From positions 55,015,597 through 55,079,596 of the forward strand of contig CM074512.1 of assembly GCA_037379345.1 (NCBI GenBank): a stretch of 64,000 nucleotides of DNA, in the 5' to 3' direction. Each line of letters begins with the position of its first letter. The first letter of the stretch is position 1. The translations under genes were made by a program, and so were the position numbers. Below the pieces are notes generated by a model, which searched no databases, was not told the DNA's origin, and saw only the letters and a list, made by a program, of their open reading frames with translations. Shown here piece by piece: positions 1 through 64,000 of this stretch. The DNA comes from Perna viridis (Eukaryota).

Positions 1-192
1 TAGTAGCATATCATGAAAGAAATGCCAGGGTAATTGCAGAAATTTAAAGGTATTTCTAGAAATAACTTACCTTGGTATATCGGAAGTCTTTTTGCTGTTT
101 CTTCTGCCAACATAACAAGCATTAATAAAAGTAGGTTATTTTTATTCATATCCAACAAACACTTGTATATTCGGGGAAAAATTGTATTTCAG

Positions 193-239
193 GAAAATCT
201 TGGCAATGCTATCATTGCACACCAGCTGATAAGGAATAA
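193..239 (+). pseudogene. Decayed 5' part of exon A
   Basis: tttcag|GAAAATCTTGGCAATGCTATCATTGCACACCAGCTGATAAGGAATAA reads KSWQCYHCTPADKE*. Confidence 0.7.
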
Positions 240-624
240 TTCAAAATATTGATTTTGTTTCAATATTCATTTTAGACATTTTTAAAATAAAGTTAAATGT
301 TCTAATTGAATTCGAAATTTTTATCGACAAGTCCAACGAACTTTTATCAATTATAAAATTATAACTTACGGCATTGAGGGAAACTTAATATATATATAAT
401 CTCTTTTTTTGTTTTAATATTTAGTAAACTTTGCAAGCATGATATATTGAGGTCAAATCAGATTAGTGCAAGGGCTTGGTAATCTCGAATCATTATTCAC
501 ATATACGGTTGAATTAAATCAATTGAAGCGTTCCTTCATAATACAAAAATCCCTAGAAAAAAGTCGGGAAGTGGTTTTATCCATTGCAACAAAAGCAAAA
601 ACGCGTGTACATGCAGAGCTCCAG

Positions 625-674
625 GGAAGCCTTGGAAATGCTACCACTGGACATCAACACTTTTACATGCAAAC
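625..674 (+). pseudogene. Exon-A 5' relic fused to the tail of an antistasin-type pseudo-exon
   Basis: ccag|GGAAGCCTTGGAAATGCTACCACTGGACA (KPWKCYHWT), then tgcaaacgtaatacaatag matching 21852 onward. Confidence 0.6.
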
Positions 675-1031
675 GTAATACAATAGTGAATTGACTTGTA
701 TTGGGTATGTAATTCTCATCGTGAATCCGCAGTTTAACGAACATGTCTCCGAATCTTCAATTCAAAAGCATGCAAATTTATCATTTACAGAGCGATGAGT
801 TTTGTATTTAGAGCAAAACCTGTGTAAAATACCGACAAAAAATAACAACAAGCAACATGATAAAAGTGTAAGGAAAAGATACAAACAGTAATACTACGTT
901 CCGAAATCCGGAGGGTGAAAAAAATTATGCCGTTTCCAAATTTCAAAATGCTCTTCATCATGAAATTCTGTAAGTGTTTTACAAGGACGATTAATGTAAG
1001 TGGTGTCGCATGTTTTATTTACATCTTTCAG

Positions 1032-1190
1032 TCAAGCCTTGGAAATGCTATCATTGGACACCAGCTGATTTGAAAGAACACGCAAAACTTGGACAGAAGA
1101 AAGTATGTGAACGAAATGGAAGAGTGTTTACACGTGGATTGAACGGAAAATATCCAGGATGTAAAACTTGTTGGTGCTGTCAACTAAATA
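1032..1190 (+). CDS. Exon A (first of 19): 53-aa six-Cys module VKPWKCYHWTPADLKEHAKLGQKKVCERNGRVFTRGLNGKYPGCKTCWCCQ(P/L)N
   Basis: tttcag|TCAAG...AAATA|gtaagc, phase 1-1. Other copies start at 2371, 3710, 5048, 6387, 7725, 9063, 10401, 11740, 13078, 22210, 23548, 24884, 26220, 27556, 28892, 30228, 31564 and 40658 (159 nt each). Confidence 0.9.
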
Positions 1191-4100
1191 GTAAGCTGAC
1201 TAATTATCTCTATATATTTTAATGACAGGTAAAGAATTGCAAACCCTTAGTGTCGAACGATTTTAGACTAACTAATTACAGCTATAACACACGTTTAAAT
1301 TGATATTTACGAACCACGGACATTGTTGCAAAGATTTGAGAAAAACTCGTTTTGATGGCATCCGACTATATGCTATGCTTTTCGGTTTTTCGGCATAATT
1401 TTTGGTTTTGCACTTTGTCTTTTCAATTCATCCAGTCAAGTATAATACTTATTTCACAAACAAATACGTTCAGAGTTTGTACGGTATCGTTATGTCTTCA
1501 TGTTTAATATCCTGATATGACTGTTTCAAACTCCCACCCCATTCTACATTGATGTTTACTGCTTTACAATAAAACACCATTCGGAGTAATTTCTTACTAC
1601 ATTCCAATAAAATAATTCATGTTTCGTTTGATTTAAAGCCAGTTTCCCCCTTAGTATTTCAATGTAATTATATTTTATCATCTTTCAATCAAACACACGC
1701 TGGAACGGTTGCATTTGAAAGGTTCCAAAAACCATATTTTCCTGTCTTTTAAGTCAGTGTTGAATTGGTTTAAGCCTGAAAGCTACGTTTTAGTTTAAGC
1801 GGCTAAATATCGTAGCTTAACTAGTATGTTTTGTTGACAATGCTTCACATATAAGGAGATAATATTTATTGTAGAACGAGTTCCATGTAAGAAAAAATGC
1901 CACAAGAAGGCTAGATGCAGAAATGGAAAATGCGTTTGTAAGAAAGGTTACAGAGGAAATGGAAGGATGTGCACAAAAATACCAGGTATCAAAAATTTAT
2001 AAAATCAGCCATCACTTTTATCGTTTGCTGTAAGATAAAATGCTTCAAAGTTTAAATAAGTAAAATGTAGATTGTCAGGAGGGTCCTCCCTAGTTCTGAA
2101 ATCGAAAATTTTGATCGAAGATGTTCAGTGAAGGAAAGATGGTATATTGAGTTGCTTAGACGAACAAGATAGCTTGCAAATTATCAAAATTTAATAGTAA
2201 AACCAAATACCTTATAATAGAATATGTATTTTGTAATTTAATTGGCTGAACAATGTTTGTCTTTCCTTGATACAAGTTACAGCTTTAAATTAGATGTGTT
2301 GGGCTTGAATATATTTTCTACAAGAACGATTAATGTAAGTGGTGTCACATGTTTTATTTACATCTTTCAGTCAAGCCTTGGAAATGCTATCATTGGACAC
2401 CAGCTGATTTGAAAGAACACGCAAAACTTGGACAGAAGAAAGTATGTGAACGAAATGGAAGAGTGTTTACACGTGGATTGAACGGAAAATATCCAGGATG
2501 TAAAACTTGTTGGTGCTGTCAACCAAATAGTAAGCTGTCTAATTATCTCTATATATTTTAATGACAGGTAAAGAATTGCAAACCCTTACTGTCGAACGAT
2601 TTTAGACTAACTAATTACAGCTATAACACACGTTTAAATTGATATTTACGAACCACGGACATTGTTGCAAAGATTTGAGAAAAACTCGTTTTGATGGCAT
2701 CCGACTATATGCTATGCTTTTCGGTTTTTCGGCATAATTTTTGGTTTTGCACTTTGTCTTTTCAATTCATCCAGTCAAGTATAATACTTATTTCACAAAC
2801 AAATACGTTCAGAGTTTGTACGGTATCGTTATGTCTTCATGTTTAATATCCTGATATGACTGTTTCAAACTCCCACCCCATTCTACATTGATGTTTACTG
2901 CTTTACAATAAAACACCATTCGGAGTAATTTCTTACTACATTCCAATAAAATAATTCATGTTTCGTTTGATTTAAAGCCAGTTTCCCCCTTAGTATTTCA
3001 ATGTAATTATATTTTATCATCTTTCAATCAAACACACGCTGGAACGGTTGCATTTGAAAGGTTCCAAAAACCATATTTTCCTGTCTTTTAAGTCAGTGTT
3101 GAATTGGTTTAAGCCTGAAAGCTACGTTTTAGTTTAAGCGGCTAAATATCGTAGCTTAACTAGTATGTTTTGTTGACAATGCTTCACATATAAGGAGATA
3201 ATATTTATTGTAGAACGAGTTCCATGTAAGAAAAAATGCCACAAGAAGGCTAGATGCAGAAATGGAAAATGCGTTTGTAAGAAAGGTTACAGAGGAAATG
3301 GAAGGATGTGCACAAAAATACCAGGTATCAAAAATTTATAAAATCAGCCATCACTTTTATCGTTTGCTGTAAGATAAAATGCTTCAAAGTTTAAATAAGT
3401 AAAATGTAGATTGTCAGGAGGGTCCTCCCTAGTTCTGAAATCGAAAATTTTGATCGAAGATGTTCAGTGAAGGAAAGATGGTATATTGAGTTGCTTAGAC
3501 GAACAAGATAGCTTGCAAATTATCAAAATTTAATAGTAAAACCAAATACCTTATAATAGAATATGTATTTTGTAATTTAATTGGCTGAACAATGTTTGTC
3601 TTTCCTTGATACAAGTTACAGCTTTAAATTAGATGTGTTGGGCTTGAATATATTTTCTACAAGAACGATTAATGTAAGTGGTGTCACATGTTTTATTTAC
3701 ATCTTTCAGTCAAGCCTTGGAAATGCTATCATTGGACACCAGCTGATTTGAAAGAACACGCAAAACTTGGACAGAAGAAAGTATGTGAACGAAATGGAAG
3801 AGTGTTTACACGTGGATTGAACGGAAAATATCCAGGATGTAAAACTTGTTGGTGCTGTCAACCAAATAGTAAGCTGTCTAATTATCTCTATATATTTTAA
3901 TGACAGGTAAAGAATTGCAAACCCTTACTGTCGAACGATTTTAGACTAACTAATTACAGCTATAACACACGTTTAAATTGATATTTACGAACCACGGACA
4001 TTGTTGCAAAGATTTGAGAAAAACTCGTTTTGATGGCATCCGACTATATGCTATGCTTTTCGGTTTTTCGGCATAATTTTTGTTTTGCACTTTGTCTTTT

Positions 4101-7100
4101 CAATTCATCCAGTCAAGTATAATACTTATTTCACAAACAAATACGTTCAGAGTTTGTACGGTATCGTTATGTCTTCATGTTTAATATCCTGATATGACTG
4201 TTTCAAACTCCCACCCCATTCTACATTGATGTTTACCGCTTTACAATAAAACACCATTCGGAGTAATTTCTTACTACATTCCAATAAAATAATTCATGTT
4301 TCGTTTGATTTAAAGCCAGTTTCCCCCTTAGTATTTCAATGTCATTACATTTTATCATCTTTCAATTAAACACACGCTGGAACGGTTGCATTAGAAAGGT
4401 TCCAAAAACCATATTTTCCTGTCTTTTAAGTCGGTGTTGGATTGGTTTAAGCCTGAAAGCTACGTTTTAGTTTAAGCGGCTAAATATCGTAGCTTAACTA
4501 GTATGTTTTGTTGACAATGCTTCACATATAAGGAGATAATATTTATTGTAGAACGAGTTCCATGTAAGAAAAAATGCCACAAGAAGGCTAGATGCAGAAA
4601 TGGAAAATGCGTTTGTAAGAAAGGCTACAGAGGAAATGGAAGGATGTGCACAAAAATACCAGGTATCAAAAATTTATAAAATCAGCCATCACTTTTATCG
4701 TTTGCTGTAAGATAAAATGCTTCAAAGTTTAAATAAGTAAAGTGTAGATTGTCAGGAGTGTCCTCCCTAGTTCTGAAATCGAAAATTTTGATCGAAGATG
4801 TTCAGTGAAGGAAAGATGGTATATTGAGTTGCATAGACGAACAAGATAGCTTGCAAATTATCAAAATTTAATAGTAAAACCAAATACCTTATAATAGAAT
4901 ATGTATTTTGTAATTTAATTGGCTGAACAATGTTTGTCTTTCCTTGATACAAGTTACATCTTTAAATTAGATGTTTTGGGCTTGAATATATTTTCTACAA
5001 GAACGATTAATGTAAGTGGTGTCACATGTTTTATTTACATCTTTCAGTCAAGCCTTGGAAATGCTATCATTGGACACCAGCTGATTTGAAAGAACACGCA
5101 AAACTTGGACAGAAGAAAGTATGTGAACGAAATGGAAGAGTGTTTACACGTGGATTGAACGGAAAATATCCAGGATGTAAAACTTGTTGGTGCTGTCAAC
5201 CAAATAGTAAGCTGACTAATTATCTCTGTATACTTTAATGACAGGTAAAGAATTGCAAACCCTTAGTTTCGAACGATTTTAGACTAACTAATTACAGCTA
5301 TAACACACGTTTAAATTGATATTTATGAACTACGGACATTGGTGCAAAGATCTGAGAAAAACTGGTTTTGATGGCATCCGACTATATGATACGCTTTTCG
5401 GTTTTTCGGCATAATTTTTGTTTTGCACTTTGTCCTTTTCAATTCATCCAGTCAAGTATAATACTTATTTCACAAACAAATACGCTCAGAGTTTGTACGG
5501 TATCGTTATGTCTTCATGTTTAATATCCTGATATGACTGTTTCAAACTCCGACCCCATTCTTCATTGATGTTTACCGTTTTACAATAAAACACAATTCGG
5601 AGTAATTTCTTACTACATTCCAATAAAATAATTCATGTTTCGTTTGAATTAAAGCCAGTTTCCCCCTTAGTATTTCAATGTCATTGTATTTTGTCATCTT
5701 TCAATTAAACACACGCTGGAACGGTTGCATTAGAAAGGTTCCAAAAACCATATTTTCCTGTCTTTTAAGTCAGTGTTGGATTGGTTTAAGCCTGAAAGCT
5801 ACGTTTTAGTTTAAGCGGCTAAATATCGTAGCTTAACTAGTATGTTTTGTTGACAATGCTTCACATATAAGGAGATAATATTTATTGTAGAACGAGTTCC
5901 ATGTAAGAAAAAATGCCACAAGAAGGCTAGATGCAGAAATGGAAAATGCGTTTGTAAGAAAGGCTACAGAGGAAATGGAAGGATGTGCACAAAAATACCA
6001 GGTATCAAAAATTTATAAAATCAGCCATCACTTTTATCGTTTGCTGTAAGATAAAATGCTTCAAAGTTTAAATAAGTAAAGTGTAGATTGTCAGGAGTGT
6101 CCTCCCTAGTTCTGAAATCGAAAATTTTGATCGAAGATGTTCAATGAAGGAAAGATGGTATATTGAGTTGCATAGACGAACAAGATAGCTTGCAAATTAT
6201 CAAAATTTAATAGTAAAACCAAATACCTTATAATAGAATATGTATTTTGTAATTTAATTGGCTGAACAATGTTTGTCTGTCCTTGATACAAGTTACATCT
6301 TTAAATTAGATGTGTTGGGCTTGAATATATTTTCTACAAGAACGATTAATGTAAGTGGTGTCACATGTTTTATTTACATCTTTCAGTCAAGCCTTGGAAA
6401 TGCTATCATTGGACACCAGCTGATTTGAAAGAACACGCAAAACTTGGACAGAAGAAAGTATGTGAACGAAATGGAAGAGTGTTTACACGTGGATTGAACG
6501 GAAAATATCCAGGATGTAAAACTTGTTGGTGCTGTCAACCAAATAGTAAGCTGACTAATTATCTCTGTATACTTTAATGACAGGTAAAGAATTACAAACC
6601 CTTAGTTTCGAACGATTTTAGACTAACTAATTACAGCTATAACACACGTTTAAATTGATATTTATGAACTACGGACATTGGTGCAAAGATCTGAGAAAAA
6701 CTGGTTTTGATGGCATCCGACTATATGCTATGCTTTTCGGTTTTTCGGCATAATTTTTGTTTTGCACTTTGTCTTTTCAATTCATCCAGTCAAGTATAAT
6801 ACTTATTTCACAAACAAATACGTTCAGAGTTTGTACGGTATCGTTATGTCTTCATGTTTAGTATCCTGATATGACTGTTTCAAACTCCCACCCCATTCTA
6901 CATTGATGTTTACCGCTTTACAATAAAACACCATTCGGAGTAATTTCTTACTACATTCCAATAAAATAATTCATGTTTCGTTTGATTTAAAGCCAGTTTC
7001 CCCCTTAGTATTTCAATGTCATTACATTTTATCATCTTTCAATCAAACACACGCTGGAACGGTTGCATTAGAAAGGTTCCAAAAACCATATTTTCCTGTC

Positions 7101-10100
7101 TTTTAAGTCGGTGTTGGATTGGTTTAAGCCTGAAAGCTACGTTTTAGTTTAAGCGGCTAAATATCGTAGCTTAACTAGTATGTTTTGTTGACAATGCTTC
7201 ACATATAAGGAGATAATATTTATTGTAGAACGAGTTCCATGTAAGAAAAAATGCCACAAGAAGGCTAGATGCAGAAATGGAAAATGCGTTTGTAAGAAAG
7301 GCTACAGAGGAAATGGAAGGATGTGCACAAAAATACCAGGTATCAAAAATTTATAAAATCAGCCATCACTTTTATCGTTTGCTGTAAGATAAAATGCTTC
7401 AAAGTTTAAATAAGTAAAGTGTAGAATGTCAGGAGGGTCCTCCCTAGTTCTGAAATCGAGAATTTTGATCGAAGATGTTCAGTGAAGGAAAGATGGTATA
7501 TTGAGTTGCATAGACGAACAAGATAGCTTGCAAATTATCAAAATTTAATAGTAAAACCAAATACCTTATAATAGAATATGTATTTTGTAATTGAATTGGC
7601 TGAACAATGTTTGTCTTTCCTTGATACAAGTTACAGCTTTAAATTAGATGTTTTGGGCTTGAATATATTTTCTACAAGAACGATTAATGTAAGTGGTGTC
7701 ACATGTTTTATTTACATCTTTCAGTCAAGCCTTGGAAATGCTATCATTGGACACCAGCTGATTTGAAAGAACACGCAAAACTTGGACAGAAGAAAGTATG
7801 TGAACGAAATGGAAGAGTGTTTACACGTGGATTGAACGGAAAATATCCAGGATGTAAAACTTGTTGGTGCTGTCAACCAAATAGTAAGCTGACTAATTAT
7901 CTCTGTATACTTTAATGACAGGTAAAGAATTACAAACCCTTAGTTTCGAACGATTTTAGACTAACTAATTACAGCTATAACACACGTTTAAATTGATATT
8001 TATGAACTACGGACATTGGTGCAAAGATCTGAGAAAAACTGGTTTTGATGGCATCCGACTATATGCTATGCTTTTCGGTTTTTCGGCATAATTTTTGTTT
8101 TGCACTTTGTCTTTTCAATTCATCCAGTCAAGTATAATACTTATTTCACAAACAAATACGTTCAGAGTTTGTACGGTATCGTTATGTCTTCATGTTTAAT
8201 ATCCTGATATGACTGTTTCAAACTCCCACCCCATTCTACATTGATGTTTACCGCTTTACAATAAAACACCATTCGGAGTAATTTCTTACTACATTCCAAT
8301 AAAATAATTCATGTTTCGTTTGATTTAAAGCCAGTTTCCCCCTTAGTATTTCAATGTCATTGTATTTTGTCATCTTTCAATTAAACACACGCTGGAACGG
8401 TTGCATTAGAAAGGTTCCAAAAACCATATTTTCCTGTCTTTTAAGTCGGTGTTGGATTGGTTTAAGCCTGAAAGCTACGTTTTAGTTTAAGCGGCTAAAT
8501 ATCGTAGCTTAACTAGTATGTTTTGTTGACAATGCTTCACATATAAGGAGATAATATTTATTGTAGAACGAGTTCCATGTAAGAAAAAATGCCACAAGAA
8601 GGCTAGATGCAGAAATGGAAAATGCGTTTGTAAGAAAGGCTACAGAGGAAATGGAAGGATGTGCACAAAAATACCAGGTATCAAAAATTTATAAAATCAG
8701 CCATCACTTTTATCGTTTGCTGTAAGATAAAATGCTTCAAAGTTTAAATAAGTAAAGTGTAGATTGTCAGGAGTGTCCTCCCTAGTTCTGAAATCGAAAA
8801 TTTTGATCGAAGATGTTCAGTGAAGGAAAGATGGTATATTGAGTTGCATAGACGAACAAGATAGCTTGCAAATTATCAAAATTTAATAGTAAAACCAAAT
8901 ACCTTATAATAGAATATGTATTTTGTAATTTAATTGGCTGCACAATGTTTGTCTTTCCTTGATACAAGTTACAGCTTTAAATTAGATGTTTTGGGCTTGA
9001 ATATATTTTCTACAAGAACGATTAATGTAAGTGGTGTCACATGTTTTATTTACATCTTTCAGTCAAGCCTTGGAAATGCTATCATTGGACACCAGCTGAT
9101 TTGAAAGAACACGCAAAACTTGGACAGAAGAAAGTATGTGAACGAAATGGAAGAGTGTTTACACGTGGATTGAACGGAAAATATCCAGGATGTAAAACTT
9201 GTTGGTGCTGTCAACCAAATAGTAAGCTGACTAATTATCTCTGTATACTTTAATGACAGGTAAAGAATTACAAACCCTTAGTGTCGAACGATTTTAGACT
9301 AACTAATTACAGCTATAACACACGTTTAAATTGATATTTACGAACCACGGACATTGTTGCAAAGATTTGAGAAAAACTGGTTTTGATGGCATCCGACTAT
9401 ATGATACGCTTTTCGGTTTTTCGGCATAATTTTTGTTTTGCACTTTGTCTTTTCAATTCATCCAGTCAAGTATAATACTTATTTCACAAACAAATACGCT
9501 CAGAGTTTGTACGGTATCGTTATGTCTTCATGTTTAATATCCTGATATGACTGTTTCAAACTCCGACCCCATTCTTCATTGATGTTTACCGTTTTACAAT
9601 AAAACACCATTCGGAGTAATTTCTCACTACATTCCAATAAAATAATTCATGTTTCGTTTGATTTAAAGCCAGTTTCCCCCTTAGTATTTCAATGTTATTG
9701 TATTTTATCATCTTTCAATTAAACACACGCTGGAACGGTTGCATTAGAAAGGTTCCAAAAACCATATTTTCCTGTCTTTTAAGTCGGTGTTGGATTGGTT
9801 TAAGCCTGAAAGTTACGTTTTAGTTTAAGCGGCTAAATATCGTAGCTTAACTAGTATGTTTTGTTGACAATGCTTCACATATAAGGAGATAATATTTATT
9901 GTAGAACGAGTTCCATGTAAGAAAAAATGCCACAAGAAGGCTAGATGCAGAAATGGAAAATGCGTTTGTAAGAAAGGCTACAGAGGAAATGGAAGGATGT
10001 GCACAAAAATACCAGGTATCAAAAATTTATAAAATCAGCCATCACTTTTATCGTTTGCTGTAAGATAAAATGCTTCAAAGTTTAAATAAGTAAAGTGTAG

Positions 10101-13100
10101 ATTGTCAGGAGTGTCCTCCCTAGTTCTGAAATCGAAAATTTTGATCGAAGATGTTCAGTGAAGGAAAGATGGTATATTGAGTTGCATAGACGAACAAGAT
10201 AGCTTGCAAATTATCAAAATTTAATAGTAAAACCAAATACCTTATAATAGAATATGTATTTTGTAATTTAATTGGCTGAACAATGTTTGTCTTTCCTTGA
10301 TACAAGTTACATCTTTAAATTAGATGTTTTGGGCTTGAATATATTTTCTACAAGAACGATTAATGTAAGTGGTGTCACATGTTTTATTTACATCTTTCAG
10401 TCAAGCCTTGGAAATGCTATCATTGGACACCAGCTGATTTGAAAGAACACGCAAAACTTGGACAGAAGAAAGTATGTGAACGAAATGGAAGAGTGTTTAC
10501 ACGTGGATTGAACGGAAAATATCCAGGATGTAAAACTTGTTGGTGCTGTCAACCAAATAGTAAGCTGACTAATTATCTCTGTATACTTTAATGACAGGTA
10601 AAGAATTGCAAACCCTTAGTTTCGAACGATTTTAGACTAACTAATTACAGCTATAACACACGTTTAAATTGATATTTATGAACTACGGACATTGGTGCAA
10701 AGATCTGAGAAAAACTGGTTTTGATGGCATCCGACTATATGATACGCTTTTCGGTTTTTCGGCATAATTTTTGTTTTGCACTTTGTCCTTTTCAATTCAT
10801 CCAGTCAAGTATAATACTTATTTCACAAACAAATACGCTCAGAGTTTGTACGGTATCGTTATGTCTTCATGTTTAATATCCTGATATGACTGTTTCAAAC
10901 TCCGACCCCATTCTTCATTGATGTTTACCGTTTTACAATAAAACACAATTCGGAGTAATTTCTTACTACATTCCAATAAAATAATTCATGTTTCGTTTGA
11001 TTTAAAGCCAGTTTCCCCCTTAGTATTTCAATGTCATTGTATTTTGTCATCTTTCAATTAAACACACGCTGGAACGGTTGCATTAGAAAGGTTCCAAAAA
11101 CCATATTTTCCTGTCTTTTAAGTCAGTGTTGGATTGGTTTAAGCCTGAAAGCTACGTTTTAGTTTAAGCGGCTAAATATCGTAGCTTAACTAGTATGTTT
11201 TGTTGACAATGCTTCACATATAAGGAGATAATATTTATTGTAGAACGAGTTCCATGTAAGAAAAAATGCCACAAGAAGGCTAGATGCAGAAATGGAAAAT
11301 GCGTTTGTAAGAAAGGCTACAGAGGAAATGGAAGGATGTGCACAAAAATACCAGGTATCAAAAATTTATAAAATCAGCCATCACTTTTATCGTTTGCTGT
11401 AAGATAAAATGCTTCAAAGTTTAAATAAGTAAAGTGTAGATTGTCAGGAGTGTCCTCCCTAGTTCTGAAATCGAAAATTTTGATCGAAGATGTTCAATGA
11501 AGGAAAGATGGTATATTGAGTTGCATAGACGAACAAGATAGCTTGCAAATTATCAAAATTTAATAGTAAAACCAAATACCTTATAATAGAATATGTATTT
11601 TGTAATTGAATTGGCTGAACAATGTTTGTCTGTCCTTGATACAAGTTACATCTTTAAATTAGATGTGTTGGGCTTGAATATATTTTCTACAAGAACGATT
11701 AATGTAAGTGGTGTCACATGTTTTATTTACATCTTTCAGTCAAGCCTTGGAAATGCTATCATTGGACACCAGCTGATTTGAAAGAACACGCAAAACTTGG
11801 ACAGAAGAAAGTATGTGAACGAAATGGAAGAGTGTTTACACGTGGATTGAACGGAAAATATCCAGGATGTAAAACTTGTTGGTGCTGTCAACCAAATAGT
11901 AAGCTGACTAATTATCTCTGTATACTTTAATGACAGGTAAAGAATTACAAACCCTTAGTGTCGAACGATTTTAGACTAACTAATTACAGCTATAACACAC
12001 GTTTAAATTGATATTTACGAACCACGGACATTGTTGCAAAGATTTGAGAAAAACTGGTTTTGATGGCATCCGACTATATGATACGCTTTTCGGTTTTTCG
12101 GCATAATTTTTGTTTTGCACTTTGTCTTTTCAATTCATCCAGTCAAGTATAATACTTATTTCACAAACAAATACGCTCAGAGTTTGTACGGTATCGTTAT
12201 GTCTTCATGTTTAATATCCTGATATGACTGTTTCAAACTCCGACCCCATTCTTCATTGATGTTTACCGTTTTACAATAAAACACCATTCGGAGTAATTTC
12301 TCACTACATTCCAATAAAATAATTCATGTTTCGTTTGATTTAAAGCCAGTTTCCCCCTTAGTATTTCAATGTCATTGTATTTTATCATCTTTCAATCAAA
12401 CACACGCTGGAACGGTTGTATTTGAAAGGTTCCAAAAACCATATTTTCCTGTCTTTTAAGTCGGTGTTGGATTGGTTTAAGCCTGAAAGCTACGTTTTAG
12501 TTTAAGCGGCTAAATATCGTAGCTTAACTAGTATGTTTTGTTGACAATACTTCACATATAAGGAGATAATATTTATTGTAGAACGAGTTCCATGTAAGAA
12601 AAAATGCCACAAGAAGGCTAGATGCAGAAATGGAAAATGCGTTTGTAAGAAAGGCTACAGAGGAAATGGAAGGATGTGCACAAAAATACCAGGTATCAAA
12701 AATTTATAAAATCAGCCATCACTTTTATCGTTTGCTGTAAGATAAAATGCTTCAAAGTTTAAATAAGTAAAGTGTAGATTGTCAGGAGTGTCCTCCCTAG
12801 TTCTGAAATCGAAAATTTTGATCGAAGATGTTCAATGAAGGAAAGATGGTATATTGAGTTGCATAGACGAACAAGATAGCTTGCAAATTATCAAAATTTA
12901 ATAGTAAAACCAAATACCTTATAATAGAATATGTATTTTGTAATTTAATTGGCTGAACAATGTTTGTCTTTCCTTGATACAAGTTACATATTTAAATTAG
13001 ATGTGTTGGGCTTGAATATATTTTCTACAAGAACGATTAATGTAAGTGGTGTCACATGTTTTATTTACATCTTTCAGTCAAGCCTTGGAAATGCTATCAT

Positions 13101-16100
13101 TGGACACCAGCTGATTTGAAAAAACACGCAAAATTTGGACAGAAGAAAGTATGTGAACGAAATGGAAGAGTGTTTACACGTGGATTGAACGGAAAATATC
13201 CAGGATGTAAAACTTGTTGGTGCTGTCAACCAAATAGTAAGCTGACTAATTATTGATATATTTTCTACGACAAAGTAATAATACAAACCATTTTTTGCCA
13301 ATTGTTTGAATCATTACAGCTATATCTAATGTTTAAAGTTATTTTTAAATCAGTTTTATAACACGCAGAAAATGGTATACCTTTTTTAAGGTTAATTTGA
13401 CTATTTGCACTACCAGAATTATGGAAAATTTGGATTGTTCATATTACTTTGATATATTGAGTTGATTTCATCGCACTAACAATGAACAAAGCAAGGGCAT
13501 ATAACTCTGTCAAATACTATTTTTTTCTTACATTTTTATAAAAATTATTTTAGTAAATCAAGTGATGCTGAGTTCAAATAATGGTCTTTTGAAGTATAGA
13601 ACAAATACATGAGTGTAGTTATTTTCTGAAATTATTAAAAAAAACATGTATTTATTTTTCTTTTTGGAAAACATTCAAATTAGATTCAATGACTTATCTC
13701 AAATTCCAATGTTTTTTTGTATAGGATGTCCAATACCACTCAACATACATAAGTTACTGTAGACGTATTATATTTCTCGGTTGCTAATTTCTGCAGATTA
13801 TGTCAGTTGAACATATTCGCCGCTGTCAATGTTAGCGGTTTCAAAAATTATCAGTAATATGTAGTTATATATATCAACTTCATAGGAACTGTTTTTGCTC
13901 TTTTCTTTCCACCCTGAACAAAATGCAAAAAATGTTAACAGTAGGTTAGCGTTTAAATATGATTTATCTCCTTTTCGAAAAATTTCAATTTGATTTTGGT
14001 GCTGCTGGTGAGATGTTACTCGCTTAAACACGTGCACAACATACCAACATTTGCAATTCTATATGATTGATACTTTTTTAAGTAATAACCAATGGGTCGA
14101 TACCACTGCAGGTGGACCAAAGGTCCCAAAAGGTATTCACCAACCCAGTAGTCAAACTTGTCTGACCACGAATCGTTTTATTAATCTTTTGACAAAATTT
14201 TCAACAAAACTGTTTTAAAATTCATAAAACACTTAGACTCCATTCCTTGTATTGCACATACACAGGAAAAAATGAAACATATGTTTTCATATATTTAAAA
14301 AATATGGAAACATATTTAGGACCGGTATGGAAAGATATCTAGTTTTGCCTATTAAACCACATGAATTGCGTATTTTGTCTCAATTCAAGTGGAAACATAT
14401 GCATTCAATGAAATAATCTGGGAAACATTTCTTTACCTAATAATAGTATAATGAGATGGTATTATCTATTTATATTTTAAGTGAAGGCATATATTTTATC
14501 ATGATTATTGATTTATGAAACGCCAATTTTCCCGACACCAATAGGCAAGGCACTTATTTTGTAATATGGCTTGCGCTAATTATATTTGTAATTGTGAAGT
14601 AATCAATATTATATAACAAAAGTGTGGTACATTTCATATTTATCGAATAAAAATCATAGATATATCATATATGTAGTTATAGGTCCGATGTGTGGATCCA
14701 AGGTCTGTAATAGAAACGCTAATTGTCAGAACGGTCGATGTGTTTGTAAGAGAGGTTTTACTGGAGATGGTGTTTCTAGTTGCGTTGGTATGTACTTTTT
14801 ATACAATTGAACAAGGTTTTGTTTCTAAAATGAGTAATTTGAAAACTGCGATGGCGTTTAGTTATAGAAGTGATAAAGACACCCAAAAAGAAACCCAAAT
14901 TTTGTATAAACATTATTTTAGTCAGTAAGTGCAGTTTAAAGACGATTCACATAAACGACATGATAATTTGTATATTACAATAGACCCTATCGTGTTTACT
15001 TCCGCTGGGTAAGTCTTCGGTAAAACAAAATAATATTCATTTGCGAAATTGTATAATGAACATGCCACACGCATGCTCATCTATTATCCCACAGTGAACA
15101 GGAAAGATCTATAAGGGCACATATTTCAAGTTCAAATAACTCATCTATTATCCCACAGTAAACAGGAAAGATCTATAAGGGCACATATTTCAAATTCAAT
15201 TTGAATTAAACCTTTTCATTTTATACTAATTAGGTACCTGCACATGCTCGGCCACTGGCGATCCTCACTATGTAACGTTCGATAGACAACTTATTCACTT
15301 TATGGGTATCTGTACTTATACCATGGTTAAAACGAAGACAAGTGATAGGTGTGGTGGGTTTGAAGTTCGTGTGAAGAACGAGCACCGGGGACGAAACAAA
15401 AGAGTGTCTTTCACAAAATATGTTTTGATAATATTAAAGAGCTCAACTATTAAACTTGGTAAAAGGAACTCTATATTTGTAAGTTAAACCTTTAGTATAT
15501 TTCATAGTTACTTTGCGTTCTTAGTGACTATATAAAATTAATTAAATGTATTAGCGAAACGAAAAGCAAATAATATTCTGTGAATTGTTAAGATAATGGT
15601 AATAATTCCATCTTCCATTACTTCCATTAAAACAAACAAAACCTTGAAATGCAAAAAAATGTCATGAAGATTAAAAAAATTTTTATGAAGATTATTTATC
15701 TCCGACTGTTTAAATACAATGATCCAGTTACTTCAATGAGACGATGAAGTAGGTTTTAATCTAAGTAAGACATGTGTGGGACAAGAGGATCAAGCCGCAC
15801 CCTTACAATGCGCTTTCAGCTAAAAACCAACCAAATAAAACCAGAGAGATTACATTACCGCTATAACCTTGGTTCCCTTTATTACTCTTTCAACTTTATC
15901 ATTCGGCAGTTGATTTTTTGTTGATTTTGTAAATTCAATGTTCTAGGTAAATAACATCAGAGTTTACTCACCATATTCCGGTTCTAACTTCCGGATCGTC
16001 CTAACAGGGAGAAATGTTCGAGTGGAATCAAACTGTGGATTTAGGGTAACATGGGATGGAAATTCAGCAGCCACTGTAACAATTCCTAAAACGTATAGTG

Positions 16101-19100
16101 GTAAGATCAATGGAATATGTGGAGACTGCAATGGGAAAAAAGACGATTTTAAAACTGCAAAAGGTGTCGATGTGAGCAAAAAGAAGGACAAATTCGTACA
16201 GATTGGAATGAGTTATATCGCTGGAAATAATAATGATCTGAACAAAAGGTAATAGTTTTATTTTCCCCATTTTATTTAAAGTTACAAATATAAAAATATC
16301 AGTATTAAATATTAAAAATTTAGACATGCTGTATGCATGTTTCAAGGAATGTCCTCTCATCAGCAGCACTATAATCAATTGTAATGGAAGATATGAATTC
16401 AAAGATTGATTATATACAAGAGGCACTCAAAACCAAATTTAAAACTATCGAAATAAAAAGCCAACTTTATCACCAAGAGATTCTACAATATGCAATACAA
16501 GGAGTGAAGCCTCAGTGTTTTAAGTATTTTGACATTATTAAAACTGCAAATTCTAATGAATTTGATAAACAAAATTTGATAATATTCGGGGTGAGACGAG
16601 TCTGCCTTATAGGTTGGTGAATACCTACAACGACCTTTGGTCCACCAGCAGTGGCATCGATCAAATGGTTATTAAATACATATATACCAATCATATGTAA
16701 TGCAAATTACGATATGGTCTAAACGTGTTTCACGGAGTAACCTCTCACCAGCAGTATTATAATCTACTATATAGGAAGATCTATATTCAAATATTGATTG
16801 TAGACAAGACGTACACAAAACCAAAAGTATTTTTCAACAAACAATTATTCAATGACCACAAATGTCAATTTCCTTGTGAGCAGTCTTAATGTGATTTTTA
16901 TAGCGTGTAATTGTTTTTAATTTTAGGATAATATATACATTCTTAAACTTTCTGCAATTGTGTATTGATTTAGGTGTGCAGTCAACGATGTATCAGACCC
17001 ATGCACTCCTGACAAAAAAGCGAAAGCTGTAAAAGCATGCTCACTTCTGAACCCAGGTTTACGAATGAGTCCGTTCATGCCATGTGCAGCTAAAGAAAAA
17101 GACGTAATGACCGATATGTACAAATCTTGTTTATTTGACGCCTGCAGTAATATTGGAGAGCCACACCTACAAGAAATCATATGTAATATACACGCAGGAG
17201 CCGCGGAGCAATGTGAGGACTTGGGAATTCCCATCAAGTGGAGGAGAGCCGATTTTTGTCGTAAGTACATAGAAACTGATTTAAATTTCCTAAAATACAC
17301 TGCTTTTAATATTACTTTTATGTTAAACTGTTGTTTGAAAATCTTAATTATTTTAAAAAAAAATAATGTATTAATCAAGACTTATTGGTCGAAATAAAAC
17401 AAGAACCAAGGAATTAAAGAAACAGTTAAATTGATTATTAAATTAAGACATTAAAGTCAATAATTTGACAGCTTGCTATTGCGAAGTAAATACCACCAAA
17501 TATAAAGTTTAAACACTGCCTATAGAAGAAATAATTCACATTGTAAAGAAACCTATCGTACAAATGATGCTTTTTCTGTCTACATAGGCAATATTTTAAC
17601 GTAACGATAGTCGGTTCTGTATTTTATTCCATGCATTCATTCCCCACTGTATTCAACCAAATCAAACCCAATTAAGAACGATAACGATAACTGCAAAGTG
17701 CCTATTTCATACACGATCTATACATTTTTTATCTCAAAATTTCAACTTTTTTTTTTGACATGCAAGAATCACCCCCTATCTGATTTTTATAAAGACTGCT
17801 GTTTAATATTGAAAATCACAGCAAGACAGTTAATTGATGAAGCATCAGTAACAAAACTACTTTTGTAACTTTTTGTTTTATAGATGTAAGGTTTAATCGT
17901 TATTTGCAGGCGGATCAATAACAATCGATATCTCTCCACTTTCTGATTTTTTTTCTGTGTATATAATGATTCATAAAAAAATAACATTTCAGCTTTAAAG
18001 TGTCCATATAATATGGAATACAGTTCATCAGTATCTGGTTGTCCTGCTACCTGTGTAGACCCCAATGCTGAAGCTTTGTGTTTAAGTCCAAATACAGAGG
18101 GTTGTAAATGCAAACATGGATTTGTACTTAGCAACGATAAATGTGTGAGGAAGAGTCAGTGTGGTTGTGTCGGACCTAACAGACAATATTACCCGGTATA
18201 GATTATATAGATTATGGATCGGTTAAGAAAACAATAAGTATATACTAAATAACCCTATTAACTTACCTCAAAGATCCTGAATAACAAGAAGAGAGATTTT
18301 TTATTTAGAGTTTAAACTACAATGTGTTAAAAGACCAAGATTTACTTGGTTTTAGCTATATATTCAAGAAACATTAACAAATAAAAGAAATACACAGTGC
18401 ATTTTTCAAGTTATAACTTAAGGAAGTGATTGTTTGGTATTTTTATGTAGACGCAAAGCTTTCGTTATTGGCAGATTCGCATATTTCCGTTGGTTGGTTA
18501 TTACCGATATCAAAACATAATGGTCAATATATTGACGTCTTCAAGTAAATTGTCTCAAACTATAAAAATAGATATAAAACAGTTTCTTGATAAAACTACA
18601 GGTCCGTATTTCCACAAGAAGAGATTGGGGAAAACCATAAATCTGTGCTATCCTCTTTTGGTCTCTCTACCAAGAACGATGATTGTGATTTACCGTCTAT
18701 GTACTGGATTCCTAAACTTCACAAGAATCCATACAAATAACGTTTCATGGCTGGATCTGCAAAATGTACCACCAAACCTCTTTCAAAACTTTTAAATTCT
18801 ATACTCAAAGCTGTCAAAGAGGGTCTGCAGTCCTACCACAACACTTGTTACTCCCGAAAGATTCGAAAGATCTTTTGGAGACAATCAGTTCGAGACTATT
18901 ATCTGAATATAATAGCATTAAAACATATGATTTTTCAATACTGTATACTTCTATTCCCCATACTCAGTTAACATCCCGACTTAAAAACATTATACATCGT
19001 TGTTTTTCCAAAAAAGATGGTACACCTAGATACAAATATATAGTTCTTGGTAGAGATTCCTGTAAAAAATAATTCCAAATCATCTTCCAAATATACAGAG

Positions 19101-22100
19101 GAAGATGTTTACAAAATGCTGGAATTTTTAATTGACAACATATTTGTCCGGTGTGGTGGACGTGTTCTTCAACAAACGGTTGGAATTCCAATGGGAACAA
19201 ATTGTGCTCCTCTACTTGCTGACCTATTTCTTCACTATTATGAGGCTAACTTTATAGCTGATTTGATCAGAAAGAAAGAATATCGTTTGGCTAAATCCTT
19301 CAATCTCAGTTTCCGCTATATAGATGACGTCTTATCTTTAAACAATCCTAATTTCGAGGATTTGATACATCGCATCTACCCAAAAGAACTTGAGATAAAG
19401 GATACTACAGACACTGTAAAGTCAGCCTCATATCTTGACCTACACTTGGAAATCGATGGTAAAGGAAAACTATTGACCAAACCTTACGACAAACGTGATA
19501 ACTTTTCATTCAGAATTGTCAACTATCCTTTCATCTGTGGCAACATCCTTTCGGTTCCTGCGTATGGAGTGTTCATATCACAACTCATACGTTATGCCAG
19601 AGCTTGTCGAAACTACGCAGACTTTTTGTATCTCGCTAGAAGTCTAACAAATAGGCTTCTGGAACAGGGTTATGTTGCTACAAGATTGAAGTCATCACTA
19701 CAGAAGTTTTATGGTCGTTATCATGAACTCGTGGATCGTTATGATGTATCCATCAGCACCATGAAAACTAATTTATTCAACGGGTCATAGTTTGCCTTTC
19801 CTCGTTTGTCTACCCCGGACTTGACATTTTATGAGCAACTCGGCGGGTCTTTCTAGAAAGGCAGAGGACGCTTACCCTACCGGTGTTGGTCCATGCTCCC
19901 AGTTTTTAGTGGAGTCCAAGTTGCTCATTTACTTTTGTTACTTTGTATGTATGATTTTAGTTACTTTAAGATCTTTGTTGTGTGTGTCTGTTTTCCGTGT
20001 CTGGTCTTTGTCCCTTGATTACATTCTTTTGATTACCGCTATAACCTTGGTTCTCTTGATTACTCTTTAAGCGGAGGGTTCAAAACTGTATTGTAACATA
20101 TAGCCTTCATTAATTTTATATGCAAATTCATAACTCTAACTGTTTACAAATTTACGGATGAGTACATTTTTTGGGTTTTTTTTAACATCATTTGATACAA
20201 ATATTAATTAGATAACTTTTTCTCATTCGTTACAATTAATAATATTTTTTACTCCACAGCTCAAAGATTGTTACATATTGATATATTGCGATTCGACATA
20301 ATTAGTATCACTTCCATTTATAAATTACTTATAGCTAAATGCCTTGATAACGACCTCCGATTGTTCAGTAGTAACACAGTGTAAGATCGTTAGAGGATCT
20401 CCTGTTCTTGTGACGATAAGAAAACAAAAGTGTCATAAAAATGCCAGATGTGTCCCTAGAAACGGTGGCTACAAATGTGTATGCAAGAAATTCTTCAAAG
20501 GAAATGGCGTTGATGTCTGTAAAAGTAAGTTTGAAAAGTTATCAATGATGATAAAGTTAGATAATTCATTAGTGCTGTATGATATTTTTAATAGTTCAGA
20601 TCTTCGAAATTCGGTTCAATCACAATGAATATGAATCTGAAACAACTACACCATTAAACTATACACTTTTGTTTTATAGGACTATGCCTTAAACGTTATT
20701 GTCCCAAACGTTGCCCAGGTGGCTACAAAAAGAATCGATATGGATGCAGAACTTGTGCTTGTATAGGTAAGGCTTTTTCTGATTTCTTTGTAGGTTGGTC
20801 TTAGTTTGTACTGGCATACGAGACCACCTAACATGCCATGAACTCTACTGACTGAATGTAACATTTTGATGATATATTGAAAATTATTCAAAATGATTCG
20901 TACATAAATTTTTATCCATATCCAACGTCCTGTCAATTGTTGCCTAATACCTACCACCGACCAATAAAAAATACATTAAGAAACACACTAAATTCATTTT
21001 GGTTTAGTTTTATATGACAATTAGCTTTTCTCACAACTTTGTTACCAGATACATTTACCCGATCCAGGTCTATAGTCATGAGCAATATTGTGAGTATTTC
21101 TATTCCGTAAAATATAATTAGCCCAGTCACACCGAGCTTTTCATAGTCATTTATTCATGACAAATATGATATGCTTGCAATGAGAATGTTGCAAAAATAA
21201 TACAGATATCATGTTCCATCTTAACCATGGAACTATTCTTTCTGTTACAAACGTGATCATCAAACTGTTCAAACGCTTATTTAATTGTTTACAAATTACA
21301 AAAAAAAATGTTAATTGCACTCCATAGCATTATATCATAAGTATTCATGCAAATGACTAGCGCTTAATAATTTATCGGTTTATCAATGTCATATGCAGAA
21401 AAAAACAAAACAAAACAAACACACAAATCCGCAATTTGAATTTTGATATGAAGGTGTTTACTTTTGTACATGCCTCACACACTCTTCATTTCACTTAGGA
21501 CTTTTTCCTAAAACAAGAAATCGGAGTATACTACTTTTCCTATTATTACTTTTCTACAACATTAAATTATATCATTTGACCGCTGATTTGTTTATCTCAA
21601 AACATATTTTAATTTAGTAATTTGACTTTTAAAAACATAGAAATATCATTTATAGAAGAAGACATTAATTCCAATTCATACATGCAACGTTTGCATGGTG
21701 TTCTGCTGTTTACAGAGGAACCAACAAGAGATACCACACCAAATACCATATGGTTAATTGGTGTTTCATTTCTCTTGCCCCTTAATTAACTGCATTAAAC
21801 CTTATCCAGGTGGATAAAAAACAAAACAAGTAATGGTGTAAAACTTGTACTTGCAAACGTAATACAATAGTGAATTGACTTGTATTGGGTATGTAACTCT
21901 CATTGTGAATCCGCAGTTTAACGAATATGTCTCGAGTCTTCAATTCAAAAGCACATTTATCATTTGCCAAGCGCTTAGTTTAGTATTTAGACAAAACCTG
22001 TGTAAAATACCGACAACAAATAACAACAAGCAACATGATAAAAGTGTAAGAAAAGATACAAACTGTAATACTACGTTCCGAAATCCGAAGGTGAAAAAAA

Positions 22101-25100
22101 GGTATATCTGTTTCGAAATTTCAGGATGCTCTTCATCATGAAATCCGGTAAATGTTTTACAAGGACGATTAATGTAAGTGGTGTCACATGTTTTATTTAC
22201 ATCTTTCAGTCAAGCCTTGGAAATGCTATCATTGGACACCAGCTGATAAGAAAGAACACGCAAAACTTGGACAGAAGAAAGTATGTGAACGAAATGGAAG
22301 AGTGTTTACACGTGGATTGAACGGAAAATATCCAGGATGTAAAACTTGTTGGTGCTGTCAACCAAATAGTAAGCTGACTAATTATCTCTGTATACTTTAA
22401 TGACAGGTAAAGAATTACAAACCCTTAGTGTCGAACGATTTTAGACTAACTAATTACAGCTATAACACACGTTTAAATTGATATTTACGAACCACGGACA
22501 TTGTTGCAAAGATTTGAGAAAAACTCGTTTTGATGGCATCCGACTATATGCTATGCTTTTCGGTGTTTCGGCATAATTTTTGTTTTGCACTTTGTCTTTT
22601 CAATTCATCCAGTCAAGTATAATACTTATTTCACAAACAAATACGCTCAGAGTTTGTACGGTATCGTTATGTCTTCATGTTGAATATCCTGATATGACTG
22701 TTTCGAACTCCGACCCCTTTCTTCATTGATGTTTACCGCTTTACAATAAAACACCATTCGGAGTATTTTCTTACTACATTCCAATAAAATAATTCATGTT
22801 TCGTTTGATTTAAAGCCAGTTTCCCCCTTAGTATTTCAATGTCATTGTATTTTATCATCTTTCAATCAAACACACGCTGGAACGGTTTCATTTGAAAGGT
22901 TCCAAAAACCATATTTTCCTGTCTTTTAAGTCGGTGTTGGATTGGTTTAAGCCTGAAAGCTACGTTTTAGTTTAAGCGGCTAAATATCGTAGCTTAACTA
23001 GTATGTTTTGTTGACAATGCTTCACATATAAGGAGATAATATTTATTGTAGAACGAGTTCCATGTAAGAAAAAATGCCACAAGAAGGCTAGATGCAGAAA
23101 TGGAAAATGCGTTTGTAAGAAAGGCTACAGAGGAAATGGAAGGATGTGCACAAAAATACCAGGTATCAAAAATTTATAAAATCAGCCATCACTTTTATCG
23201 TTTGCTGTAAGATAAAATGCTTCAAAGATCAAATAAGTAAAGTGTAGATTGTCAGGAGTGTCCTCTCTAGTTCTGAAATTGAAAATTTTGATCGAAGATG
23301 TTCAATGAAGGAAAGATGGTATATTGAGTTGCATAGACGAACAAGATAGCTTGCAAATTATCAAAATTTAATAGTAAAACCAAATACCTTATAATAGAAT
23401 ATGTATTTTGTAATTTAATTGGCTGAACAATGTTTGTCTTTCCTTGATACAAGTTACAGCTTTACATTAGATGTTTTGGGCTTGAATATATTTTCTACAA
23501 GAACGATTAATGTAAGTGGTGTCACATGTTTTATTTACATCTTTCAGTCAAGCCTTGGAAATGCTATCATTGGACACCAGCTGATTTGAAAGAACACGCA
23601 AAACTTGGACAGAAGAAAGTATGTGAACGAAATGGAAGAGTGTTTACACGTGGATTGAACGGAAAATATCCAGGATGTAAAACTTGTTGGTGCTGTCAAC
23701 CAAATAGTAAGCTGACTAATTATCTCTATATATTTTAATGACAGGTAAAGAATTGCAAACCCTTAGTGTCGAACGATTTTAGACTAACTAATTACAGCTA
23801 TAACACACGTTAAAATTGATATTTACGAACCACGTACATTGTTGCAAAGATTTGAGAAAAACTGGTTTTGATGGCATCCGACTATATGCTATGCTTTTCG
23901 GTTTTTCGACATAATGTTTGTTTAGCACTTTGTCTTTTCAATTCATCCAGTCAAGTATAATACTTATTTCACAAACAAATACGCTCAGAGTTTGTACGGT
24001 ATCGTTGTGTTCATGTTTAATATCCTGATATGATTGTTTCAAACTCCGACTCCATTCTTCATTGATGTTTACCGCTTTACAATAAAACACCATTCGGAGT
24101 AATTTCTTACTACATTCCAATAAAATAATTTATGTTTCGTTTGATTTAAAGCCAGTTTCCCCCTTAGTATTTCAATGTCATTGTATTTTATCATCTTTCA
24201 ATCAAACACACGCTGGAACGGTTTCATTTGAAAGGTTCCAACAACCATATTTTCCTGTCTTTTAAGTCGGTGTTGGATTGGTTTAAGCCTGAAAGCTACG
24301 TTTTAGTTTAAGCGGCTAAATATCGTAGCTTAACTAGTATGTTTTGTTGACAATGCTTCACATATAAGGAGATAATATTTATTGTAGAACGAGTTCCATG
24401 TAAGAAAAAATGCCACAAGAAGGCTAGATGCAGAAATGGAAAATGCGTTTGTAAGAAAGGCTACAGAGGAAATGGAAGGATGTGCACAAAAATACCAGGT
24501 ATCAAAAATTTATAAAATCAGCCATCACTTTTATCGTTTGCTGTAAGATAAAATGCTTCAAAGTTCAAATAAGTAAAGTGTAGATTGTCAGGAGTGTCCT
24601 CCCTAGTTCTGAAATCGAAAATTTTGATCGAAGATGTTCAATGAAGGAAAGATGGTATATTGAGTTGCATAGACGAACAAGATAGCTTGCAAATTATCGA
24701 AATTTAATAGTAAAACCAAATACCTTATAATAGAATATGTATTTTGTAATTTAATTGGCTGAACAATGTTTGTCTTTCCTTGATACAAGTTACAGCTTTA
24801 AATTAGATGTTTTGGGCTTGAATATATTTTCTACAAGAACGATTAATGTAAGTGGTGTCACATGTTTTATTTACATCTTTCAGTCAAGCCTTGGAAATGC
24901 TATCATTGGACACCAGCTGATTTGAAAGAACACGCAAAACTTGGACAGAAGAAAGTATGTGAACGAAATGGAAGAGTGTTTACACGTGGATTGAACGGAA
25001 AATATCCAGGATGTAAAACTTGTTGGTGCTGTCAACCAAATAGTAAGCTGACTAATTATTGATATATATTTTAATTTCAGGTAACAAATTGCAAACCCTT

Positions 25101-28100
25101 AGTGTCGAACGATTTTAGACTAACTAATTACAGCTATAACACACGTTTAAATTGATATTTACGAACCACGTACATTGTTGCAAAGATTTGAGAAAAACTG
25201 GTTTTGATGGCATCCGACTATATGCTATGCTTTTCGGTTTTTCGACATAATTTTTGTTTAGCACTTTGTCTTTTCAATTCATCCAGTCAAGTATATGCTT
25301 ATTTCACAAACAAATACGCTCAGAGTTTGTACGGTATCGTTATTTCTTCATGTTTAATATCCTGATATGATTGTTTCAAACTCCGACTCCATTCTTCATT
25401 GATGTTTACCGCTTTACAATAAAACACCATTCGGAGTAATTTCTTACTACATTCCAATAAAATAGTTCATGTTTCGTTTGATTTAAAGCCAGTTCCCCCT
25501 TAGTATTTCAATGTCATTGTATTTTATCATCTTTCAATCAAACACAAGCTGGAACGGTTGCATTTGAAAGGTTCCAACAACCATATTTTCCTGTCTTTTA
25601 AGTCGTTGTTGGGTTGGTTTAAGCCTGAAAGCTACGTTTTAGTTTAAGCGGCTAAATATCGTAGCTTCACTAGTATGTTTTGTTGACAATGCTTCACATA
25701 TAAGGAGATAATATTTATTGTAGAACGAGTTCCATGTAAGAAAAAATGCCACAAGAAGGCTAGATGCAGAAATGGAAAATGCGTTTGTAAGAAAGGCTAC
25801 AGAGGAAATGGAAGGATGTGCACAAAAATACCAGGTATCAAAAATTTATAAAATCAGCCATCACTTTTATCGTTTGCTGTAAGATAAAATGCTTCAAAGT
25901 TCAAATAAGTAAAGTGTAGATTGTCAGGAGTGTCCTCCCTAGTTCTGAAATCGAAAATTTTGATCGAAGATGTTCAATGAAGGAAAGATGGTATATTGAG
26001 TTGCATAGACGAACAAGATAGCTTGCAAATTATCAAAATTTAATAGTAAAACCAAATACCTTATAATAGAATATGTATTTTGTAATTTAATTGGCAGAAC
26101 AATGTTTGTCTTTCCTTGATACAAGTTACATCTTTAAATTAGATGTGTTGGGCTTGAATATATTTTCTACAAGAACGATTAATGTAAGTGGTGTCACATG
26201 TTTTATTTACATCTTTCAGTCAAGCCTTGGAAATGCTATCATTGGACACCAGCTGATTTGAAAGAACACGCAAAACTTGGACAGAAGAAAGTATGTGAAC
26301 GAAATGGAAGAGTGTTTACACGTGGATTGAACGGAAAATATCCAGGATGTAAAACTTGTTGGTGCTGTCAACCAAATAGTAAGCTGACTAATTATCTCTA
26401 TATATTTTAATGACAGGTAAAGAATTGCAAACCCTTAGTGTCGAACGATTTTAGACTAACTAATTACAGCTATAACACACGTTAAAATTGATATTTACGA
26501 ACCACGTACATTGTTGCAAAGATTTGAGAAAAACTGGTTTTGATGGCATCCGACTATATGCTATGCTTTTCGGTTTTTCGACATAATGTTTGTTTAGCAC
26601 TTTGTCTTTTCAATTCATCCAGTCAAGTATAATACTTATTTCACAAACAAATACGCTCAGAGTTTGTACGGTATCGTTGTGTTCATGTTTAATATCCTGA
26701 TATGACTGTTTCAAACTCCGACTCCATTCTTCATTGATGTTTACCGCTTTACAATAAAACACCATTCGGAGTAATTTCTTACTACATTCCAATAAAATAA
26801 TTTATGTTTCGTTTGATTTAAAGCCAGTTTCCCCCTTAGTATTTCAATGTCATTGTATTTTATCATCTTTCAATCAAACACACGCTGGAACGGTTGCATT
26901 TGAAAGGTTCCAACAACCATATTTTCCTGTCTTTTAAGTCGGTGTTGGATTGGTTTAAGCCTGAAAGCTACGTTTTAGTTTAAGCGGCTAAATATCGTAG
27001 CTTAACTAGTATGTTTTGTTGACAATGCTTCACATATAAGGAGATAATATTTATTGTAGAACGAGTTCCATGTAAGAAAAAATGCCACAAGAAGGCTAGA
27101 TGCAGAAATGGAAAATGCGTTTGTAAGAAAGGCTACAGAGGAAATGGAAGGATGTGCACAAAAATACCAGGTATCAAAAATTTATAAAATCAGCCATCGC
27201 TTTTATCGTTTGCTGTAAGATAAAATGCTTCAAAGTTCAAATAAGTAAAGTGTAGATTGTCAGGAATGTCCTCCCTAGTTCTGAAATCGAAAATTTTGAT
27301 CGAAGATGTTCAATGAAGGAAAGATGGTATATTGAGTTGCATAGACGAACAAGATAGCTTGCAAATTATCGAAATTTAATAGTAAAACCAAATACCTTAT
27401 AATGGAATATGTATTTTGTAATTTAATTGGCTGAACAATGTTTGTCTGTCCTTGATACAAGTTACATCTTTAAATTAGATGTGTTGGACTTGAATATATT
27501 TTCTACAAGAACGATTAATGTAAGTGGTGTCACATGTTTTATTTACATCTTTCAGTCAAGCCTTGGAAATGCTATCATTGGACACCAGCTGATTTGAAAG
27601 AACACGCAAAACTTGGACAGAAGAAAGTATGTGAACGAAATGGAAGAGTGTTTACACGTGGATTGAACGGAAAATATCCAGGATGTAAAACTTGTTGGTG
27701 CTGTCAACCAAATAGTAAGCTGACTAATTATCTCTATATATTTTAATGACAGGTAAAGAATTGCAAACCCTTAGTGTCGAACGATTTTAGACTAACTAAT
27801 TACAGCTATAACACACGTTAAAATTGATATTTACGAACCACGTACATTGTTGCAAAGATTTGAGAAAAACTGGTTTTGATGGCATCCGACTATATGCTAT
27901 GCTTTTCGGTTTTTCGACATAATGTTTGTTTAGCACTTTGTCTTTTCAATTCATCCAGTCAAGTATAATACTTATTTCACAAACAAATACGCTCAGAGTT
28001 TGTACGGTATCGTTGTGTTCATGTTTAATATCCTGATATGACTGTTTCAAACTCCGACTCCATTCTTCATTGATGTTTACCGCTTTACAATAAAACACCA

Positions 28101-31100
28101 TTCGGAGTAATTTCTTACTACATTCCAATAAAATAATTTATGTTTCGTTTGATTTAAAGCCAGTTTCCCCCTTAGTATTTCAATGTCATTGTATTTTATC
28201 ATCTTTCAATCAAACACACGCTGGAACGGTTGCATTTGAAAGGTTCCAACAACCATATTTTCCTGTCTTTTAAGTCGGTGTTGGATTGGTTTAAGCCTGA
28301 AAGCTACGTTTTAGTTTAAGCGGCTAAATATCGTAGCTTAACTAGTATGTTTTGTTGACAATGCTTCACATATAAGGAGATAATATTTATTGTAGAACGA
28401 GTTCCATGTAAGAAAAAATGCCACAAGAAGGCTAGATGCAGAAATGGAAAATGCGTTTGTAAGAAAGGCTACAGAGGAAATGGAAGGATGTGCACAAAAA
28501 TACCAGGTATCAAAAATTTATAAAATCAGCCATCGCTTTTATCGTTTGCTGTAAGATAAAATGCTTCAAAGTTCAAATAAGTAAAGTGTAGATTGTCAGG
28601 AATGTCCTCCCTAGTTCTGAAATCGAAAATTTTGATCGAAGATGTTCAATGAAGGAAAGATGGTATATTGAGTTGCATAGACGAACAAGATAGCTTGCAA
28701 ATTATCGAAATTTAATAGTAAAACCAAATACCTTATAATGGAATATGTATTTTGTAATTTAATTGGCTGAACAATGTTTGTCTGTCCTTGATACAAGTTA
28801 CATCTTTAAATTAGATGTGTTGGACTTGAATATATTTTCTACAAGAACGATTAATGTAAGTGGTGTCACATGTTTTATTTACATCTTTCAGTCAAGCCTT
28901 GGAAATGCTATCATTGGACACCAGCTGATTTGAAAGAACACGCAAAACTTGGACAGAAGAAAGTATGTGAACGAAATGGAAGAGTGTTTACACGTGGATT
29001 GAACGGAAAATATCCAGGATGTAAAACTTGTTGGTGCTGTCAACCAAATAGTAAGCTGACTAATTATTGATATATATTTTAATTTCAGGTAACAAATTGC
29101 AAACCCTTAGTGTCGAACGATTTTAGACTAACTAATTACAGCTATAACACACGTTTAAATTGATATTTACGAACCACGGACATTGTTGCAAAGATTTGAG
29201 AAAAACTGGTTTTGATGGCATCCGACTATATGCTATGCTTTTCGGTTTTTCGACATAATTTTTGTTTAGCACTTTGTCTTTTCAATTCATCCAGTCAAGT
29301 ATATGCTTATTTCACAAACAAATACGCTCAGAGTTTGTACGGTATCGTTATGTCTTCATGTTTAATATACTGATATGATTGTTTCAAACTCCGACTCCAT
29401 TCTTCATTGATGTTTACCGCTTTACAATAAAACACCATTCGGAGTAATTTCTTACTACATTCCAATAAAATAATTCATGTTTCGTTTGATTTAAAGCCAG
29501 TTCCCCCTTAGTATTTCAATGTCATTGTATTTTATCATCTTTCAATCAAACACACGCTGGAAAGGTTGCATTTGAAAGGTTCCAACAACCATATTTTCCT
29601 GTCTTTTAAGTCGTTGTTGGGTTGGTTTAAGCCTGAAAGCTACGTTTTAGTTTAAGCGGCTAAATATCGTAGCTTCACTAGTATGTTTTGTTGACAATGC
29701 TTCACATATAAGGAGATAATATTTATTGTAGAACGAGTTCCATGTAAGAAAAAATGCCACAAGAAGGCTAGATGCAGAAATGGAAAATGCGTTTGTAAGA
29801 AAGGCTACAGAGGAAATGGAAGGATGTGCACAAAAATACCAGGTATCAAAAATTTATAAAATCAGCCATCACTTTTATCGTTTGCTGTAAGATAAAATGC
29901 TTCAAAGTTCAAATAAGTAAAGTGTAGATTGTCAGGAGTGTCCTCCCTAGTTCTGAAATTGAAAATTTTGATCGAAGATGTTCAATGAAGGAAAGATGGT
30001 ATATTGAGTTGCATAGACGAACAAGATAGCTTGCAAATTATCGAAATTTAATAGTAAAACCAAATACCTTATAATAGAATATGTATTTTGTAATTTAATT
30101 GGCAGAACAATGTTTGTCTTTCCTTGATACAAGTTACAGCTTTACATTAGATGTTTTGGGCTTGAATATATTTTCTACAAGAACGATTAATGTAAGTGGT
30201 GTCACATGTTTTATTTACATCTTTCAGTCAAGCCTTGGAAATGCTATCATTGGACACCAGCTGATTTGAAAGAACACGCAAAACTTGGACAGAAGAAAGT
30301 ATGTGAACGAAATGGAAGAGTGTTTACACGTGGATTGAACGGAAAATATCCAGGATGTAAAACTTGTTGGTGCTGTCAACCAAATAGTAAGCTGACTAAT
30401 TATTGATATATATTTTAATTTCAGGTAACAAATTGCAAACCCTTAGTGTCGAACGATTTTAGACTAACTAATTACAGCTATAACACACGTTTAAATTGAT
30501 ATTTACGAACCACGGACATTGTTGCAAAGATTTGAGAAAAACTGGTTTTGATGGCATCCGACTATATGCTATGCTTTTCGGTTTTTCGACATAATTTTTG
30601 TTTAGCACTTTGTCTTTTCAATTCATCCAGTCAAGTATATGCTTATTTCACAAACAAATACGCTCAGAGTTTGTACAGTATCGTTATGTCTTCATGTTTA
30701 ATATCCTGATATGATTGTTTCAAACTCCGACTCCATTCTTCATTGATGTTTACCGCTTTACAATAAAACACCATTCGGAGTAATTTCTTACTACATTCCA
30801 ATAAAATAGTTTATGTTTCGTTTGATTTAAAGCCAGTTCCCCCTTAGTATTTCAATGTCATTGTATTTTATCATCTTTCAATCAAACACACGCTGGAACG
30901 GTTGCATTTGAAAGGTTCCAACAACCATATTTTCCTGTCTTTTAAGTCGTTGTTGGGTTGGTTTAAGCCTGAAAGCTACGTTTTAGTTTAAGCGGCTAAA
31001 TATCGTAGCTTCACTAGTATGTTTTGTTGACAATGCTTCACATATAAGGAGATAATATTTATTGTAGAACGAGTTCCATGTAAGAAAAAATGCCACAAGA

Positions 31101-34100
31101 AGGCTAGATGCAGAAATGGAAAATGCGTTTGTAAGAAAGGCTACAGAGGAAATGGAAGGATGTGCACAAAAATACCAGGTATCAAAAATTTATAAAATCA
31201 GCCATCACTTTTATCGTTTGCTGTAAGATAAAATGCTTCAAAGTTCAAATAAGTAAAGTGTAGATTGTCAGGAGTGTCCTCCCTAGTTCTGAAATCGAAA
31301 ATTTTGATCGAAGATGTTCAATGAAGGAAAGATGGTATATTGAGTTGCATAGACGAACAAGATAGCTTGCAAATTATCAAAATTTAATAGTAAAACCAAA
31401 TACCTTATAATAGAATATGTATTTTGTAATTTAATTGGCAGAACAATGTTTGTCTTTCCTTGATACAAGTTACATCTTTAAATTAGATGTGTTGGGCTTG
31501 AATATATTTTCTACAAGAACGATTAATGTAAGTGGTGTCACATGTTTTATTTACATCTTTCAGTCAAGCCTTGGAAATGCTATCATTGGACACCAGCTGA
31601 TTTGAAAGAACACGCAAAACTTGGACAGAAGAAAGTATGTGAACGAAATGGAAGAGTGTTTACACGTGGATTGAACGGAAAATATCCAGGATGTAAAACT
31701 TGTTGGTGCTGTCAACCAAATAGTAAGCTGACTAATTATTGATATATTTTCTACGACAAGGTAATAATACAAACCATTTTTTGCCAATTGTTTGAATCAT
31801 TACAGCTATATCTAATTTTTAAAGTTATTTTTAAATCAGTTTTATAACACGCAGAAAATGGTATACCTTTTTTAAAGTTAATTTGACTATTTGCACTACC
31901 AGAATTATGGAAAATTTGGATTGTTCATATTACTTTGATATATTGAGTTGATTTCATCGCACTAACAATGAACAAAGCAAGGGCATATAACTCTGTCAAA
32001 TACTATTTTTTTCTTGCATTTTTATAAAAATTATTTTAGTAAATCAAGTGATGCTGAGTTCAAATAATGGTCTTTTCAAGTATAGAACAAATACATGAGT
32101 GTAGTTATTTTCTGAAATTATTAAAAAAAACATGTATTTATTTTTCTTTTAGGAAAACATTCAAATTAGATTCAATGACTTATCTCAAATTCCAATGTTT
32201 TTTGTATAGGATGTCCAATACCACTCAACATACATAAGTTACTGTAGACGTATTATATTTCTCGGTTGCTAATTTCTGCAGATTATGTCAGTTGAACATA
32301 TTCGCCGCTGTCAATGTTAGCGGTTTCAAAAATTATCAGTAATATGTAGTTATATATATCAACTTCATAGGAACTGTTTTTGCTCTTTTCTTTCCACCCT
32401 GAACAAAATGCAAAAAATGTTAACAGTAGGTTAGCGTTTAAATATGATTTATCTCCTTTTCGAAAAATTTCAATTTGATTTTGGTGCTGCTGGTGAGATG
32501 TTACTCGCTTAAACACGTGCACAACATACCAACATTTGCAATTCTATATGATTGATACTTTTGTAAGTAATAACCAATGGGTCCCAAAAGGTATTCACCA
32601 ACCCAGTAGTCAAACTTGTCTGACCACGAATCGTTTTATTAATCTTTTGACAAAATTTTCAACAAAACTGTTTTAAAATTCATAAAACACTTAGACTCCA
32701 TTCCTTGTATTGCACATACACAGGAAAAAATGAAACATATGTTTTCATATGTTTAAAAAATATGGAAACATGTTTAGGACCGGTATGGAAAGATATCTAG
32801 TTTTGCCTATTAAACCACATGAATTGCGTATTTTGTCTCAATTCAAGTGGAAACATATGCATTCAATGAAATAATCTGGGAAACATTTCTTTACCTAATA
32901 ATAGTATAATGAGATGGTATTATCTATTTATATTTTAAGTGAAGGCATATATTTTATCATGATTATTGATTTATGAAACGCCAATTTTCCCGACACCAAT
33001 AGGCAAGGCACTTATTTTGTAATATGGCTTGCGCTAATTATATTTGTAATTGTGAAGTAATCAATATTATATAACAAAAGTGTGATACATTTCATATTTA
33101 TCGAATAAAAATCATAGATATATCATATATGTAGTTATAGGTCCGATGTGTGGATCCAAGGTCTGTAATAGAAACGCTAATTGTCAGAACGGTCGATGTG
33201 TTTGTAAGAGAGGTTTTACTGGAGATGGTGTTTCTAGTTGCGTTGGTATGTACTTTTTATACAATTGAACAAGGTTTTGATTCTAAAATGAGTAATTTGA
33301 AAACTGCGATGGCGTTTAGTTATAGAAGTGATAAAGACACCCAAAAAGAAACCCAAATTTTGTATAAACATTATTTTAGTCAGTAAGTGCAGTTTAAAGA
33401 CGATTCACATAAACGACATGATAATTTGTATATTACAATAGACCCTATCGTGTTTACTTCCGCTGGGTAAGTCTTCGGTAAAACAAAATAATTTTCATTT
33501 GCGAAATTGTATAATGAACATGCCACACGCATGCTCATCTATTATCCCACAGTAAACAGGAAAGATCTATAAGGGCACATATTTCAAGTTCAAATAACTC
33601 ATCTATTATCCCACAGTAAACAGGAAAGATCTATAAGGGCACATATTTCAAATTCAATTTGAATTAAACCTTTTCATTTTATACTAATTAGGTACCTGCA
33701 CATGCTCGGCCACTGGCGATCCTCACTATGTAACGTTCGATAGACAACTTATTCACTTTATGGGTATCTGTACTTATACCATGGTTAAAACGAAGACAAG
33801 TGATAGGTGTGGTGGGTTTGAAGTTCGTGTGAAGAACGAGCACCGGGGACGAAACAAAAGAGTGTCTTTCACAAAATATGTTTTGATAATATTAAAGAGC
33901 TCAACTATTAAACTTGGTAAAAAGAACTCTATATTTGTAAGTTAAACCTTTAGTATATTTCATAGTTACTTTGCGTTCTTAGTGACTATATAAAATTAAT
34001 TAAATGTATTAGCGAAACGAAAAACAAATAATATTCTGTGAATTGTTAAGATAATGGTAATAATTCCATCTTCCATTACTTCCATTAAAACAAACAAAAC

Positions 34101-37100
34101 CTTGAAATGCAAAAAAATGTCATGAAGATTAAAAAATTTTTTATGAAGATTATTTATCTCCGACTGTTTAAATACAATGATCCAGTTACTTCAATGAGAC
34201 GATGAAGTAGGTTTTAATCTAAGTAAGACATGTGTGGGACAAGAGGATCAAGCCGCACCCTTACAATGCGCTTTCAGCTAAAAACCAACCAAATAAAACC
34301 AGAGAGATTACATTACCGCTATAACCTTGGTTCCCTTTATTACTCTTTCAACTTTATCATTCGGCAGTTGATTTTTTGTTGATTTTGTAAAATCAATGTT
34401 CTAGGTAAATAACATCAGAGTTTACTCACCATATTCCGGTTCTAACTTCCGGATCGTCCTAACAGGGAGAAATGTTCGAGTGGAATCAAACTGTGGATTT
34501 AGGGTAACATGGGATGGAAATTCAGCAGCCACTGTAACAATTCCTAAAACGTATAGTGGTAAGATCAATGGAATATGTGGAGACTGCAATGGGAAAAAAG
34601 ACGATTTTAAAACTGCAAAAGGTGTCGATGTGAGCAAAAAGAAGGACAAATTCGTACAGATTGGAATGAGTTATATCGCTGGAAATAATAATGATCTGAA
34701 CAAAAGGTAATAGTTTTATTTTCCCAATTTTATTTAAAGTTACAAATATAAAAATATCAGTATTAAATATTAAAAATTTAGACATGCTGTATGCATGTTT
34801 CAAGGAATGTCCTCTCATCAGCAGCACTATAATCAATTGTAATGGAAGATATGAATTCAAAGATTGATTATATACAAGAGGCACTCAAAACCAAATTTAA
34901 AACTATCGAAATAAAAAGCCAACTTTATCACCAAGAGATTCTACAATATGCAATACAAGGAGTGAAGCCTCAGTGTTTTAAGTATTTTGACATTATTAAA
35001 ACTGCAAATTCTAATGAATTTGATAAACAAAATTTGATAATATTCGGGGTGAGACGAGTCTGCCTTATAGGTTGGTGAATACCTACAACGACCTTTGGTC
35101 CACCAGCAGTGGCATCGATCAAATGGTTATTAAATACATATATACCAATCAAATGTAATGCAAATTACGATATGGTCTAAACGTGTTTCACGGAGTAACC
35201 TCTCACCAGCAGTATTATAATCTACTATATAGGAAGATCTATATTCAAATATTGATTGTAGACAAGACGTACACAAAACCAAAAGTATTTTTCAACAAAC
35301 AATTATACAATGACCACATATGTCAATTTCCTTGTGAGCAGTCTTAATGTGATTTTTATAGCGTGTAATTGTTTTTAATTTTAGGATAATATATACATTC
35401 TTAAACTTTCTGCAATTGTGTATTGATTTAGGTGTGCAGTCAACGATGTATCAGACCCATGCACTCCTGACAAAAAAGCGAAAGCTGTAAAAGCATGCTC
35501 ACATCTGAACCCAGGTTTACGAATGAGTCCGTTCATGCCATGTGCAGCTAAAGAAAAAGACGTAATGACCGATATGTACAAATCTTGTTTATTTGACGCC
35601 TGCAGTAATATTGGAGAGCCACACCTACAAGAAATCATATGTAATATACACGCAGGAGCCGCGGAGCAATGTGAGGACTTGGGAATTCCCATCAAGTGGA
35701 GGAGAGCCGATTTTTGTCGTAAGTACATAGAAACTGATTTAAATTTCCTAAAATACACTGCTTTTAATATTACTTTTATGTTAAACTGTTGTTTGAAAAT
35801 CTTAATTATTTTAAAAAAAAATAATGTATTAATCAAGACTTATTGGTCGAAATAAAACAAGAACCAAGGAATTAAAGAAACAGTTAAATTGATTATTAAA
35901 TTAAGACATTAAAGTCAATAATTTGACAGCTTGCTATTGCGAAGTAAATACCACCAAATATAAAGTTTAAACACTGCCTATAGAAGAAATAGTTCACATT
36001 GTAAAGAAACCTATCGTACAAATGATGCTTTTTCTGTCTACATAGGCAATATTTTAACGTAACGATAGTCGGTTCTGTATTTTATTCCATGCATTCATTC
36101 CCCACTGTATTCAACCAAATCAAACCCAATTAAGAACGATAACGATAACTGCAAAGTGCCTATTTCATACACGATCTATACATTTTTTATCTCAAAATTT
36201 CAACTTTTTTTTTTTGACATGCAAGAATCACCCCCTATCTGATTTTTATAAAGACTGCTGTTTAATATTGAAAATCACAGCAAGACAGTTAATTGATGAA
36301 GCATCAGTAACAAAACTACTTTTGTAACTTTTTGTTTTATAGATGTAAGGTTTAATCGTTATTTGCAGGCGGATCAATAACAATCGATATCTCTCCACTT
36401 TCTGATTTTTTTTCTGTGTATATAATGATTCATAAAAAAATAACATTTCAGCTTTAAAGTGTCCATATAATATGGAATACAGTTCATCAGTATCTGGTTG
36501 TCCTGCTACCTGTGTAGACCCCAATGCTGAAGCTTTGTGTTTAAGTCCAAATACAGAGGGTTGTAAATGCAAACATGGATTTGTACTTAGCAACGATAAA
36601 TGTGTGAGGAAGAGTCAGTGTGGTTGTGTCGGACCTAACAGACAATATTACCCGGTATAGATTATATAGATTATGGATCGGTTAAGAAAACAATAAGTAT
36701 ATACTAAATAACCCTATTAACTTACCTCAAAGATCCTGAATAACAAGAAGAGAGATTTTTTATTTAGAGTTTAAACTACAATGTGTTAAAAGACCAAGAT
36801 TTACTTGGTTTTAGCTATATATTCAAGAAACATTAACAAATAAAAGAAATACACAGTGCATTTTTCAAGTTATAACTTAAGGAAGTGATTGTTTGGTATT
36901 TTTATGTAGACGCAAAGCTTTCGTTATTGGCAGATTCGCATATTTCCGTTGGTTGGTTATTACCGATATCAAAACATAATGGTCAATATATTGACGTCTT
37001 CAAGTAAATTGTCTCAAACTATAAAAATAGATATAAAACAGTTTCTTGATAAAACTACAGGTCCGTATTTCCACAAGAAGAGATTGGGGAAAACCATAAA

Positions 37101-40100
37101 TCTGTGCTATCCTCTTTTGGTCTCTCTACCAAGAACGATGATTGTGATTTACCGTCTATGTACTGGATTCCTAAACTTCACAAGAATCCATACAAATAAC
37201 GTTTCATGGCTGGATCTGCAAAATGTACCACCAAACCTCTTTCAAAACTTTTAAATTCTATACTCAAAGCTGTCAAAGAGGGTCTGCAGTCCTACCACAA
37301 CACTTGTTACTCCCGAAAGATTCGAAAGATCTTTTGGAGACAATCAGTTCGAGACTATTATCTGAATATAATAGCATTAAAACATATGATTTTTCAATAC
37401 TGTATACTTCTATTCCCCATACTCAGTTAACATCCCGACTTAAAAACATTATACATCGTTGTTTTTCCAAAAAAGATGGTACACCTAGATACAAATATAT
37501 AGTTCTTGGTAGAGATTCCTGTAAAAAATAATTCCAAATCATCTTCCAAATATACAGAGGAAGATGTTTACAAAATGCTGGAATTTTTAATCGACAACAT
37601 ATTTGCCCAGTGTGGTGGACGTGTTTTTCAACAAACGGTCGGCATTCCAATTGGAACAAATTGTGCTCCTTTACTTGCTGACCTATTTCTTCACTATTAT
37701 GAGGCTAACTTTATAGCTGATTTGATCAGAAAGAAAGAATATCGTTTGGCTAAATCCTTCAATCTCAGTTTCCGCTATATAGATGACGTCTTATCTTTAA
37801 ACAATCCTAATTTCGAGGATTTGATACATCGCATCTACCCAAAAGAACTTGAGATAAAGGATACTACAGACACTGTAAAGTCAGCCTCATATCTTGACCT
37901 ACACTTGGAAATCGATGGTAAAGGAAAACTATTGACCAAACCTTACGACAAACGTGATAACTTTTCATTCAGAATTGTCAACTATCCTTTCATCTGTGGC
38001 AACATCCTTTCGGTTCCTGCGTATGGAGTGTTCATATCACAACTCATACGTTATGCCAGAGCTTGTCGAAACTACGCAGACTTTTTGTATCTCGCTAGAA
38101 GTCTAACAAATAGGCTTCTGGAACAGGGTTATGTTGCTACAAGATTGAAGTCATCACTACAGAAGTTTTATGGTCGTTATCATGAACTCGTGGATCGTTA
38201 TGATGTATCCATCAGCACCATGAAAACTAATTTATTCAACGGGTCATAGTTTGCCTTTCCTCGTTTGTCTACCCCGGACTTGACATTTTATGAGCAACTC
38301 GGCGGGTCTTTCTAGAAAGGCAGAGGACGCTTACCCTACCGGTGTTGGTCCATGCTCCCAGTTTTTAGTGGAGTCCAAGTTGCTCATTTACTTTTGTTAC
38401 TTTGTATGTATGATTTTAGTTACTTTAAGATCTTTGTTGTGTGTGTCTGTTTTCCGTGTCTGGTCTTTGTCCCTTGATTACATTCTTTTGATTACTGCTA
38501 TAACCTTGGTTCTCTTGATTACTCTTTAAGCGGAGGGTTCAAAACTGTATTGTAACATATAGCCTTCATTAATTTTATATGCAAATTCATAACTCTAACT
38601 GTTTACAAATTTACGGATGAGTACATTTTTTGGGGTTTTTTTAACATCATTTGATACAAATATTAATTAGTTAACTTTTTCTCATTCGTTACAATTAATA
38701 ATATTTTTTACTCCACAGCTCAAAGATTGTTACATATTGATATATTGCGATTCGACATAATTAGTATCACTTCCATTTATAAATTACTTATAGCTAAATG
38801 CCTTGATAACGACCTCCGATTGTTCAGTAGTAACACAGTGTAAGATCGTTAGAGGATCTCCTGTTCTTGTGACGATAAGAAAACAAAAGTGTCATAAAAA
38901 TGCCAGATGTGTCCCTAGAAACGGTGGCTACAAATGTGTATGCAAGAAATTCTTCAAAGGAAATGGCGTTGATGTCTGTAAAAGTAAGTTTGAAAAGTTA
39001 TCAATGATGATAAAGTTAGATAATTCATTAGTGCTGTATGATATTTTTAATAGTTCAGATCTTCGAAATTCGGTTCAATCACAATGAATATGAATCTGAA
39101 ACAACTACACCATTAAACTATACACTTTTGTTTTATAGGACTATGCCTTAAACGTTATTGTCCCAAACGTTGCCCAGGTGGCTACAAAAAGAATCGATAT
39201 GGATGCAGAACTTGTGCTTGTATAGGTAAGGCTTTTTCTGATTTCTTTGTAGGTCGGTCTTAGTTTGTACTGGCATACGAGACCACCTAACATGCCATGA
39301 ACTCTACTGACTGAATGTAACATTTTGATGATATATTGAAAATTATTCAAAATGATTCGTACATAAATTTGTATCCATATCCAACGTCCTGTCAATTGTT
39401 GCCTAATACCTACCACCGACCAATAAAAAATACATTAAGAAACACACTAAATTCATTTTGGTTTAGTTTTATATGACAATTAGCTTTTCTCACAACTTTG
39501 TTACCAGATACATTTACCCGATCCAGGTCTATAGTCATGAGCAATATTGTGAGTATTTCTATTCCGTAAAATATAATTAGCCCAGTCACACCGAGCTTTT
39601 CATAGTCATTTATTCATGACAAATATGATATGCTTGCAATGAGAATGTTGCAAAAATAATACAGATATCATGTTCCATCTTAACCATGGAACTATTCTTT
39701 CTGTTACAAACGTGATCATCAAACTGTTCAAACGCTTATTTAATTGTTTACAAATTACAAAAAAAAATGTTAATTGCACTCCATAGCATTATATCATAAG
39801 TATTCATGCAAATGACTAGCGCTTAATAATTTATCGGTTTATCAATGTCATATGCAGAAAAAAAAAAAACAAAAAAACACACAAATCCGCAATTTGAATT
39901 TTGATATGAAGGTGTTTACTTTTGTACATGCCTCACACACTCTTCATTTCACTTAGGACTTTTTCCTAAAACAAGAAATCGGAGTATACTACTTTTCCTA
40001 TTATTACTTTTCTACAACATTAAATTATATCATTTGACCGCTGATTTGTTTATCTCAAAACATATTTTAATTTAGTAATTTGACTTTTAAAAACATAGAA

Positions 40101-43100
40101 ATATCATTTATAGAAGAAGACATTAATTCCAATTCATACATGCAACGTTTGCATGGTGTTCTGCTGTTTACAGAGGAACCAACAAGAGATACCACACCAA
40201 ATACCATATGGTTAATTGGTGTTTCATTTCTCTTGCCCCTTAATTAACTGCATTAAACCTTATCCAGGTGGATAAAAAACAAAACAAGTAATGGTGTAAA
40301 ACTTGTACTTGCGAACGTAATACAATAGTGAATTGACTTGTATTGGGTATGTAACTCTCATTGTGAATCCGCAGTTTAACGAATATGTCTCGAGTCTTCA
40401 ATTCAAAAGCACATTTATCATTTGCCAAGCGCTTAGTTTAGTATTTAGACAAAACCTGTGTAAAATACCGACAACAAATAACATGATAAAAGTGTAAGAA
40501 AAGATACAAGCTGTAATACTACGTTCCGAAATCCGAAGGTGAAAAAAAGGTATATCTGTTTCGAAATTTCAGGATGGTCTTCATCATGAAATCCGTTAAA
40601 TGTTTTACAAGGACGATTAATGTAAGTGGTGTCACATGTTTTATTTACATCTTTCAGTCAAGCCTTGGAAATGCTATCATTGGACACCAGCTGATAAGAA
40701 AGAACACGCAAAACTTGGACAGAAGAAAGTATGTGAACGAAATGGAAGAGTGTTTACACGTGGATTGAACGGAAAATATCCAGGATGTAAAACTTGTTGG
40801 TGCTGTCAACCAAATAGTAAGCTGACTAATTATCTCAATACATTTTAATGACAGGTAAAGAATTGCAAACCCTTAGTGTCGAACGATTTTAGACTAGCGA
40901 ATTACAGCTAAAATACACGTTTAAATTGATATTTACGAACCACTGACATTGTTGCAAAGATTTGAGAAAAACTCGTTTTGATGGCATCCGACTATATGCT
41001 ATGCTTTTCGGTTTTTTGGCATAATTTTTGTTTTGCACTGTTGTCTTTTCAATTCATCCAGTCAAGTATAATAATTATTTCACAAAAAGATACGCTCAGA
41101 GTTTGTACGGTATCGTTATGTGTTCATGTTTAATATCCTGATATGACTGTTTCAAACTCCGACTCCATTCTTCGTTGATGTTTACCGCTTTACAATAAAA
41201 CACCATTCGGAGTAATTTCTTACTACATTCCAATTGAATAATTCATGTTTCGTTTAATTTGTGTAAAAATACCAATAAAAGTACATCAATCTATTTTTAC
41301 ATGATATAAGTGTTCAAGATAGCAATATATATGGAAGATTTTTCATTGTAATACTGCGTTTGGAGATCCCGGAAGTGAACAGTAAAATGTAGATCGGTCT
41401 TCGAATTTCAATGTGATCTACATCGTGAAGTCCGGATATAAAATGAAACTAGAACGAGAATTCCAAACCTTTTTTTAATAAAAGTATTTTTCTAAAACTT
41501 TGTATCAGTAAATGAAAATCTTTAGTTTCTTTCATTTCGTGCGAGAAATACCGTAAAGACATAAATTGTCGCACAGGAATTGTTGAAAATATAACCAATC
41601 ATCAGTGCTGACGAGTATGAGAATATACTTCTCCCGATTTTACTATGGAACTCTTTTGGTCAAAGTGTGACAGCAATAACATAAACTGTTTTTCTCCTGT
41701 TGTTTCCTGACGCTACACTACAAAATTCCCTCTCCTTAACATTTCCCAGAAATTACAGACAGTACAAATAGTTCGGACATTGCCTATAAGATAATTCATG
41801 GTTGAGAAAAACACACCGAGTAAAATGGTGTTTATAACAATATTCTTTACTAAATTCAGAGCGGTATTTTTGATAAATCCCTACAGTATTCTTATTCTAA
41901 AATCAACCAAATCAAGAACGGCGAATTTGCAAAGTGCCAATTTCAAACACAGGCCTTTTATTTTTATCTAGAAAGTTCTACAATCGGGTGACAAATTAAG
42001 ACTGGTAATGTGGTATATAACGTTCGCTGAATGTAAAATAAAAGTAAATTTGATCGTCCTTTTACATGCTTGAATTATCCACAGCTTAACGTTAAAGGAA
42101 AACATGTAAATAAAACGGGTATGACAAATTCACATCGAACACATCTCCCTTTAAATGCCTTCAACATTAAACAAATAATGTTACTATAACTGTTTGAGGT
42201 CAATACATTTTGAACTCTAATTATCGACGATAAATTTCACGATCGCCAAATTATAATTTTTTTTATAATAAATGGCATAAACACTGTCTTCCCAAATAGC
42301 ACAAAGACCCAAGTGTATCCCTAAATGTGGACGCAATGAGTACTGTAGAAATAAGAAATGTAGATGTAAGCGTGGGTTCAAGAGATCGGCCCTTGGAAAA
42401 TGCAAGCGTAAGTCGAATTTGACTTTTTTTCATAATTATTGTTTTTTTTTTCAATCTGCTTATTATTATTTTTTTTTCATTCTGGATAATTATCATTTAC
42501 AGTTTTACAATGTATGTTCTGTTCAAAAGCATAATTCGTGCGTTCAGTCACACCTTATCATATATAACATGAAGTTAAATCTCAACTCCGTGTGTCACTT
42601 CTATACTTTCATTACGACATACTCTCAAAAAGCGTGTAATTTTATAATCATTTGTTGTTCAATATGATAACCATATTGCGATCTTTTGACAATGATATGA
42701 TAGATGACACATGGTAAATGTTATTTACCATATCTTTGTACATTTATATAAACATTGAAACATTTAAACAAGTAAAGGAATGAGCTTAATGTAGTTATTT
42801 GGTTGAGCAATTTCTGTTTTAACAAGAAAAAAACCTTGTTTTTTTAAACAGATATAAGAAATGACTTTTATTTTTATCGTTTCTTCTCATACTTTTCATA
42901 ATAAAGTTTTTTTGGTTAAGCAATTTTTATTTGAACAAGAAAAAAAACCTTGTTTATGTAATGATATAAGACATCAGTTTTTTTTCTTCATAGGAATACA
43001 ATCGAAATGTAACCCTAAATGTGGACACAATGAGTACTGTAGAAACATTATAACAAGCATTGGATTTAAACAGCACGATAAAGTTATTTGGTTAAGCAAT

Positions 43101-46100
43101 TTTTATTTTAACAAGAAACAAAACCTTGTTTTTATAATGATAAAAGAAATCAGGTTTATTTGTTTTTCTTCATAGCAATACAATCGAAATGTAACCCTAA
43201 ATGTGGACGCAATGAGTACTGTAGAAATAAGAAATGTAGATGTAAGCGTGGGTTCAAGAGATCGGCCCTTGGGAAATGCAAGCGTAAGTTGAATTTGACT
43301 TTTTTTCATTATTTTTTTTTCAATCTGGTTATAAATATTTACACTTTTACAAAGTTTGTTCAATTCCAAAGCCCACTCCGTGTGTTGAATCATACTTTAT
43401 CACATAAAACACGGTTAAATCTCGACTCCTTGTGTCACTTCTGTTTTCATTACGATATACTCTCCAAAAATGCCTTAAGTTATAATCATATGTTGTTCAA
43501 TATGATAACCGTATTGCGATCTTTTGACAATGATATGATAGATTACACATGGTAAATGTTTATAGTTATATTTATATATGTATAAACATTGAAACATTTA
43601 AACAAGCATTGGGTTTAAGCAGCATGATAAAGTTATTTGGTTAAGCAATTTTTATTTCAACAAGAAAAAAAACCTTGTTTTTGTACTGATTAAAGAAATC
43701 AGGTTTATTTTTTTTTCTTCATAGGAATACAATCGAAATGTAACCCCAAATGTGGACGCAATGAGTACTGTAGAAATAAGAAATGTAGATGTAAGCGTGG
43801 GTTCAAGAGATCGGCCCTTGGAAAATGCAAGCGTAAGTTGAATTTGACTTTTTCTCATTATTTTTTTTTCAATCTGGTTATAAATATTTACACTTTTACA
43901 AAGTTTGTTCAATTCCAAAGCCCACGCCGTGTGTTCAGTCATACTTTATCACATAAAACATGGTTAAATCTCGACTTCTCGTGTCACTTCTGTTTTCATT
44001 ACGATATACTCTCCAAAAATGCCTTAAGTTATGATCATATGTTGTTCAATATGATAACCGTATTGCGATCTTTTGACAATGATATGATAGATTACACATG
44101 GTAAATGTTTATAGTTATATTTATATATGTATAAACATTGAAACATTTAAACAAGCATTGGGTTTAAGCAGCATGATAAAGTTATTTGGTTAAGCAATTT
44201 TTATTTCAACAAGAAAAAAAACCTTGTTTTTGTACTGATTAAAGAAATCAGGTTTATTTTTTTTCTTCATAGGAATACAATCGAAATGTAACCCTAAATG
44301 TGGACGCAATGAGTACTGTAGAAATAAGAAATGTAGATGTAAGCGTGGGTTCAAGAGATCGGCCCTTGGAAAATGCAAGCGTAAGTTGAATTTGACTTTT
44401 TTCATTATTTGTTTTCAACCTGGTTATAAATATTTACACTTTTACAACGTTATTTCAATTCCAAAGCCCACTCCGTGTGTTGAATCATACTTTATCACAT
44501 AAAACATGGTTAAATCTCGACTCCTCGTGTCACTTCTGTTTTCATTACGATATACTCTCCAAAAATGCCTTAAGTTATAATCATATGTTGTTCAATATGA
44601 TAACCGTATTGCGATCTTTTGACAATGATATGATAGAGTATATTTATATATGTATAAACATTGAAACATTTAAACAAGCATTGGATTTAAGCAGCATGAT
44701 AAAGTTATTTGGTTAAGCAATTTTTATTTTAACAAGAAAAAAAACCTTGTTTTTGTAATGATAAAAGAAATCAGGTTTATTTTTTTTCTTCATAGGAATA
44801 CCATCGAAATGTAACCCTAAATGTGGACGCAATCAGTACTGTAGAAATAAGAAATGTAGATGTAAGCGTGGGTTCAAGAGATCGGCCCTTGGAAAATGCA
44901 TGCGTAAGTTGAATTTGACTTTTTTCATTATTTGTTTTCAACCTGGTTATAAATATTTACACTTTTACAACGTTATTTCAATTCCAAAGCCCACTCCGTG
45001 TGTTGAATCATACTTTATCACATAAAACATGGTTAAATCTCGACTCCTTGTGTCACTTCTGTTTTCATTACGATATACTCTCCAAAAATGCCTTAAGTTA
45101 TAATCATATGTTGTTCAATATGATAACCGTATTGCGATCTTTTGACAATGATATGATAGATTACACATGGTAAATGTTTATAGTTATATTTATATATGTA
45201 TAAACATTGAAACATTTAAACAAGCATTGGGTTTAAGCAGCATGATAAAGTTATTTGGTTAAGCAATTTTTATTTCAACAAGAAAAAAAACCTTGTTTTT
45301 GTACTGATTAAAGAAATCAGGTTTATTTTTTTTTCTTCATAGGAATACAATCGAAATGTAACCCCAAATGTGGACGCAATGAGTACTGTAGAAATAAGAA
45401 ATGTAGATGTAAGCGTGGGTTCAAGAGATCGGCCCTTGGAAAATGCAAGCGTAAGTTGAATTTGACTTTTTTTCATTATTGTTTTTTTCTTTCTGGTTAT
45501 AAATATTTACACTTTTACAACGTTTGTTCAATTCCAAAGCCCACTCCGTGTGTTCAGTCATACTTTATCACATAAAACATGGTTAAATCTCGACTCCTCG
45601 TGTCACTTCTGTTTTCATTACGATATACTCTCCAAAAATGCCTTAACTTATAATTATATGTTGTTCAATATGATAACCGTATTGCGATCTTTTGACAATG
45701 ATATGATAGAGTATATTTATATATGTATAAACATTGAAACATTTAAACAAGCATTGGATTTAAGCAGCATGATAAAGTTATTTGGTTAAGCAATTTTTAT
45801 TTTAACAAGAAAAAAAACCTTGTTTTTGTAATGATGAAAGAAATCAGGTTTATTTTTTTTTCTTCATAGGAATACAATCGAAATGTAACCCTAAATGTGG
45901 ACGCAATGAGTACTGTAGAAATAAGAAATGTAGATGTAAGCGTGGGTTCAAGAGATCGGCCCTTGGAAAATGCAAGCGTAAGTTGAATTTGACTTTCTTT
46001 CATTATTTTGTTTCAATCTGGTTATAGATATTTACACTTTTACAACGTTTGTTGAATTCCAAAGCCCACTCCGTGTGTTCAGTCATACTTTATCACATAA

Positions 46101-49100
46101 AACATGGTTAAATCTCGACTCCTTGTGTCACTTCTGTTTTCATTACGATATACTCTCCAAAAATGCCTTAAGTTATAATCATATGTTGTTCAATATGATA
46201 ACCGTATTGCGATCTTTTGACAATGATATGATAGATTACACATGGTAAATGTTTATAGTTATATTTATATATGTATAAACATTGAAACATTTAAACAAGC
46301 ATTGGGTTTAAGCAGCATGATAAAGTTATTTGGTTAAGCAATTTTTATTTCAACAAGAAAAAAAACCTTGTTTTTGTACTGATTAAAGAAATCAGGTTTA
46401 TTTTTTTTTCTTCATAGGAATACAATCGAAATGTAACCCTAAATGTGGACGCAATGAGTACTGTAGAAATAAGAAATGTAGATGTAAGCGTGGGTTCAAG
46501 AGATCAGCCCTTGGAAAATGCAAGCGTAAGTTGAATTTGACTTTTTTTCATTATTTTTTTTTCAATCTGGTTATAAATATTTACACTTTTACAAAGTTTG
46601 TTCAATTCCAAAGCCCACGCCGTGTGTTGAATCATACTTTATCACATAAAACATGGTTAAATCTCGACTTCTCGTGTCACTTCTGTTTTCATTACGATAT
46701 ACTCTCCAAAAATGCCTTAAGTTATAATCATATGTTGTTCAATATGATAACCGTATTGCGATCTTTTGACAATGATATGATAGATTACACATGGTAAATG
46801 TTTATAGTTATATTTATATATGTATAAACATTGAAACATTTAAACAAGCATTGGGTTTAAGCAGCATGATAAAGTTATTTGGTTAAGCAATTTTTATTTC
46901 AACAAGAAAAAAAACCTTGTTTTTGTACTGATTAAAGAAATCAGGTTTATTTTTTTCTTCATAGGAATACAATCGAAATGTAACCCTAAATGTGGACGCA
47001 ATGAGTACTGTAGAAATAAGAAATGTAGATGTAAGCGTGGGTTCAAGAGATCGGCCCTTGGAAAATGCAAGCGTAAGTTGAATTTGACTTTTTTCATTAT
47101 TTGTTTTCAACCTGGTTATAAATATTTACACTTTTACAACGTTATTTCAATTCCAAAGCCCACTCCGTGTGTTGAATCATACTTTATCACATAAAACATG
47201 GTTAAATCTCGACTCCTCGTGTCACTTCTGTTTTCATTACGATATACTCTCCAAAAATGCCTTAAGTTATAATCATATGTTGTTCAATATGATAACCGTA
47301 TTGCGATCTTTTGACAATGATATGATAGATTACACATGGTAAATGTTTATAGTTATATTTATATATGTATAAACATTGAAACATTTAAACAAGCATTGGG
47401 TTTAAGCAGCATGATAAAGTTATTTGGTTAAGCAATTTTTATTTCAACAAGAAAAAAAACCTTGTTTTTGTACTGATTAAAGAAATCAGGTTTATTTTTT
47501 TTTCTTCATAGGAATACAATCGAAATGTAACCCCAAATGTGGACGCAATGAGTACTGTAGAAATAAGAAATGTAGATGTAAGCGTGGGTTCAAGAGATCG
47601 GCCCTTGGAAAATGCAAGCGTAAGTTGAATTTGACTTTTTTTCATTATTGTTTTTTTCTTTCTGGTTATAAATATTTACACTTTTACAACGTTTGTTGAA
47701 TTCCAAAGCCCACTCCGTGTGTTCAGTCATACTTTATCACATAAAACATGGTTAAATCTCGACTCCTCGTGTCACTTCTGTTTTCATTACGATATACTCT
47801 CCAAAAATGCCTTAACTTATAATTATATGTTGTTCAATATGATAACCGTATTGCGATCTTTTGACAATGATATGATAGAGTATATTTATATATGTATAAA
47901 CATTGAAACATTTAAACAAGCATTGGATTTAAGCAGCATGATAAAGTTATTTGGTTAAGCAATTTTTATTTTAACAAGAAAAAAAACCTTGTTTTTGTAA
48001 TGATGAAAGAAATCAGGTTTATTTTTTTTTCTTCATAGGAATACAATCGAAATGTAACCCTAAATGTGGACGCAATGAGTACTGTAGAAATAAGAAATGT
48101 AGATGTAAGCGTGGGTTCAAGAGATCGGCCCTTGGAAAATGCAAGCGTAAGTTGAATTTGACTTTCTTTCATTATTTTGTTTCAATCTGGTTATAGATAT
48201 TTACACTTTTACAACGTTTGTTGAATTCCAAAGCCCACTCCGTGTGTTCAGTCATACTTTATCACATAAAACATGGTTAAATCTCGACTCCTTGTGTCAC
48301 TTCTGTTTTCATTACGATATACTCTCCAAAAATGCCTTAAGTTATAATCATATGTTGTTCAATATGATAACCGTATTGCGATCTTTTGACAATGATATGA
48401 TAGATTACACATGGTAAATGTTTATAGTTATATTTATATATGTATAAACATTGAAACATTTAAACAAGCATTGGGTTTAAGCAGCATGATAAAGTTATTT
48501 GGTTAAGCAATTTTTATTTCAACAAGAAAAAAAACCTTGTTTTTGTACTGATTAAAGAAATCAGGTTTATTTTTTTTTCTTCATAGGAATACAATCGAAA
48601 TGTAACCCTAAATGTGGACGCAATGAGTACTGTAGAAATAAGAAATGTAGATGTAAGCGTGGGTTCAAGAGATCAGCCCTTGGAAAATGCAAGCGTAAGT
48701 TGAATTTGACTTTTTTTCATTATTTTTTTTTCAATCTGGTTATAAATATTTACACTTTTACAAAGTTTGTTCAATTCCAAAGCCCACGCCGTGTGTTGAA
48801 TCATACTTTATCACATAAAACATGGTTAAATCTCGACTTCTCGTGTCACTTCTGTTTTCATTACGATATACTCTCCAAAAATGCCTTAAGTTATAATCAT
48901 ATGTTGTTCAATATGATAACCGTATTGCGATCTTTTGACAATGATATGATAGATTACACATGGTAAATGTTTATAGTTATATTTATATATGTATAAACAT
49001 TGAAACATTTAAACAAGCATTGGGTTTAAGCAGCATGATAAAGTTATTTGGTTAAGCAATTTTTATTTCAACAAGAAAAAAAACCTTGTTTTTGTACTGA

Positions 49101-52100
49101 TTAAAGAAATCAGGTTTATTTTTTTTCTTCATAGGAATACAATCGAAATGTAACCCTAAATGTGGACGCAATGAGTACTGTAGAAATAAGAAATGTAGAT
49201 GTAAGCGTGGGTTCAAGAGATCGGCCCTTGGAAAATGCAAGCGTAAGTTGAATTTGACTTTTTTCATTATTTGTTTTCAACCTGGTTATAAATATTTACA
49301 CTTTTACAACGTTATTTCAATTCCAAAGCCCACTCCGTGTGTTGAATCATACTTTATCACATAAAACATGGTTAAATCTCGACTCCTCGTGTCACTTCTG
49401 TTTTCATTACGATATACTCTCCAAAAATGCCTTAAGTTATAATCATATGTTGTTCAATATGATAACCGTATTGCGATCTTTTGACAATGATATGATAGAT
49501 TACACATGGTAAATGTTTATAGTTATATTTATATATGTATAAACATTGAAACATTTAAACAAGCATTGGGTTTAAGCAGCATGATAAAGTTATTTGGTTA
49601 AGCAATTTTTATTTCAACAAGAAAAAAAACCTTGTTTTTGTACTGATTAAAGAAATCAGGTTTATTTTTTTTTCTTCATAGGAATACAATCGAAATGTAA
49701 CCCCAAATGTGGACGCAATGAGTACTGTAGAAATAAGAAATGTAGATGTAAGCGTGGGTTCAAGAGATCGGCCCTTGGAAAATGCAAGCGTAAGTTGAAT
49801 TTGACTTTTTTTCATTATTGTTTTTTTCTTTCTGGTTATAAATATTTACACTTTTACAACGTTTGTTGAATTCCAAAGCCCACTCCGTGTGTTCAGTCAT
49901 ACTTTATCACATAAAACATGGTTAAATCTCGACTCCTCGTGTCACTTCTGTTTTCATTACGATATACTCTCCAAAAATGCCTTAACTTATAATTATATGT
50001 TGTTCAATATGATAACCGTATTGCGATCTTTTGACAATGATATGATAGAGTATATTTATATATGTATAAACATTGAAACATTTAAACAAGCATTGGATTT
50101 AAGCAGCATGATAAAGTTATTTGGTTAAGCAATTTTTATTTTAACAAGAAAAAAAACCTTGTTTTTGTAATGATGAAAGAAATCAGGTTTATTTTTTTTT
50201 CTTCATAGGAATACAATCGAAATGTAACCCTAAATGTGGACGCAATGAGTACTGTAGAAATAAGAAATGTAGATGTAAGCGTGGGTTCAAGAGATCGGCC
50301 CTTGGAAAATGCAAGCGTAAGTTGAATTTGACTTTCTTTCATTATTTTGTTTCAATCTGGTTATAGATATTTACACTTTTACAACGTTTGTTGAATTCCA
50401 AAGCCCACTCCGTGTGTTCAGTCATACTTTATCACATAAAACATGGTTAAATCTCGACTCCTTGTGTCACTTCTGTTTTCATTACGATATACTCTCCAAA
50501 AATGCCTTAAGTTATAATCATATGTTGTTCAATATGATAACCGTATTGCGATCTTTTGACAATGATATGATAGATTACACATGGTAAATGTTTATAGTTA
50601 TATTTATATATGTATAAACATTGAAACATTTAAACAAGCATTGGGTTTAAGCAGCATGATAAAGTTATTTGGTTAAGCAATTTTTATTTCAACAAGAAAA
50701 AAAACCTTGTTTTTGTACTGATTAAAGAAATCAGGTTTATTTTTTTTTCTTCATAGGAATACAATCGAAATGTAACCCTAAATGTGGACGCAATGAGTAC
50801 TGTAGAAATAAGAAATGTAGATGTAAGCGTGGGTTCAAGAGATCAGCCCTTGGAAAATGCAAGCGTAAGTTGAATTTGACTTTTTTTCATTATTTTTTTT
50901 TCAATCTGGTTATAAATATTTACACTTTTACAAAGTTTGTTCAATTCCAAAGCCCACGCCGTGTGTTGAATCATACTTTATCACATAAAACATGGTTAAA
51001 TCTCGACTTCTCGTGTCACTTCTGTTTTCATTACGATATACTCTCCAAAAATGCCTTAAGTTATAATCATATGTTGTTCAATATGATAACCGTATTGCGA
51101 TCTTTTGACAATGATATGATAGATTACACATGGTAAATGTTTATAGTTATATTTATATATGTATAAACATTGAAACATTTAAACAAGCATTGGGTTTAAG
51201 CAGCATGATAAAGTTATTTGGTTAAGCAATTTTTATTTCAACAAGAAAAAAAACCTTGTTTTTGTACTGATTAAAGAAATCAGGTTTATTTTTTTTCTTC
51301 ATAGGAATACAATCGAAATGTAACCCTAAATGTGGACGCAATGAGTACTGTAGAAATAAGAAATGTAGATGTAAGCGTGGGTTCAAGAGATCGGCCCTTG
51401 GAAAATGCAAGCGTAAGTTGAATTTGACTTTTTTCATTATTTGTTTTCAACCTGGTTATAAATATTTACACTTTTACAACGTTATTTCAATTCCAAAGCC
51501 CACTCCGTGTGTTGAATCATACTTTATCACATAAAACATGGTTAAATCTCGACTCCTCGTGTCACTTCTGTTTTCATTACGATATACTCTCCAAAAATGC
51601 CTTAAGTTATAATCATATGTTGTTCAATATGATAACCGTATTGCGATCTTTTGACAATGATATGATAGAGTATATTTATATATGTATAAACATTGAAACA
51701 TTTAAACAAGCATTGGATTTAAGCAGCATGATAAAGTTATTTGGTTAAGCAATTTTTATTTTAACAAGAAAAAAAACCTTGTTTTTGTAATGATAAAAGA
51801 AATCAGGTTTATTTTTTTTCTTCATAGGAATACCATCGAAATGTAACCCTAAATGTGGACGCAATGAGTACTGTAGAAATAAGAAATGTAGATGTAAGCG
51901 TGGGTTCAAGAGATCGGCCCTTGGAAAATGCATGCGTAAGTTGAATTTGACTTTTTTCATTATTTGTTTTCAACCTGGTTATAAATATTTACACTTTTAC
52001 AACGTTATTTCAATTCCAAAGCCCACTCCGTGTGTTGAATCATACTTTATCACATAAAACATGGTTAAATCTCGACTCCTTGTGTCACTTCTGTTTTCAT

Positions 52101-55100
52101 TACGATATACTCTCCAAAAATGCCTTAAGTTATAATCATATGTTGTTCAATATGATAACCGTATTGCGATCTTTTGACAATGATATGATAGATTACACAT
52201 GGTAAATGTTTATAGTTATATTTATATATGTATAAACATTGAAACATTTAAACAAGCATTGGATTTAAGCAGCATGATAAAGTTATTTGGTTAAGCAATT
52301 TTTATTTCAACAAGAAAAAAAACCTTGTTTTTGTACTGATTAAAGAAATCAGGTTTATTTTTTTTTCTTCATAGGAATACAATCGAAATGTAACCCCAAA
52401 TGTGGACGCAATGAGTACTGTAGAAATAAGAAATGTAGATGTAAGCGTGGGTTCAAGAGATCGGCCCTTGGAAAATGCAAGCGTAAGTTGAATTTGACTT
52501 TTTTTCATTATTGTTTTTTTCTTTCTGGTTATAAATATTTACACTTTTACAACGTTTGTTGAATTCCAAAGCCCACTCCGTGTGTTCAGTCATACTTTAT
52601 CACATAAAACATGGTTAAATCTCGACTCCTCGTGTCACTTCTGTTTTCATTACGATATACTCTCCAAAAATGCCTTAACTTATAATTATATGTTGTTCAA
52701 TATGATAACCGTATTGCGATCTTTTGACAATGATATGATAGAGTATATTTATATATGTATAAACATTGAAACATTTAAACAAGCATTGGATTTAAGCAGC
52801 ATGATAAAGTTATTTGGTTAAGCAATTTTTATTTTAACAAGAAAAAAAACCTTGTTTTTGTAATGATGAAAGAAATCAGGTTTATTTTTTTTTCTTCATA
52901 GGAATACAATCGAAATGTAACCCTAAATGTGGACGCAATGAGTACTGTAGAAATAAGAAATGTAGATGTAAGCGTGGGTTCAAGAGATCGGCCCTTGGAA
53001 AATGCAAGCGTAAGTTGAATTTGACTTTCTTTCATTATTTTGTTTCAATCTGGTTATAGATATTTACACTTTTACAACGTTTGTTGAATTCCAAAGCCCA
53101 CTCCGTGTGTTCAGTCATACTTTATCACATAAAACATGGTTAAATCTCGACTCCTTGTGTCACTTCTGTTTTCATTACGATATACTCTCCAAAAATGCCT
53201 TAAGTTATAATCATATGTTGTTCAATATGATAACCGTATTGCGATCTTTTGACAATGATATGATAGATTACACATGGTAAATGTTTATAGTTATATTTAT
53301 ATATGTATAAACATTGAAACATTTAAACAAGCATTGGGTTTAAGCAGCATGATAAAGTTATTTGGTTAAGCAATTTTTATTTCAACAAGAAAAAAAAACC
53401 TTGTTTTTGTACTGATTAAAGAAATCAGGTTTATTTGTTTTTCTTCATAGGAATACAATCGAAATGTAACCCTAAATGTGGACGCAATGAGTACTGTAGA
53501 AATAAGAAATGTAGATGTAAGCGTGGGTTCAAGAGATCAGCCCTTGGAAAATGCAAGCGTAAGTTGAATTTGACTTTCTTTCATTATTTTTTTTTCAATC
53601 TGGTTATAAATATTTACACTTTTACAAAGTTTGTTCAATTCCAAAGCCCACGCCGTGTGTTCAGTCATACTTTATCACATAAAACATGGTTAAATCTCGA
53701 CTTCTCGTGTCACTTCTGTTTTCATTACGATATACTCTCCAAAAATGCCTTAAGTTATAATCATATGTTGTTCAATATGATAACCGTATTGCGATCTTTT
53801 GACAATGATATGATAGATTACACATGGTAAATGTTTATAGTTATATTTATATATGTATAAACATTGAAACATTTAAACAAGCATTGGGTTTAAGCAGCAT
53901 GATAAAGTTATTTGGTTAAGCAATTTTTATTTCAACAAGAAAAAAAACCTTGTTTTTGTACTGATTAAAGAAATCAGGTTTATTTTTTTTCTTCATAGGA
54001 ATACAATCGAAATGTAACCCTAAATGTGGACGCAATGAGTACTGTAGAAATAAGAAATGTAGATGTAAGCGTGGGTTCAAGAGATCGGCCCTTGGAAAAT
54101 GCAAGCGTAAGTTGAATTTGACTTTTTTCATTATTTGTTTTCAACCTGGTTATAAATATTTACACTTTTACAACGTTATTTCAATTCCAAAGCCCACTCC
54201 GTGTGTTGAATCATACTTTATCACATAAAACATGGTTAAATCTCGACTCCTCGTGTCACTTCTGTTTTCATTACGATATACTCTCCAAAAATGCCTTAAG
54301 TTATAATCATATGTTGTTCAATATGATAACCGTATTGCGATCTTTTGACAATGATATGATAGAGTATATTTATATATGTATAAACATTGAAACATTTAAA
54401 CAAGCATTGGATTTAAGCAGCATGATAAAGTTATTTGGTTAAGCAATCTTTATTTTAACAAGAAAAAAAACCTTGTTTTTGTAATGATAAAAGAAATCAG
54501 GTTTATTTTTTTTCTTCATAGGAATACCATCGAAATGTAACCCTAAATGTGGACGCAATCAGTACTGTAGAAATAAGAAATGTAGATGTAAGCGTGGGTT
54601 CAAGAGATCGGCCCTTGGAAAATGCATGCGTAAGTTGAATTTGACTTTTTTCATTATTTGTTTTCAACCTGGTTATAAATATTTACACTTTTACAACGTT
54701 ATTTCAATTCCAAAGCCCACTCCGTGTGTTGAATCATACTTTATCACATAAAACATGGTTAAATCTCGACTCCTCGTGTCACTTCTGTTTTCATTACGAT
54801 ATACTCTCCAAAAATGCCTTAAGTTATAATCATATGTTGTTCAATATGATAACCGTATTGCGATCTTTTGACAATGATATGATAGAGTACACATGGTAAA
54901 TGTTTATAGTTATATTTATATATGTATAAACATTGAAACATTTAAACAAGCATTGGGTTTAAGCAGCATGATAAAGTTATTTGGTTAAGCAATTTTTATT
55001 TTAACAAGAAAAAAAACCTTGTTTTTGTACTGATTAAAGAAATCTGGTTTATTTTTTTTTCTTCATAGGAATACCATCGAAATGTAACCCTAAATGTGGA

Positions 55101-58100
55101 CGCAATCAGTACTGTAGAAATAAGAAATGTAGATGTAAGCGTGGGTTCAAGAGATCGGCCCTTGGGAAATGCAAGCGTAAGTTGAATTTGACTTTTTTTC
55201 ATTATTTTTTTTTCAATCTGGTTATAAATATTTACACTTTTACAAAGTTTGTTCAATTCCAAAGCCCACTCCGTGTGTTCAGTCATACTTTATCACATAA
55301 AACATGGTTAAATCTCGACTCCTTGTGTCACTTCTGTTTTCATTACGATATACTCTCCAAAAATGCCTTAAGTTATAATCATATGTTGTTCAATATGATA
55401 ACCGTATTGCGATCTTTTGACAATGATATGATAGAGTATATTTATATATGTATAAACATTGAAACATTTAAACAAGCATTGGATTTAAGCAGCATGATAA
55501 AGTTATTTGGTTAAGCAATTTTTATTTTAACAAGAAAAAAAACCTTGTTTTTGTAATGATGAAAGAAATCAGGTTTATTTTTTTTTCTTCATAGGAATAC
55601 AATCGAAATGTAACCCGAAATGTGGACGCAATGAGTACTGTAGAAATAAGAAATGTAGATGTAAGCGTGGGTTCAAGAGATCGGCCCTTGGAAAATGCAA
55701 GCGTAAGTTGAATTTGACTTTCTTTCATTATTTTGTTTCAATCTGGTTATAGATATTTACACTTTTACAACGTTTGTTGAATTCCAAAGCCCACTCCGTG
55801 TGTTCAGTCATACTTTATCACATAAAACATGGTCAAATCTCGACTCCTCGTGTCACTTCTGTTTTCATTACGATATACTCTCCAAAAATGCCTTAAGTCA
55901 TAATCATATTTTGTTCAATATGATAACCGTATTGCGATCTTTTGACAATGATATGATAGAGTACACATGGTAAATGTTTATAGTTATATTTATGTATGTA
56001 TAAACATTGAAACATTTAAACAAGCATTGGATTTAAGCAGCATGATAAAGTTATTTGGTTAAGCAATTTTTATTTTAACAAGAAAAAAACCTTGTTTTTG
56101 TAATGATAAAAGAAATCAGGTTTATTTTTTTTTCTTCATAGGAATACCATCGAAATGTAACCCTAAATGTGGACGCAATGAGTTCTGTAGAAATAAGAAA
56201 TGTAGATGTAAGCGTGGGTTCAAGAGATCGGCCCTTGGGAAATGCAAGCGTAAGTTGAATTTGACTTTTTTTCATTATTTGTTTTTCATTCTGCTTATAA
56301 ATATTTACACTTTTACAACGTTATTTCAATTCCAAAGCCCACTCCGTGTGTTCAGTCATACTTTATCATATACAACATGAGTTAAATATCGACTCCTTGT
56401 GTCACGTCTATGTTTTCATTACGACATACTCTCCAAAAGTGCCTTATTTTATAATCATATGTTGTTCAATATGATAATCATATTGCGATCTTTTGAGAGT
56501 TACATGATATATTGATTATTCAATGTGGTCGTATGTTGACCATATGTTTGTACATTAATATTAACAGTAAACATTATAACAATTATTGGATCAAATCGGC
56601 ATAGGGGGTTATTGTTTTGTAAGGAATTAACAAGAAAACATGTTGTTTCATTAGTATTGATAGAAGAAATAATGTTATTATTTTTCTTTTCTTCATAGAA
56701 ATACAATCGAAATGTAACCCGAAATGTGGACGCAATGAGTACTGTAGAAATAAGAAATGTAGATGTAAGCGTGGGTTCAAGAGATCGGCCCTTGGAAAAT
56801 GCAAGCGTAAGTCGAATTTGACATTTTTTTCATTATTTGTTTTTCAATCTGGTTATAAATATTTACACTTTTACAAAGTTTGTTCAATTCCAAAGCCCAC
56901 GCCGTGTGTTCAGTCATACTTTATCACATAAAACATGGTTAAATCTCGACTTCTCGTGTCACTTCTGTTTTCATTACGATATACTCTCCAAAAATGCCTT
57001 AAGTTATAATCATGTGTTGTTCAATATGATAACCGTATTGCGATCTTTTGACAATGATATGATAGAGTATATTTAAATGTATGTACATTGAAACATTTAA
57101 ACAAGCATTGGATTTAAGCAGCATGATAAAGTTATTTGGTTAAGCAATTTTTATTTTAACAAGAAAAAAAAACCTTGTTTTTGTAATGATGAAAGAAATC
57201 AGGTTTATTTTTTTTTTCTTCGTAGGAATACAATCGAAATGTAACCCTAAATGTGGACGCAATGAGTACTGTAGAAATAAGAAATGTAGATGTAAGCGTG
57301 GGTTCAAGAGATCGGCCCTTGGAAAATGCAAGCGTAAGTTGAATTTGACTTTCTTTCATTATTTTGTTTCAATCTGGTTATAGATATTTACACTTTTACA
57401 ACGTTTGTTGAATTCCAAAGCCCACTACGTGTGTTCAGTCATACTTTATCACATAAAACATGGTTAAATCTCGACTCCTCGTGTCACTTCTGTTTTCATT
57501 ACGATATACTCTCCAAAAATGCCTTAAGTCATAATCATATTTTGTTCAATATGATAACCGTATTGCGATCTTTTGACAATGATATGATAGAGTACACATG
57601 GTAAATGTTTATAGTTATATTTATATATGTATTAACATTGAAACATTTAAACAAGCATTGGATTTAAGCAGCATGATAAAGTTATTTTGTTAAGCAATTT
57701 TTATTTTAACAAGAAAAAAAACCTTGTTTTTGTAATGATAAAAGAAATCAGGTTTATTTTTTTTTTGTCTTCATAGGAATACCATCGAAATGTAACCCTA
57801 AATGTGGACGCAATGAGTTCTGTAGAAATAAGAAATGTAGATGTAAGCGTGGGTTCAAGAGATCGGCCCTTGGGAAATGCAAGCGTAAGTTGAATTTGAC
57901 TTTTTTTCATTATTTGTTTTTCATTCTGGTTATAAATATTTACACTTTTACAACGTTTGTTCAATTCCAAAGCCCACTCCGTGTGTTCAGTCATACTTTA
58001 TCATATACAACATGAGTTAAATATCGACTCCTTGTGTCACGTCTATGTTTTCATTACGACATACCATCCAAAAGTGCCTTATTTTATAATCATATGTTGT

Positions 58101-61100
58101 TCAATATGATAATCATATTGCGATCTTTTGAGAGTTACATGATATATTGATTATTCAATGTGGTCGTATGTTGACCATATGTTTGTACATTAATATTAAT
58201 AGTAAACATTATAACAATTATTGGATCAAATCGGCATAGGGGGTTATTGTTTTGTATGGAATGAACAAGAAAACATGTTGTTTCATTAGTATTGATAGAA
58301 GAAATAATGTTATTATTTTTCTTTTCTTCATAGAAATACAATCGAAATGTAACCCGAAATGTGGACGCAATGAGTACTGTAGAAATAAGAAATGTAGATG
58401 TAAGCGTGGGTTCAAGAGATCGGCCCTTGGAAAATGCAAGCGTAAGTCGAATTTGACATTTTTTTCATTATTTTTTTTCAATCTGGTTATAAATATTTAC
58501 ACTTTTACAAAGTTTGTTCAATTCCAAAGCCCACTCCGTGTGTTCAGTCATACTTTATCACATAAAACATGGTTAAATCTCGACTCCTTGTGTCACTTCT
58601 GTTTTCATTACGATATACTCTCCAAAAATGCCTTAAGTTATAATCATATGTTGTTCAATATGATAACCGTATTGCCATCTTTTGACAATGATATGATAGA
58701 TTACACATGGTAAATGTTTATAGTTATATTTATGTATGTATAAACATTGAAACATTTAAACAAGCATTGGATTTAAGCAGCATGATAAAGTTATTTGGTT
58801 AAGCAATTTTTATTTTAACAAGAAAAAAACCTTGTTTTTGTAATGATAAAAGAAATCAGGTTTATTATTTTTTCTTCATAGGAATACCATCGAAATGTAA
58901 CCCTAAATGTGGACGCAATGAGTTCTGTAGAAATAAGAAATGTAGATGTAAGCGTGGGTTCAAGAGATCGGCCCTTGGGAAATGCAAGCGTAAGTTGAAT
59001 TTGACTTTTTTTCATTATTTGTTTTTCATTCTGCTTATAAATATTTACACTTTTACAACGTTATTTCAATTCCAAAGCCCACTCCGTGTGTTCAGTCATA
59101 CTTTATCATATACAACATGAGTTAAATATCGACTCCTTGTGTCACGTCTATGTTTTCATTACGACATACTCTCCAAAAGTGCCTTATTTTATAATCATAT
59201 GTTGTTCAATATGATAATCATATTGCGATCTTTTGAGAGTTACATGATATATTGATTATTCAATGTGGTCGTATGTTGACCATATGTTTGTACATTAATA
59301 TTAACAGTAAACATTATAACAATTATTGGATCAAATCGGCATAGGGGGTTATTGTTTTGTAAGGAATTAACAAGAAAACATGTTGTTTCATTAGTATTGA
59401 TAGAAGAAATAATGTTATTATTTTTCTTTTCTTCATAGAAATACAATCGAAATGTAACCCGAAATGTGGACGCAATGAGTACTGTAGAAATAAGAAATGT
59501 AGATGTAAGCGTGGGTTCAAGAGATCGGCCCTTGGAAAATGCAAGCGTAAGTCGAATTTGACATTTTTTTCATTATTTGTTTTTCAATCTGGTTATAAAT
59601 ATTTACACTTTTACAAAGTTTGTTCAATTCCAAAGCCCACGCCGTGTGTTCAGTCATACTTTATCACATAAAACATGGTTAAATCTCGACTTCTCGTGTC
59701 ACTTCTGTTTTCATTACGATATACTCTCCAAAAATGCCTTATTTTATAATCATATGTTGTTCAATATGATAACCGTATTGCGATCTTTTGACAATGATAT
59801 GATAGAGTATATTTATATATGTATAAACATTGAAACATTTAAACAAGCATTGGATTTAAGCAGCATGATAAAGTTATTTGGTTAAGCAATTTTTATTTTA
59901 ACAAGAAAAAAAACCTTGTTTTTGTAATGATGAAAGAAATCAGGTTTATTTTTTTTTTCTTCGTAGGAATACAATCGAAATGTAACCCTAAATGTGGACG
60001 CAATGAGTACTGTAGAAATAAGAAATGTAGATGTAAGCGTGGGTTCAAGAGATCGGCCCTTGGAAAATGCAAGCGTAAGTTGAATTTGACTTTCTTTCAT
60101 TATTTTGTTTCAATCTGGTTATAGATATTTACACTTTTACAACGTTTGTTGAATTCCAAAGCCCACTCCGTGTGTTCAGTCATACTTTATCACATAAAAC
60201 ATGGTTAAATCTCGACTCCTCGTGTCACTTCTGTTTTCATTACGATATACTCTCCAAAAATGCCTTAAGTCATAATCATATTTTGTTCAATATGATAACC
60301 GTATTGCGATCTTTTGACAATGATATGATAGAGTACACATGGTAAATGTTTATAGTTATATTTATATATGTATTAACATTGAAACATTTAAACAAGCATT
60401 GGATTTAAGCAGCATGATAAAGTTATTTTGTTAAGCAATTTTTATTTTAACAAGAAAAAAAACCTTGTTTTTGTAATGATAAAAGAAATCAGGTTTATTT
60501 TTTTTGTCTTCATAGGAATACCATCGAAATGTAACCCTAAATGTGGACGCAATGAGTATTGTAGAAATAAGAAATGTAGATGTAAGCGTGGGTTCAAGAG
60601 ATCGGCCCTTGGGAAATGCAAGCGTAAGTTGAATTTGACTTTTTTTCATTATTTTTTTTCAATCTGGTTATAAATATTTACACTTTTACAACGTTTGTTC
60701 AATTCCAAAGCCCACTCCGTGTGTTCAGTCATACTTTATCATATACAACATGAGTTAAATATCGACTCCTCGTGTCACTTCTGTTTTCATTACGATATAC
60801 TCTCCAAAAATGCCTTAAGTTATAATCATATGTTGTTAAATATGAAAATCGTATTGCGATCTTTTGACAATGATATGATAGAGTATATTTAAATGTATGT
60901 ACATTGAAACATTTAAACAAGCATTGGATTTAAGCAGCATGATAAAGTTATTTGGTTAAGCAATTTTTATTTTAACAAGAAAAAAAAACCTTGTTTTTGT
61001 AATGATGAAAGAAATCAGGTTTATTTTTTTTTTCTTCGTAGGAATACAATCGAAATGTAACCCTAAATGTGGACGCAATGAGTACTGTAGAAATAAGAAA

Positions 61101-63890
61101 TGTAGATGTAAGCGTGGGTTCAAGAGATCGGCCCTTGGAAAATGCAAGCGTAAGTCGAATTTGACTTTCTTTCATTATTTTGTTTCAATCTGGTTATAGA
61201 TATTTACACTTTTACAACGTTTGTTGAATTCCAAAGCCCACTACGTGTGTTCAGTCATACTTTATCACATAAAACATGGTTAAATCTCGACTCCTCGTGT
61301 CACTTCTGTTTTCATTACGATATACTCTCCAAAAATGCCTTAAGTCATAATCATATTTTGTTCAATATGATAACCGTATTGCGATCTTTTGACAATGATA
61401 TGATAGAGTACACATGGTAAATGTTTATAGTTATATTTATATATGTATTAACATTGAAACATTTAAACAAGCATTGGATTTAAGCAGCATGATAAAGTTA
61501 TTTTGTTAAGCAATTTTTATTTTAACAAGAAAAAAAACCTTGTTTTTGTAATGATAAAAGAAATCAGGTTTATTTTTTTTTTGTCTTCATAGGAATACCA
61601 TCGAAATGTAACCCTAAATGTGGACGCAATGAGTATTGTAGAAATAAGAAATGTAGATGTAAGCGTGGGTTCAAGAGATCGGCCCTTGGGAAATGCAAGC
61701 GTAAGTTGAATTTGACTTTTTTTCATTATTTGTTTTTCATTCTGGTTATAAATATTTACACTTTTACAACGTTTGTTCAATTCCAAAGCCCACTCCGTGT
61801 GTTCAGTCATACTTTATCATATACAACATGAGTTAAATATCGACTCCTTGTGTCACGTCTATGTTTTCATTACGACATACCATCCAAAAGTGCCTTATTT
61901 TATAATCATATGTTGTTCAATATGATAATCATATTGCGATCTTTTGAGAGTTACATGATATATTGATTATTCAATGTGGTCGTATGTTGACCATATGTTT
62001 GTACATTAATATTAATAGTAAACATTATAACAATTATTGGATCAAATCGGCATAGGGGGTTATTGTTTTGTATGGAATGAACAAGAAAACATGTTGTTTC
62101 ATTAGTATTGATAGAAGAAATAATGTTATTATTTTTCTTTTCTTCATAGAAATACAATCGAAATGTAACCCGAAATGTGGACGCAATGAGTACTGTAGAA
62201 ATAAGAAATGTAGATGTAAGCGTGGGTTCAAGAGATCGGCCCTTGGAAAATGCAAGCGTAAGTCGAATTTGACATTTTTTTCATTATTTGTTTTTCAATC
62301 TGGTTATAAATATTTACACTTTTACAAAGTTTGTTCAATTCCAAAGCCCACGCCGTGTGTTCAGTCATACTTTATCACATAAAACATGGTTAAATCTCGA
62401 CTTCTCGTGTCACTTCTGTTTTCATTACGATATACTCTCCAAAAATGCCTTATTTTATAATCATATGTTGTTCAATATGATAACCGTATTGCGATCTTTT
62501 GACAATGATATGATAGAGTATATTTATATATGTATAAACATTGAAACATTTAAACAAGCATTGGATTTAAGCAGCATGATAAAGTTATTTGGTTAAGCAA
62601 TTTTTATTTTAACAAGAAAAAAAACCTTGTTTTTGTAATGATGAAAGAAATCAGGTTTATTTTTTTTTCTTCGTAGGAATACAATCGAAATGTAACCCTA
62701 AATGTGGACGCAATGAGTACTGTAGAAATAAGAAATGTAGATGTAAGCGTGGGTTCAAGAGATCGGCCCTTGGAAAATGCAAGCGTAAGTTGAATTTGAC
62801 TTTCTTTCATTATTTTGTTTCAATCTGGTTATAGATATTTACACTTTTACAACGTTTGTTGAATTCCAAAGCCCACTCCGTGTGTTCAGTCATACTTTAT
62901 CACATAAAACATGGTTAAATCTCGACTCCTCGTGTCACTTCTGTTTTCATTACGATATACTCTCCAAAAATGCCTTAAGTCATAATCATATTTTGTTCAA
63001 TATGATAACCGTATTGCGATCTTTTGACAATGATATGATAGAGTACACATGGTAAATGTTTATAGTTATATTTATATATGTATTAACATTGAAACATTTA
63101 AACAAGCATTGGATTTAAGCAGCATGATAAAGTTATTTTGTTAAGCAATTTTTATTTTAACAAGAAAAAAAACCTTGTTTTTGTAATGATAAAAGAAATC
63201 AGGTTTATTTTTTTTGTCTTCATAGGAATACCATCGAAATGTAACCCTAAATGTGGACGCAATGAGTATTGTAGAAATAAGAAATGTAGATGTAAGCGTG
63301 GGTTCAAGAGATCGGCCCTTGGGAAATGCAAGCGTAAGTTGAATTTGACTTTTTTTCATTATTTGTTTTTCATTCTGGTTATAAATATTTACACTTTTAC
63401 AACGTTTGTTCAATTCCAAAGCCCACTCCGTGTGTTCAGTCATACTTTATCATATACAACATGAGTTAAATATCGACTCCTTGTGTCACGTCTATGTTTT
63501 CATTACGACATACCATCCAAAAGTGCCTTATTTTATAATCATATGTTGTTCAATATGATAATCATATTGCGATCTTTTGAGAGTTACATGATATATTGAT
63601 TATTCAATGTGGTCGTATGTTGACCATATGTTTGTACATTAATATTAATAGTAAACATTATAACAATTATTGGATCAAATCGGCATAGGGGGTTATTGTT
63701 TTGTATGGAATGAACAAGAAAACATGTTGTTTCATTAGTATTGATAGAAGAAATAATGTTATTATTTTTCTTTTCTTCATAGAAATACAATCGAAATGTA
63801 ACCCGAAATGTGGACGCAATGAGTACTGTAGAAATAAGAAATGTAGATGTAAGCGTGGGTTCAAGAGATCGGCCCTTGGAAAATGCAAGC
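1032..63890 (+). CDS. Partial giant multi-exon gene (89 exons in window, ~3,985 aa): zonadhesin/FCGBP/mucin-D-domain-like protein with tandem cationic Cys-rich modules; 5' and 3' ends lie outside the window
   Basis: All exons are bounded by AG/GT and join with compatible phases and no stop: 19 A exons (159 nt), 16 B (111 nt), two 7-exon VWD blocks (1,419 nt each) and 40 J (108 nt). VWD (GDPHYVTFD...GICGDCNG), C8, TIL, EGF and antistasin motifs were recognised by eye. A single transcript is inferred, not shown. Confidence 0.85.
1875..1985 (+). CDS. Exon B (first of 16): 37-aa cationic EGF-like module KRVPCKKKCHKKARCRNGKCVCKKGYRGNGRMCTKIP
   Basis: ttgtag|AACGAG...ACCAG|gtatc, phase 1-1, with the EGF C-x-C-x2-GY-x-G-x-G-x2-C tail. 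Too short for the ORF track. Other copies start at 3214, 4552, 5891, 7229, 8567, 9905, 11244, 12582, 23052, 24388, 25724, 27060, 28396, 29732 and 31068. Confidence 0.9.
13950..14259 (+). mobile_element. Partial, diverged copy of the same retrozyme-like repeat in sense orientation (duplicate at ~32435-32717)
   Basis: Reverse-complement similarity to ~16490-16790 (ctgctggtgaga, tgcaggtggaccaaaggtc, ccttgtattgca); ribozyme core is mutated. Confidence 0.6.
14683..14787 (+). CDS. Exon C: EGF-like (SPMCGSKVCNRNANCQNGRCVCKRGFTGDGVSSCV)
   Basis: ttatag|GTCCG...CGTTG|gtatgt, 105 nt, phase 1-1, six-Cys EGF pattern. Confidence 0.9.
15076..15199. repeat. 64-bp tandem duplication in intron C-D (also ~33534-33657)
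   Basis: ctcatctattatcccacagt(g/a)aacaggaaagatctataagggcacatatttcaa occurs twice. Confidence 0.9.
15234..15478 (+). CDS. Exon D: VWD domain, N-terminal half, with GDPH motif
   Basis: tag|GTACC...ATATTT|gtaagt; encodes TCTCSATGDPHYVTFDRQLIHFMGICTYTM...; phase 1-0. Confidence 0.92.
15848..15890 (+). mobile_element. Short 3'-terminal fragment of the same Penelope-like family (duplicate at ~34306-34348)
   Basis: attaccgctataaccttggttccctttattactcttt matches 20032-20068. Confidence 0.6.
15947..16248 (+). CDS. Exon E: VWD domain, C-terminal half
   Basis: ttctag|GTAAAT...AAAAG|gtaata; contains CGFRVTWDG...PKTYSGKINGICGDCNGKKDDF; phase 0-2. Confidence 0.9.
16321..16366 (-). ncRNA. Type I hammerhead ribozyme motif, antisense to the host gene
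   Basis: Minus strand reads CUGAUGA-GAGGA cau UCCUU-GAAA-CAUGC auaca GCAUG-UC: complete catalytic core with stems II and III, but only ~2 bp of stem I. Confidence 0.7.
16321..16825 (-). mobile_element. Retrozyme-like repeat, ~1.3 monomers of ~388 nt (duplicate at ~34779-35283)
   Basis: A second, degenerate core (CUGGUGA...GAAAC) at 16725-16751 lies 388 nt from the first, with homologous flanks. Confidence 0.65.
16974..17260 (+). CDS. Exon F: C8 domain
   Basis: tttag|GTGT...TTTGTC|gtaagt; PFMPC...YKSCLFDAC...C...AEQC...KWRRADFC; phase 2-1. Confidence 0.9.
17993..18195 (+). CDS. Exon G: TIL domain
   Basis: tttcag|CTTTA...ACCCG|gtatag; CPYNMEYS...GCPATC...EGCKCKHGFVLSNDKCVRKSQCGC; phase 1-0. 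Confidence 0.92.
18608..20070 (+). mobile_element. 5'-truncated, defective Penelope-like retroelement (RT, no C-terminal GIY-YIG; possibly Naiad-type) in intron G-H
   Basis: LPSMYWIPKLHKNPYK*RF, KTYDFSILYTSIPH, QTVGIPMGTNCAPLLADLFL and FRYIDDVL motifs; one stop and two frameshifts; ORF ends at 19790, followed by a ~280-bp tail. Confidence 0.88.
20335..20524 (+). CDS. Exon H: post-TIL linker plus EGF-like module
   Basis: ttatag|CTAAAT...TAAAA|gtaagt; ...KCHKNARCVPRNGGYKCVCKKFFKGNGVDVCK; phase 0-1. Confidence 0.88.
20680..20766 (+). CDS. Exon I: antistasin-like module (RLCLKRYCPKRCPGGYKKNRYGCRTCACI)
   Basis: ttatag|GACTA...TATAG|gtaagg, 87 nt, phase 1-1; C-x4-C-x3-C-x2-GY-x2-N-x2-GC-x2-C-x-C pattern. 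Confidence 0.85.
   Translation, partial: DYALNVIVPNVAQVATKRIDMDAELVLV
21791..21858 (+). pseudogene. Decayed antistasin-like pseudo-exon (duplicate at ~40249-40316)
   Basis: CIKPYPGG*K then, after a frameshift, CKTCTCK|gtaata; compare exon I CPKRCPGGYK...CRTCAC. Confidence 0.55.
22160..31740 (+). repeat. Tandem array 2: ~1,336-bp A/B unit, 7 full units plus a terminal A
   Basis: Exon A recurs every 1,336-1,338 bp; the introns carry array-specific variants. Confidence 0.97.
33141..33245 (+). CDS. Exon C, copy 2 (EGF-like)
   Basis: Duplicate of 14683-14787; splice sites intact. Confidence 0.9.
33692..33936 (+). CDS. Exon D, copy 2 (VWD N-half, GDPH)
   Basis: Duplicate of 15234-15478 with one R>K change. 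Confidence 0.92.
34405..34706 (+). CDS. Exon E, copy 2 (VWD C-half)
   Basis: Duplicate of 15947-16248. Confidence 0.9.
34779..34824 (-). ncRNA. Hammerhead ribozyme motif, duplicated copy
   Basis: Identical to 16321-16366. Confidence 0.7.
35432..35718 (+). CDS. Exon F, copy 2 (C8)
   Basis: Duplicate of 16974-17260 with one L>H change. Confidence 0.9.
36452..36654 (+). CDS. Exon G, copy 2 (TIL)
   Basis: Duplicate of 17993-18195. Confidence 0.92.
37067..38529 (+). mobile_element. Penelope-like element, duplicated copy
   Basis: Same site and same lesions as 18608-20070. Confidence 0.88.
38794..38983 (+). CDS. Exon H, copy 2 (linker plus EGF-like)
   Basis: Duplicate of 20335-20524. Confidence 0.88.
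39139..39225 (+). CDS. Exon I, copy 2 (antistasin-like)
   Basis: Duplicate of 20680-20766. Confidence 0.85.
   Translation, partial: DYALNVIVPNVAQVATKRIDMDAELVLV
40658..40816 (+). CDS. Solitary exon A (19th copy), not followed by exon B
   Basis: Intact AG/GT; carries the same DKK variant as 22210-22368. Confidence 0.88.
42300..42407 (+). CDS. First J exon (divergent): TQRPKCIPKCGRNEYCRNKKCRCKRGFKRSALGKCK
   Basis: aatag|CACAA...CAAGC|gtaagt, 108 nt, phase 1-1. Confidence 0.85.
42994..43044 (+). pseudogene. Half J exon with intact acceptor but deleted 3' half and donor
   Basis: catag|GAATACAATCG...TGTAGAAA joined directly to intronic cattataacaagcattgg. Confidence 0.8.
43176..43283 (+). CDS. 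Exon J (first of 39 regular copies): 36-aa cationic EGF-like module (R)IQSKCNPKCGRNEYCRNKKCRCKRGFKRSALGKCK
   Basis: Poly-T tract + catag|...CAAGC|gtaagt. Other copies start at 43725, 44273, 44796, 45343, 45870, 46418, 46965, 47512, 48039, 48587, 49135, 49682, 50209, 50757, 51305, 51828, 52375, 52902, 53451, 53999, 54522, 55069, 55595, 56142, 56699, 57226, 57777, 58334, 58882, 59439, 59967, 60516, 61042, 61593, 62150, 62677, 63226 and 63783. Confidence 0.9.
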
Positions 63891-64000
63891 GTAAGTCGAA
63901 TTTGACATTTTTTTCATTATTTTTTTTCAATCTGGTTATAAATATTTACACTTTTACAAAGTTTGTTCAATTCCAAAGCCCACTCCGTGTGTTCAGTCAT

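What the first reader, a model, noticed from the sequence alone, without database searches (positions are those of the whole stretch)
1032..63890. Apparent satellite DNA is one giant exon-tandem gene for a hyper-cationic, disulfide-rich VWD protein; candidate adhesive, cement or mucus scaffold
Seen: three apparent satellite arrays are exon+intron units that splice into a single frame of about 3,985 aa, open at both ends. B has 15 K/R in 37 aa and no acidic residue; J has 14 K/R and one E in 36 aa. Known: VWD-C8-TIL assemblies mediate polymerisation in mucins, vWF and FCGBP and occur in the sea-star adhesive Sfp1; tandem basic EGF repeats characterise mussel foot protein-2. Inference: this is a secreted polycationic structural or adhesive polymer. 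I do not recognise the architecture, and repeat-masking would probably hide or fragment it in annotation.
Basis: partly seen in the sequence, partly recalled or inferred. Interest (0 to 1): 0.85.

Follow-up and report, generated by a model that had tools for sequence, protein, structure and literature searches.

The report
Giant polycationic mussel protein gene
What looks like three blocks of satellite DNA is the repeated middle of one roughly 84-kb mussel gene whose about 100 small exons appear to encode a secreted, very positively charged, disulfide-rich protein of about 4,600 residues; its relatives in Mytilus are predicted but unstudied, and its function is still only inferred.

Summary
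The window holds three tandem arrays: 1338 bp x10, 1336 bp x8, and 547 bp x39 in the window (42 in all). Each unit carries short AG/GT exons in intron phase 1. The 89 in-window exons join into 3,985 codons with no stop. Exons have about six times fewer variable columns than introns.

Pfam finds VWD, C8, TIL, EGF and Antistasin in two unique blocks. B and J are basic six-Cys EGF-like modules. A belongs to no Pfam family.

The gene continues past the window: 4 more J-type exons, three Kringles, two unassigned domains, then a stop and AATAAA. A candidate signal exon lies 11 kb upstream. The full model has 100 exons and 4,619 aa, with pI about 10, 13% Cys and 28% Lys+Arg.

The genome statistics match Perna viridis. 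Mytilus species have predicted "zonadhesin-like" or uncharacterised homologues with the same VWD block, a basic EGF exon array and a Kringle tail. One GenBank model reads that array out of frame.

The function (a multimerising polycationic scaffold for mucus or adhesion) is therefore inferred. The duplicated 18-kb super-unit could be an assembly artefact. The scan had already noted the A module on this window (s1-774393).

The parts
1032..13236 (+). Array 1: ten A exons (159 nt; starts 1032, 2371, 3710, 5048, 6387, 7725, 9063, 10401, 11740, 13078) alternating with nine B exons (111 nt; starts 1875, 3214, 4552, 5891, 7229, 8567, 9905, 11244, 12582). Unit length 1338 bp.
   Evidence: All exons have AG/GT and are phase 1-1. 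Exons are 99-100% alike. Nucleotide diversity is 0.002 in exons against 0.025 in introns.
6387..6545 (+). Reference A exon (53 codons): a six-Cys, Trp-rich module (..KCYHWT..VCE..G.VFT.G...PGC.TCWCCQP) with no Pfam family.
   Evidence: No Pfam hit. 111 representative homologues at E<=0.001. AlphaFold pLDDT 93.7. No PDB fold match.
7229..7339 (+). Reference B exon (37 codons): a basic six-Cys EGF-like module with 15 K/R and no acidic residue.
   Evidence: Sequence read. Pfam EGF_3 at E 1.2e-5, below the gathering score. It resembles the basic EGF array of Mytilus P0134 and P0016.
14683..14787 (+). Exon C: EGF-like module (block 1).
   Evidence: EGF_3 at E 3.7e-4. 61% identical to P0016 residues 1184-1219.
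15234..16248 (+). Exons D (15234-15478) and E (15947-16248): together one VWD domain, with a GDPH motif and a CGDC motif.
   Evidence: Pfam VWD positions 1-73 (E 8e-14) and 79-155 (E 5.8e-13). 65% and 55% identical to the second VWD of Mytilus P0016. The motifs were read.
16974..17260 (+). Exon F: C8 domain.
   Evidence: Pfam C8 at E 1.1e-10.
17993..18195 (+). Exon G: TIL domain.
   Evidence: Pfam TIL at E 2.7e-11.
18400..20070 (+). Reverse-transcriptase-like transposon fragment inside the G-H intron. It is not part of the protein, and the same insertion is present in block 2.
   Evidence: Open frames seen. The G-H spacing is identical in both blocks, and the blocks are 99.1% alike.
20335..20524 (+). 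Exon H: the end of the D-assembly plus an EGF_3 domain.
   Evidence: Pfam EGF_3 at E 3.7e-9. Splice sites read.
20680..20766 (+). Exon I: Antistasin-type six-Cys module.
   Evidence: Pfam Antistasin at E 2.5e-7, above the cut-off.
22210..31722 (+). Array 2: eight A exons (starts 22210, 23548, 24884, 26220, 27556, 28892, 30228, 31564) alternating with seven B exons (starts 23052, 24388, 25724, 27060, 28396, 29732, 31068). Unit length 1336 bp.
33141..39225 (+). Block 2: a second copy of exons C to I (C 33141-33245, D 33692-33936, E 34405-34706, F 35432-35718, G 36452-36654, H 38794-38983, I 39139-39225).
   Evidence: Exons 99.6-100% identical to block 1. The whole 8.97-kb block is 99.1% identical, with 42 mismatches and 14 gaps.
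40658..40816 (+). Last A exon. It links block 2 to the J array.
42300..42407 (+). First J-type exon, with a variant 5' end (..QRPKCIPKCGRNEYC..).
42994..43045 (+). Truncated J copy without a donor site: a dead exon remnant inside an intron.
43176..63890 (+). Array 3: 39 J exons of 108 nt (36 codons; basic six-Cys EGF-like; 14 K/R, one E) in units of 523-557 bp, with a higher-order period of about 2169 bp. Three more J exons and a last variant J follow beyond the window, ending at window coordinate 66046.
   Evidence: Every copy has AG/GT and is open. There are 11 distinct exon sequences among 41. The unit's intron occurs almost only at this locus in the genome.

Best explanation
The window is the repetitive middle of a single protein-coding gene on the + strand of a mytilid mussel chromosome. 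The genome statistics fit Perna viridis.

Gene model. The gene spans about 84 kb (G000:C2:55004756-55089105) and has about 100 exons, nearly all symmetric in intron phase 1. Units can therefore be gained or lost by unequal crossing-over without breaking the frame. That is how the three satellite-like arrays arose and how they stay homogeneous.

Domain order of the predicted product (4,619 aa, about 530 kDa, pI about 10, 13% Cys, 28% Lys+Arg):
1. candidate signal peptide;
2. one divergent A module;
3. (A-B)x9-A;
4. EGF, VWD-C8-TIL, EGF, Antistasin;
5. (A-B)x7-A;
6. a second EGF, VWD-C8-TIL, EGF, Antistasin block;
7. A;
8. 44 basic EGF-like J modules;
9. Kringle, an unassigned domain, Kringle, Kringle, and an unassigned C-terminal domain.

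It is the Perna counterpart of an uncharacterised Mytilus family that databases call 'zonadhesin-like'.

Inferred mechanism (not shown). It is a secreted extracellular scaffold. The two VWD-C8-TIL assemblies would link molecules by disulfides, as in mucins and VWF. The long rods of disulfide-locked cationic modules would bind polyanions such as sulfated glycans, mucus, microbial or mineral surfaces. The C-terminal Kringles, whose lysine-pocket residues match plasminogen kringle 2, could bind Lys/Arg-rich partners, possibly the arrays of neighbouring molecules. The tissue (gill or pallial mucus, foot or byssus, gametes) is unknown.
For: Gene structure:
- All 100 modelled exons have AG/GT. The chain has no internal stop and ends in TAA, with AATAAA 39 nt downstream.
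- Exons are 6-fold less variable than introns in both array types.
- The J-unit intron is confined to this locus, so this is not a genome-wide satellite.

Domains:
- VWD, C8, TIL, EGF_3 and Antistasin.
- Three Kringles.
- Kringle 3 aligns to plasminogen kringle 2, with the D-x-E and R-W residues conserved.

Homology:
- M. galloprovincialis VDI14319.1 (P0016) aligns to the A, C-H, Kringle, X and C-terminal exons at 37-65% identity.
- The best matches of M. californianus P0134 in this genome are at this locus.
- Mytilus RefSeq models P0134 and P0138 contain long arrays of basic EGF modules in the Cys frame, between the VWD block and the Kringles.
- The M. galloprovincialis locus has 15 or more tandem units of about 1050 bp, each with a phase-1 J-like exon.

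Signal exon: the candidate has the same length class, phase and final base as Mytilus exon 1.

Genome identity: 723.1 Mb in 46 contigs, against 723.49 Mb in 15 chromosomes plus 31 contigs and GC 32.9% in PMC11358141.
Against:
- The 5' end is only a candidate.
- No SUEL or WSC exons (present in Mytilus) lie within 140 kb upstream. The gene may therefore be a diverged paralogue rather than a strict orthologue.
- The two super-units (array plus VWD block) are 97-99% alike. They could be two haplotypes placed in tandem by the assembler, which would roughly halve that part.
- Function is pure inference. Tyr is low, and there is no PTS mucin domain and no cystine knot.
- The gene's motifs do not appear among the published P. 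viridis foot-protein sequences that I could read.
Confidence: 0.78

Rival explanations
1. The super-unit duplication is an assembly artefact. The true gene would have one (A-B)n array and one VWD-C8-TIL block, and the second copy would be the other haplotype placed in tandem. Array copy numbers would also be unreliable.
For: The blocks are 99.1% identical over 8.97 kb, transposon insertion included. Units of arrays 1 and 2 are 97-98% alike. That is within the range of bivalve heterozygosity (general knowledge). Both Perna blocks match the same (second) Mytilus VWD block best.
Against: The window has no N and no gap. The two arrays have consistently different periods (1338 against 1336 bp) and form separate identity clusters. 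Mytilus also has two VWD blocks per gene.
Confidence: 0.2
2. There are several genes, not one. For example, arrays 1 and 2 with the VWD blocks form one or two genes, and the J array with the Kringle tail forms another.
For: There are no RNA data. Mytilus has short family members such as P0012 (signal, A, WSC x5, Kringle) and dozens of isoforms, so alternative starts and ends are plausible.
Against: No in-frame stop, terminal exon or start exon was found between the blocks, and every junction keeps phase 1. The Mytilus RefSeq and GenBank models join the VWD blocks, the basic EGF array and the Kringles in one product.
Confidence: 0.1
3. It is a polyprotein precursor. The arrays would be cut at the dibasic sites between modules (for example ..CK-R|IQSKC..) to release many cationic disulfide-rich peptides of about 36 residues with antimicrobial or toxin-like activity.
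For: Every J|J junction creates K-R. The modules are small, have six Cys and carry a net charge of about +12, as many mollusc antimicrobial peptides do (the comparison is from general knowledge).
Against: Dibasic pairs also occur inside every module, so the junction is not special. VWD, Kringle and lectin-type domains point to a matrix protein. No known antimicrobial precursor has this layout. Nothing was tested.
Confidence: 0.07
4. It is non-coding satellite DNA or a dead gene whose open frames are left over or fortuitous.
For: The arrays have a satellite-like higher-order repeat structure. There is no expression evidence.
Against: About 590 non-redundant codons are open. Splice sites are intact in all 100 exons. 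Exons are 6-fold more conserved than introns. The Cys frame is conserved between Perna and Mytilus although the DNA has diverged. The array is confined to one locus.
Confidence: 0.03

Closest known systems
Mytilus 'zonadhesin-like' or uncharacterised predicted proteins: M. californianus isoform X16 (P0134, 2651 aa), M. edulis isoform X9 (P0138, 3290 aa), M. galloprovincialis VDI14319.1 / UniProt A0A8B6D540 (P0016, 2400 aa), M. coruscus (P0141)
   Same: - Signal peptide and arrays of basic six-Cys EGF modules.
- EGF, VWD-C8-TIL, EGF assemblies 50-65% identical to the Perna block.
- A tandem-exon array of J-like modules before a Kringle, X, Kringle, (Kringle), C-terminal-domain tail.
- One A module in P0016.
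- High Lys, Arg and Cys content.

   Different: - Mytilus proteins carry SUEL-lectin and WSC domains, which are absent within 140 kb upstream in Perna.
- Their J-like units alternate with a small four-Cys module.
- They lack the A-B alternation and the Antistasin exon.
- All are computer predictions. I found no paper that describes them.
Gel-forming mucins, von Willebrand factor, FCGBP (D-assembly proteins)
   Same: VWD-C8-TIL assemblies with GDPH and CGxC motifs, a very large secreted Cys-rich product, and many repeated exons.
   Different: There is no Pro/Thr/Ser mucin domain and no C-terminal cystine knot. The protein is strongly basic rather than acidic and glycan-dominated. It has Kringles and cationic EGF rods instead.
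Mussel foot protein 2 (mfp-2 / Pvfp-2) and Fp-2-like EGF-repeat foot proteins
   Same: Tandem EGF-like repeats, a basic pI, a mussel protein.
   Different: - mfp-2 repeats are Tyr/DOPA-rich, and the protein is about 45 kDa without VWD or Kringle domains.
- The Pvfp-2-type sequences printed in PMC7971044 Fig. S7 are unrelated in sequence.
- The gene's motifs are absent from that supplement.
- Tyr is only 3% here.
Flatworm temporary-adhesion system (Lys/Arg-rich cohesive proteins ap1 and ap3, plus the six-Kringle protein Tmed-krg1; PMC9229212)
   Same: It combines a polycationic Lys-rich repeat protein, VWD/TIL-type cohesive domains and lysine-binding Kringles. Its authors propose charge-based binding that heparin can compete away.
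   Different: In flatworms these are separate proteins. The Kringle protein is membrane-bound and acidic, and the cationic repeats are Cys-free and low-complexity. Here all parts sit in one secreted polypeptide and the cationic units are folded EGF-like modules. This is a resemblance of principle only, with no homology shown.
Sea-star footprint protein Sfp1
   Different: Not compared by sequence here. Sfp1 is not hyper-cationic and has discoidin domains but no Kringles.

Membership tests
Mytilus 'zonadhesin-like' VWD / basic-EGF / Kringle family (P0134, P0016) | EGF, VWD-C8-TIL, EGF assembly homologous to the family's | tested here: met
   tblastn of P0016 against the locus gives exons C to H at 45-65% identity, E down to 1e-30. 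The best genome-wide matches of P0134 lie at this locus.
Mytilus 'zonadhesin-like' VWD / basic-EGF / Kringle family (P0134, P0016) | Tandem array of basic six-Cys EGF-like modules between the last VWD block and the Kringles, each on its own phase-1 exon | tested here: met
   Perna has 44 J exons. P0134 and P0138 have the array in the Cys frame. The M. galloprovincialis locus has 15 or more units of about 1050 bp with the same exon design.
Mytilus 'zonadhesin-like' VWD / basic-EGF / Kringle family (P0134, P0016) | C-terminal tail: Kringle, X domain, Kringle(s), conserved C-terminal domain | tested here: met
   The tail exons lie at window coordinates 66562-73509. They are 44-66% identical to P0016 and P0112. 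Three Kringles are confirmed by Pfam.
Mytilus 'zonadhesin-like' VWD / basic-EGF / Kringle family (P0134, P0016) | N-terminal SUEL-lectin and WSC domains | tested here: not met
   There is no tblastn hit at E<0.01 in 140 kb upstream. The only SUEL-like match is on another chromosome (C11).
Gel-forming mucin / VWF D-assembly proteins | VWD + C8 + TIL in this order | tested here: met
   All three Pfam families score above their cut-offs on consecutive exons.
Gel-forming mucin / VWF D-assembly proteins | Pro/Thr/Ser-rich mucin domains and a C-terminal cystine knot | tested here: not met
   No PTS-rich exon is in the model (composition). The C-terminal exon has no Pfam family.
Gel-forming mucin / VWF D-assembly proteins | Disulfide-linked multimerisation | not testable with these tools
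   Only the GDPH and CGDC motifs can be read in the sequence.
Mammalian zonadhesin | MAM domains, a mucin-like domain, a transmembrane anchor, sperm expression | tested here: not met
   No MAM or transmembrane exon is among the exons scanned. The database name 'zonadhesin' rests on the VWD-C8-TIL match only. Expression was not testable.
Mussel foot protein 2 (mfp-2 / Pvfp-2) | Tyr/DOPA-rich EGF repeats, about 45 kDa, foot-gland expression, presence in the byssal plaque | tested here: not met
   Tyr is 3.1%. The published Pvfp-2-like repeats are different, and the motifs of B and J are absent from the supplement of PMC7971044. Expression was not testable.
Non-coding satellite DNA | Tandem units without coding constraint, usually at many loci or in heterochromatin | tested here: not met
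   The arrays are tandem and have a higher-order repeat. However, the exons are under constraint and the unit is confined to this locus.
EGF-like domain (modules B, C, J) | Six Cys in the pattern C-x-C-x-C-x-CxC-x-C with G-[FY] after Cys5 | tested here: inconclusive
   The pattern is present in the sequence. Pfam EGF_3, EB and EGF_Teneurin hits fall below their gathering scores (E 1e-5 to 5e-3). No structure was predicted for these modules.

The most novel reading that the evidence does not exclude
Mytilid mussels would secrete a previously undescribed class of half-megadalton, self-complementary polycation. Rods of folded, disulfide-locked cationic EGF modules, disulfide-multimerising VWD assemblies and lysine-binding Kringles would sit in one chain. 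The protein would gel or glue by charge and by Kringle-lysine contacts, doing in one polypeptide what the flatworm ap3/krg1 pair is proposed to do. It would have escaped byssus and mucus proteomics for two reasons: with 28% Lys+Arg, trypsin cuts it into peptides too short to identify, and annotation misreads its satellite-like exon arrays.
Probability: 0.2. Interest if true: 0.8.

Novelty: new variant of a known kind. Interest (0 to 1): 0.55.

Why it matters
First, it is a clean example of tandem arrays that a repeat masker would call satellite DNA but that are really coding. About 20% of each unit is a phase-1 exon under constraint. Such genes are easily lost or misread: a published Mytilus model reads the homologous array out of frame.

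Second, the product is unusual. It is about 530 kDa with pI about 10 and a net charge of roughly +1000, yet it is built from folded Cys-rich modules rather than low-complexity sequence, and it is joined to multimerising VWD assemblies and Kringles.

If it is a component of mussel mucus, byssus or gamete coats, it would be a new ingredient for models of wet adhesion or coacervation. It would also need non-tryptic proteomics to be seen at all.

Third, the A module is a confidently folded small domain with no Pfam family and no PDB match.

Tried and rejected
- Perna transcript fragments. A search with exon E found a single 44%-identical ENA protein. The length window of that tool excludes longer ORFs, so this says little.
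- Protein atlas. The ESM Atlas gave no usable hit for module A.
- Encoding contig. The look-up of encoding contigs failed for P0016 because only the longest isoform is on record. It worked for P0112.
- Literature. I found no paper describing this family.
  - The P. viridis foot gene pvir_s00819g17 ('highly conserved EGF repeats') looked promising but is a different, Tyr-rich protein.
  - Two foot-table entries annotated FCGBP-like and plasminogen-like could not be mapped to this locus.
  - The gill-enriched 'WSC domain-containing protein 2' of M. galloprovincialis is only a weak lead for a family member.
- Off-frame similarity. Protein-level similarity between the acidic repeat of P0016 and the off-frame J reading was not significant. 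The matter was settled at the DNA level instead.
- Joined model. The spliced model was assembled only inside scripts, to count stops and composition.
- Nothing in the window was taken for human sequence.

Full report
WHAT IS IN THE SEQUENCE

The window (33% GC, no N) has three tandem arrays:
- Array 1: a 1338-1339-bp unit, 10 copies, positions 971-13316.
- Array 2: a 1336-bp unit, 8 copies, positions 22149-31802, plus one further unit at 40597.
- Array 3: a 523-557-bp unit from about 42240 to the window end.

Array 3 has a higher-order period of about 2169 bp whose copies are 100% alike. Between the arrays lie two unique blocks of about 9 kb that are 99.1% identical to each other.

I read single units and mapped all copies with blastn. 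This showed that each 1338-bp unit holds two exons, A (159 nt) and B (111 nt), and each 547-bp unit holds one, J (108 nt). Each unique block holds seven exons, C to I.

Every exon is flanked by AG and GT. All array exons are symmetric in intron phase 1, so any number of units keeps the frame. The 89 in-window exons join into 11,955 nt = 3,985 codons without a stop. The other two frames of the same chain hold 95 and 492 stops.

IS IT CODING?

- Variable alignment columns are about six times rarer in exons than in introns: 4/270 against 89/1070 in A-B units (p = 1e-5), and 9/108 against 168/459 in J units (p = 8e-10).
- The intron of the J unit occurs almost only at this locus in the 723-Mb genome (47 of 48 hits). 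This is therefore not a dispersed satellite.
- Pfam assigns D+E to one VWD domain, F to C8, G to TIL, H to EGF_3 and I to Antistasin, all above their cut-offs.
- B, C and J give sub-threshold EGF-type hits and show the EGF cysteine pattern.
- A has no Pfam family.

THE REST OF THE GENE

The window is G000:C2:55015597-55079596. I fetched 140 kb upstream and 40 kb downstream.

Downstream, in window coordinates, the model continues as follows:
- three more J exons, then a last variant J (65939-66046);
- Kringle 1 (66562-66807);
- an unassigned 76-codon domain X (67031-67258);
- Kringle 2 (69394-69621);
- Kringle 3 (71514-71738);
- a last exon (73229-73509) ending in TAA, with AATAAA 39 nt further on.

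All of these have AG/GT and are in phase 1.

Upstream there is one divergent A-like exon (-4552 to -4340). The only ATG exon in 30 kb with a hydrophobic core and a strong phase-1 donor is at -10840 to -10789 (MRRWSVHSLVLLILFVL). It has the same design as exon 1 of the Mytilus homologue: 17 against 19 codons plus one G, phase 1.

The full model has 100 exons and 4,619 aa, about 530 kDa, pI about 10, with 13% Cys and 17% Lys + 10% Arg against 5% Asp+Glu. The 5' end is a candidate only.

WHOSE GENOME?

G000 has 723.1 Mb in 46 contigs. The published Perna viridis assembly has 723.49 Mb in 15 chromosomes plus 31 contigs, at 32.9% GC (PMC11358141). This identification is an inference from statistics, not a direct test.

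RELATIVES

A full-library HMMER search with module A found 111 representative proteins. One is M. galloprovincialis VDI14319.1 (P0016, 2400 aa), called 'hypothetical' in GenBank and 'Zonadhesin' in UniProt.

Its domains, in order, are:
- signal peptide and SUEL lectin;
- basic EGFs, WSC domains and one A module;
- EGF, VWD-C8-TIL, EGF;
- SUEL lectin and EGF;
- a second VWD-C8-TIL, EGF;
- an odd acidic repeat;
- EGF, Kringle, X, Kringle and the C-terminal domain.

It aligns to the Perna exons A', C-H, Kringle 1-3, X and C-terminal at 37-65% identity.

Further relatives include the RefSeq models 'zonadhesin-like isoform X16' of M. californianus (P0134, a cluster of 36 members) and 'uncharacterized protein isoform X9' of M. 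edulis (P0138). These contain long arrays of basic EGF modules, such as GCKRKCRINERCVKGKCRCKKGSFRTKLGACKTK, exactly where Perna has J.

I fetched the M. galloprovincialis locus (L024). It has 15 or more tandem units of about 1050 bp, each with a phase-1 exon for that module. The 'acidic repeat' of the GenBank model is the same DNA read one base out of frame. This has two consequences:
- The exon-array design and its Cys frame are conserved between two mussel genera, which is strong support for the reading.

The best matches of P0134 in the Perna genome lie at this locus. A SUEL-like match lies on another chromosome, and no SUEL or WSC exon lies within 140 kb upstream. Perna's gene is therefore a diverged member of the family: it has A-B arrays and Antistasin exons in place of SUEL and WSC.

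MODULE A

With an alignment of 35 short homologues (A1), AlphaFold gives pLDDT 93.7. Neither Foldseek (best E 6) nor VIA-align against 48,161 chains (best Z 2.0) finds a known fold. The scan's note s1-774393 on this module agrees with this.

HOW IT PROBABLY WORKS (INFERENCE)

The domain set is that of a secreted matrix protein.
- VWD-C8-TIL assemblies, with GDPH and CGDC motifs visible in exons D and E, mediate disulfide multimerisation in mucins and VWF (established knowledge).
- About 80 small, disulfide-locked modules carrying +8 to +15 net charge each would make stiff polycationic rods suited to binding sulfated glycans, mucus polyanions, microbes or charged surfaces.
- Kringle 3 is most like plasminogen kringle 2 and keeps its D-x-E and R-W pocket residues, so lysine or arginine binding is plausible.
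- In flatworms a Kringle protein is proposed to hold a Lys-rich cohesive protein, and heparin abolishes adhesion (PMC9229212). Here both partners would be in one chain.

I could not find which tissue makes the protein. I rate a multimerising extracellular polycation scaffold at about 0.6, given that the gene is expressed. A specifically byssal or adhesive role rates about 0.2.

CAVEATS

- The two 18-21-kb super-units could be haplotypes placed in tandem, and copy numbers in such arrays are assembly-dependent.
- The start of the gene is unproven.
- A 480-nt hyper-basic open stretch with phase-1 AG/GT lies at -2015 to -1536 and may be a further exon.

COMPARISON AND NOVELTY

I found no paper that describes this family. 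The published P. viridis foot proteins with EGF repeats are different sequences.

The architecture is not new to sequence databases, since Mytilus predictions exist. It is uncharacterised, and the Perna version is a distinct variant. I therefore class it as a new variant of a known kind (giant secreted VWD/EGF mosaic proteins with tandem-exon arrays), of moderate interest.

It was not sent to any search, and all searches used single exons by reference.

Noticed in passing
upstream of the window: window coordinates -2015 to -1536 (G000:C2:55013581-55014060; L009:7985-8464), + strand: A 480-nt purine-rich stretch bounded by a good acceptor (ttttttacAG) and donor (GTAAGA), both in phase 1 like the gene's other exons. 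It is open only in that frame (7 and 5 stops in the others). It would encode 161 codons with 87 Lys/Arg and no Cys. This may be an extra hyper-basic linker exon between the A-like exon and the first A exon.
   Followed up: partly
L024:33500-50200 (M. galloprovincialis UYJE01002865.1): The GenBank gene models VDI14319 and VDI14320 read the tandem J-like exon array one base out of frame. They give an 'acidic repeat' (DVNESVGLMKGVLEENVDARK) where the Cys frame reads GCKRKCRINERCVRGKCRCKKG. RefSeq models of M. californianus and M. edulis use the Cys frame.
   Followed up: yes
window 6387-6545 and the 18 other A exons: Module A (C-x19-C-x17-C-x2-C-W-C-C, motif CYHWT...VCE..G.VFT.G...PGCG.CWCCQP) is a widespread unnamed domain with 111 representative proteins. 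These include bivalve proteins made only of A repeats (Mercenaria P0001) and environmental proteins with Tectonin and Xlink domains (P0007). The AlphaFold model is confident, and there is no PDB fold match and no Pfam family.
   Followed up: partly
window 18400-20070 and 36860-38530; also window coordinates -5800 to -5000 upstream: The same reverse-transcriptase-like transposon fragment sits in the G-H intron of both VWD blocks. A related copy lies in the long 5' intron. The shared insertion shows that the block duplication is younger than the insertion.
   Followed up: no
window 187-230, 600-660 and 42994-43045: Dead exon remnants. There are two partial A-exon starts upstream of the first complete A exon, and one J exon truncated after 52 nt without a donor site. 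These are footprints of unequal crossing-over at the array edges.
   Followed up: partly
G000:C6:3047635-3047798 and G000:C11:8526248-8526583: A paralogous A-type exon (76% identity) lies on another chromosome. A SUEL-lectin exon 45% identical to the N-terminus of the Mytilus homologue lies on a third. The family therefore has other members or dispersed parts in this genome.
   Followed up: no
window 15076-15199 and 33534-33657: A 64-bp unit repeated 1.9 times in the C-D intron of both blocks. It has no evident function.
   Followed up: no
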